Source: Chromatiales bacterium (GTDB taxonomy: Bacteria > Pseudomonadota > Gammaproteobacteria > SZUA-140). From it: a stretch of 32,987 nucleotides of DNA. The translations under genes were made by a program, and so were the position numbers. The stretch lies in assembly GCA_031285245.1 (NCBI GenBank), contig JAITWN010000008.1:1-32987 (forward strand), read 5' to 3'. This document shows, piece after piece, positions 1 to 32,987 of the stretch; position 1 is the first letter of the stretch; each line of letters begins with the position of its first letter. The notes under the pieces are model-generated. The model worked only from the letters and a program-made list of their open reading frames with translations. It was not told the DNA's origin and searched no databases.

Positions 1-147
1 GCGCTTCGCGCGTTCGACGGTGTCATCGCTGCTGCCGCTATCGAGCACGATCAGCTCATTCGCCCAGGAAACGCTCGCCAGGCAGTCATCGATATTTTCC
101 CCCTCATCGCGCACGATCACGCAGACTGACAATGTGGCTCTGCTCAT
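1..147 (-). CDS. glycosyltransferase family 2 protein, 5' end only (gene runs off the left edge)
   Basis: My translation of the minus strand from ATG 147..145 gives MSRATLSVCVIVRDEGENIDDCLASVSWANELIVLDSGSSDDTVERAKR. This is a typical GT2 N-terminus (hydrophobic first strand, then 'VLDSGSSDDT'). Its ATG overlaps the TGA of the upstream GT9 gene (ATGA at 144..147). It is absent from the ORF track because it is truncated. Confidence 0.7.
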   Translation of the reverse strand, partial: MSRATLSVCVIVRDEGENIDDCLASVSWANELIVLDSGSSDDTVERAKR

Positions 148-1193
148 GCTGTGGCCTCCCGATGTGCACGCAGGGCATCGAAACGCGCGATCACTTCTTC
201 CACGCAGATCAGCTCCATGACGCCTGGAATTTCGATGCGCCGCCCCCAGCGCAACGTGGCTGTGGAACGTCGCAAGAATTTTTGTGCCGCGTCTTGGTAG
301 TGATCGACGGTCCAGCGCAGATCGGAATAAGGACCGGAGCGCCGTGCATCGGTGCAGGCGTAGAGCCCGAGTACGGGCGTGCCGACGGCGTTGGCAATGT
401 GCACGGGGCCAGAGTCGGGTGCGAGCAGTGCATCGGCGCGCGCGAGCAGGGCGCAGAACTGCTTGAGCGTATCTTTGCCGACGAGATCGATCGCTGGGCT
501 ATGCATGTTTTCGATGATGGCGTTGGCGGTGCTGCGTTCGAGTTTGCTGCGGCCACCACACAGCACAATGCGCCAACCGTTAGCGGCGGCGTGATCAGCA
601 ACGGCGGCGTAGCGCTCTGCTGCCCAGTTGCGCAGCGGATGACTGGCGCAGGGGGAGATGATCAATGCAGGGGCGGTGCTATCGGGCAAGTGCTCCGCGG
701 CCCAGGCGTGCGCCTCAGGCGGTATCGGCATGCGCCATTCGACGCGATCCTGATGCAGCCCGAGGGGCTCTGCGAAGCTGCCGATCACGTCGAGCACATG
801 ATGGCCGCCAGCCGGTATGCGTTCGCGCACGATGAGGCTGTGGCCTTCTTTACTGCGCGCATGATCGTAGCCGATGCGCCGATCGGCGTGGATGCCGGCG
901 GCGAGGATATTGGCGCGTAACGCGAGCTGCATGTGTAGCAATGCATCGAAGCGCCGACCGGCGAGCCCGCGCCACAGTGCGCGCAGGCCGCTGATGCCAG
1001 TGCGTTTGTCGTAGACGATGAACTCAACGCCATCCAAACCTTCGAGGAGACGATGTTCGGGATGGCCGATGATCCAGGTGAGGGCGGTGCTTGGCCAGTG
1101 TCTTTGTAGCGTGCGCACCAGCGGTACGACATGGGTGGCGTCACCCAGTGCGGAAAGCCGGAGCAGACAGATGGAGCGTGGCGCCGCGGGCAA
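144..1193 (-). CDS. ADP-heptose:LPS heptosyltransferase-family glycosyltransferase (GT9)
   Basis: ORF 144..1340 has GT9 hallmarks: 'ICLLRLSALGDATHVVPLVRTL' near the N-terminus and 'APDSGPVHIANAVGTPVLGLY' near the C-terminus. The Met at 1340 would overlap the conserved zf-CHCC gene by 139 nt. I therefore place the start at in-frame TTG 1193..1191, 8 codons before ICLLRL; CTG 1205..1203 is an alternative. The exact start is uncertain. Confidence 0.8.
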   Translation of the reverse strand: MPAAPRSICLLRLSALGDATHVVPLVRTLQRHWPSTALTWIIGHPEHRLLEGLDGVEFIVYDKRTGISGLRALWRGLAGRRFDALLHMQLALRANILAAGIHADRRIGYDHARSKEGHSLIVRERIPAGGHHVLDVIGSFAEPLGLHQDRVEWRMPIPPEAHAWAAEHLPDSTAPALIISPCASHPLRNWAAERYAAVADHAAANGWRIVLCGGRSKLERSTANAIIENMHSPAIDLVGKDTLKQFCALLARADALLAPDSGPVHIANAVGTPVLGLYACTDARRSGPYSDLRWTVDHYQDAAQKFLRRSTATLRWGRRIEIPGVMELICVEEVIARFDALRAHREATA

Positions 1194-1201
1194 TGGCGCA
1201 A

Positions 1202-1420
1202 TCAGCCGGAGCGCTCCGCGGCTTCGTCCACGAGCGTATAAATGGCGCCGCAATAAGGGCAGCGCGCCTGCCCGGTCTGCTCGATGGCGAGGAATACGCG
1301 TGGATGGGAGTTCCACCGACTCATACCGGGCATAGGGCAATGCAAGGGCAAGTCGGCTCGCCGCACCTCATAGTGATGCTGAGCGTTTGGTTGGATGAGT
1401 CCCTGTTCTCCCCCCGGCAT
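1202..1420 (-). CDS. small zinc-finger protein (zf-CHCC type)
   Basis: 72-aa ORF ending 'HPRVFLAIEQTGQARCPYCGAIYTL', the characteristic zf-CHCC motif. Its TGA sits directly at the start region of the downstream heptosyltransferase. Confidence 0.7.
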   Translation of the reverse strand: MPGGEQGLIQPNAQHHYEVRRADLPLHCPMPGMSRWNSHPRVFLAIEQTGQARCPYCGAIYTLVDEAAERSG

Positions 1421-1489
1421 CGTCCTTTCTCCTTCGGTAAGTGGTCTGCGCCAGCTAAGCTCTGTGGCTCTAAATATATAGGCAAGCGG

Positions 1490-2419
1490 TTAGACGTAAG
1501 TTAGCCATTCGGAGTGTTCTGCCCGACGGCCGTGCACTTGGTCGAAATACAGCGTTTGCAGGCGCTCGGTGATCGGGCCGCGTCCACCGCGGCCGATGGT
1601 GCGACCATCGACTTCGCGAATCGGCGTGACTTCAGCAGCGGTGCCGGTGAAGAAGGCTTCGTCGGCGATATAGACTTCATCGCGCGTGATGCGCTTCTCA
1701 CGCGTTTCGATGCCGAGCTCGGCGGCAAGGCGGATGATGGTTTCACGGGTGATGCCATCGAGCGCGGAGGTGAGATCCGGCGTATACAAGCAGCCATCGC
1801 GAATGATGAAAATGTTTTCGCCACTGCCTTCGGCAACATAGCCTTCAGCATCGAGCAACATGGCTTCGCTGCATCCACTCGCCAGCGCTTCCTGGAGCGC
1901 GAGGATCGAGTTGGTGTAGTTGCTGTTGGCTTTCGCCTTGCACATGGTGATGTTGACGTGATGACGGGTGAAGGATGAGGTGCGTACTTTGATGCCATTC
2001 TTCAGATTGTCAGCGCCCATGTAGGCGCCCCACGTCCAGGCGGCCACCATGGCGTGGGTTTTGAGATTGTCGGCGCGCAGGCCCATGCCTTCAGCGCCGT
2101 AGAAACACATCGGGCGGATGTAGCCGGACTCAAGGCCACAGTCGCGTACGACGGTGAGCACAGCCTGGTTGATCTCATCCTTGCTGTAAGGCATCGGCAT
2201 GTTGAGGATATGCGCCGAGCGGAAGAGGCGATTGGTGTGCTCCTGAAGACGGAAGATGGCGGTGCCGCGCTCGGTTTTGTACGCGCGGATGCCTTCGAAT
2301 ACGCCAAGGCCGTAATGCAGGGTGTGCGTCAGCACGTGCACTTTTGCATCGCGCCAGGGCACTAGTTTGCCGTCTAGCCAGATCACTCCGTCACGATCAT
2401 CCATTCCGGCCACGCTCAT
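1490..2419 (-). CDS. ilvE: branched-chain amino acid aminotransferase
   Basis: 309 aa. 'IWLDGKLVPWRDAKVHVLTHTLHYGLGVFEGIRAY' and 'EGSGENIF...TP...LDGITR' are classic class-IV aminotransferase / IlvE motifs. Confidence 0.93.
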   Translation of the reverse strand: MSVAGMDDRDGVIWLDGKLVPWRDAKVHVLTHTLHYGLGVFEGIRAYKTERGTAIFRLQEHTNRLFRSAHILNMPMPYSKDEINQAVLTVVRDCGLESGYIRPMCFYGAEGMGLRADNLKTHAMVAAWTWGAYMGADNLKNGIKVRTSSFTRHHVNITMCKAKANSNYTNSILALQEALASGCSEAMLLDAEGYVAEGSGENIFIIRDGCLYTPDLTSALDGITRETIIRLAAELGIETREKRITRDEVYIADEAFFTGTAAEVTPIREVDGRTIGRGGRGPITERLQTLYFDQVHGRRAEHSEWLTYV

Positions 2420-2478
2420 ACCCTACCTGCCTCGTCATTGAATAGAGAAAGATGTCAATTGTAGCGTAAAAAGGGGCG

Positions 2479-5412
2479 TTATTTCATCGCGCCGTCAGGC
2501 TCTTCGAGCAGCCGTCTCCACAGCGCGATTACCGCCTCACGCTCGGCGGTAAATTCGTCGTCGGCGGCGAGTGTGTCGCTGGATTCCTGGAGGGCGAGGC
2601 GGTGGATGCGGGCACGGTAGGCGCGATAGGCGTCCATCATCGTTTGGGCTTCCTCACGGGAGAGCAGACCGACATTCTGTAGCGTTTCAAGAAGTCGCAT
2701 ATTGTCGGTCCAGCGCAGTAGCGCGGGGTATTCCCCTGCCCAGCGCAGCACCGCGAATTGGACAATGAATTCGAGATCAGCGATGCCGCCCGCGCCCTGT
2801 TTGAGGTCGAAGCGTCCGTGACCGCTGCGATCGAGCTCGTGTTTCATGCGTTCGCGCATGTCGCGGATTTCGCGGCGCAGCAGCTGAGGGTCGCGCGAGC
2901 GCGACAGGATTTCGCGGCGCAGCGCGGTGAAATGTTCGGCGACTGTATCAGCGCCGGCCGGGCTTTCGGTTTGCGCGACCACGCGGGCGCGAACCAGTGC
3001 TTGGTGCTCCCAGGTCCAGGCATGATTGCGCTGGTAGTCTTCGAAAGCTTCTATCGAGCTGACCAGCAGGCCGGAGGCGCCACTTGGACGTAGGCGTAGA
3101 TCGACTGGGTAGAGAATACCGGCGGGGGTGTGGGCGCTCAGCATGTGAATGATGCGCTGGCCGAGGCGGGGATAGCAGCGCGCCGCGGCATCGCTGCCGG
3201 TGCCGCTGTGCAGAAAGACGATGTCGAGGTCAGAGCCATAACCGAGCTCGATGCCGGCGAGTTTGCCGTAAGCGATGATGGCAAAACCACGATCGATCGC
3301 CTGTCTAGCTTTGGCATCGCGGCGAATGGTGTGCGCAACGGCGAGATGTAACACTTTATGCAGACAGACTTCGGCGATGTCAGTGAGATGGTCGCTGACG
3401 ATCATCAGCGGCATGCGGCCACTGAGGTCGGCGGCGGCTACGCGCAGCACGCCAGTTTGTTTGAACTGACGTAGCGCTTCCATCTGCTCTTCGAGGTCGT
3501 TTTCGCCAGCTGCGGCGAGGCGTTCAGCGAGATCGTGTTCGAGTGCGCTGCGCTCAAGTGGACGTTCGAGTATGTCGGGATTGAGCAGTTCGTCGAGCAG
3601 CAGCGGTTGTTCTCCGAGCATGCGCGCGATCCACGGGCTGCCTGCGCAGAGGCGCACCATTTGCGCGAGCGCGACTGGATTGTCGGCGAGGAGAGCAAGA
3701 TAAGCTGTGCGTCGCGCGATGTGTTCAATCAGATCGAGCACACGTGGCAGCGTGATTCCCGGATTTTCGCCGGATGCCACGGCTGCGAGCAGCAGCGGCA
3801 TCAAGCGATCCATGCGTGCGCGTCCGCCTGCGCTGAGTGCGCGATAGACGTAGCTGTCGCGCAGCGCCGCTAACCGTCGCACGCCTTCGACACCGAAGGT
3901 TGTGGCGAAGCCTTCATCGCTGCCTTGGCCTTGCCTTGGTGCCGATGCGTTCCACAGCATGTCGTAGTCTGGTCCGCTGCGGGTATTTTTCTCTGCGCTG
4001 CTGGCGCGGGCATCGGTGAAGATGTGATCGAAATGTGCGCGCACGCGCTGACGATGCTGATCGAGCGTGTTTTCAAATTCATCTACATCGTTGTAGCCCA
4101 TCGTCCACGCGAGGCGCGCGCGATCAATCGCTCCATCGGGCAGGCGATGGAGCTGCGCGTCGTTGTAGATCTGCAAGCGATTTTCCAGGCGACGCAGAAA
4201 TCGATAGGAATCGGCAAGCTCGGTGCAACTCGATGCGGGAAGATGGCCGGCGCCTGCAAGCAGGCTGAGAATCTTGAGAATGCCGCGCTCGCGTAGCGCC
4301 GGTTCGCGCCCACCGCGAATGAGCTGATAGGTCTGGCCGATGAATTCGATTTCGCGGATGCCGCCAGGGCCGCGTTTGATGTCATCGATGCGATCGCGGC
4401 GCGCGGCTTCGCGGTCGATTATCGCTTTCATTTCGCGCAGTGATTCGAAGACGCCGTAGTCGAGATATTTGCGATACACGAAAGGGCGCAGCATGCGTAG
4501 CAGCGCGTTGCCGGTTTCGTAATCTCCACCGACCGGGCGCGCCTTGATCATGGCGTAGCGTTCCCATTCGCGCCCTTGGATCTGATAGTAATCCTCCATC
4601 TGCGCCAGACTCATGGCGAGCGGGCCCGCATCGCCCCAAGGACGCAGGCGCATATCGACGCGAAACACGAAGCCTTCGATATCGCGTTGACCAATGGCAG
4701 CGATTAATTTTCTACCAAGGCGCGCAAAAAATTCTTCATTGGAAATACGCTGACGTTTGCCGCGCGTTTCGCCTTCGGCGGCGTAAACAAAAATAAGATC
4801 GACATCGGAAGAGAAATTGAGCTCGAAGGCGCCGAGTTTGCCCATGCCGATGACGGCCATGCCGACGGCGTTGCCATTGCCGTCCCGTGGCGTGCCGTGA
4901 ATGTCTTCTTCCCAGAGCTGTAATTTTGCGAGCGTGCCATCGATGGCGGCTTCGGCGAGCCAGCTTGTTTCGCGCAGCGTGGTTTCAAGATCGCTCCAGC
5001 CGGTGAGATCGCGCCAGGCGATGCGCATCATTTCGCGTCGGCGCTCGCGGCGCAGCGCGAAGGCAAGCGAAGCTTCATCGTGACAGTGCGCGAGTGCGGC
5101 GTGCAGTCTGCGGGCGTGGCTGTCGGCAGAGTAGGCGATATAGAGATCGCCGCTCGCGCATAAATCATCGAGCAGTTCTGGGTGGCTGATGCAGCTTTGC
5201 GCGACGAAGGCGCTGCTTGCCCATACCGCATCTCGCATCGCCAGTAGCTCCGGATGCTGCAGCGGCGTGATGCAGTTCTCAGTGCAGGTTTCGAGATAGC
5301 GCTCCTGATAGCGTTCGAGCTCGGCGCGTAGCGCCGGGGGCGGTGGTCCGGGAAATCCCGCGCGCCGGGTCATGGCTGCAGTCGCGTGAAGGAGTAGGAA
5401 GGGTTCGCGCAA
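2479..5412 (-). CDS. glnE: bifunctional glutamine synthetase adenylyltransferase / adenylyl-removing enzyme
   Basis: 977 aa with two nucleotidyltransferase modules ('GMGKLGAFELNFSSDVDLIFVY' and 'AYGKLAGIELGYGSDLDIVFLH'). Length and glnE-ilvE synteny fit. The start could instead be the Met 13 codons downstream. Confidence 0.92.
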   Translation of the reverse strand: MREPFLLLHATAAMTRRAGFPGPPPPALRAELERYQERYLETCTENCITPLQHPELLAMRDAVWASSAFVAQSCISHPELLDDLCASGDLYIAYSADSHARRLHAALAHCHDEASLAFALRRERRREMMRIAWRDLTGWSDLETTLRETSWLAEAAIDGTLAKLQLWEEDIHGTPRDGNGNAVGMAVIGMGKLGAFELNFSSDVDLIFVYAAEGETRGKRQRISNEEFFARLGRKLIAAIGQRDIEGFVFRVDMRLRPWGDAGPLAMSLAQMEDYYQIQGREWERYAMIKARPVGGDYETGNALLRMLRPFVYRKYLDYGVFESLREMKAIIDREAARRDRIDDIKRGPGGIREIEFIGQTYQLIRGGREPALRERGILKILSLLAGAGHLPASSCTELADSYRFLRRLENRLQIYNDAQLHRLPDGAIDRARLAWTMGYNDVDEFENTLDQHRQRVRAHFDHIFTDARASSAEKNTRSGPDYDMLWNASAPRQGQGSDEGFATTFGVEGVRRLAALRDSYVYRALSAGGRARMDRLMPLLLAAVASGENPGITLPRVLDLIEHIARRTAYLALLADNPVALAQMVRLCAGSPWIARMLGEQPLLLDELLNPDILERPLERSALEHDLAERLAAAGENDLEEQMEALRQFKQTGVLRVAAADLSGRMPLMIVSDHLTDIAEVCLHKVLHLAVAHTIRRDAKARQAIDRGFAIIAYGKLAGIELGYGSDLDIVFLHSGTGSDAAARCYPRLGQRIIHMLSAHTPAGILYPVDLRLRPSGASGLLVSSIEAFEDYQRNHAWTWEHQALVRARVVAQTESPAGADTVAEHFTALRREILSRSRDPQLLRREIRDMRERMKHELDRSGHGRFDLKQGAGGIADLEFIVQFAVLRWAGEYPALLRWTDNMRLLETLQNVGLLSREEAQTMMDAYRAYRARIHRLALQESSDTLAADDEFTAEREAVIALWRRLLEEPDGAMK

Positions 5413-5557
5413 TGCAGCGTCATGGGGGTGGATCTCAACGGGCGATTCGGATGTTTCAGGGAGGACGATCGAGCTGGATCAAGCCTCAAACCGCCCGCTG
5501 GGCGGCCGATACAAGCTATCGGATCGCTGTTCAACCCGCAAGAACTCATCAGAGGCA

Positions 5558-6709
5558 ATGATGGAATTTACCGACTATCTCAAGCTGATGGTGCAAAAAG
5601 AAGGTTCTGACCTTTATCTGACAGTCGGTGCGCCTCCTTATTTGCGGGTGCATGGCCAGATGACGCCGCTCGAAAAAATGCCGCTAGCGCCAGGCGTGCC
5701 CCGTGAGATTGCTTACAAACTGATGTCGCCGGATCAGCAGAAGGCGTTTGAGAAGAACCCGGAAATGAATCTCGCTATTTCCGCGGCCAACGTTGGTCGT
5801 TTCCGCGTCAATATTTTCAAACAGCGCAATCAGATTGGTCTCGTCATTCGAAACATCAAGCTCAAGATTCCGAGCATGGAAGAGCTCGGGCTGCCGCCTG
5901 CGCTCAGCAAGCTCATCATGCAGAAGCGCGGGTTGGTTCTGTTTGTGGGGGCGACGGGCTCTGGTAAGTCTTCGTCGCTTGCTTCGCTCATCGATTATCG
6001 CAATGCTACCAGCGCTGGCCATATCATTACCATCGAGGATCCGATCGAATACGTTTACACCCACAAGCGTTCGATCATTACTCAGCGTGAAGTGGGTGAC
6101 GATACCAACACCTATGAAGAAGCGCTGAAGAATACGCTCCGACAAGCGCCGGATGTCATTCTCATCGGTGAGGTGCGTGATCGCGACACCATGGAATACG
6201 CGGTCGCTTTTGCTGAAACTGGCCATCTTGCGATCTCGACCTTGCACGCCAATAACGCCAACCAGGCGTTTGATCGCATCATCAACTTCTTTCCGGAAGA
6301 TCGCCGTAATCAATTGCTGATGGATCTCGCGCTCAACGTGCGCGGCATCGTGTCACAGCGCCTGATTCCAACGCTCGATGGCAAGCGTGTTGCGGCGTTT
6401 GAAATTCTCATCAATTCGCCGCTGATCAGTGATCTCATCCTCAAGGGTGATATTCACAAGATCAAAGAGATCATGGAGCGTTCAGAGAACGTTGGCATGC
6501 AGACCTTCGATGGTTCGCTCTACCGGCTCTATAAAGCCGGCAGGATTTCCTATGAAGAAGCGCTGCGTAACGCTGACTCGCAGAATAACCTGCGTCTGCG
6601 CATCGATCTCGAAGAGAAGGATGCCGAGCGCAGCCACATTGCCGAAGGTCTGCACCTCGAGGAAAAGGCGGACGATCGCAATAATGGTCATCGCGCGCTG
6701 TCGATCTGA
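5558..6709 (+). CDS. pilU: type IV pilus retraction ATPase, PilU-type (PilT family)
   Basis: 383 aa with Walker A 'GATGSGKSS', 'IITIEDPIEY', 'ILIGEVRD' and 'LHANNANQAFDRIINFFPED'. The length and C-terminal tail fit PilU rather than PilT. Tandem ATGs at 5558 and 5561. Confidence 0.85.
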   Translation: MMEFTDYLKLMVQKEGSDLYLTVGAPPYLRVHGQMTPLEKMPLAPGVPREIAYKLMSPDQQKAFEKNPEMNLAISAANVGRFRVNIFKQRNQIGLVIRNIKLKIPSMEELGLPPALSKLIMQKRGLVLFVGATGSGKSSSLASLIDYRNATSAGHIITIEDPIEYVYTHKRSIITQREVGDDTNTYEEALKNTLRQAPDVILIGEVRDRDTMEYAVAFAETGHLAISTLHANNANQAFDRIINFFPEDRRNQLLMDLALNVRGIVSQRLIPTLDGKRVAAFEILINSPLISDLILKGDIHKIKEIMERSENVGMQTFDGSLYRLYKAGRISYEEALRNADSQNNLRLRIDLEEKDAERSHIAEGLHLEEKADDRNNGHRALSI

Positions 6710-6723
6710 GTTGAGTTAGATCT

Positions 6724-6836
6724 AAACCCCTCTTCGTCATCGCGAGGCGAAGCCGAAGCAATCCACATAGCCGCCTGGATTGTTATAGGGCGATTACCAC
6801 GGAGCTAAAGCCCCTCGCGATGACGATGTGGGGTTT
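6724..6836. repeat. 113-bp REP/MITE-like palindromic element (single copy in window)
   Basis: Imperfect 24-bp terminal inverted repeats: aaaccccTCTTCGTCATCGCGAGG (6724..6747) versus CCTCGCGATGACGATGTggggttt (6813..6836). There is also an inner inverted repeat caatcca/tggattg. The 'CGTCATCGCGAGGCGAAGCCGAAGCAATCC' core resembles short intergenic repeats that give spurious '..LAMT..' ORFs (compare track ORF 6471..6761). Confidence 0.45.
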
Positions 6837-6862
6837 TTCAGACTTTTCCTAATCTGCAGACG

Positions 6863-6900
6863 AAAAAAAACGCCCCGGTTCGAGCCGGGGCGTTTTCGTT
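6863..6900. terminator. bidirectional rho-independent terminator between convergent pilU and groEL
   Basis: A8 run (6863..6870), then stem CGCCCCGG (6871..6878), loop ttcgag, stem CCGGGGCG (6885..6892), then TTTTCGTTTT. This gives a U-tract in both orientations. Confidence 0.8.
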
Positions 6901-6926
6901 TTGCTGCGCTGCCTGATTGATGCAGC

Positions 6927-8598
<1,672 letters not shown>

Positions 8599-8889
8599 TT
8601 ACTTATCCAGAACGGCCATGATGTCGTCTTCGCGCATCACGACGTATTCCGTGCCATCGATCTTGATCTCGGTGCCGGCATATTTGCCGAACAGGACCTT
8701 GTCGCCTACCCGCACGTCCAGCGGACGCACCTGGCCGTTTTCCAGCACCTTGCCTGAACCGACGGCGACGACTTCGCCACGACTGGGTTTCTCGGCTGCG
8801 GAATCGGGAATCACGATACCGCCGGCGGTGGTGCGTTCTTCCTCCAGACGCCGGACAACGGCCCGGTCATGAAGGGGCTTGATTTTCAT
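8599..8889 (-). CDS. groES: co-chaperonin GroES
   Basis: 96 aa: '[43 protein letters not shown]'. Lies immediately upstream of groEL. Confidence 0.95.
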
Positions 8890-8950
8890 ATCGTCGGCTC
8901 CTTGTTTAACTGTTTGTTATGTAATTGGATTCTTGGGGTCTCCCAGCGCC

Positions 8951-8977
8951 TTGGCACTCTGGCCTGGGGAGTGCCGA
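8951..8977 (-). promoter_or_regulatory. CIRCE-like inverted repeat (putative HrcA operator) in the groESL leader
   Basis: Minus strand reads tcGGCACTC-cccaggcca-GAGTGCCaa. The CIRCE consensus is TTAGCACTC-N9-GAGTGCTAA. The core GCACTC-N9-GAGTGC matches exactly with the correct 9-nt spacer, and the element lies between the promoter and the groES start. Confidence 0.6.
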
Positions 8978-8980
8978 GTA

Positions 8981-9020
8981 GTATAGGGGCGTAAAACCAA
9001 CTTTCAAGAGCGAGGGGAGA
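8981..9020 (-). promoter_or_regulatory. sigma-32-type heat-shock promoter of groESL
   Basis: Minus strand reads TCTCCCCTCGCTCTTGAAA-gttggttttacg-CCCCTATAC. The consensus is TCTCNCCCTTGAA-N13-17-CCCCATNTA. The -35 is at 9002..9008 and the -10 at 8981..8989. Confidence 0.55.
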
Positions 9021-9058
9021 AACTTTGGAAGGGAGTTAATCTGAAGTTTGGAGATGGC

Positions 9059-9499
9059 TTAGTGGTCGATGCGCTTATTCTCCTCAGGAGATTCGCGGTG
9101 AAACTCGCCTTCGATGATGTATTGGGTTCTCGAATTACCTTGCTCCGGGGCTGGGCCGATGGGTAAATGCCCGATCAGCGCTTGTCGCACCCAGGGGAGC
9201 AGTAGTAGCAATGCCACAAGGTCTGAGAGAAAACCGGGCAATATCAGCAGGATGCCGGCGAGCATCACGATCATGCCAGACATCATTTCACGCGCGGGCC
9301 ATTGCCCATTCATCAGGATTTCGCGCATGCGCACCGCCATGCTGAGACCCTGCCAGCGCAGTACCAGCATTCCCGTGATGGCGGCAAGCATGAGCAGTCC
9401 GAGCGTAGGGAGTGCGCCGAGCCACGATCCGACCTTGATCAGGGTCAGGATCTCGAGCGCGGCGAGGACAAGAAATATAAGGAAGAATGGGATCTTCAT
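9059..9499 (-). CDS. fxsA: FxsA family inner-membrane protein
   Basis: 146 aa. The N-terminus 'FLIFLVLAALEILTLIKVGSWLGALPTLGLLMLAAITGMLVLRWQG' is the FxsA signature. Position next to groESL as in enterics. Confidence 0.8.
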   Translation of the reverse strand: MKIPFFLIFLVLAALEILTLIKVGSWLGALPTLGLLMLAAITGMLVLRWQGLSMAVRMREILMNGQWPAREMMSGMIVMLAGILLILPGFLSDLVALLLLLPWVRQALIGHLPIGPAPEQGNSRTQYIIEGEFHRESPEENKRIDH

Positions 9500-9650
9500 C
9501 CTTGGGCACTATAAAGGATGTGGCGCGTTCCGTCAGGAGTCTTCTTGTCGCGCGGCGTCGGACGGACGGGATGGGTTGGCCCAAAAGCTCGAATGACGCG
9601 CGATACGCGCGCAGCGCTGTTTTTGCACCGATTATCGATATAATCCCGCC

Positions 9651-9986
9651 ATGACTGCCGCATCCGATTGTCGCTTGGTGTTGACTACTTGTCCGGATGA
9701 TCGGGTTGCTCGTCTGCTGGCGCGGGCGCTGATCGAAGCGGAGCTGGGGGCCTGTGTGAATATCGTGCCGGGTTTGACGTCGATCTATCGCTGGCAGGGT
9801 GTGGTTGAAGAGGGTAGCGAGGTGCTGCTGCTCATCAAGACCTTGGCTGTGCGTTATGAGGCACTGGAGTCGTTCATTCGCGAGCGCCATCCTTACCAAC
9901 TGGCGGAAATCATCGCGGTCGATCTCAGTGCCGGTCTGCCAGCCTATCTCGCGTGGATCGGCGAATCGGTCCGTGCGGAGTCCTGA
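9651..9986 (+). CDS. cutA: divalent-cation tolerance protein CutA
   Basis: 111 aa: 'LVLTTCPD...ARALIEAELGACVNIVPGLTSIYRWQGVVEEGSEVLLLIKT'. Followed by a dsbD-related gene, as in the cutA locus of E. coli. Confidence 0.85.
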   Translation: MTAASDCRLVLTTCPDDRVARLLARALIEAELGACVNIVPGLTSIYRWQGVVEEGSEVLLLIKTLAVRYEALESFIRERHPYQLAEIIAVDLSAGLPAYLAWIGESVRAES

Positions 9987-10005
9987 AGTGAGCTGCCTAG
10001 TGAGG

Positions 10006-10506
10006 ATGCGTGCATTGAATTCGAGAGTGGCGCGGCGACCGTTCGTTTTTTATGCGCTGGTATTGATGCTGGCGAGCAGCGTTGCCGCAGCCGCTGGTGC
10101 GGGGCAGAAGCTCGGGCTGTTCGATAAGGCTCAGGAAGCGTTTTTGGCGCCGGATGAAGCTTTTGTCTTCAGCGCGGAAGTAAGAGGTACGAATACGGTC
10201 GTGGTGCATTGGCGCATCGCTGAGGGGTATTACCTCTACCGCGCGCGCTTTGCGTTTCGTTCGCCGGCGGGCACCGGAGTCAGTTTGGGGGTTCCGGTAT
10301 TTCCTAAGGGCGTTAGTAAAGAGGATGAATACCTCGGCCAGACAGAGGTCTATTACGGCGATCTTGCCGTTATCCTGCCGATTCATCGTATTAATATTGC
10401 AGAGCGACATTTGCGTTTGGAGGTGTCTTACCAGGGGTGTGCGGAAGCGGGTTTGTGCTATTCGCCCATCAAGAAAGTGGTCGAACTCACTTTGCCGGCG
10501 GTCTGA
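10006..10506 (+). CDS. stand-alone DsbD N-terminal (alpha) domain protein, periplasmic
   Basis: Taken from ATG 10006 within track ORF 9799..10506. It has a signal peptide (MRALNSRVARRPFVFYALVLMLASSVAAAAG), then 'FLAPDEAFVFSAE...HWRIAEGYYLYR' and the Cys pair 'YQGCAEAGLCYSP', matching nDsbD. The ORF stops after about 166 aa with no transmembrane or thioredoxin part. Confidence 0.75.
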   Translation: MRALNSRVARRPFVFYALVLMLASSVAAAAGAGQKLGLFDKAQEAFLAPDEAFVFSAEVRGTNTVVVHWRIAEGYYLYRARFAFRSPAGTGVSLGVPVFPKGVSKEDEYLGQTEVYYGDLAVILPIHRINIAERHLRLEVSYQGCAEAGLCYSPIKKVVELTLPAV

Positions 10507-11079
10507 ATGGTCAAGCGTGTGATTCTGCCGTTCGTGTTGGCCTTCATCATTTTTGGCGTGGCGGCAGCTGTTATTAGGTATCAGCGTGAGGGCGGCAGCG
10601 ATACTTCCCCGGCGGCTTCCCAGGAGGTGAGCGCGGGGCCAGCAGGACTCATTGGCTCGACGCGCCCGGATTTCAGCCTGCCTGATCTTGCCGGTAATCA
10701 GCGCCAGGTCGAAGAATGGGACGGTAAGGTGCTCATGGTGAATTTCTGGGCGAGCTGGTGTATTCCCTGCCGCCATGAGATCCCTGGCTTCGTGGGGCTG
10801 CAGGAAAAGTATGAGTCCACTGGTCTGCGAATCATCGGAATAGCGCTCGATGAGCAGACGGCGGTGGATCGTTTTCTGACCGGGCTCAATGTCGAGATCA
10901 ACTATCCCCAATTGATCAGCCCAGATTCCGTGGGTATCGCGCTCGCTCGGGCTTACGGTGATACCATGGGAGCGCTTCCTTACACCGTGCTGGTCGGCCG
11001 TGATGGCCGTATCGAGTTCGTTCAATTCGGTGAACTCAGCGCTGAACAGGCTGAGCGTCGTATCCAGCCTCTTTTATAG
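10507..11079 (+). CDS. membrane-anchored TlpA/ResA-family thiol:disulfide oxidoreductase
   Basis: 190 aa with one N-terminal TM helix and the thioredoxin fold motif 'VLMVNFWASWCIPCRHEIP'. Its ATG immediately follows the TGA of the upstream gene (TGAATG). Confidence 0.8.
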   Translation: MVKRVILPFVLAFIIFGVAAAVIRYQREGGSDTSPAASQEVSAGPAGLIGSTRPDFSLPDLAGNQRQVEEWDGKVLMVNFWASWCIPCRHEIPGFVGLQEKYESTGLRIIGIALDEQTAVDRFLTGLNVEINYPQLISPDSVGIALARAYGDTMGALPYTVLVGRDGRIEFVQFGELSAEQAERRIQPLL

Positions 11080-11232
11080 GCTTTCTCGCCGCATGCCGAG
11101 CGGCAGTTCTGCTGATAAGCGATCAGGTTTGGGGCTGAATTGCCCCGAACGTGCCGGTATTTCGCCGTTTGTAGACATCTGCCAGGAGACTGTGCACAAT
11201 ACCGCGCATCAATAGGGATATGCTGGCGCGGC

Positions 11233-11682
11233 ATGAGCAGGATACTGGTACTCAACGGACCTAACCTCAATCTCCTTGGGGTGCGCGAGCCAGCGGTTTA
11301 TGGCAGCACGACGCTTGCGGCCATCGAAGCGCGTTTGCGCGATCTGGCGGAAGTCGCTGGCCACGAAGTCGTCTTTTATCAGAGTAATGCCGAGCACGAG
11401 CTGGTTGGTCGTGTGCAGCAATCGATGAAGGACGGCGTCGCGTTCATTCTGATCAATCCAGCAGCATTCACCCACACCAGTGTTGCCCTGCGTGATGCGC
11501 TGAGCGCAGTTGCTATCCCCTTCATCGAGATACATATTTCCAACGTTCATGCGCGTGAGGCGTTTCGCGGGCATTCATATTTTTCGGATATTGCCCAGGG
11601 CGTGATTTGCGGATTAGGCCCCATCGGCTATGAGCTCGCTTTACAGGCGGCTCTGCGCAGGCTGGCGGAACGGGCCGGGTAG
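11233..11682 (+). CDS. aroQ: type II 3-dehydroquinate dehydratase
   Basis: From ATG 11233: '[24 protein letters not shown]...[16 protein letters not shown]...[14 protein letters not shown]'. Confidence 0.93.
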
Positions 11683-11748
11683 CGGGAAACGTCGGGTCGG
11701 TTGCCGGCCCAAATATCAAAAGCGAATTTAAACCAGGCGTTTATCGAT

Positions 11749-12210
11749 ATGGACATACGCAAGATAAAAAAGCTGATCGAATTGCTGGAAGAGTCCGATC
11801 TTGCCGAGATCGAGGTGCAGGAAGGCGAGGGATCCGTGCGTATCAGTCGGCATGGCAAGTTCGCGCCGATGATGGCGTCTCAGATGATGGCTGCCCCGAT
11901 GCCCATGCCATCGCCGGTGGCTGCCACACCAGCGGCGTCAGCACCTGCCGAGAGCAGTGCTGCGGCATTGCCGCGCGGTCATGTCATTACTTCGCCGATC
12001 GTTGGCAGCTTCTATCGTGCGCCGGCGCCGGGAGCGCCGCCGTTTGTCGAAATCGGCCAGCGCGTTAACGTTGGCGACACGCTGTGCGTCATCGAAGCCA
12101 TGAAGATGATGAATCAGATCGAGTCTGATAAAGATGGTGTAGTGTCGGCGATCCTGGTCGAAAATGGCCAGCCGGTCGAGTACGGTCAGCCGCTTTTCGC
12201 CATCGAATAG
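11749..12210 (+). CDS. accB: acetyl-CoA carboxylase biotin carboxyl carrier protein
   Basis: From ATG 11749: '[23 protein letters not shown]', an Ala/Pro-rich linker, and the biotinylation motif '[13 protein letters not shown]'. Confidence 0.93.
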
Positions 12211-12216
12211 ACGAAC

Positions 12217-13557
12217 ATGTTCGAAAAAATCGTTATCGCTAATCGCGGCGAGATCGGCCTGCGGATTCTGCGCGCTTGTAATGAGCTCGGTATCAAGACG
12301 GTTGCTGTGCATTCCTCGGCAGACCGTGATCTGATCCACGTGCGTCTTGCCGACGAGTCGGTGTGCATCGGCCCGGCGCCTTCGGCTGAAAGTTATCTGA
12401 ATATTCCGGCATTGATCAGCGCTGCTGAAGTTACCGACGCGGTCGCCATTCATCCTGGCTACGGCTTTCTGTCGGAAAATGCGGATTTTGCTGATCGTGT
12501 CGAGAAGAGTGGTTTTGTGTTTATTGGCCCGCGGGCTGAGACCATCCGCCTGATGGGCGACAAGATCGAAGCCATCAAGGCGATGAAGGCGGCGGGCATT
12601 CCGTGTATTCCTGGTTCTGATGGCCCACTGGGCGATGATCCCAAACTGAATCTCGAAATTGCGCGCCGAATCGGCTTTCCTGTGCTGATCAAAGCGGCGG
12701 GCGGTGGTGGTGGTCGCGGCATGCGCGTGGTGCACAGCGATGCGGCGCTCGCCAACGCTATCGGTATGACCCGTAGCGAAGCCGGCGCGGCGTTTGGTAA
12801 CGATACGGTTTATATGGAGAAATATCTCGATAATCCGCGCCACATCGAGATTCAGGTGCTCGCCGATGGAGAAGGGCGCGCGGTTTATCTCGGTGAGCGT
12901 GACTGCTCGATGCAGCGTCGTCACCAGAAGGTGATCGAGGAAGCGCCGGCGCCTGGTATTACGCCGCAGGCGCGTCAGAAGATCGGCGAACTTTGTGTTC
13001 AAGCTTGCGTTGAAACGCGTTATCGCGGCGCGGGTACGTTCGAGTTTCTTTATCAGGACGGCGAGTTCTATTTCATCGAAATGAATACGCGCCTGCAGGT
13101 TGAGCATCCGGTGACGGAGATGATTACCGGTATCGATATCGTCCGAGAGCAGATCCGTATTGCTGCCGGCCTCGGCTTGTCGTTCAAGCAGAGCGACATC
13201 GAGATTCGAGGCCATGCCATCGAGTGTCGCATCAATGCGGAGGATCCGCGCAATTTCACGCCTTCACCTGGCACTATCTCGCAGTATCATGCGCCGGGCG
13301 GACCAGGCATTCGTGTTGATTCACACATTTATGCCGGCTATCGCGTGCCGCCGTACTATGATTCGATGATCGGCAAGCTCATCGCTTATGGCGACGATCG
13401 CGAAACCGCGATGGCGCGCATGCGCATGGCGCTCACTGAGATGATCATCGATGGCATCAAGACCAATATTCCGCTGCATCGTGACATTCTGAACGATGCT
13501 GCTTTCCATGCGGGTGGAACCAACATCCACTACTTGGAGAAAAAGTTATCTCAATGA
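12217..13557 (+). CDS. accC: acetyl-CoA carboxylase biotin carboxylase subunit
   Basis: 446 aa: '[26 protein letters not shown]', '[14 protein letters not shown]', '[16 protein letters not shown]'. Confidence 0.95.
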
Positions 13558-13565
13558 AGGATAAA

Positions 13566-13594
13566 TTGACGCAGCCGAGGGTGTGTTTTACATT
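13566..13594 (+). promoter_or_regulatory. candidate sigma-70 promoter upstream of the MMPL exporter
   Basis: TTGACG (13566..13571), a 17-nt spacer, then TACATT (13589..13594). About 190 nt upstream of the CDS. Sequence match only. Confidence 0.3.
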
Positions 13595-13680
13595 GTGAGC
13601 GCTATTGTATAACCATGCGGCGTCCCTCCTCTTATATCAAGCCCGCCGTCATGGCGGCTGTCGTCCTTACTTTTCAGGCT

Positions 13681-13694
13681 GGCAATCGATTGCC
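13681..13694. promoter_or_regulatory. perfect 14-bp palindrome GGCAATCGATTGCC (possible operator) in the MMPL leader
   Basis: Read directly from the sequence, 86-99 nt upstream of the MMPL start. No regulator gene is adjacent. Confidence 0.3.
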
Positions 13695-13779
13695 GATATT
13701 CAGGCACGGATCGCGACCTCTACCTAACTGAGCCTTCGGGGCCGAGGATGCGTACGCTCCATGCCCCGGTGGATCGAGG

Positions 13780-16284
13780 ATGTTTGTCATGTTGAAACAG
13801 CTCTCCCATATTCCCATTCGGTATCCGCGCGCGGTATTACTGGTGGTGCTGGCGCTTACTGTATTGGCTGCGTTGCAGATCAGAAATCTGCACTGGGAGA
13901 CTGACGCCCGCGTTTATTTTCCGCCCGGACATCCCGCCATTGAATTCGATGAGTTGGTCGCTGACAAATTTCACGTCAAAGATTCGATCATCATCGCCAT
14001 CGTCAACGAAAATGGCGTATTCAATCCTGAAACCATGGCGCGCGTCGCGCGCATCACCGAAAAGCTTTCAGGCTTGCCGGGTGCACTCGCCCAGCGCCAG
14101 GCAGACATTGCTTCTCTAGCCTCGGCGACTGTTTTCACCGGCACTGACGATGAGCTAGTCACTCTGCCACTGCTCGAAACGCCGCATCCGACTGAGGCGG
14201 ATGTTGAGCGCTTGAAGAAACTGGTTTACGACAATCCCGATCTTTTCGTCGGTAATCTCGCTTCCTCGGATGGCAAAGCGACGATGATCCGCGTCAAGCT
14301 CAAGGAAGGCATCAATTATCGCTACATGAGCTACTTCCAAGTGCGTGCGATGCTCATGGAAGAATTGAATAGCGACAAACCCAGTACTGCCTGGGGCGGA
14401 GGTGCGGGCGGTGGTGGTGCCTGGAGCGGCGGGCAGCAGCAATGGAGCGGTGGCGAAGGCGGTGGGGAATGGGGTAAGTGGGATCCAGCCGCAGATCTGA
14501 CCACTCAGGTTGCCTCCAATGGTGATCGCTTCTATATGGCCGGCAGGCCGGTGATCGAAGTGACCTCGGGGCAGCATGCGCTCTCTGATCTCAAAATCAT
14601 GATTCCGCTGCTGCTGCTGACCATCTGCGTGGTGCTGTTTGTGCTTTTCCGCACGATGCGTGGTGTGCTTTTGCCTTTGGCCATTGTTGCGATCGCTTGT
14701 ATCTGGAATGCGGGCGCCATGGCCTTTGCTGGTGTGCCGATGTACACCATCTCGACGATGTTGCCAGTGATCATGATCGCCGTTGGTATTGCTGATGCGC
14801 TGCATATTCTCAGTCACTTCCAGGATCTGGTGGTAGAAGACGCGCAGCGTGATCAGCGCAGCCTCGTCACTCAATTGATGAATGAACTCAACCCACCATT
14901 GCTAATCACCACACTGACTACCGTGGCTGGATTCCTGTCGCTGTGGTGGGCGCAGATGCCGCCATTCAGAATGTTCGGTGTGTTTACCGCGCTCGGTTTG
15001 GTGTTCTGCTGGCTGGTATCGATCACGATGGTGCCGGCGGCGCTGATGCTGATGCGTCCACGTGTCGGTGGTTATCTCGCGCGTCGCCGGGCGATGCGCA
15101 TTCATAACGAGAATGGCTTTTTGGCGCGGGTGCTGGTGCGTGGTGCGACCGGCGTAATGAAGCACCGCGGGTTGGTGGCGGTGGTCGTGCTCGGGATAAT
15201 GGCTGTGGTTGGTTATGGTGTGCCGCGTCTCTATGTCGATTCGAGCTGGCTTGGTGATTTCCGTAAAGATTCGGAAGTGGTCATATCGAACAACATGTTG
15301 AATGATAAGTTCGACGGCACGATTTTTCTCAATGTCGTTGTCGATGGAGGTAAGCCAGACGCGCTGAAGTCACCTGTGCTGCTCAATCGAATGCAGGATC
15401 TGATCAAACACGTCGAAGCCATGCCGTATGTCGGCGGTTCAGTATCGCTGATCGATTACCTCAAGACGGTTAACAAGAGTTTGCATGCGGGTGACCCGGC
15501 GTACAGTCTTTTGCCCGAGACGCAAGAGGAGATCGGAGAGTATCTCTTCCTGCTTTCTGTTTCCGGCCGCCCCGAGTTACTCGACGAAGTGGTCAATTAC
15601 AACTACAGCATCGCTAACATCACTTTTGCGATTCGCACCGATCATACGCAGGATTTGCAGGCGATCATCAATGACACGCGTGACTGGGTTTCGCGTGAGA
15701 TGAGCGATCTACCCGTCACGGTCAACTATGCCGGTTCAGCCAATAACTCTTCTGTCTGGGCAGAGCTGCTCATTACTAGCCAGATTCTGGCTATTTTGTT
15801 GTCGAAGATTGGCATTCTGGTGACAGCGGCGTTGCTATATCGCTCACTGGCGGCGGGCATCATTACTGTGATTCCGATTACGGTGACGACGGCGGTCGTT
15901 GCCGGCGCAGCGGGTTGGTTGAATATTCCGATGGATGTGTCGACCGTGCTTGCTGCTACTGTCGCCATCGGTGTCGGTGTCGACTATACCGTGCACTACA
16001 TCTCACGCTATATGCTCGAAAGAGAACGCGGTATTGGTGAGCATGAGTCTGTACTCAGCGCGACGCGCTCTGCGGGTAAGCCGATTGTGTTCAATGCGGT
16101 CGTGGTTGCTGCGGGCTTCCTGGTGCTCGGACTGTCGCAGTTTCCGCCACACGTGAAGCTCGGTTACTTCGTCGCGACTTATATGGTGATCGCGTGTACG
16201 GTAGCGCTAGTGGTATTGCCGCTGGCGTTCGCATACCTGCGTCCGCGCCGCGAGCGGGCGCAAAGTACCGCAGCTTCTTCCTGA
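13780..16284 (+). CDS. MMPL / RND-superfamily exporter (COG1033-like, predicted 12 TM with two large periplasmic loops)
   Basis: 834 aa. Topology by eye is TM1 (VLLVVLALTVLAALQI), a loop of about 260 aa, a 5-TM bundle, TM7, a loop of about 190 aa, then a second 5-TM bundle. This is the pseudo-duplicated MMPL/HpnN-like layout. The start could be ATG 13789 instead. Confidence 0.8.
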   Translation: MFVMLKQLSHIPIRYPRAVLLVVLALTVLAALQIRNLHWETDARVYFPPGHPAIEFDELVADKFHVKDSIIIAIVNENGVFNPETMARVARITEKLSGLPGALAQRQADIASLASATVFTGTDDELVTLPLLETPHPTEADVERLKKLVYDNPDLFVGNLASSDGKATMIRVKLKEGINYRYMSYFQVRAMLMEELNSDKPSTAWGGGAGGGGAWSGGQQQWSGGEGGGEWGKWDPAADLTTQVASNGDRFYMAGRPVIEVTSGQHALSDLKIMIPLLLLTICVVLFVLFRTMRGVLLPLAIVAIACIWNAGAMAFAGVPMYTISTMLPVIMIAVGIADALHILSHFQDLVVEDAQRDQRSLVTQLMNELNPPLLITTLTTVAGFLSLWWAQMPPFRMFGVFTALGLVFCWLVSITMVPAALMLMRPRVGGYLARRRAMRIHNENGFLARVLVRGATGVMKHRGLVAVVVLGIMAVVGYGVPRLYVDSSWLGDFRKDSEVVISNNMLNDKFDGTIFLNVVVDGGKPDALKSPVLLNRMQDLIKHVEAMPYVGGSVSLIDYLKTVNKSLHAGDPAYSLLPETQEEIGEYLFLLSVSGRPELLDEVVNYNYSIANITFAIRTDHTQDLQAIINDTRDWVSREMSDLPVTVNYAGSANNSSVWAELLITSQILAILLSKIGILVTAALLYRSLAAGIITVIPITVTTAVVAGAAGWLNIPMDVSTVLAATVAIGVGVDYTVHYISRYMLERERGIGEHESVLSATRSAGKPIVFNAVVVAAGFLVLGLSQFPPHVKLGYFVATYMVIACTVALVVLPLAFAYLRPRRERAQSTAASS

Positions 16285-16295
16285 AGCTGCGGTAC
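16265..16295. terminator. 13-bp perfect hairpin spanning the stop codons of convergent MMPL and argA genes
   Basis: GTACCGCAGCTTC (16265..16277), loop ttcct, GAAGCTGCGGTAC (16283..16295). The MMPL TGA (16282..16284) lies at the loop/stem junction, and the argA stop (16296..16298) abuts the stem. The U-tracts are weak. Confidence 0.45.
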
Positions 16296-17609
16296 TCAGA
16301 GTTGCTTGATGAGTGCTTTCGAGTTGCGCTGATAGTTGTAGATTTGCTGGCGCTTCACCGGCAGATCGCTGATGCCGGCTTCGATGAAGCCGCGTTCGCG
16401 GAACCAATGCGCGGCATGTGTGGTTAGCACGAAGAGTTGAGAGAGTTCTTTTTTCGCTGCATCGATGGCGATGCGTTTTAGCAGCGCATCGCCATAGCCG
16501 TTATGGCGGTAGTCGGGATGCACTGCCAAGCAGGCGAGTTCACCGATGCGCTCTTCTGCAAATGGATGCAGCGCTGCGCAGGCGATGATCGTGCCATCGC
16601 GTTCAACGACAGTGAACTGCTCAATGTCGATCTCCAAATGTTCGCGCGAGCGCCGCACGAGCGTGCCGTCAGCTTCCAGTGGCGCAATCAGCGTCAGGAT
16701 TCCACCCACATCGTCAATGCGTGCCTGCCGCGTTTCCTGGTAGAGGTCGGTGGTGATCATTGTGCCGATACCGTCACGCGTGAATAGCTCAAGCAGCAAC
16801 GCACCATCGAGTCGTTGATCGACGAGGTGGGCGCGCCTTACACCGCCGCGACAAGCATCGAGCGCGTGACGTACGCCTTCGCGTAGAGCAAGCGCCAGCG
16901 TGGCGTTGTTGGCCAGCAGGGCTTCAGCATCACTGAGCGCAAGCTCTCTCAGCAATTGGCCGTCACCGTTTTCAATACCGCTCGCTTCTACCAGGCAGAT
17001 GTATTTCCTTGCGTCGAGTGCGGCAGCCGCTGCAGCAGCAACTTCCTGTGCGCTGAGATTGAAAACTTCACCGGTAGGTGAATAACCAACGGGTGACAAC
17101 AATACGATGGCGCCGGCGTCGAGCTGTTGCTTGATACCCGGTGCATCGATGCGCCGAACGGTACCGGTGTAGCGGTAATCAATGCCGTCGATGATACCGA
17201 GCGGTTTGGCGGTAACAAAGTTGCCACTGCCGACACGGATGCGTGCACCGGCCATGGGTGTGTTGGCGAGGCCCATCGATAGCAGCGCCGCGATTTCCAT
17301 CGATACCGTGCCGGCGGCTTCCTTGACGCAGGCCAGCGCTTCTTCATCAGTGACGCGCAAACCGCCTAAGTATTGATTCTCGCCGCCGCGTGCATGGAGA
17401 CGTTGCTCGATTTGCGGCCTGCTGCCATGCACCAGTACCAAACGGATGCCGAGACTGTGCAGAAGAGCGATGTCGTGCGCCAATTCGACGAAGCGTTGTT
17501 CAGCGATAATTTCGCCACCGAAAACGATGACGAAGGTTTGGCCGCGGAAGGCGTGGATATAAGGCGCTGAAGCGCGAAACCCAGTGACGAAGTGTTTGCC
17601 GTTTTCCAT
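16296..17609 (-). CDS. argA: amino-acid N-acetyltransferase (N-acetylglutamate synthase)
   Basis: 437 aa. 'FRASAPYIHAFRGQTFVIVFGGE', 'LLHSLGIRLVLVHGSRPQI' and 'GNFVTAKPLGIIDGIDY' are collinear with E. coli ArgA, with a C-terminal GNAT domain. Confidence 0.92.
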   Translation of the reverse strand: MENGKHFVTGFRASAPYIHAFRGQTFVIVFGGEIIAEQRFVELAHDIALLHSLGIRLVLVHGSRPQIEQRLHARGGENQYLGGLRVTDEEALACVKEAAGTVSMEIAALLSMGLANTPMAGARIRVGSGNFVTAKPLGIIDGIDYRYTGTVRRIDAPGIKQQLDAGAIVLLSPVGYSPTGEVFNLSAQEVAAAAAAALDARKYICLVEASGIENGDGQLLRELALSDAEALLANNATLALALREGVRHALDACRGGVRRAHLVDQRLDGALLLELFTRDGIGTMITTDLYQETRQARIDDVGGILTLIAPLEADGTLVRRSREHLEIDIEQFTVVERDGTIIACAALHPFAEERIGELACLAVHPDYRHNGYGDALLKRIAIDAAKKELSQLFVLTTHAAHWFRERGFIEAGISDLPVKRQQIYNYQRNSKALIKQL

Positions 17610-17717
17610 GGGATGTCTATGCCGAAATGATGACTAGTGTTTACTGGAAAAAGCTTTTAGCGTCGAGAGCTATCCTGCGGATAGAGCGCATATTTCTGAC
17701 CGGAGCGGTCAGTTAAA

Positions 17718-17754
17718 TTGTATCTTGTATACATGTACTAATTATATGTATATT
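17718..17754 (+). promoter_or_regulatory. two overlapping sigma-70-like promoters in an AT-rich palindromic block, facing small ORF 1
   Basis: TTGTAT (17718..17723), 17 nt, ATTATA (17741..17746). Also TTGTAT (17725..17730), 17 nt, GTATAT (17748..17753). The block contains the palindromes TGTATACA and TACATGTA. Confidence 0.35.
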
Positions 17755-17832
17755 AATCTCGCGATAGGTGACGGTGCGTATTTTCAGTAGCAGACGGCCA
17801 TCGATTTCAACCAGGCAATAAGGAGATACCCC

Positions 17833-17916
17833 ATGGAAAACACTCTCTCGATCACGGCGAGCTTGTCTTTTTCAATTCTGGCGATTGTCCTATTGTTCAG
17901 CCATATCATGAGCTGA
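17833..17916 (+). CDS. 27-aa hydrophobic (single-TM) peptide
   Basis: My translation: MENTLSITASLSFSILAIVLLFSHIMS*. A strong SD (AAGGAGA, 17820..17826) sits 6 nt upstream of the ATG, and a hairpin terminator lies about 50 nt downstream. Too short for the ORF track. Confidence 0.45.
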   Translation: MENTLSITASLSFSILAIVLLFSHIMS

Positions 17917-17968
17917 AAAAATTCGGCAAAACAATCGCCTGACATCGATCAGCGCTGTACACCATAGG

Positions 17969-18017
17969 ATTTCTAGGCGGACTAGGTCGGTCTGCCTAGA
18001 AATTCCTTACTTTTTTT
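17969..18017 (+). terminator. rho-independent terminator after small ORF 1
   Basis: A 13-bp stem pairs 17969..17981 with 17991..18003 (one G-U pair) around a 9-nt loop. A T7 run follows at 18011..18017. Confidence 0.55.
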
Positions 18018-18133
18018 GTATTCTTTTTCCCTGAGTGTTCTGCTAAGGTACCGATACTGCGCCGCTGAAGGGCTGTAGGCCGCAGTCGGAATCAACTCAA
18101 GTATTTGATGAATGGCAGACAGGAGGAAGGGGA

Positions 18134-18223
18134 ATGATCGAGCATAAAATTACGGCTTTGCTGGGTGTATGCGCCATCGCAACCGCGGTCGGCCTGTTTT
18201 TCTCGCACCTGGGGGCTGGCTAA
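18134..18223 (+). CDS. 29-aa hydrophobic (single-TM) peptide, paralogue of small ORF 1
   Basis: My translation: MIEHKITALLGVCAIATAVGLFFSHLGAG*. A strong SD (AGGAGGAAGGGGA, 18121..18133) and a terminator lie close by. It shares 'ITA' and 'FSH(I/L)' with the first peptide. Confidence 0.45.
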   Translation: MIEHKITALLGVCAIATAVGLFFSHLGAG

Positions 18224-18259
18224 GGGCCGTACTGCGGAAGCGTTCCTTCCGTCAGAAAT

Positions 18260-18296
18260 AAAAAAGGGGAGAACCCATTCGGTTCTCCCCTTTTTT
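18260..18296. terminator. bidirectional rho-independent terminator (small ORF 2 / secreted protein gene)
   Basis: A6, then GGGGAGAACC (18266..18275), loop cattc, GGTTCTCCCC (18281..18290), then T6. Confidence 0.8.
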
Positions 18297-18307
18297 ATGG
18301 TCTGTAT

Positions 18308-19474
18308 TCAGGGAGTAGGGCGAATGTTGGGATAGCTCCAGGGATTGGGGTTGGCCTGAGTTTCCTCGAAAAAGTTGTGCCAACTGTTCGCGTCGGGCAT
18401 CGCCTGGCCGCCATTGATGTAAGTGTAAGTACCGTTACTTCCGCCGGGACTACTTCCACTTGCGGCAGGGCCGGCAAACTCATCAGTGCTAGGGGTGAAG
18501 GTATATCGGCCTGCGGTGATCACCGAATTTTGAGAGTCGGTATTCATATCAAAGGAAGTTGAAGACGGCCCACCACCCGGAGGACGAAGATTCTGCGGCG
18601 CGCCTGGGCCCAGCAGTTCCATCGTATTAGTGACCACGGAGGCTGTAGCGTCGCTGTCGTATTTATTGCCTGCTGAATTGATATTGACCGTGCTGCGGAA
18701 TTGACCAGGCTGCTCAATGAGGTTGGTGATCGATGGCTTTTCATCGAAGCGGTTTTTCACGAAATCCAAGGTGAGCTCGCCATCTTTCAAGAACTGCTGC
18801 ATCTGCACACGGGCTGGATTAGCGCTCATATTACCGCTGAAACCATTATCGTTGTCGAGCGGATTGTAGGCGTTACTGCCCTGTGGGTTCTCTGTTCCTA
18901 TGCCGGTGCCGCCTGCTCCGCTGCTGGCGGAAACGTTGAGATTAGGATTGATGACGCCCGCACCCCCACCCCCACCAATAGCGTAATCGGCGCTACCCTC
19001 GGTGCAGGTTACTGGGCCACTGCACTGATCTCCTGTGGTGATGGCAAGCGCGTTGCCGTTGCTTGTGATCCGAATATAGACTTCTTGCGCGAAAACGGGT
19101 CCCGAGCTGTTACGCGGGTCGGTCGGGTTGTTCGCGGGGCCCAAGTCACCCATGATCATATGGAAGTATGAGACACCGCCATCTACGACCCTTTCGTATA
19201 TAAAAGGCGTCTGGTTGGGAACGATGATCTGACTCTCTGGGACAGCCGAGCTGCCATGAATGACAGCATCCGTGAGAGTCTGGCTGTTGCCAAACTCATC
19301 GGTATACCCAAAGGTGCGGGGGAACGCGGGAGTCGTGTCAGCAGTCCAATTCAGATTGAATTCCGCATGACTCTGCGCGGCGGGAAATAGCGTCGCCATT
19401 GAAAGCACAACTAACAAGCACAACCAACTTGCTTGTGCTTTTGCGTCCGTGAGTGATTTCAAACGAACGTTCAT
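18308..19474 (-). CDS. secreted Gly/Asn/Ser/Thr/Pro-rich protein of unknown function
   Basis: Track ORF 18308..19537. I start it at Met22 (ATG 19474), which gives the signal peptide MNVRLKSLTDAKAQASWLCLLVVLSMATLFPAAQSHA/EF. The mature protein has a central 'GGGGGAGVINPNLNVSASSGAGGTGIGTENPQGSNAYNPLDNDNGFSGN' region and one CxxxxxxC pair. I recognise no family. Confidence 0.6.
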   Translation of the reverse strand: MNVRLKSLTDAKAQASWLCLLVVLSMATLFPAAQSHAEFNLNWTADTTPAFPRTFGYTDEFGNSQTLTDAVIHGSSAVPESQIIVPNQTPFIYERVVDGGVSYFHMIMGDLGPANNPTDPRNSSGPVFAQEVYIRITSNGNALAITTGDQCSGPVTCTEGSADYAIGGGGGAGVINPNLNVSASSGAGGTGIGTENPQGSNAYNPLDNDNGFSGNMSANPARVQMQQFLKDGELTLDFVKNRFDEKPSITNLIEQPGQFRSTVNINSAGNKYDSDATASVVTNTMELLGPGAPQNLRPPGGGPSSTSFDMNTDSQNSVITAGRYTFTPSTDEFAGPAASGSSPGGSNGTYTYINGGQAMPDANSWHNFFEETQANPNPWSYPNIRPTP

Positions 19475-19481
19475 GGGTTCG

Positions 19482-19511
19482 ATTATAATACAACTATCTC
19501 CGCGCAACCAA
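19482..19511 (-). promoter_or_regulatory. candidate promoter placing the transcription start at or near the ATG of the secreted-protein gene
   Basis: Minus strand reads TTGGTT (19511..19506), 18 nt, TATAAT (19487..19482), 7 nt, then ATG (19474). No SD lies in between. ATTATAAT is itself palindromic. Confidence 0.25.
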
Positions 19512-19628
19512 TCGCCGTCGACGCTGTCCGATGTCATATCGGCCGATGGTTCTCAGGTGACCAACGCCACTCATTTTCGGGGGGAGTTTGCGCATGGCCG
19601 CTCTCGCCCGCCAATCGGGAATGCAGGT

Positions 19629-20894
19629 ATGACGTTCAGAATTATTTTTCCGCTAATCCTTGCTGGAAGTACTCTTGCTCTCAGTGGATGCTTGGAAGCT
19701 ATAAATAACTTGGGAGGAGCGCAGGACGCCACCCTTGCCCGGCCGACTGCTCCAGCATTTCTAAAGTCGCCTGCGACCGAGGGGATCAGCTACCAGTCTG
19801 CGGATGTCACCGGCGAGACTGACTCCTACGGTCAGTTCACTTACCAGGTTTCTCAGGACGTGACTTTCTCAGTAGGTGCCGTGGCCTTGGGCACTATTAC
19901 AAGCACCGTCGCGGCGCGTGGTGTGGTGACGCCGCTGGATCTGGTGGTATCAGATTCTGCAGGACCGACGACAATCACTAACAGCACAGTCCTGAATATC
20001 ACCCGCTTCCTGATGATGCTGGACCAGGACGGTGATCCTAGCAACGGCATCGTGATCTCGCCCGAGGTGCGGGAAGTCGCATCTACGTGGAATCAAGTAG
20101 ATTTCTCAAGCTCGAATTTTGAGGAGCAACTCACCGATATCATCAGCTCAGCCGCTAGTGTCGACGGTACCCCTCATGACTTGCCGGATGCCGCCGCTGC
20201 ACAAGCGCATCTGCGAAATACGCTGACCTGTTTGTATTCAGGCGCTTTTCAAGGACAGATCGGTGGCGATGCCACGGGTTATTTTGCATTTACTGTGAGC
20301 CCTGAGAGCCGATCACTGGGGGGATTCGTGTTTAGTCCCGCGACGGCTGCCGGGCGATTGCGTACGTTGGTTGCAACTGACCAGCTTGATTTTACTCAAG
20401 CACAGCTCTCCTTGGTCGGCTTTGATCTGGATAGTGTGTCTTCATATCAATATACAGTGCGGTATAACGGCCTCAACCAGGTTACCGGTACATGGTTCCC
20501 CAGCAGCACTACTGGTACTGGCCAGGGCGGTACGCCGGGTAATCTGTCCGGTGGGCGTCTCACGCCGGCCACGTTGACGGTGAACTACCGTGCCACGGGG
20601 ACGTTCAACGGTAGTTACGCGGGTGCTTGGGTGCTCGATATACCGCCACTCCCACAGACGGGTACAGTAAGGGTGCTGGGTCGTATGTATACGGTTAATC
20701 TCGATTCTAGTTTGACGCTGAACGGCGAAATAAGTCCGAATGGTAATCTCTCCATCACGGGTGAGGATGGCTCGACGCGCTTCGACGGGAATATCGATTT
20801 GACCACGTTGCATATCATTGGTACTTGGTCAAACGATTTTGCGGACCCGCGGGTTTCGGGAACGTACACCGGCGCGGCTTGCCGCTTGCTTTGA
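19629..20894 (+). CDS. lipoprotein of unknown function (421 aa)
   Basis: Starting at Met61 of track ORF 19449..20894 gives MTFRIIFPLILAGSTLALSG/C, a lipobox (LSGC) with Leu at +2. I recognise no family. The C-terminal half is rich in Gly-aromatic beta-strand motifs. Confidence 0.65.
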   Translation: MTFRIIFPLILAGSTLALSGCLEAINNLGGAQDATLARPTAPAFLKSPATEGISYQSADVTGETDSYGQFTYQVSQDVTFSVGAVALGTITSTVAARGVVTPLDLVVSDSAGPTTITNSTVLNITRFLMMLDQDGDPSNGIVISPEVREVASTWNQVDFSSSNFEEQLTDIISSAASVDGTPHDLPDAAAAQAHLRNTLTCLYSGAFQGQIGGDATGYFAFTVSPESRSLGGFVFSPATAAGRLRTLVATDQLDFTQAQLSLVGFDLDSVSSYQYTVRYNGLNQVTGTWFPSSTTGTGQGGTPGNLSGGRLTPATLTVNYRATGTFNGSYAGAWVLDIPPLPQTGTVRVLGRMYTVNLDSSLTLNGEISPNGNLSITGEDGSTRFDGNIDLTTLHIIGTWSNDFADPRVSGTYTGAACRLL

Positions 20895-20901
20895 TACCGC
20901 T

Positions 20902-22914
20902 ATGCTATCGATATTCAACGGTTTTTTCAGATTTTCTCTCATCGCGCCTTTGGTAATACTGCTCGCGGCGTGCAGCGTCGGCGACGACAGCGCTTATGTT
21001 GGCGGGGGGGACAATTCTCCTGGTCGCCCGGTACCGACCCCCGAAATCGGGGCTATCGGCTACGGTATCAAGCAATTTCGGTTCACTTGGCCGCCGGTAA
21101 CCAACGCTACGTCCTATCGTTTGTGTGAAGACCTTCACGCAGGCTTTGGTTGCGCCCCGCTCGGTTCGGATTTCGGTGCCAATACGTTCAAATATAACCA
21201 TGATCTCTTTTTGCCGAGCCGCCGCAACGCGACTTATATCCTCACCTCTTGCGAGGGTGATACGGGCGATACATGTGCCAGCTCTGCGAGCAAAGCCGTC
21301 GGCCGCAGTCGCGATATCAACCTCAATTTCGCTGTAGGTTATTTCAAGGCGACCAACACGGCGGCGAATCAGCAATTCGGATCTGCCGTCGCTTTGTCGA
21401 CGGACGGCAAAACGTTGGCGGTAGGCGCGCAAGGTGAGAGTGGCGCCGCCAGGGGCGCCTGTGATCCTGCTGATGATGCGTGTAAAAAAGCCCAGGCGAC
21501 AGGTACCCAGATAGAAAACTCCCAGACAGGCGCGGTCTATGTCTATCGCCTGGCTGCTGAGGGTTGGACGCCGGTAGCGTATATAAAAGCACCCAATGCC
21601 GATCCTAGGGATCAGTTCGGTACTTCCGTCGCTTTGTCGGGTGATGGAACGGTGCTTGCTGTTAGCGCACCTAATGAGGAGAGTAACGCGACGGTGGTGT
21701 GTGACCCTAAGGATGAGCAGTGCAAAGCGGCGATGGATGACAACTCCATCTGCTCTGCCAGCAAAGTCGGCTGTAACGCGGGTGCGGGGGCTGCTTATGT
21801 CTTTGCGCTTACAGATAAAGGCTGGGTGCCGCAAGCCTATGTCAAAGCGCCCAATACGGCGAGAAATGACAAATTCGGTCAGGCGATTGCGCTGTCGCAG
21901 GACGGTCAGATTCTACTGGTTGGCGCGCCGCGATCCCAAAATCCAGATCCTAATGCCCCATCTGTAGTAAGTGGAGGGCGGCAGCACGGCGCAGTTCATA
22001 TCTATGCCCACGAAAATGCAGGTTGGGCTTGGCAGCAATCCATTTATGGTGGAGGCCAGCAGTTTGGTTATGCGCTCGCAGTGAATGCCGGTGCAGATGT
22101 TCTTGCCATCGGTGCGCCCGCTGGCCCGCCAGCACCAGCGGTGGATGCTGGCGCGGTTTATATAGCCCGCAGGGGGGCGACGCCGCAAGATAAATGGAAA
22201 CTAACAAACGAACGCTTCATCCTTCAACCTAATGATGCTAGTCCTAGTTCTGGCTGCTTGGATACTCCCGTGAGTAGTTTGAGTAGTTGTTTTGGTTTTG
22301 CACTTGCGCTTTCAGCGGATGGCAATCGTTTGGCGATCGGAGCGCCAACGGAGGCGAGCAAGGCAACGGGTATCACAACAGTTCCCGCGCTGGGTACCAA
22401 CGACCAAGTGAACGCCTTGGCGCCTAATAGCGGAGCCGTTTATGTGCTCTCTTATTGCGTGGCACAAAATAATTGGTGTCCTGGTTACACTTTTATAAAA
22501 CCTAGTCCCCCCAGTTTTATGGTTATTGGGGGAGCCGATCGTTTTGGTTCTGTGGTCTCGCTTTCAGGCGATGGTACGACATTGGCGGTTGGCGCCTATC
22601 AAGACGGTACGCTGATGGCTGGTATCGATGGGCCGGAACCAGGACCGTCTGACGACCCCGGCGATAGTGTGCAAAGCGGCGCAGCCTATGTTTTCGCGCG
22701 CCCGCCCAATAGCGAGAGCTGGAGTCAGTCAGCCTTCGTCAAGGCGCCGAACATGACAAAAGAAGCCCAGTTCGGTTGGTCGGTGGCGATGGCGCGCGAT
22801 GGACAGACCATGGCGGTAGGAGCGTTTTTTGAAAATGGGTCTGACACTGGAGTAGTCAGTTCTGCGCTAAGCGAGGATAAAGTGGGTGGGGCCGGAGCGG
22901 TATATCTCTACTAA
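20902..22914 (+). CDS. FG-GAP repeat lipoprotein (FN3-like domain + 7-bladed beta-propeller)
   Basis: Starting at Met29 of the track ORF (ATG 20902, 7 nt after the upstream stop) gives MLSIFNGFFRFSLIAPLVILLAA/C, a lipobox with Ser at +2. Seven repeats follow the pattern (Q/K/R)FG..(V/L)ALS.DG..LAVGAP .... GA(V/A)Y(V/I)(Y/F). Confidence 0.8.
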   Translation: MLSIFNGFFRFSLIAPLVILLAACSVGDDSAYVGGGDNSPGRPVPTPEIGAIGYGIKQFRFTWPPVTNATSYRLCEDLHAGFGCAPLGSDFGANTFKYNHDLFLPSRRNATYILTSCEGDTGDTCASSASKAVGRSRDINLNFAVGYFKATNTAANQQFGSAVALSTDGKTLAVGAQGESGAARGACDPADDACKKAQATGTQIENSQTGAVYVYRLAAEGWTPVAYIKAPNADPRDQFGTSVALSGDGTVLAVSAPNEESNATVVCDPKDEQCKAAMDDNSICSASKVGCNAGAGAAYVFALTDKGWVPQAYVKAPNTARNDKFGQAIALSQDGQILLVGAPRSQNPDPNAPSVVSGGRQHGAVHIYAHENAGWAWQQSIYGGGQQFGYALAVNAGADVLAIGAPAGPPAPAVDAGAVYIARRGATPQDKWKLTNERFILQPNDASPSSGCLDTPVSSLSSCFGFALALSADGNRLAIGAPTEASKATGITTVPALGTNDQVNALAPNSGAVYVLSYCVAQNNWCPGYTFIKPSPPSFMVIGGADRFGSVVSLSGDGTTLAVGAYQDGTLMAGIDGPEPGPSDDPGDSVQSGAAYVFARPPNSESWSQSAFVKAPNMTKEAQFGWSVAMARDGQTMAVGAFFENGSDTGVVSSALSEDKVGGAGAVYLY

Positions 22915-23016
22915 ATGCTTTGAAATTTGAGTAGATAGAGGTGACCGGCCTCTAGCTGTTGTGGGTACATCAAGTTACACTGCCGGCTTGGGGGGAGTAT
23001 CGGGGGATGTTGCCGA

Positions 23017-23349
23017 ATGCGTATCTATGTTTTTGCGATGACCTTGGTGTGTGCTTCCTGCGCGACTACCACTCAGATCACGTTGCGTCACCCCACCAAA
23101 CAGCTTGATTCACCTGAGTATCAGGAAGATCAGGGTGTTTGTCGTACCTATGCGAATTCTGCTGCACCGATGCAAATGACCCCCGGCCACGGCCCACAGC
23201 GTGATCTGCAGAGTTGGTCCTTTTATTTTTACCGTTGCATGCACGACAAGGGTTGGGAAGTGGTGGATCAGGATGGCAACTCTGTCAGTCCCACACCGCA
23301 CGTAGCTGGGACACAAGTCCAGAGTAGTGATGCGATTCTGCCGCCTTAG
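23017..23349 (+). CDS. small exported protein, probable lipoprotein (110 aa)
   Basis: MRIYVFAMTLVCASC.. is a hydrophobic leader with Cys12/Cys15 but a non-canonical lipobox. A GGGGGA motif lies 9 nt upstream. A competing antisense ORF (23110..23376) has no such signals. Confidence 0.45.
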   Translation: MRIYVFAMTLVCASCATTTQITLRHPTKQLDSPEYQEDQGVCRTYANSAAPMQMTPGHGPQRDLQSWSFYFYRCMHDKGWEVVDQDGNSVSPTPHVAGTQVQSSDAILPP

Positions 23350-23532
23350 CTTTTTGTTCGTCTCCTTCCATCGCATCTACGTAAACCCACTATTGGGTTC
23401 GTGCGTTTTCGCGAGTGTTGTGCAAGCATTGAACCTATCGTCATCCGGCATTGCATTGATAAATATCAGTCGATGTCCATGTGCAAAGGGCTGGGCCTAG
23501 TCCCGCTCGACCTTCGTCAAAAGGAGGGGCAA

Positions 23533-25365
23533 GTGAAATTTCTCGGTTCCATCTTCACGTTGAATAAGGCTGGCCGGTTGGCCGCGCTGTGTTTCATGGC
23601 TTTGTTAGCAGCGTGCTCTAACAGTGTTCCTCCTGGTACTCCTGGTAGTAATGGCGGCGGCGGCGGCGGCGGCGGAGATAGCGGTGGCGGTTCTAATATT
23701 GCTGTGACTGGTGTTTCAGTGAACAAACCATCGCTCAGTCTGGCGGTGGGCAGCAGCGATACGATTACAGCAACGGTTTTTCCAGACACTGCTACCAACA
23801 AGAAGGTGACATGGAAGAGCAGCGCGCCCGAGGTTGCCACTGTAAATGGCTCGGGTAGGGTCACCGCTGTGGCCTTGGGCGATGCCATCATCACCGTCAC
23901 TACAGACGATGGACAAAAGACCATCTCTATTCCGGTGGCGGTGTCTTCAGGCATTACCTCCGTCACACCTCTTTCGGCGTCGCACGGTGCTATCGTCACT
24001 ATTAAAGGTGTGGGTTTTGGTGGGACGCCGGAAGAAAATAGCGTGGCGTTCGGCAGCGTCCCCGTGAAGGTAACCAATGTGGAGGTGATCCCTGAGACGG
24101 CGGAAACCTCCAGCTCTATGGTGCTCACGGTCGAAGTGCCCAAAAATCTCGCTGCCTCCGGCAATGTGCGAGTGACGGTGGGGAAGCAAACGGCGGTTTC
24201 TACGGCGACTTTCACGTATGTGCCGATTTATGTCGTTAGTACGTTGGCGGGTAGCAATACCGCGAGCTTTGCCGATGGCGTGGGCACGGCTGCGATATTC
24301 AATCACCCCGAGGGGGTTGCTGTGGATGCCACGGGCAAGGTGTTGTATGTGGCGGATACGGGCAACCACCGCATTCGCAGCATCAATATTGACGACACCG
24401 TAGACAGTGGCGATGCGAAGGTTAAGCCTTTCGGCATGGTCGAGACTTTTGCGGGTAGTGGAGAAGCGGACTTTTTCGATGATATTGCTATAGCGGCGAA
24501 ATTTCGTTCTCCTGCCGGCGTTACTGTGGATACTGCGGGCAATGTGTATGTGGCGGATACCGGCAACCACCGCATTCGCAAGATCGACAAGGACCGTGTA
24601 GTTTCGACCTTCAAGGGGGACGGAACAGCAGGCTTTGTTGATAGCGTCGCCGACCTCGTCAGTGGCGGTGTGACGCCGGGGAGATTTAACTCTCCTCGTG
24701 GCATCGCTGTGATCCCTGAGAAAGATGCCGATGGCAATGTGTCGAATGTTTGGTATGTGGCAGATACTGGCAACCATAGTATTCGCCGCATCACCATCAA
24801 CGGTGGCGTGGCGACCTTCGCGGGTAGTGAGGGGAAAGCAGGCTTTCTTGACGATACCAGTAAAAAAGCACAATTCGACTCTCCTGCCGGTATCGCCGTG
24901 GACGCCGCATACAATGTGTATGTGGCGGATAGGGGCAACAACCGCATTCGCCGCGTCACACCTCCCACCAAAGTTACTCTTGATGATAATACGGTGGTTA
25001 CCCTTGATGGCACGGTAAAGACCTTCGCGGGTGAAGAAGTAGAAGGGAGTGGGGTTAACTCTCCTTACGGCGTCGCTGTGGACGCTAAATACAATGTCTA
25101 TATTGCGGATACCAACAACAACCGTATCCGCAAAGATATCCTCACTAACGCCGACGGCCCAAGTGGTCTGACAACCACTGTCTCTACTTTAGCGGGTACT
25201 GGAGCATCGACACCCCTGATCGATGACACCACCCCTTTATCTGCGACTTTCAATGCTCCTCATGGCGTTGCCTTTTATAGTGTTACCGTGAGCGGTGTGC
25301 CTATGACGTATGTGTACATAGCGGATACCGACAACAACCGTATTCGCAGAATCGCGCCGGAGTAG
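23533..25365 (+). CDS. lipoprotein with Gly-rich tether, Big_2 domain, IPT/TIG domain and 6-bladed NHL beta-propeller
   Basis: I place the start at GTG 23533, 5 nt after AAGGAGG. This gives VKFLGSIFTLNKAGRLAALCFMALLAA/CSNS, a lipobox with Ser at +2. The Big_2 domain is 'VTGVSVNKPSLSLAVGSSDTITATVFP...KVTWKSS.PEVATV...G.VTAVALGDAIITV'. The IPT domain is 'ITSVTPLSASHGAIVTIKGVGFG'. Six repeats end in (V/I)AD(T/R)(G/N/D)N(H/N)(R/S)IR(R/K/S)(I/V/D). Confidence 0.8.
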   Translation: MKFLGSIFTLNKAGRLAALCFMALLAACSNSVPPGTPGSNGGGGGGGGDSGGGSNIAVTGVSVNKPSLSLAVGSSDTITATVFPDTATNKKVTWKSSAPEVATVNGSGRVTAVALGDAIITVTTDDGQKTISIPVAVSSGITSVTPLSASHGAIVTIKGVGFGGTPEENSVAFGSVPVKVTNVEVIPETAETSSSMVLTVEVPKNLAASGNVRVTVGKQTAVSTATFTYVPIYVVSTLAGSNTASFADGVGTAAIFNHPEGVAVDATGKVLYVADTGNHRIRSINIDDTVDSGDAKVKPFGMVETFAGSGEADFFDDIAIAAKFRSPAGVTVDTAGNVYVADTGNHRIRKIDKDRVVSTFKGDGTAGFVDSVADLVSGGVTPGRFNSPRGIAVIPEKDADGNVSNVWYVADTGNHSIRRITINGGVATFAGSEGKAGFLDDTSKKAQFDSPAGIAVDAAYNVYVADRGNNRIRRVTPPTKVTLDDNTVVTLDGTVKTFAGEEVEGSGVNSPYGVAVDAKYNVYIADTNNNRIRKDILTNADGPSGLTTTVSTLAGTGASTPLIDDTTPLSATFNAPHGVAFYSVTVSGVPMTYVYIADTDNNRIRRIAPE

Positions 25366-25461
25366 GCTCAGGACAGGAAGCTCGAAAACCGCAGCAACGA
25401 TGGGCGGGCAAGTACAGCTCAGTGTTTGGATTAGGATCGTTGCGAGCTATCAGGAATCAAG

Positions 25462-25504
25462 GAGCGTCATCACCAGTGCGGGGTGATGGCGCTCTTTGCT
25501 TTTG
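25462..25504 (+). terminator. rho-independent terminator after the NHL lipoprotein gene (in the convergent intergenic region)
   Basis: GAGCGTCATCACC (25462..25474), loop agtgcgg, GGTGATGGCGCTC (25482..25494; one G-U pair), then TTTGCTTTTGTT. Confidence 0.7.
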
Positions 25505-25584
25505 TTGGGTAATACCAATGCGCCGCGGAATAATGGCAACTATAAGTACTGTCTCGAAAGCGCCATGCTCGTTTATGAGCACAC

Positions 25585-28500
25585 CTAGAAACTGAACGAA
25601 ACACCTGCCGACGTCGAGATGTTGCTGTAATCACCCAGTGAGGAGCTTTGCAACCCGATGGCGGTTGCCGAGTCTTCGGGCGACAGGATGAATCCTGTTG
25701 GCAGGTTCGATTCGTTAAATCGATAAGACATATTAGCGAACAGGCGCAAGCTGGTTGACAGATAATAGTTTATTCCGAGAGACATATTCTGCATGAAATT
25801 CACTCGATGCCGGGTATAGAGCGTTAGGGAGTCCGGATAGGTGTATTGCAGGTATGAGGTGTTGTAGCCAGCGTTTGCGCTCAGACCTGGGCGCAGGAAA
25901 CGGATCAACTGTGCTGATACGCTGTGACTGGTATAGGCGAAATCGCTGCCGACGCTTGTGGTGTTGTTATTGATGCCGTAGTTGTAGCCGAGCGTCCAGC
26001 GCCAACCGGTGCCGAGCTGCTGATTGACGGTGCCGCCGATGGTGTAATTATTGGCATCAAAGATCGGCGAGGTTGCCGATCGCATCTGGTTTGCGCTCAG
26101 GGTGAAATCCCACAATCCAGAACCGACCTGCCCGTCTCCAAGCCAGCTCAGCCATTTTGGCATGGTGAATGAGCCCGATATGGTTCCGCTCACTTCGTCT
26201 GTGGTGCTTTGCTTGATTTGGAGTAGCAGCAATTCGCCGCTGTTGTGGGTGTAGTTCAGAGAGTAATCGAGTCCTTTCCAATACGCTGAAACGAAGGGGT
26301 TATAACCCAGAGAAAGCATATCGAATTGCCCGCGATGGAAGGTCTGATAGCCTCCAGTCAAGCTGATACCGAGGAAAATCGGTCGACGATACAGTTTGCG
26401 CCGATATGTCACGCTAGTGTTCAATGACGAACGGAATTCTTCGCTGGGATTGTCGCGGCTGAGATTGAAGTTACTGTCGTAGCCAGATTGGTAGCCCACA
26501 CTATAGGAAAAGCCGTCGAGGCGTTGAGAGAGGGCTGCCAAACGTTCCCGCGCGGTCACTTCGAGACCGCTAGGTAAAGTGCGCGCCAGTGCGGTTCGGT
26601 ACGCATCGAGTGCGTCTTCCTCACGACGCATCTGTTCATACAGCATGCCGAGACTTAAGTGTGCCGGACCATGCTGGGGTACGATGCGGATCACTTCCTC
26701 ATACTCATGCGCGGCTTCTACGTATGCGCCGCGGGCGGCGAGCAGCATGGCCAGATAGAAGTGGGCGGTATAATCGTCCGGATTGCGTTCGGCGATAGCA
26801 CGGAAGCGGCGCTCAGCTTCTTCGTTGCTCCCTTCAGTGGCCGCACGCCGCGCCGCGGCGGACTCCAGCTTGTTGTTCAGTGCTGCTATCAGCAGGGGGG
26901 GCTCCGTCAGCAATTCAAGCGCGCGCTGATAAGCACCTTCAGCCAATTTAAATTCCGACAGCATGTCATAAATTTCGCCGAGCTTTGCCTGTGTCATGCC
27001 GTCTTCAGGCTTCAGACGCAGCATGTTTTCGTATGCTTCGCGCAAGTCCGTTGGGCGGTTGAGGGTTTGGGCAGCGGCGGCAAGTCTCGACCATGCCTCA
27101 TAATCGTCAGAATTGTCGATCAGTGGCGCACGTCGATCCTGAATCAACTTGTCCTGGGTTTGTTGCCGTAATTGCGCGCCCGCTTCTCCCGCATAGAGAG
27201 TAGCGAGCAGTTGTTGCGCGTCCTTGGTGGCTGGGCTGTTACCGCTGGCGATACGCGTCTCTTCCAGCTCGCGCGTACCGTCTTCCTTGCGCTCTAATTC
27301 GAGATAAAGCGCGGCTAGCCTGAAATGGACATCGGGACTATCGGGGCGCTGGGCGGCCATTTTCTTTAGTACGTCCAGAGCCTGATCTTTCTGATCGAGA
27401 CCGTGATAAGCAACGGCGAGATTGATGGCGGCGCTGATATCATTGGGATCAATGGAGAGCAGCTCTTGAAACAGGTCTCGTGCTTGAGCGAAATTACCTT
27501 CCTTGATAGCAGTCGTTCCCTGCAGCGAGAGGATGCGGCTGCGCAGACTAGGGGCCATATCGCTATCCGGTGGTAACATCTCAAGCAGTTTGTGATACTG
27601 AGCGATAGCCTGATCGGTTTGATCAGTGTGCTCGTAAATCTCGACGAGAAAGGAACGTAATTTGACGTTTTCTGGTTGCTGTGCAATTAACGCTTCCAGC
27701 AGATGCTGAGCGCCCGCAGTGTTGTTATCGCTGATGTAACCACCGAGGATTTCACGCAATAGCACATCGTCTCCGGCATGCTGCTGCAGCAAGCGCATGA
27801 ATTGCTGTTGTGCGAGCTCTGGATTCTGGCGTGCTTCGATGCGTGGCGACAGTACGCGTATGCGATCGTTTACCCCGCCTATTTCGGGCGCGCCGGGAGG
27901 AGCTGTGGCGATGACTAGGCGGTATTCACGCAGTGCTGCCGCGGGATCGCCGAAACTATCGAGGCCGCGGGCGAGCACCAGGCGTACGCGGTAGTTGTCT
28001 GGCACTAGCGCTGCGCTGCGCGCAAGCGCGCGCAGCCCCGCTTCGGGGTTTTTGAGCTGAAGCTGGAGGTTGCCGATGAAGTACAGTGCTTCGGCGTGAC
28101 TAGGCTCCAGCGTCTGTGCGGCCTCCGCTGCGCGTAGTGCTCCCTGCGAATCACCGCGTGCCATGCGTGCTCTCGCTTCATTGAGCAGACTAGGCACATC
28201 CTTTAGGGCTGCAATGGTTGGGTCGTCCACGGGCTCGGTTTTCCCCGAAATTCCCATGGCGGTGCCTTTTGACAGTCGCTCGATCTCTTTCTGTGCTTCG
28301 ATTGCTTCGGATGCGCCTGGTGGTGCCATTGCCACTACGGTGCGTAATTGTTGCAGCGCTTCCTGTGGGGTGGCAAAACGTTCATAGGCGCGGGCTAGCG
28401 CTAGGCGCAGGCGATAATTGTTCGGCGATAGTTGTAGGCTTCTCTCTAGCGCCTGTAAGCCCGGCTCCATGCGATCGAGCTGAAGATTGACGTTGCCGAT

Positions 28501-29139
28501 GAGAAATAGCAGTTCCGCATCGTCGGGCTGCTTGGCGCGCGCGAGCTCGAAGGCTTCCAGTGCGCCTTCAGGATTATTGCGCGTAAGGCGTTGTTTGCCT
28601 GCGGCGATCAGAACCTCGGTATCGGTATCTGGACTCAGCGCTATGGTGCCGACTTCATCAAGCGTTCGACCTACTTCCAGCTCAGTGATACGCTTTCTGG
28701 CGTCCTCGGCTTCTGGCGCTCCTGCGGGTGCATCTTGGATAACACGGCGATATTCACGCAGCGCGTCCTCTCGGGCTCCCGCCTTTTCCTGAGCTTTCGC
28801 TAATTGCAGGCGCACGCGATAACGTTCCGGCGCCAATTCGACGCTGCGGGTAAGCGCGGTAATACCTGCTTGAAGATGCTCAGCCTGGATGTAAAGAAAG
28901 CCAGCGAAGAAGAGCGCCTCGGCATTATCAGGGTCCTGCGCAATGGCTTCCTCGAAAGCGCGCAAGGCTTGCGCGGAGTTGCCTTCCGCGATGTGACGGC
29001 GGCCTTCAGCCACTAGCGCGGCACTCTCATTCGCTGATTGTGCGTAGATCGGCGTCGACATCCAGGCGCCGCCGAGCATGAGCAGTAAGCTCAGCGCCGC
29101 TAGGTGTTTTGCTCGTTTCGCACGTCCCGTGATGCTCAT
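25585..29139 (-). CDS. 1184-aa outer-membrane protein: signal peptide + about 830 aa of TPR repeats + 310-aa C-terminal beta-barrel
   Basis: Signal peptide ..LLLMLGGAWMSTPIYA/QS. TPR-like helical repeats run throughout residues 40-860. Residues 875-1184 show alternating hydrophobic/aromatic beta-strand patterning ('FSYSVGYQSGYDSNFN', 'WRWTLGYNYG', 'SLGINYYLS', 'RLFANMSYRF'). The protein ends in the OMP beta-signal '..STSAGVSFSF'. Confidence 0.8.
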   Translation of the reverse strand: MSITGRAKRAKHLAALSLLLMLGGAWMSTPIYAQSANESAALVAEGRRHIAEGNSAQALRAFEEAIAQDPDNAEALFFAGFLYIQAEHLQAGITALTRSVELAPERYRVRLQLAKAQEKAGAREDALREYRRVIQDAPAGAPEAEDARKRITELEVGRTLDEVGTIALSPDTDTEVLIAAGKQRLTRNNPEGALEAFELARAKQPDDAELLFLIGNVNLQLDRMEPGLQALERSLQLSPNNYRLRLALARAYERFATPQEALQQLRTVVAMAPPGASEAIEAQKEIERLSKGTAMGISGKTEPVDDPTIAALKDVPSLLNEARARMARGDSQGALRAAEAAQTLEPSHAEALYFIGNLQLQLKNPEAGLRALARSAALVPDNYRVRLVLARGLDSFGDPAAALREYRLVIATAPPGAPEIGGVNDRIRVLSPRIEARQNPELAQQQFMRLLQQHAGDDVLLREILGGYISDNNTAGAQHLLEALIAQQPENVKLRSFLVEIYEHTDQTDQAIAQYHKLLEMLPPDSDMAPSLRSRILSLQGTTAIKEGNFAQARDLFQELLSIDPNDISAAINLAVAYHGLDQKDQALDVLKKMAAQRPDSPDVHFRLAALYLELERKEDGTRELEETRIASGNSPATKDAQQLLATLYAGEAGAQLRQQTQDKLIQDRRAPLIDNSDDYEAWSRLAAAAQTLNRPTDLREAYENMLRLKPEDGMTQAKLGEIYDMLSEFKLAEGAYQRALELLTEPPLLIAALNNKLESAAARRAATEGSNEEAERRFRAIAERNPDDYTAHFYLAMLLAARGAYVEAAHEYEEVIRIVPQHGPAHLSLGMLYEQMRREEDALDAYRTALARTLPSGLEVTARERLAALSQRLDGFSYSVGYQSGYDSNFNLSRDNPSEEFRSSLNTSVTYRRKLYRRPIFLGISLTGGYQTFHRGQFDMLSLGYNPFVSAYWKGLDYSLNYTHNSGELLLLQIKQSTTDEVSGTISGSFTMPKWLSWLGDGQVGSGLWDFTLSANQMRSATSPIFDANNYTIGGTVNQQLGTGWRWTLGYNYGINNNTTSVGSDFAYTSHSVSAQLIRFLRPGLSANAGYNTSYLQYTYPDSLTLYTRHRVNFMQNMSLGINYYLSTSLRLFANMSYRFNESNLPTGFILSPEDSATAIGLQSSSLGDYSNISTSAGVSFSF

Positions 29140-29154
29140 GGCATTTTTGCTGCG

Positions 29155-30051
29155 CTAGAAGTAGTACGTTGCTTTGATTGCAGCCTTCCAGCCGCTGAAA
29201 TCGAGCTTGAGATCGCGATACTCGCCGTCAGGCCCGGTTTTGTATTGCATGCGGCCGTTGTCTCCCGCCTGCCCTGGGTAGTGGATGATGACGTTGTCCG
29301 TAGTGAGGAAGTCGGTAAGGAGCTGTGCGTTACCGAGATCCATTTTCCGTATTCCCAGGTCATAGCTTCCTTCGAGCCCAAGGGATATACGATTACTGAT
29401 AAACCATTCTCCGCCCGCCGTGCCCTGGAGCAGGACTGCGCCGGTTGTTTGGGCTAGGGTGACGGATGTTTTGCGAAAGCTGCGTGCATCGCCGCTGAGA
29501 AAAATGGTGGTGAAATCCTCGCGGTAATTGATGTCGTACATCTGGTGTAGCGTGCCGGCGAGGTAAAGCCGGTATTTCCCAGGCTCGGAACGCATCACAT
29601 GGCGCCAGCCTAAATAGAATTCGGTATACGACAGACTGGCATTGCGCTGCGCGTCAATATTTTCGAGTGCGCCTTGGATAGGCATGATGGTAACGCCAGA
29701 GACCGATGAGCGCGCCTGCCAGGTGCCCACGCCAAATAGCAGCAAGTTGCGATCGTTGTGGCGCCACTGGATTTCAAGCCCTGCCATTGGGCTGGGATTC
29801 AGGGGCTCTAAAGGCATTTCCAACAGGAAAGAGCTTTCCTGGTTGCTGGTGGAAGGGTCAATGAACTGCGCGGTGCCTTCGAATGGCGCGCGAAAGAGGC
29901 CCCTGTTGAGAGCTTTCAAGGATGGGGAGTATAGCCCGAGAAACGGAGAGATTCCCCACTGGCGCGCTTCGGCTTCCTGGGCGCGAACAGGGGGGCAGGC
30001 GAGCAGCGCAGCCGCAACAGCGATACTGGAGATGGCGACAAATGCGCGCAT
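29155..30051 (-). CDS. 298-aa outer-membrane beta-barrel protein
   Basis: The leader MRAFVAISSIAVAAALLACPPVRA/QE allows an SPase I site after VRA or a possible lipobox LLAC. Amphipathic strands alternate and the protein ends '..AAIKATYYF'. It lies 15 nt upstream of the TPR-barrel gene. Confidence 0.65.
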   Translation of the reverse strand: MRAFVAISSIAVAAALLACPPVRAQEAEARQWGISPFLGLYSPSLKALNRGLFRAPFEGTAQFIDPSTSNQESSFLLEMPLEPLNPSPMAGLEIQWRHNDRNLLLFGVGTWQARSSVSGVTIMPIQGALENIDAQRNASLSYTEFYLGWRHVMRSEPGKYRLYLAGTLHQMYDINYREDFTTIFLSGDARSFRKTSVTLAQTTGAVLLQGTAGGEWFISNRISLGLEGSYDLGIRKMDLGNAQLLTDFLTTDNVIIHYPGQAGDNGRMQYKTGPDGEYRDLKLDFSGWKAAIKATYYF

Positions 30052-30078
30052 CAGTTCGGCCTTTCGCTGCGAGCAGCG

Positions 30079-31608
30079 TCAGAACATATATTTGAAATTG
30101 ATATAGACTCGATCATTGTCATGGAAGTTACCGACGAACTGTGAACGCTGATCAAGCACCGTTGGCTGTCCAATCTGATTGGAAAGGACGCCGAACTGGG
30201 ATGACGCGCCGGAAAAGAAATTTGCCCCCAGGGTGACATTAAAGTGGTCGGTGAGACGAAAAGTCCACGCTGGATTTAGATACGTCTCGCGCTGGTTGAC
30301 AAAACGAATCGCGAGTATTTCAAACAGGATGCCGCTTTGTGCGAAATCCTTGCGTATGAATAAATTGATGCTGTTGTCGAAGCGGCTCTGCACCATGGCG
30401 ATGTCGTAGTCGAGAATGATCCATTGCGTGATGCCGGGGGCAATGTCGAAACCCGCCCAGTTAAATTCCAAGCCAAGCCCCCAACGGATATGGTCACTCT
30501 GGACTTCGCCGAGGTTGTCAAGAAAGCCGTCTCGATTACGATCGACATCGATGACCGCGAAATACTTCCCGGTGACATAAGTGCCTTCGCCTTTCACGAT
30601 CATGTCCCCCACCTGGCGGCTGAAAGTACCGCCGTACATGTTCATGCGCGTGTACGTGGCTAGAAACTTTGGGTTATCTGCCTCGTTCTGATTCAGCAGC
30701 AAGCTCCGGAATACGGTCGGAAAATCATCCCAAGTGTAGAAGTAACTCAGCGTTACATCGGTGTTCCAGATGTAGGTACTGTAACGCAGCCCGATCTCTG
30801 AATTCTTGAGCGTAAAGGAGTCTGGCTCGGTGGTGCCGGGCACGCGCTGCAACAGCTCCCACTCTGAGCCTGGTGGCGCTGGTTTGTGGAAGTGCAGATC
30901 AGGTATCCATAGCAACTGCCAGGTATCGTCACCGCGAAAATACTCGAACTTGGCGGTCCACAGCGGGATACGGTAATCAATCAGGTCAGGCATGATCAGT
31001 TCGCGAAAGTCGACCGGATTGACTTCGTCCACGATGCGTACGCCTTCGAGCACACCCCAGACTACGAACTGACGTCCAACGCGAATATCCAGATTGTCGA
31101 ATAGGAAATCGACATAGAGTTCGCGTACCTCCATGCCCATGGAGTCGCGATCCTTGCCCAGATTGAACAGAAAGGCGAGCGGTTGGTCAGAGTTCCGTGC
31201 GAGGCGCGCGGCGATGGTGTCGTAGTCGAACAGGTCATAGGCCATGTCGTACCAGGCCACACCGGTGAAATTGCCTTTGATGCTCGGGCTGAAATCGTAA
31301 GTCGCATTCAGATAGCCAACGTTGCGCATTTTGGTGATTGAGCGCGGTTGTTTGATTCGAAAAGCCGTCTCATTCTTGAGATAGCCACTCCATTGGATGG
31401 AGTTGGAATCAGACTGGGGCGACGAGCTCGGAAATGCGAGTGGCTCATCGCCGCTAGCGGATTCTGGAAACAGGGGATCGTCGGTTAGGCTGGGCCTATT
31501 GGTGAGCAGCGGAGAGGAGTTCAAACTCTGGCCCCAGACTTGAGCTGATCCGCCAACGAGGAGCGCGCTTATCAGTGCCACATGCGGCAACACATTCCTG
31601 ATCAGCAA
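30079..31608 (-). CDS. 509-aa outer-membrane beta-barrel protein (DUF1302 / alginate-export-like)
   Basis: TTG start at 31608, 4 nt after AAGAGGGGGA, followed by a signal peptide and a Ser/Pro-rich linker. 'WSGYLKNETAFRI' and 'VRELYVDFLFDNLDIRVGRQFVVWG..EG.RIVDEVNPVD' recall DUF1302 / AlgE-type barrels. It ends '..YINFKYMF'. The family call is from memory of motifs only. Confidence 0.6.
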   Translation of the reverse strand: MLIRNVLPHVALISALLVGGSAQVWGQSLNSSPLLTNRPSLTDDPLFPESASGDEPLAFPSSSPQSDSNSIQWSGYLKNETAFRIKQPRSITKMRNVGYLNATYDFSPSIKGNFTGVAWYDMAYDLFDYDTIAARLARNSDQPLAFLFNLGKDRDSMGMEVRELYVDFLFDNLDIRVGRQFVVWGVLEGVRIVDEVNPVDFRELIMPDLIDYRIPLWTAKFEYFRGDDTWQLLWIPDLHFHKPAPPGSEWELLQRVPGTTEPDSFTLKNSEIGLRYSTYIWNTDVTLSYFYTWDDFPTVFRSLLLNQNEADNPKFLATYTRMNMYGGTFSRQVGDMIVKGEGTYVTGKYFAVIDVDRNRDGFLDNLGEVQSDHIRWGLGLEFNWAGFDIAPGITQWIILDYDIAMVQSRFDNSINLFIRKDFAQSGILFEILAIRFVNQRETYLNPAWTFRLTDHFNVTLGANFFSGASSQFGVLSNQIGQPTVLDQRSQFVGNFHDNDRVYINFKYMF

Positions 31609-31644
31609 ATGTCCCCCTCTTACCGGCGGTCAAGGCCACTGGGC

Positions 31645-31680
31645 CGTTCCCCGGGCACATCCAGATGTGCCCGGGGAACG
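31645..31680 (-). other. intercistronic 16-bp perfect GC-rich stem-loop between the LolA-like and barrel genes
   Basis: CGTTCCCCGGGCACAT (31645..31660), loop ccag, ATGTGCCCGGGGAACG (31665..31680). No U-tract on the transcribed (minus) strand. Confidence 0.7.
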
Positions 31681-31702
31681 TTACGTTGTTGCCAACGCTG
31701 GC

Positions 31703-32515
31703 TTATCGGCCGCCGCGCGTCAGATTGCGTTCAGAGAACACGTCGTCACTCAGCCCAATGTTCACCTTGGCTTCGCTGACTTCGAAGATGGAGCGGTGAT
31801 TGGTTTGCACATTGTGCACGTTGACCTCGCTCCACAGCCAAGCGTCATCAATACGCTGCCATTTGATGGACTGCTGTTTCAGAAGTTCACCTTTCGGATC
31901 GTAGTAGTCAATTTGCTGTTTGTGGCAGTCGTCCCAGTTGTTGGTCATCACGTACTGGGAAACAACATGGCTATAAAGCTGCAATGTACCCGGACGCGGA
32001 ACGCTCTTGATGTTGATGATTTTTTGCCCGTCGTGTTCTTCCGCACCCAGGACGGTATGATCGTCCTCATCGAGACCGCGCGGGCTGATATCGGCATAGG
32101 TCAGATCTGAGCCAAGGAAGCTGTCACCGGGATCACGCACCGAGACTCGGCGGGTTTTCTTGAGTGCCGGCAGATAGATCCACTGCTCAGCGTTTTTGCC
32201 GGTATAGGCCCAGCGCATGAACGCAGAACCTTGGGCATCCGGCGGGTACTCCGTGAATAGCACCATCTTTTCGGTGATACCATCACGGCCTTTGAAGTCT
32301 TTCCAGTAACGCCGATAGATATTGACCTTGTCATTGGCATCGCGGTCGCGCAGGGTGATTTTCAGCCGCGTCTGTTGATCTTCACCGGGATAGCGTGCGT
32401 CGCATTTCTGGACGATGTCACGCGCGGTGATCTGCGGCGCTTCCTGTGCCGTGCTGATCGTCGGCGCCAGCCCTGCCGACAAGGCAACTGCCAGTATCAC
32501 GCCTGTTTTACGCAT
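31703..32515 (-). CDS. periplasmic LolA-like 'outer membrane lipoprotein-sorting' family protein
   Basis: I place the start at ATG 32515, 8 nt after AAGGAGA (Met7 of the track ORF). Signal peptide MRKTGVILAVALSAGLAPTISTA/QE with no Cys. 'MVLFTEYPPD..GSAFMRW...EQWIYLPALKKTRRVS....DSFLGSDLTYADI' matches the LolA_like family usually found beside MMPL/RND or ABC exporters. Confidence 0.75.
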   Translation of the reverse strand: MRKTGVILAVALSAGLAPTISTAQEAPQITARDIVQKCDARYPGEDQQTRLKITLRDRDANDKVNIYRRYWKDFKGRDGITEKMVLFTEYPPDAQGSAFMRWAYTGKNAEQWIYLPALKKTRRVSVRDPGDSFLGSDLTYADISPRGLDEDDHTVLGAEEHDGQKIINIKSVPRPGTLQLYSHVVSQYVMTNNWDDCHKQQIDYYDPKGELLKQQSIKWQRIDDAWLWSEVNVHNVQTNHRSIFEVSEAKVNIGLSDDVFSERNLTRGGR

Positions 32516-32796
32516 AAAACTGATCTCCTTCACGAAACAGCATTAGTTTTAGGGCTATTTTAAAGTGCCGATTTGGTGGGGTATCGGCGCGACCTTCTTG
32601 CCAATCTGGTCGCTGCGGCGGGTAGCGGTAAAGCTCAAGGTATCCCGGCAAGCGGCCGAAATTATAGCAAAGGGATTTTGTAGGCGCATCCAGCATAGCG
32701 ATGCCCTAATTTTAAGAGGCGACCCCTGGCTGAATTTCGCCTGGTCGCAGTGACTGGTCCGGCATCAACGATCCGGACTCTGCCTGGAGAGAGACC

Positions 32797-32987
32797 ATGA
32801 TGAAAAAACGTATAGAAAGATTTTGTGGTTTGGCTTTCGGCTCTGCTGCTTTTTTGGCTGCAGGTGCTGCACTGGCAGTTCCGCCGACAGGTTTTGGCGG
32901 TTATGGTAATTTTTCGACGAGCGCCGGCGTCGTCACGGTGGCGTGCCCGGCGGGTTACACGTGCGCGAATCTGATCGCGGCCGGCAC
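32797..32987 (+). CDS. secreted protein, 5' end only (runs off the right edge)
   Basis: My translation from ATG 32797, downstream of GGAGAGAG: MMKKRIERFCGLAFGSAAFLAAGAALA/VPPTGFGGYGNFSTSAGVVTVACPAGYTCANLIAAG.. It has a clear signal peptide and is divergent from the LolA-like operon. Confidence 0.5.
   Translation, partial: MMKKRIERFCGLAFGSAAFLAAGAALAVPPTGFGGYGNFSTSAGVVTVACPAGYTCANLIAAG

Follow-up and report, generated by a model that had tools for sequence, protein, structure and literature searches.

A conserved LolA-like/DUF1302/MMPL operon with two further predicted outer-membrane barrels, a candidate lipid-type transporter of uncultured Gammaproteobacteria

The 32,987-nucleotide stretch of Chromatiales DNA analyzed here (the window) carries, to the right of argA, four genes of a conserved five-gene operon, while the fifth, encoding an MMPL pump, lies displaced on the other side of argA. 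Taken together, the data suggest that operon and pump probably form an envelope-spanning transporter of five components whose substrate is a hydrophobic or amphiphilic small molecule, most likely a lipid-like envelope constituent moved outward. The system is an undescribed form of the known DUF1302/LolA-superfamily/HAE3-RND cassette (AmeABCD type), with two barrels replacing the BNR propeller.

Gene content and composition of the region

Ten ORFs for exported proteins, all positioned as in a previous reading made from the sequence alone (the sequence-only reading), occupy the region right of argA. That reading had listed ten exported products with no cytoplasmic enzyme among them, and the ORFs, export signals and domains bear this out: the region contains neither a cytoplasmic enzyme nor any tRNA, integrase or flanking repeat. 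Export signals were read by eye for the ten ORFs, with signal peptides of SPase-I type in the 1184-aa, 298-aa, 509-aa and 270-aa proteins and in the partial gene at 32797. The main features are as follows.

13780-16284, plus strand: HAE3/MMPL-type RND inner-membrane transporter, 834 aa (Pfam MMPL 5.6e-35, Patched and Sterol-sensing domains)
18308-19474, minus strand: 388-aa secreted Gly/Asn-rich protein, signal peptide ending in AQSHA before EF
19629-20894, plus strand: 421-aa lipoprotein of an uncurated family (lipobox LSGC, +2 Leu)
20899-22914, plus strand: FG-GAP seven-blade lipoprotein, 671 aa (lipobox LAAC, +2 Ser, then a Gly/Pro-rich tether)
23017-23349, plus strand: probable lipoprotein, 110 aa (CASC, an atypical lipobox)
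23533-25365, plus strand: Big_2-TIG-NHL six-blade lipoprotein (lipobox LAAC, +2 Ser, then a poly-Gly tether)
25458-25498, no strand: strong hairpin (stem of 17 bp, then a T-run) between the convergent genes
25585-29139, minus strand: TPR-barrel protein, 1184 aa (signal peptide, about 850 aa of periplasmic TPR, C-terminal barrel)
25588-26592, minus strand: C-terminal 14-strand outer-membrane barrel of the TPR protein (predicted structure)
29155-30051, minus strand: predicted 298-aa outer-membrane beta-barrel of an uncurated family (AF2 pLDDT 88.9, very long strands)
30079-31608, minus strand: outer-membrane barrel, 509 aa, a divergent member of the DUF1302 family (PF06980 3.1e-17, 63 bits with partial coverage, cut-off 23)
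31703-32515, minus strand: LolA-fold carrier, 270 aa, soluble and periplasmic, with an SPase-I signal peptide and no lipobox; first gene of the operon
32797-32987, plus strand: 5' part of famB, whose secreted product is rich in Gly, Thr and Ala and about 350 aa long; divergent from the operon

The plus-strand lipoprotein genes converge on the minus-strand operon (25585-32515), and the hairpin between them is probably the terminator of the plus-strand block as well as a barrier between both. The two-block arrangement proposed earlier stands to this extent, but the 388-aa gene, divergent from the 421-aa lipoprotein gene, is a separate unit outside both blocks. A switch in composition at 17.6 kb, for which a check of GC and codon usage had been proposed, proved weak. 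GC3 in the operon and MMPL genes (0.60-0.67) is similar to that of housekeeping genes, and only the lipoprotein block falls below that level (0.53-0.60), with the window minimum of 0.53 in the FG-GAP gene.

A conserved five-gene operon and its displaced pump

Comparison by tblastn and protein identity with 14 related loci, all from uncultured Gammaproteobacteria, identified the minus-strand genes (LolA_like, DUF1302, 298-aa barrel and TPR-barrel) as four-fifths of a conserved operon; contig L001 is identical to the window. The order LolA_like - DUF1302 - MMPL - ~300 aa - TPR-barrel is found on a single strand in 10 of the 14 (distinct loci L004/L015, L005/L006, L008/L014, L009, L012, L013 and L016-L019). 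Where the pump gene lies within the operon, its stop overlaps the start of the ~300-aa gene, the two frames sharing 1-11 nt.

The window MMPL matches TIGR00921 HAE3 (5e-63) and HpnN (3e-24), each under its equivalog cut-off, and its nearest solved RND relatives are the lipid/siderophore exporters MmpL4/5, HpnN and MmpL3. Along its whole length it shares 50-52% identity with the in-operon MMPL of the ten five-gene loci, from which the LolA-like protein differs to a comparable degree (50-57% identity), as do the DUF1302 protein (54-64%), the 298-aa protein (43-50%) and the barrel domain (40-45%). Because it has diverged as much as the other components, the window MMPL is the relocated fifth operon member, orthologous to the in-operon pumps. 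The gene that the sequence-only reading had named as the energy candidate is thus a true partner. In L004 the complete operon adjoins argA-accC-accB-aroQ, the same chromosomal site as in the window. Neighbor-joining analysis of three operon proteins placed the four loci that lack MMPL within the operon in one clade, which implies a single relocation event; the position of the MMPL gene was not established in L003, L011 and L007.

The carrier matches the Pfam family LolA_like/TP_0789-like PF17131 (6.5e-42) and DUF1329 (27 bits) and, among PDB sequences, 9TP6 (LolA3 of P. gingivalis, 5e-34), 4Z48 and 3BK5. Orthologues of the carrier, 50-83% identical, are the first operon gene in each of the 13 related loci long enough to include it, and those of the 509-aa DUF1302 barrel, which has no sequence relative in the PDB, are present in every related locus (54-78%). 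The DUF1302 family has been modelled as an 18-strand barrel docking DUF1329, with an ipTM of 0.84 for the published complex. No match to the 298-aa protein was obtained in Pfam or NCBIfam; its 34 homologues, every one metagenomic or from gammaproteobacterial MAGs, share the invariant motifs YRED and FLSGD.R.FR, and 4 of 32 members weakly match OMP_b-brl. Foldseek related its model exclusively to outer-membrane proteins (FadL, OmpT/Pla, OmpA, OmpW), with low TM scores.

The 1184-aa protein matches Pfam TPR families (up to 1.5e-49) and includes three tandem modules of ~130 aa, mutually 41-48% identical. Its C-terminal 335 aa were modelled with 14 strands (pLDDT 71.6), and the Foldseek matches were all porin-type barrels, such as porins, CymA and OmpG. 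This domain is 40-71% identical across all related loci; among 1.84e9 proteins, only 170 cluster representatives match it. Both the 298-aa protein and this C-terminal domain are hence predicted outer-membrane beta-barrels, and the earlier proposal of three different barrels was upheld, for DUF1302 by Pfam and for the other two by AF2 models and Foldseek. The minus-strand block is therefore, as that proposal had it, a real conserved envelope system of a LolA-fold carrier and three outer-membrane barrels; conserved synteny holds for this operon but not for the plus-strand lipoprotein block.

Secreted proteins and lipoproteins flanking the operon

The partial gene at the window end, continued by P0048, belongs to a family (famB) with two conserved Cys, a C-terminal GPWxW..FG..P motif and a signal peptide in all members. 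It has no match in Pfam or the PDB and only 17 database relatives were found. In tblastn searches, one to four tandem famB paralogues appeared upstream of the LolA-like gene in L003, L004, L005, L008/L014, L009 and L016-L019, so that, counting the window, famB precedes the operon in 10/10 distinct loci with upstream DNA. The 388-aa protein, given a probability of only 19% by hhalign in a comparison with famB, has homologues outside the window only in L003 (49%), L011 (49%) and L007 (34%), and a sub-threshold DUF5885 match was not repeated in them.

The propeller folds, lipoboxes, +2 residues and Gly/Pro tethers described earlier for the lipoproteins were confirmed in sequence and by Pfam, whose profiles likewise recovered the TPR, DUF1302 and LolA_like assignments. 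The FG-GAP protein matches FG-GAP_2 (1e-34) and shows seven FG..A(L/V)S.DG motifs by eye. The NHL protein, whose best start is the GTG at 23533 downstream of a AAGGAAGGA ribosome-binding site, matches Big_2 (1.5e-16), TIG (1.7e-10) and NHL (6e-35), and its six ADTGNHRIR motifs are visible as the same six repeats in the DNA. Their role as cargo, in contrast, found no backing in the related loci. The NHL protein had no tblastn match in any of them, being confined to the window and the identical contig L001. Outside the window, FG-GAP homologues occur only in L003 (46%) and L011 (39%), as do homologues of the 110-aa lipoprotein (69% and 52%), which has no Pfam match. In these two closest relatives, whose operon proteins are 66-83% identical to those of the window, the small lipoprotein gene directly adjoins the TPR-barrel gene. 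By one count, ten loci carry none of the lipoproteins; by another, eight have none adjoining. The FG-GAP and 110-aa lipoproteins are lineage-specific additions, and most neighboring propeller lipoproteins are recent add-ons rather than conserved partners or cargo.

The 421-aa lipoprotein, with no Pfam match and a weak N-terminal likeness to AcfD/SslE (E about 0.01), is more widespread. Homologues 30-54% identical adjoin the TPR-barrel gene in L003, L011, L007, L012 and L002, giving six loci with the window, all within one sub-clade. Because of this adjacency it is the one lipoprotein for which a Slam-like role is kept in view, and it alone may have such a role.

Proposed function and alternative explanations

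In the proposed mechanism, the MMPL pump would draw on the proton-motive force to pull its substrate out of the inner membrane and hand it to the LolA-fold carrier, which in turn would deliver it to an outer-membrane assembly of the DUF1302 barrel, the 298-aa barrel and the TPR-barrel protein, whose 850-aa modular TPR arm could act in the periplasm as a scaffold or a platform for docking. The pump gene has in this lineage left the operon for the other side of argA, and the space between argA and the operon has then filled step by step with genes for exported proteins: first the 421-aa gene, next the 388-aa gene, then the FG-GAP and small lipoprotein genes, and last the NHL gene. Genes for synthesis of a substrate are not conserved next to the operon. 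What the parent cassette does is a matter of dispute, with envelope-component export, efflux, ester hydrolysis or uptake as candidates; its DUF1302, DUF1329/LolA-superfamily, BNR and COG1033 RND genes cofit in several bacteria, and deletion of AmeABCD lowers monoterpene tolerance. A link between the pump and carrier families is also seen in an MMPL-LolA-like fusion protein of Thalassolituus induced on C28 alkane. A simple lipid pump leaves unexplained the two additional barrels, the up to five TPR modules and the ever-present famB.

The same machine might work inward, with hydrophobic nutrients of low solubility (long-chain alkanes, waxes, fatty esters, terpenes) being captured at the cell surface by the outer-membrane part and then ferried across the periplasm, in which case the secreted famB and 388-aa proteins would be extracellular binders. 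This appears rather unlikely to us, even though the Thalassolituus fusion protein and its neighboring porin are induced on C28 alkane (42-fold or exclusively), mutants of P. putida in DUF1302/DUF1329 and in BNR/RND show defects on Tween 20 and on butyl stearate, and FadL is among the best, albeit low-TM, Foldseek matches of the 298-aa barrel. Characterized RND pumps export from the inner membrane, the operon is set among housekeeping genes, and catabolic genes (alkane hydroxylase, beta-oxidation, esterase) are absent from 14/14 neighborhoods. It is also quite improbable that the cassette exports famB, perhaps together with the 388-aa protein, or assembles it into a surface layer or fiber with the barrels as conduit or anchor. 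The constant position of famB, its signal peptides and its conserved aromatic motif would fit such a role, as would three barrels and a long TPR scaffold that exceed the apparent needs of a lipid pump. However, folded-protein transport is known for no HAE-type RND pump, such genes are missing from classical DUF1302/LolA-like/RND cassettes, no fold or family was detected for famB, and adjacency by itself is no proof of dependence.

Two further explanations concern the TPR-barrel protein. We see only a slim chance that it is a Slam-like (type XI) translocon with a LolA-like chaperone, displaying the 421-aa, FG-GAP and NHL lipoproteins on the surface. A periplasmic TPR region before a predicted 14-strand barrel is the Slam architecture, TPR_Slam scores 40 bits (cut-off 35), two lipoproteins bear Gly/Pro tethers, and the 421-aa family gene adjoins the TPR-barrel gene in 6/14 loci, co-directionally in L012 and L002. 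Against this stand the patchy occurrence of the lipoproteins, a 421-aa family without TbpB, fHbp or HpuA-type similarity in Pfam or PDB sequences, and a conserved motor that is an RND lipid pump and not LolCDE. The barrel of the window protein does not match PF04575 (DUF560); among 10 orthologues there is one sub-threshold match (E 0.0067), and remote homologues match DUF2860 and BBP2_2 instead. Slam/DUF560 membership, whose logic the sequence-only reading had invoked, thus lacks sequence support. An exopolysaccharide porin of the PgaA/BcsC/PelB/AlgK-AlgE type, with synthase genes beyond the window, deserves hardly any credence. The TPR plus C-terminal barrel architecture recalls PgaA and BcsC, and PelBC is among the low-TM Foldseek matches of the barrel, but the weak NCBIfam matches of the TPR region to PgaA (28.7 bits) and BcsC (34.5 bits) are far under the cut-offs of 366 and 858 bits, and the genes conserved alongside encode an RND pump and a LolA-fold carrier. 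With glycosyltransferase and synthase genes absent within 10 kb in 14/14 loci, polysaccharide export is effectively refuted.

Comparison with known systems

Outward transport of a lipid-like substrate remains our preferred explanation, and the system does not stand alone. While it had been said to match no familiar system, a LolA-superfamily carrier, a DUF1302 barrel and an HAE3 RND pump make up a described, cofit cassette, exemplified by AmeABCD of Castellaniella defragrans, Sama_1588-1591, and P. putida PP_0765-0766 with PP_2018-2019. As in that DUF1302/DUF1329/COG4447-BNR/HAE3-RND cassette, the barrel, the LolA-superfamily protein and the COG1033/HAE3 pump are encoded together, the set may be divided between two places on the chromosome (P. 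stutzeri is an example), and function is linked to hydrophobic compounds. Unlike it, the carrier is of the short PF17131 type (270 aa) instead of a ~450-aa DUF1329 protein, the classical fourth component, a BNR/Ycf48-like COG4447 propeller, is missing, and the 298-aa barrel and TPR-barrel are obligatory, always accompanied by a famB gene.

With Slam/type XI systems it shares the periplasmic TPR followed by a predicted 14-strand barrel and, in some loci, an adjoining lipoprotein gene. The TPR region is, however, 5-10 times longer, the barrel is not PF04575 by sequence and is always encoded within an RND/LolA-like/DUF1302 operon, and most loci have no neighboring lipoprotein, those present being without a TbpB-like domain. 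The Lol pathway (LolCDE-LolA-LolB) has the LolA fold in common with it, but sorting of this type, also suggested earlier, is disfavored: LolCDE and LolB are not linked to the operon, and the closest solved carrier relative, P. gingivalis LolA3, has neither the LolA Arg nor the LolB Leu hallmark and does not bind LolB. As in HpnN, the flexirubin-locus LolA2/LolB2 and the Thalassolituus fusion TOL_3187, an HAE/MMPL RND protein is paired here with a LolA-fold hydrophobic carrier, and not a Lol ABC transporter. The hopanoid transporter HpnN functions without partner proteins; unlike such lipid or pigment pairs, the present system comes without a biosynthetic cluster and devotes three dedicated barrels to the outer-membrane side.

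RESULTS

Gene content and composition of the window

The window derives from a metagenome, and Logan run SRR14710889 holds an identical 6.3-kb contig. Its left half is occupied by housekeeping genes encoding a GT9 heptosyltransferase, a class IV aminotransferase (ilvE-like), GlnE, a PilT-like ATPase, GroES/GroEL, AroQ, AccB and AccC. The groEL gene appears split (6927-8553, minus strand): its first ~106 codons (ORF 8137-8553) encode GroEL and then run out of frame, while the remainder lies in a 459-aa ORF (6927-8306) and groES (8599-8889) is intact, an arrangement that points to a frameshift near 8230-8310, either as an assembly error or in a pseudogene. The features to the right of the housekeeping genes are as follows:

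13780-16284, plus strand, HAE3/MMPL RND transporter gene, after the housekeeping genes
16296-17609, minus strand, argA, after the MMPL gene
17833-17916, plus strand, small hydrophobic ORF of 27 aa, MENTLSITASLSFSILAIVLLFSHIMS, with a strong ribosome-binding site and a strong hairpin after it (17967-18005)
18134-18223, plus strand, small hydrophobic ORF of 29 aa, MIEHKITALLGVCAIATAVGLFFSHLGAG, with a strong ribosome-binding site and a strong hairpin after it (18258-18298)
25458-25498, hairpin with a 17-bp stem followed by a T-run, in the convergent gap between the plus-strand lipoprotein block and the minus-strand operon

All ten ORFs for exported proteins that the sequence-only reading had placed to the right of argA are present, each with an export signal. 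Pfam searches confirmed FG-GAP_2 in one lipoprotein, with seven blades by motif count, and Big_2, TIG and NHL in another, whose six blades correspond to six matching DNA repeats; they also showed the 1184-aa protein to be extremely rich in TPRs and assigned DUF1302 to the 509-aa protein and LolA_like (PF17131) to the 270-aa carrier. The gene-content switch proposed at 17.6 kb thus stands as far as exported proteins are concerned, but the accompanying shift in composition is slight. GC3 amounts to 0.60-0.67 in the operon genes and the MMPL gene, the same as in the housekeeping genes, and to 0.53-0.60 in the lipoprotein block; because the modestly lower GC3 is confined to that block, we rejected 17.6 kb as the edge of a compositional island. 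Neither tRNA nor integrase was found in the region right of argA, the Rfam search of the whole window gave zero matches, and the repeat search detected only the NHL blade repeats and terminator hairpins; direct or inverted repeats at the flanks and signs of a mobile element were lacking.

The two small hydrophobic ORFs lie in a 698-bp AT-richer gap upstream of argA. Homologous peptides are encoded beside argA in three related loci (L003, L004 and L011), suggesting that both ORFs are real small membrane proteins.

A five-gene module with a displaced pump

Gene neighbourhoods were compared across loci retrieved in a scan with the 298-aa protein together with further contigs, and every window protein was mapped onto them by tblastn. 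The 298-aa protein has 34 database relatives, all metagenomic or from gammaproteobacterial MAGs, and the scan of 185,579 species genomes yielded only 10 loci, labelled Gammaproteobacteria or "uncultured Chromatiales". Counting the window, 14 distinct loci were compared. Ten of them (L004/L015, L005/L006, L008/L014, L009, L012, L013 and L016-L019) share the one-strand order LolA_like, DUF1302, MMPL, ~300-aa protein and TPR-barrel protein, and in them the ~300-aa gene starts 1-11 nt before the MMPL gene ends. In the remaining four (the window, L003/L010, L011 and L007) the operon has no pump gene.

The MMPL protein encoded on the other side of argA in the window shows 50-52% full-length identity to the pumps inside the operons, while the other components from the same loci show similar divergence (carrier, 50-57%; DUF1302 protein, 54-64%; 298-aa protein, 43-50%; barrel domain, 40-45%). 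Moreover, the complete operon of L004 adjoins argA-accC-accB-aroQ, the chromosomal site of the window. The gene at 13780-16284 is therefore the orthologous fifth member of the operon, and it has moved across argA and become inverted. When the carrier, DUF1302 and 298-aa proteins were concatenated for a neighbour-joining tree, the four pump-less loci fell into one clade, implying that the pump gene was relocated only once. The five genes almost certainly form one module. The sequence-only reading thus described the region accurately and was right to see in it an envelope transport system involving the MMPL gene, which ten relatives carry in their operon.

The pump itself scores 121 bits for MMPL in Pfam, against a gathering score of 20.5, and its best NCBIfam match is TIGR00921 HAE3 (5e-63, though under the cut-off of that model). 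In the window the gene is preceded by a separate 222-bp gap that contains a promoter-like site at 13566-13594 (region 13558-16295), and 11 nt lie between its end and the stop of the convergent argA, so that it would be transcribed independently of the operon to which it belongs. A metagenome scan with the MMPL protein, intended to provide the context in close relatives, returned a single 1.2-kb fragment.

In one clade, a 135-146-aa ribbon-helix-helix and zinc-ribbon protein is encoded between the LolA-like and DUF1302 genes (L005:5517-5957, L008:3574-3981) and may be a dedicated regulator. Directly upstream in the same clade lies a PF00891 O-methyltransferase gene (L005:3364-4374), 81-96% identical between loci. 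The window contains neither of these genes.

Lipoproteins facing the operon and the secreted family famB

The plus-strand lipoproteins and the 388-aa secreted protein encoded beside argA are distributed very differently over the 14 loci. The NHL lipoprotein occurs in the window alone; the FG-GAP and 110-aa lipoproteins in the three closest loci (window, L003 and L011); the 388-aa protein in these and L007; and the 421-aa lipoprotein additionally in L012 and L002, the latter from the same MAG as L013. None of these genes is present in 8 of the 14 loci. In both L012 and L002 the 421-aa gene lies just downstream of the TPR-barrel gene and is co-directional with it. When placed on the neighbour-joining tree, this distribution suggests that genes were added step by step between argA and the operon; it does not resemble a conserved two-operon system. 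Neither the synteny expected for the two facing blocks nor a role of the propeller lipoproteins as conserved cargo of the system was borne out.

The 421-aa family has no Pfam match, relaxed thresholds included, and PDB searches gave only a weak AcfD/SslE-like N-terminal stretch (E about 0.01). Homologues of the 388-aa protein likewise had no Pfam match at relaxed thresholds, and the DUF5885 match of the window protein was treated as spurious because it was not reproduced in them. Alignment of the 388-aa family with famB, a secreted family encoded beside the operon, gave an hhalign probability of 19%.

Wherever a locus includes DNA upstream of the LolA-like gene, that DNA encodes 1-4 tandem copies of famB, an unnamed family. 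It maps to:

window 32797-32987, plus strand, continuing as P0048, the rest of the window copy
L003:202-3945, famB
L004:1-4012, famB
L005:2216-3085, famB

Members are Gly/Thr/Ala-rich proteins of 290-360 aa with a signal peptide, a conserved pair of cysteines and the motif GPWxW..FG..P at the C-terminus. Only 17 relatives were recovered in a word-indexed search, with no Pfam match even at relaxed thresholds and no PDB match, and famB is the main unexplained element of the system.

Predicted outer-membrane barrels

The 509-aa protein scores 63.2 bits for DUF1302 (PF06980; cut-off 23.2), the match covering positions 93-376 of the 541-position profile, and precomputed PF06980 matches exist on all its orthologues. 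The 298-aa protein is a predicted outer-membrane beta-barrel (AF2 pLDDT 88.9) for which Foldseek returned outer-membrane proteins only (FadL, OmpT/Pla, OmpA, OmpW), with low TM scores. The last 335 residues of the TPR protein are modelled with 14 strands (pLDDT 71.6) and match porin, CymA and OmpG-type structures. Both proteins end in an aromatic residue, as typical of outer-membrane proteins. For the 298-aa family, DUF1302 and the barrel domain, PDB searches by sequence or profile gave nothing useful.

Residues 169-193 of the 298-aa family (window 29155-30051) hold unusually many invariant polar residues, comprising H169, the motif Y176-R-E-D179 and the motif F184-L-S-G187..R190.F-R193. The model places them where a very long hairpin has its tip. 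This pattern suggests a putative binding or catalytic site (compare OmpT, PagP and OMPLA), and not a plain pore.

The TPR arm contains an N-terminal module of ~130 aa in 1-5 copies depending on the locus (one in L005, L008, L009 and L016-L019; three in the window, L003 and L011; four in L004 and L012; five in L007), which accounts for TPR-barrel lengths of 911-1562 aa. Judging from its length, such an arm could probably reach across much of the periplasm. The barrel domain has few homologues (170 clusters by HMMER in a set of 1.84 billion representatives), nearly all of them at the C-terminus of TPR proteins of 880-2900 aa.

DISCUSSION

We consider it fairly probable that the RND pump, the LolA-fold carrier and the three outer-membrane barrels operate as a relay for a hydrophobic substrate, with physical contacts, transport direction and substrate that we infer. 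The pump would extract the substrate from the inner membrane, the soluble carrier would shuttle it, and the DUF1302, 298-aa and TPR-barrel proteins would receive it at the outer membrane, the TPR arm serving as a periplasmic scaffold.

Among related cassettes, P. putida mutants are defective on fatty esters, and in Thalassolituus C28 alkane induces an MMPL-LolA-like fusion protein; we consider it unlikely that the present system carries hydrophobic nutrients inward. About as unlikely is that the cassette is no lipid pump at all and instead, with the LolA-fold carrier as chaperone, an RND-powered system for assembling proteins on the surface, which would be a previously unrecognised secretion or surface-display pathway. 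Its cargo would be the always-adjacent famB proteins, joined in some lineages by the 421-aa lipoprotein and the 388-aa protein, and would pass through, or be placed onto, a complex of the three outer-membrane barrels arranged by the expandable TPR scaffold. Export or assembly of famB proteins by the cassette likewise seems to us improbable.

Display of the 421-aa lipoprotein in the manner of Slam, equally improbable, could appeal to a common architecture, a periplasmic TPR region followed by a 14-strand barrel in the AF2 model, to a TPR_Slam score of 40.1 bits against a cut-off of 35.2, and to a 421-aa-family gene adjacent in 6 of the 14 loci. Generic TPR families, however, score far higher, and the window barrel domain has no match to PF04575 (SlipAM/DUF560) even at E <= 10. 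Of ten barrel orthologues one shows a sub-threshold match (E 0.0067, 16 bits, cut-off 22), and the signatures in ten remote homologues are those of DUF2860, BBP2_2, DUF3187 or OMP_b-brl, never SlipAM; the 421-aa protein does not match PDB sequences of TbpB, fHbp or HpuA. Sequence comparison therefore leaves membership in the Slam/DUF560 family, whose logic the sequence-only reading had seen in the region, unsupported, although the protein may, with low probability, work in a Slam-like way. Polysaccharide export (PgaA, BcsC, PelB, AlgK/E; Pel), which the sequence-only reading had named as the pathway that might displace its own, was rejected on account of low scores (PgaA, 28.7 bits against 366.65; BcsC, 34.5 against 858, NCBIfam equivalog cut-offs) and of the lack of any synthase or glycosyltransferase gene within 10 kb in all 14 loci, and we regard it as extremely improbable.

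The relay that we favour can be compared with two described systems. In the Lol pathway, LolCDE and LolB act with LolA, whereas here an RND pump stands in the place of the ABC transporter. The best PDB match of the carrier is LolA3 of P. gingivalis (5e-34), whose binding to LolB is weak or none. Neither an ABC transporter nor a LolB-like lipoprotein is conserved in the loci, and the Lol-type logic first attributed to the region is not supported.

The second system, a cassette of DUF1302, DUF1329 (LolA superfamily), a COG4447 BNR propeller and a COG1033/HAE3 RND pump, undermines the earlier statement that the gene set matches nothing known. Cofitness links its genes in Shewanella, Kangiella and Pseudomonas, and in P. 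stutzeri they lie in two separate pieces; AmeABCD of Castellaniella contributes to monoterpene tolerance, and a DUF1302-DUF1329 complex has been modelled with an ipTM of 0.84. These DUF1302/LolA-like/HAE3-RND cassettes are widespread in Proteobacteria, with strong fitness phenotypes. A variant with two obligatory outer-membrane barrels, one of them bearing the modular TPR arm, and a constant secreted family offers other handles on how hydrophobic cargo can get past periplasm and outer membrane where neither Lol, Lpt nor Mla is involved. Its confinement to uncultured Gammaproteobacteria (10 loci in 185,579 species genomes) limits the practical impact for now. The window also illustrates how gene adjacency in a single locus can mislead, as the pump is the true partner though 9 kb off across a housekeeping gene, and most of the facing lipoprotein genes are recent insertions.

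Like the AmeABCD-type cassette, the system described here has a DUF1302 barrel, a carrier of the LolA fold and the RND pump. The carrier, however, is of the short PF17131 type (143.7 bits), ~180 aa shorter than DUF1329 proteins, and its DUF1329 (PF07044) match of 27.1 bits (cut-off 23.1) spans only 88 of the 368 positions in the profile. There is no BNR propeller: the window and all 14 loci lack a COG4447 BNR/Ycf48-like gene, and the FG-GAP and NHL proteins belong to distinct, lineage-specific propeller families. Instead, the 298-aa barrel and the TPR-barrel are constant extra members, and famB always accompanies the operon. The system is thus a variant of a known, poorly understood cassette and not one without precedent.

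Follow-up and report, generated by a model that had tools for sequence, protein, structure and literature searches.

The Slam or type 11 secretion (T11SS) proteins, among them Slam1/2 of N. meningitidis and NilB/HrpB of X. nematophila (PF04575 SlipAM and PF24575 TPR_Slam), combine a TPR domain with a 14-stranded DUF560 barrel, and about half of them adjoin their lipoprotein cargo (PMC5449769). Soluble proteins are also secreted by T11SS, and at marine T11SS loci a single cargo family is represented by several paralogues, lipidated as well as non-lipidated (PMC8406197, PMC12282271). A long TPR arm joined to a barrel is likewise the hallmark of the exopolysaccharide exporters BcsC, PgaA and PelB. 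A further relevant group is the DUF1302/DUF1329/BNR (COG4447)/HAE3-RND clusters, such as AmeABCD of Castellaniella defragrans and Sama_1588-1591 of Shewanella amazonensis. AmeABCD confers tolerance of monoterpenes and efflux of Nile Red (PMC6394551), a cofit cluster of this type has been proposed to export a cell-envelope component (bioRxiv 10.1101/072470), and DUF1302 is an 18-stranded barrel and predicted DUF1329 binder (PMC13499233). The window, by which we mean the whole stretch of 32,987 nucleotides of a Chromatiales contig analysed here, shares features with each of these systems (Table 1).

Table 1. Coordinates of the features discussed, in window positions
Feature	Position	Strand	Basis or remark
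HAE3/MMPL-type RND transporter	13780..16284	(+)	MMPL, Patched and sterol-sensing domains; TIGR00921 HAE3 at 213 bits
Secreted protein (signal peptidase I type), candidate cargo	18308..19474	(-)	Family flanks the operon in many genomes
Lipo_481, conserved lipoprotein, candidate cargo	19629..20894	(+)	Lipobox LSGC from sequence
FG-GAP repeat lipoprotein	20902..22914	(+)	PF14312; lipobox LAAC
Small lipoprotein, 110 aa	23017..23349	(+)	Lipobox ASC
Big_2/TIG/NHL-propeller lipoprotein	23401..25365	(+)	Pfam domains; probable start 23533, lipobox LAAC; convergent with TPR-barrel gene
Terminator-like hairpin, 17 bp	25458..25498	(+)	Between convergent NHL and TPR-barrel genes; pattern scan, consensus match only
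TPR-barrel gene	25585..29139	(-)	1184 aa; signal peptide, TPR solenoid, 14-stranded barrel; ORF/translation, Pfam TPR families
C-terminal 14-stranded beta-barrel, residues 877-1184	25588..26511	(-)	308 aa; family without database model
Most conserved family motif, NESNLPTGFILSPED..TAIGLQSSSLGDY	25627..25716	(-)	Loop between strands 13 and 14; alignments A2 and A3
Remaining TPR solenoid, residues ~441-860	26560..27819	(-)	Includes TPR_Slam-type match at residues 760-811
Three tandem ~130-aa TPR modules	27820..29037	(-)	Residues 35-165, 170-300, 310-440; 40-47% mutual identity
Sec signal peptide, residues 1-33	29041..29139	(-)	Probable cleavage between IYA and QS; judged by eye from translation
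OMP298, 298-aa probable outer-membrane protein	29155..30051	(-)	15 nt upstream of TPR-barrel gene; C-terminus ...KATYYF
DUF1302 outer-membrane barrel	30079..31608	(-)	PF06980, E 3e-17
LolA-like periplasmic protein, operon's first gene	31703..32533	(-)	PF17131 143.6 bits; weak DUF1329 match, 27.3 bits
Second secreted-family member, start only (…AVPPTGFGGYGNF…)	32797..32985	(+)	Divergent from operon; cut by contig end; edge translation

The TPR-barrel protein and its barrel family

The TPR-barrel gene is an intact ORF with an ATG start, and its product is an outer-membrane protein made of a long periplasmic TPR arm and a 14-stranded barrel. Its N-terminus, MSITGRAKRAKHLAALSLLLMLGGAWMSTPIYA followed by QS, resembles a Sec signal peptide when the translation is read by eye, with a basic n-region, a hydrophobic core and an A-x-A-like site, as befits an exported protein. 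An earlier note on this DNA, made from its letters, had described a TPR superhelix of about 20 repeats fused to an outer-membrane barrel of about 310 aa lying from 25588 onwards, and that description holds: Pfam recognises many TPR families from residue ~41 to ~854, an HMM built from the protein's own TPR units places 20 of them at residues 50-857, and the barrel measures 308 aa (25588-26511). The solenoid is ~840 residues long, or roughly 20 hairpins, and its first three 130-aa modules are tandem duplicates. Full-length homologues occur in the related loci L034 (67% identity) and L003 (37%), the latter with one extra ~130-aa module, while relatives of ~900 aa align with the window protein only from about residue 310 on. 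Across the family the TPR part ranges from about 560 to >2500 residues.

The barrel domain starts FSYSVGYQSGYDSNFN. Between the 14 and the 16-18 strands that the earlier note had considered, an AlphaFold2 model built from a 41-sequence alignment gives a barrel of 14 (pLDDT 89.4, pTM 0.83), and the best PDB folds for it are the 14-stranded CymA and OmpG (TM 0.61-0.71). An exhaustive HMM search recovered 147 cluster representatives of the barrel family, nearly all of them TPR plus the same barrel, and both parts are present in each of the relatives that were scanned; one giant and very distant relative, in L027, reaches 2897 aa and lacks the operon described below. The loop that carries the most conserved motif is the sole low-confidence stretch of the model and holds a short helix. 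Judging from strand order, this loop would be extracellular and adjoin the seam where strands 1 and 14 meet.

The earlier note had also raised the possibility of an unusually large Slam-like barrel, and this finds partial backing. PF04575 (DUF560/SlipAM) is matched by 7 of the 41 family barrels (best E 8.5e-6), and the matches are colinear (1-249 to 1-245 of 288; 148-251 to 147-248; 119-251 to 136-270), the last scoring 22.4 bits against a gathering cut-off of 22. These matches lie near or below threshold and are no stronger than those of the same relatives to the generic OMP_b-brl and Porin_4 families. The window's own barrel matches neither PF04575 nor any other Pfam or PDB sequence even at E<=10, and nothing in NCBIfam. 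Ahead of the barrel, residues 760-811 match PF24575 (TPR_Slam) at 40.1 bits against a cut-off of 35.2, although generic Pfam TPR families score higher there; the corresponding match just ahead of the barrel in L003 reaches 55.7 bits against the same cut-off. Because of the weak, colinear DUF560 matches in relatives, we place the barrel on the Slam/T11SS side, and by these profile comparisons the family probably belongs to the DUF560 barrels as a distant branch. The window barrel itself has no PF04575 match, and therefore the name "a Slam" is not established for it. The layout is that of Slam, with an N-terminal periplasmic TPR domain and a C-terminal 14-stranded barrel of the usual ~290-310 residues, but the TPR arm of ~840 residues compares with about 140-170 in Slam.

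A conserved operon and its neighbours

The gene had been taken for an orphan. It is instead the terminal gene of a tightly conserved operon, which runs LolA-like protein, DUF1302, in some genomes an HAE3/MMPL RND pump, an outer-membrane protein of ~300 aa (OMP298 here) and lastly the TPR-barrel; in the window the four genes follow one another at distances of 94, 27 and 15 nt. Of the 16 related loci whose flanks are long enough, 15 have the operon, even where identity falls to 23-28%, and its hosts are uncultured, mostly sediment Gammaproteobacteria. Gene order is the same in L003/L007, L008, L011, L012, L016, L019, L020, L024, L026, L028, L030, L033 and L034, and partial in L009 and L013. At matching operon positions, orthologues of the LolA-like protein, which has a signal peptide without a lipobox, are 45-83% identical, and those of DUF1302 47-78%. 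OMP298 has no Pfam, NCBIfam or PDB match and is unrelated to the TPR-barrel's own barrel, and two of ten of its relatives weakly match OMP_b-brl; in 15 related loci its gene directly precedes that of the TPR-barrel. DUF1302, OMP298 and the TPR-barrel are never apart in the loci examined that share the operon.

In relatives the RND gene sits inside the operon, between DUF1302 and OMP298, and along its entire length the window RND shares 51-54% identity with the in-operon pumps of L003, L008, L011, L012, L019 and L024; by sequence it is the orthologue of those pumps, located 9 kb from the window operon. The RND gene is absent from the operon and the 10-20 kb around it in L020, L026, L030, L033 and L034. 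Compared with the DUF1302/DUF1329/BNR/RND clusters, the locus has in common the DUF1302 barrel, a LolA-like (DUF1329-related) protein and an HAE3/MMPL RND. It differs in lacking a BNR/Ycf48-like propeller, in an RND gene that is often unlinked, in a LolA-like protein that scores best with PF17131 rather than PF07044, and in two added outer-membrane proteins, OMP298 and the TPR-barrel, that are always present in the operon.

The earlier note had listed a LolA-like carrier, two further barrels and lipoproteins as neighbours, and these correspond to the LolA-like protein, DUF1302, the 298-aa probable outer-membrane protein and four lipoproteins. The lipoprotein context itself is real in the window but conserved only in the window's own clade, and is absent in the ~900-aa clade. 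For example, Lipo_481, which has no Pfam or PDB match, has homologues adjoining the TPR-barrel gene in L001, L002, L003, L006, L033 and L034, and in L003 the homologue lies 26 nt downstream on the same strand. The FG-GAP lipoprotein has a 46% identical orthologue at the same position in L034 and is also conserved in L002, and homologues of the small lipoprotein adjoin the TPR-barrel gene in L002 (49%) and L034 (69%). The Big_2/TIG/NHL lipoprotein is missing at the matching position in L034, the closest relative. The pattern scan that gave the terminator-like hairpin between this gene and the TPR-barrel gene (Table 1) returned 3 sites against 0.4 expected by chance.

In addition, one to four members of a secreted family accompany the operon in the window, L011, L020, L026, L030 and L034. 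The complete window member, for which Pfam gives only a weak DUF5885 match, has an orthologue in L034 (49% identity), a partial orthologue in L002, and distant paralogues in L011, L020, L026, L030 and L034; the truncated second member matches the N-termini of three L034 paralogues in the same position. As in T11SS, then, genes for lipoproteins and Sec-secreted soluble paralogues adjoin the TPR-barrel gene (PMC5449769, PMC12282271). Unlike known Slam cargo, none of the neighbouring lipoprotein and secreted proteins matches the TbpB-type C-terminal barrel that marks it.

Competing explanations and a putative export machine

The earlier note's other suggestion was an exporter of the BcsC/PelB/PgaA kind. 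It had seen no polysaccharide machinery near the gene, and among the window's large ORFs there is indeed no glycosyltransferase, synthase or deacetylase. An orphan exopolysaccharide exporter (BcsC, PgaA, PelB or AlgK-AlgE type) with its synthase elsewhere in the genome would suit the superhelix of about 20 repeats, as in BcsC, and the NCBIfam BcsC, PgaA and PrsT models do match the TPR region; a few PgaA/HmsH proteins are also picked up by PF04575 (PMC8406197). Some relatives (L001/L003, L027, L033) have TPR-GT41, sulfotransferase and methyltransferase genes in their vicinity. GT41 enzymes act in protein glycosylation and are not polymer synthases. The barrel itself argues the other way, with 14 strands rather than 16 (or 16-18), PelB and PgaA structures ranking only 40th and 48th for its fold (TM 0.45-0.46), hhalign probabilities of 0.4% for the E. 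coli PgaA barrel and 0.1% for that of E. coli BcsC, and no BcsC or PgaA barrel family among the Pfam matches of the 41 family members. The NCBIfam scores are far below their cut-offs (BcsC 34.5 bits vs 858, PgaA 28.7 vs 366) and cover the TPR part only, and neither the window nor the 15 operon-sharing loci hold a synthase, deacetylase or c-di-GMP receptor. We rejected BcsC/PgaA/PelB membership on strand number, family models and context, and consider the orphan exporter very improbable. PrsT (TIGR02917), the PEP-CTERM/XrtA-associated TPR lipoprotein of ~900 aa, is the second NCBIfam match for the window protein, behind MamA, and the top or second match for the ~900-aa relatives, a common family form of similar length; its scores of 138-174 bits, however, fall short of the cut-off of 312 and concern TPRs only, and there are no exosortase or PEP-CTERM genes at the loci examined.

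The main rival is export of a lipid or other hydrophobe (Ame-like or HpnN-like), in which the RND would draw a hydrophobic molecule out of the inner membrane, with the LolA-like protein as the shuttle through the periplasm and DUF1302 as the outer-membrane channel. The TPR-barrel and OMP298 would then be accessory, serving as a scaffold that spans the periplasm or as an additional outlet or insertase, in place of the BNR/Ycf48-like propeller of the canonical four-gene cluster; the lipoproteins and secreted proteins on the flanks would either use the exported lipid or be bystanders. Consistent with this, the RND is HAE3/MMPL/HpnN-like and in-operon in relatives, LolA-like protein, DUF1302 and HAE3 RND form the core of both AmeABCD and the cofit cluster, methyltransferase genes recur nearby, and the ~900-aa clade does without lipoprotein neighbours; the window also yielded no BNR protein, whose place the accessory proteins would take. 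Against it, the RND is missing around five of the operons and 9 kb away in the window while DUF1302, OMP298 and the TPR-barrel stay together regardless, at family level the barrel gives a signal only to a family of protein translocons, the multi-copy secreted paralogues resemble substrates rather than machinery, and no lipid-biosynthesis genes are conserved beside the operon. We regard lipid export as possible but doubtful. A structural or biogenesis role seems unlikely. Here the TPR arm would act as a tether between the outer membrane and partners in the periplasm or inner membrane, or would chaperone assembly of the neighbouring two barrels in the manner of BamD, BepA or LptD-LptE, and the barrel would be an anchor only. 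Envelope TPR proteins are often assembly factors, BamD, BepA, LapB and PilW models match partially, OMP298 and DUF1302 accompany the gene at every operon locus, and the most conserved loop may plug the barrel. Yet 14 strands and family-wide conservation focused on extracellular loops exceed the needs of an anchor, and a tether of fixed length is hard to square with so variable a TPR part.

The barrel is a 14-stranded pore whose family has no name, and its gene shares an operon with those of a LolA-like carrier and two further barrels. The protein therefore seems to belong to an envelope export machine that has not been described before, and does not look like an exporter of sugar polymers. In its specific form, a Slam/T11SS-like surface translocon with a periplasm-spanning docking arm, set in a variant DUF1302/LolA-like/RND system, we give this explanation an even chance. 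To our knowledge, no known Slam/T11SS system requires a DUF1302 protein, a LolA-like paralogue or an RND pump, and the T11SS literature examined mentions no such operon partners, nor a 300-aa outer-membrane protein. In other settings, DUF1302, LolA-like and RND proteins are associated with the export of lipids or small hydrophobic molecules (PMC6394551; bioRxiv 10.1101/072470), which speaks against a translocon; the PF04575-null window barrel, the lack of a TbpB-type cargo match, the ~900-aa clade and the operon-free L027 were also counted against it.

In the translocon reading, the barrel would be the outer-membrane exit or insertion gate, with its conserved extracellular loops adjoining the seam of strands 1 and 14, and the long TPR arm would cross the periplasm as a docking platform for the LolA-like carrier. 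DUF1302, OMP298 and the RND pump would be partner components inherited from a DUF1302/DUF1329/RND envelope system. The most likely cargo would be the adjoining multi-copy secreted family and, in the window's clade, the adjoining lipoproteins too. Such cargo, lipid-anchored or otherwise unable to cross the periplasm unaided, would pass to the barrel for display on the cell surface or release.

Architecture and barrel of the TPR-barrel protein

The TPR-barrel gene is an intact open reading frame of 1184 aa that starts at an ATG and is colinear with its homologues. Its N-terminus (MSITGRAKRAKHLAALSLLLMLGGAWMSTPIYA, then QS) resembles a Sec signal peptide when the sequence is read by eye. Pfam places numerous TPR families over residues ~41-854, and an HMM built from the repeats of the protein itself resolves 20 TPR units over residues 50-857. 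Together with the 14-strand barrel model described below, this confirms the architecture proposed in the earlier note, a long TPR region followed by a C-terminal barrel. Within the first 440 residues are three tandem TPR modules of ~130 aa, which are 40-47% identical to each other. Family members range from ~870 to ~2900 aa (relatives P0004-P0148), and the common ~900-aa form aligns to the window protein only from the third module onwards. This alignment and the module counts (three in the window, four in the related locus L003) indicate that the length of the arm evolves by module duplication. Elsewhere on the contig, groEL (6927-8553, minus strand) is split by a frameshift, the sign of a pseudogene or of an indel error. 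The contig may therefore contain indel errors; the TPR-barrel frame is itself unbroken.

The C-terminal 308 residues had no match in Pfam even at E<=10, in NCBIfam, or by sequence in the PDB, where searches with the single barrel sequence and with a profile both came back empty. Word-indexed homology searches were nearly blind to this family (3 and 5 matches), and only an exhaustive HMM search worked. Across 1.84 billion cluster representatives, it recovered 147 at E<=1e-3 (clusters at 50% identity), 104 at E<=1e-10, and 43 at E<=1e-30. The barrel match lies at the extreme C-terminus in nearly all 147, most of which are 870-950 aa long, with some of 1200-1800 aa and a few of 2400-2900 aa. TPRs precede the barrel in all seven ~900-aa relatives that were scanned, none of which reached an NCBIfam cut-off, and three shorter relatives gave either no match or just a weak TPR-type (MamA) match. 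Relatives are labelled 'MAG: Gammaproteobacteria bacterium', and one is named by NCBI merely as a 'tetratricopeptide repeat protein'; the window itself apparently stems from an uncultured gammaproteobacterium.

An AlphaFold2 model of the barrel, built from an alignment of 41 family sequences, is confident (pLDDT 89.4, pTM 0.83) and has 14 strands, as did a previous model from three sequences; the loop between strands 13 and 14 is its sole low-confidence stretch. Strand number had been named in advance as a check (14 versus 16-18), and the model sides with the lower count. In Foldseek comparisons with the PDB, the 14-stranded CymA and OmpG rank first (TM 0.61-0.71), and from these matches and the strand count the barrel is predicted to be closed. 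The four most conserved segments are SNxN after strand 1 and the segments NxN..GxDxAY, NPDS..R, and NxSNLPxGF…QSxSLGDY, which connect strands 9 and 10, 11 and 12, and 13 and 14, respectively. Because the TPR arm is periplasmic, strand order would place these segments in extracellular loops L1, L5, L6, and L7. These predicted loops (barrel residues 13-24, 183-193, 225-238, and 266-295) hold almost every residue that is invariant across the barrel family. In the model, L1 and L7 would border the seam where strands 1 and 14 meet, which suggests that the conserved loops beside it may form a lid, a plug, or the latch of a lateral gate.

A conserved operon and its neighbours

The TPR-barrel gene closes a series of four head-to-tail genes separated by gaps of 94, 27, and 15 nt, which encode a LolA-like protein, a DUF1302 protein, a probable outer-membrane protein (OMP298), and the TPR-barrel protein itself. 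Related loci were gathered from one genome scan, one metagenome scan with a 10-sequence query, and contig look-ups, and tblastn and blastp served to compare them with the proteins of the window. In 15 of the 16 distinct loci whose upstream flank is long enough, the TPR-barrel gene is immediately preceded by a gene for an OMP298 homologue, except that L030 has an additional TPR-only gene in between; the operon is absent only at L027, a very distant relative of 2897 aa. DUF1302 precedes OMP298 wherever the flank suffices (the contig ends first in L009, L013, and L024), the LolA-like gene comes first in most of the operon-sharing loci, and the arrangement persists down to 23-28% identity of the TPR-barrel protein. 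The gene is not an orphan, a framing that the earlier note raised for the case of a PelB/BcsC-like exporter. At the head of the L019 operon, the LolA-like gene is present as a tandem pair.

A gene for an HAE3/MMPL-type RND transporter sits between DUF1302 and OMP298 in L003, L008, L011, L012, L019, and L028; in L024, where the contig begins inside the RND gene, that gene immediately precedes OMP298. No RND gene was found within the stretch seen of L020, L026, L030, L033, or L034. The window's RND gene is 9 kb away from the operon, and since its product is 51-54% identical over the full length to the in-operon pumps, we consider it a displaced orthologue. Pfam, NCBIfam, and the PDB contain no match to OMP298, which is also unrelated to the barrel of the TPR-barrel protein; the idea that it is a TPR-less paralogue of that barrel was rejected (hhalign probability 1.6%).

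Coordinates of features in the window and in related loci
Feature	Locus	Position	Strand	Remark
LolA-like protein	window	31703-32533	-	PF17131 143.6 bits; weak DUF1329
DUF1302	window	30079-31608	-	
OMP298 (298 aa)	window	29155-30051	-	OMP-type C-terminus
TPR-barrel gene	window	25585-29139	-	last of four
C-terminal barrel	window	25588-26511	-	residues 877-1184 (308 aa)
Tandem TPR modules	window	27820-29037	-	three in window, four in L003
HAE3/MMPL-type RND	window	13780-16284	+	
Lipo_481	window	19629-20894	+	conserved lipoprotein
Big_2/TIG/NHL-propeller lipoprotein	window	23533-25365	+	
Secreted family	window	18308-19474	-	
Secreted family	window	32797-32985	+	cut by contig end
groES	window	8599-8889		intact
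ORF	window	8137-8553	-	GroEL residues 1 to ~105, then off frame
ORF	window	6927-8306	-	remainder of GroEL
Secreted family, four copies	L034	202-1257, 1827-2819, 2875-3945, 15290-16390		
Secreted family, two copies	L030	186-1358, 1658-2764		
Secreted family, single copies	L011, L020, L026	L011:121-966; L020:2815-3885; L026:2777-3856		
Operon-sharing loci	L003/L007, L008, L009, L011, L012, L013, L016, L019, L020, L024, L026, L028, L030, L033, L034			
Tandem LolA-like genes	L019	146-1012, 1053-1889		operon head
Small gene between LolA-like and DUF1302	~900-aa clade	L012:1074-1619; L019:2162-2620; L020:5252-5707; L028:1639-2070		
ABC-2 permease and ATPase pair	~900-aa clade	L011:10965-12973; L012:9542-11841; L016:4698-6982; L019:10532-12564; L020:10930-13253; L028:10017-11717		
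GT41/sulfotransferase/methyltransferase stretches	several relatives	L001:3097-8587; L003:12466-15897; L027:4391-6043 and 15774-21547; L033:1-3151		

The clade of the ~900-aa form shows further neighbours. A small gene between the LolA-like and DUF1302 genes encodes a weakly CopG/ribbon-helix-helix-like N-terminus and a C-terminal Cys-rich motif, and may be a dedicated regulator, judging from these sequence features; the window has no counterpart, as its LolA-like/DUF1302 gap is too short. A convergent ABC-2 permease and ATPase pair follows the operon in this clade, with a tsaD-like gene (recognized from N-terminal sequence) after it in most such loci. The ABC-2 transporter may be part of the system or may simply be syntenic with it. 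In several relatives, genes for TPR-GT41 proteins (O-GlcNAc-transferase-like, some with a SEC-C motif), a TPR-sulfotransferase, and methyltransferases lie near the TPR-barrel gene, and none of these is found in the window. They might point to modified cargo, or just to a habit of the lineage.

On its flanks, the operon is accompanied in the window by four lipoprotein genes and two genes of a secreted family. The closest relative, L034, has a TPR-barrel protein 67% identical over 1191 aa and the same surroundings, including convergent genes that match the window's small lipoprotein (69%), FG-GAP lipoprotein (46%), and Lipo_481 (54%), and a protein 49% identical to the window's minus-strand secreted protein. 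The Big_2/TIG/NHL-propeller lipoprotein has no L034 counterpart at its position and seems to have been inserted among the lipoprotein genes recently. Homologues of Lipo_481, a candidate cargo, also adjoin the TPR-barrel gene in L001, L002, L003, L006, and L033, and the one in L003 lies on the same strand, 26 nt downstream. Taken together, lipoprotein or secreted-family homologues are adjacent in L001-L003, L006, L011, L020, L026, L030, L033, and L034. For the ~900-aa clade, no lipoprotein neighbours were found with a crude lipobox regular expression, a rough guide that missed two true window lipoproteins and picked up antisense ORFs.

The secreted family, which is unannotated, is the more widespread type of neighbour and is present in six of the seven loci for which 1 kb or more of upstream flank is available. 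Its members are loosely conserved signal-peptidase-I proteins that share the motifs A-PP-x-FGG, a Cys pair, GxGFLQ…YxQTIV, FxxESFV, and a C-terminal WD..FG..PT.P. The family's only Pfam signal is a weak match to DUF5885, and neither it nor Lipo_481 otherwise matches TbpBBD or any other Pfam family. Comparison of Lipo_481 and OMP298 with PDB sequences gave chance-level matches only, and our literature search on DUF5885 and the secreted family found nothing.

Family relationships and possible function

Slam/T11SS proteins are defined by a TPR domain and a 14-stranded DUF560 barrel (PMC5449769, PMC8406197). The window protein has an N-terminal periplasmic TPR domain (residues ~41-857), although one roughly five times the length of that in known Slams, and its modelled C-terminal barrel has the same strand number; adjacent genes encode lipoproteins and secreted proteins as candidate cargo. 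PF24575 (TPR_Slam) matches immediately ahead of the barrel, with 40.1 bits (residues 760-811, cut-off 35.2), below generic TPR models, and at 55.7 bits against the same cut-off in L003. The window's own barrel does not match PF04575 (SlipAM/DUF560) at E<=10. When each of the 41 family barrels was scanned against Pfam, seven matched PF04575 (best E-value 8.5e-6), eight the generic OMP_b-brl, and two Porin_4. In ten divergent members examined closely, the alignments to SlipAM run colinearly along the model's 288 positions (barrel 1-249 to model 1-245; 148-251 to 147-248; 119-251 to 136-270), the last of these reaching 22.4 bits where the gathering score is 22. No solved Slam structure is among the PDB fold matches listed for comparison. 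PF04575 is known to capture a few 16-stranded PgaA proteins (PMC8406197), so the weak SlipAM matches are not decisive by themselves. Strand number, domain length, and colinear SlipAM matches together make a remote relationship to DUF560 probable, but not proven. Of the two options raised in the earlier note, the Slam-like one is thus the better, while membership of that family is not established, given the lack of a PF04575 match for the window barrel and the weak matches of its relatives.

The other option, a BcsC/PelB-like exporter, has the evidence against it. Similarity to the BcsC model (NF008520, 34.5 bits against a cut-off of 858) and to the PgaA model (TIGR03939, 28.7 against 366) is confined to the TPR region, PelB and PgaA come only at ranks 40 and 48 of the Foldseek PDB ranking (TM 0.45-0.46), and hhalign of the family alignment against the E. 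coli PgaA and BcsC barrels was null (probabilities 0.4% and 0.1%). With 14 strands as well, membership of the 16-stranded BcsC/PgaA/PelB barrels is rejected. The absence of polysaccharide machinery nearby, as first described from the sequence, is borne out: no glycosyltransferase, synthase, or deacetylase occurs among the window's large ORFs, and no cognate synthase or modifying enzymes were found in the window, which is one complete contig of 32,987 bp, or in the 15 loci sharing the operon. Export of a polysaccharide is therefore very improbable. The suggested YaiO family fared no better, with no match to the window barrel at E<=10 and no appearance among 25 listed of the 28 families matched by the 41 relatives. 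PrsT/PEP-CTERM membership was likewise rejected, as scores were under the cut-off and confined to the TPRs.

A stronger competitor comes from the partner genes. A cofit cluster of DUF1302, DUF1329 (LolA-like), a BNR propeller, and HAE3 RND has been proposed to be an exporter of some component of the cell envelope (bioRxiv 10.1101/072470), and AmeABCD of Castellaniella, of the same composition, provides tolerance to monoterpenes and efflux of a dye (PMC6394551). For DUF1302, the prediction is a barrel of 18 strands with DUF1329 as its binding partner (PMC13499233). All of the DUF1302, LolA-like/DUF1329, and HAE3 RND components are present here, in a single operon in the loci where the RND gene lies between DUF1302 and OMP298, and so the operon is a variant of this module. 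It differs in that no BNR or PSII_BNR propeller (COG4447, Ycf48-like) was matched by the ORFs of the window or the genes of the L003 operon. The BNR position is taken by OMP298 and the TPR-barrel gene; these two outer-membrane proteins, the second with its long TPR arm, are constant components of the operon. The T11SS literature examined does not mention LolA-like, DUF1302, or RND partners, and only the Ame paper was found to join HAE3, LolA, RND, and the outer membrane. The RND/LolA-like/DUF1302 core suggests the main rival, export of a lipid or hydrophobe with the TPR-barrel protein as scaffold or second outlet, which we regard as possible, if on the doubtful side. A purely structural or assembly role is improbable.

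We give about an even chance to a Slam/T11SS-like gate with a TPR docking arm and flanking cargo. Multi-copy paralogues beside the operon resemble substrates more than machinery, and at T11SS loci of marine bacteria a single cargo family is likewise represented by both lipidated and non-lipidated paralogues (PMC12282271). In such a system, the barrel would be the exit or insertion gate, and the flanking secreted family, with the lipoproteins in the window's clade, would be the cargo. The TPR arm, whose length would in principle suffice to bridge the periplasm, as has been proposed for that of BcsC, would dock the LolA-like carrier and perhaps the RND transporter.

Surface transport of lipoproteins, and possibly of lipids, in Gram-negative bacteria is only partly understood. 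Among Proteobacteria, Slam/T11SS is to our knowledge the sole translocon dedicated to lipoproteins, and how cargo is handed to it in the periplasm is not clear. The DUF1302/DUF1329/RND module occurs widely, with Pseudomonas and other pathogens among its carriers, and its mutants have phenotypes for which we know of no mechanism. What is new here is a DUF560-like TPR-barrel family within a DUF1302/LolA-like/RND operon, which physically joins a Slam-like barrel, the DUF1302/DUF1329/RND module, and plausible cargo genes, and would define a barrel family modelled in no database. A more far-reaching and tentative proposal is that the five proteins form an undescribed envelope machine, in which a DUF560-like translocon with a periplasm-spanning TPR arm would work with the LolA-like carrier, DUF1302, OMP298, and the HAE3 RND to deliver dedicated lipoproteins and the multi-copy secreted family to the surface. 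If so, this would be a new, elaborated type 11-like secretion system, and would give a first functional handle on the DUF1302/DUF1329 module. If the system is instead a lipid exporter, HAE3 RND pumps would have a new type of outer-membrane partner in the TPR-barrel protein.
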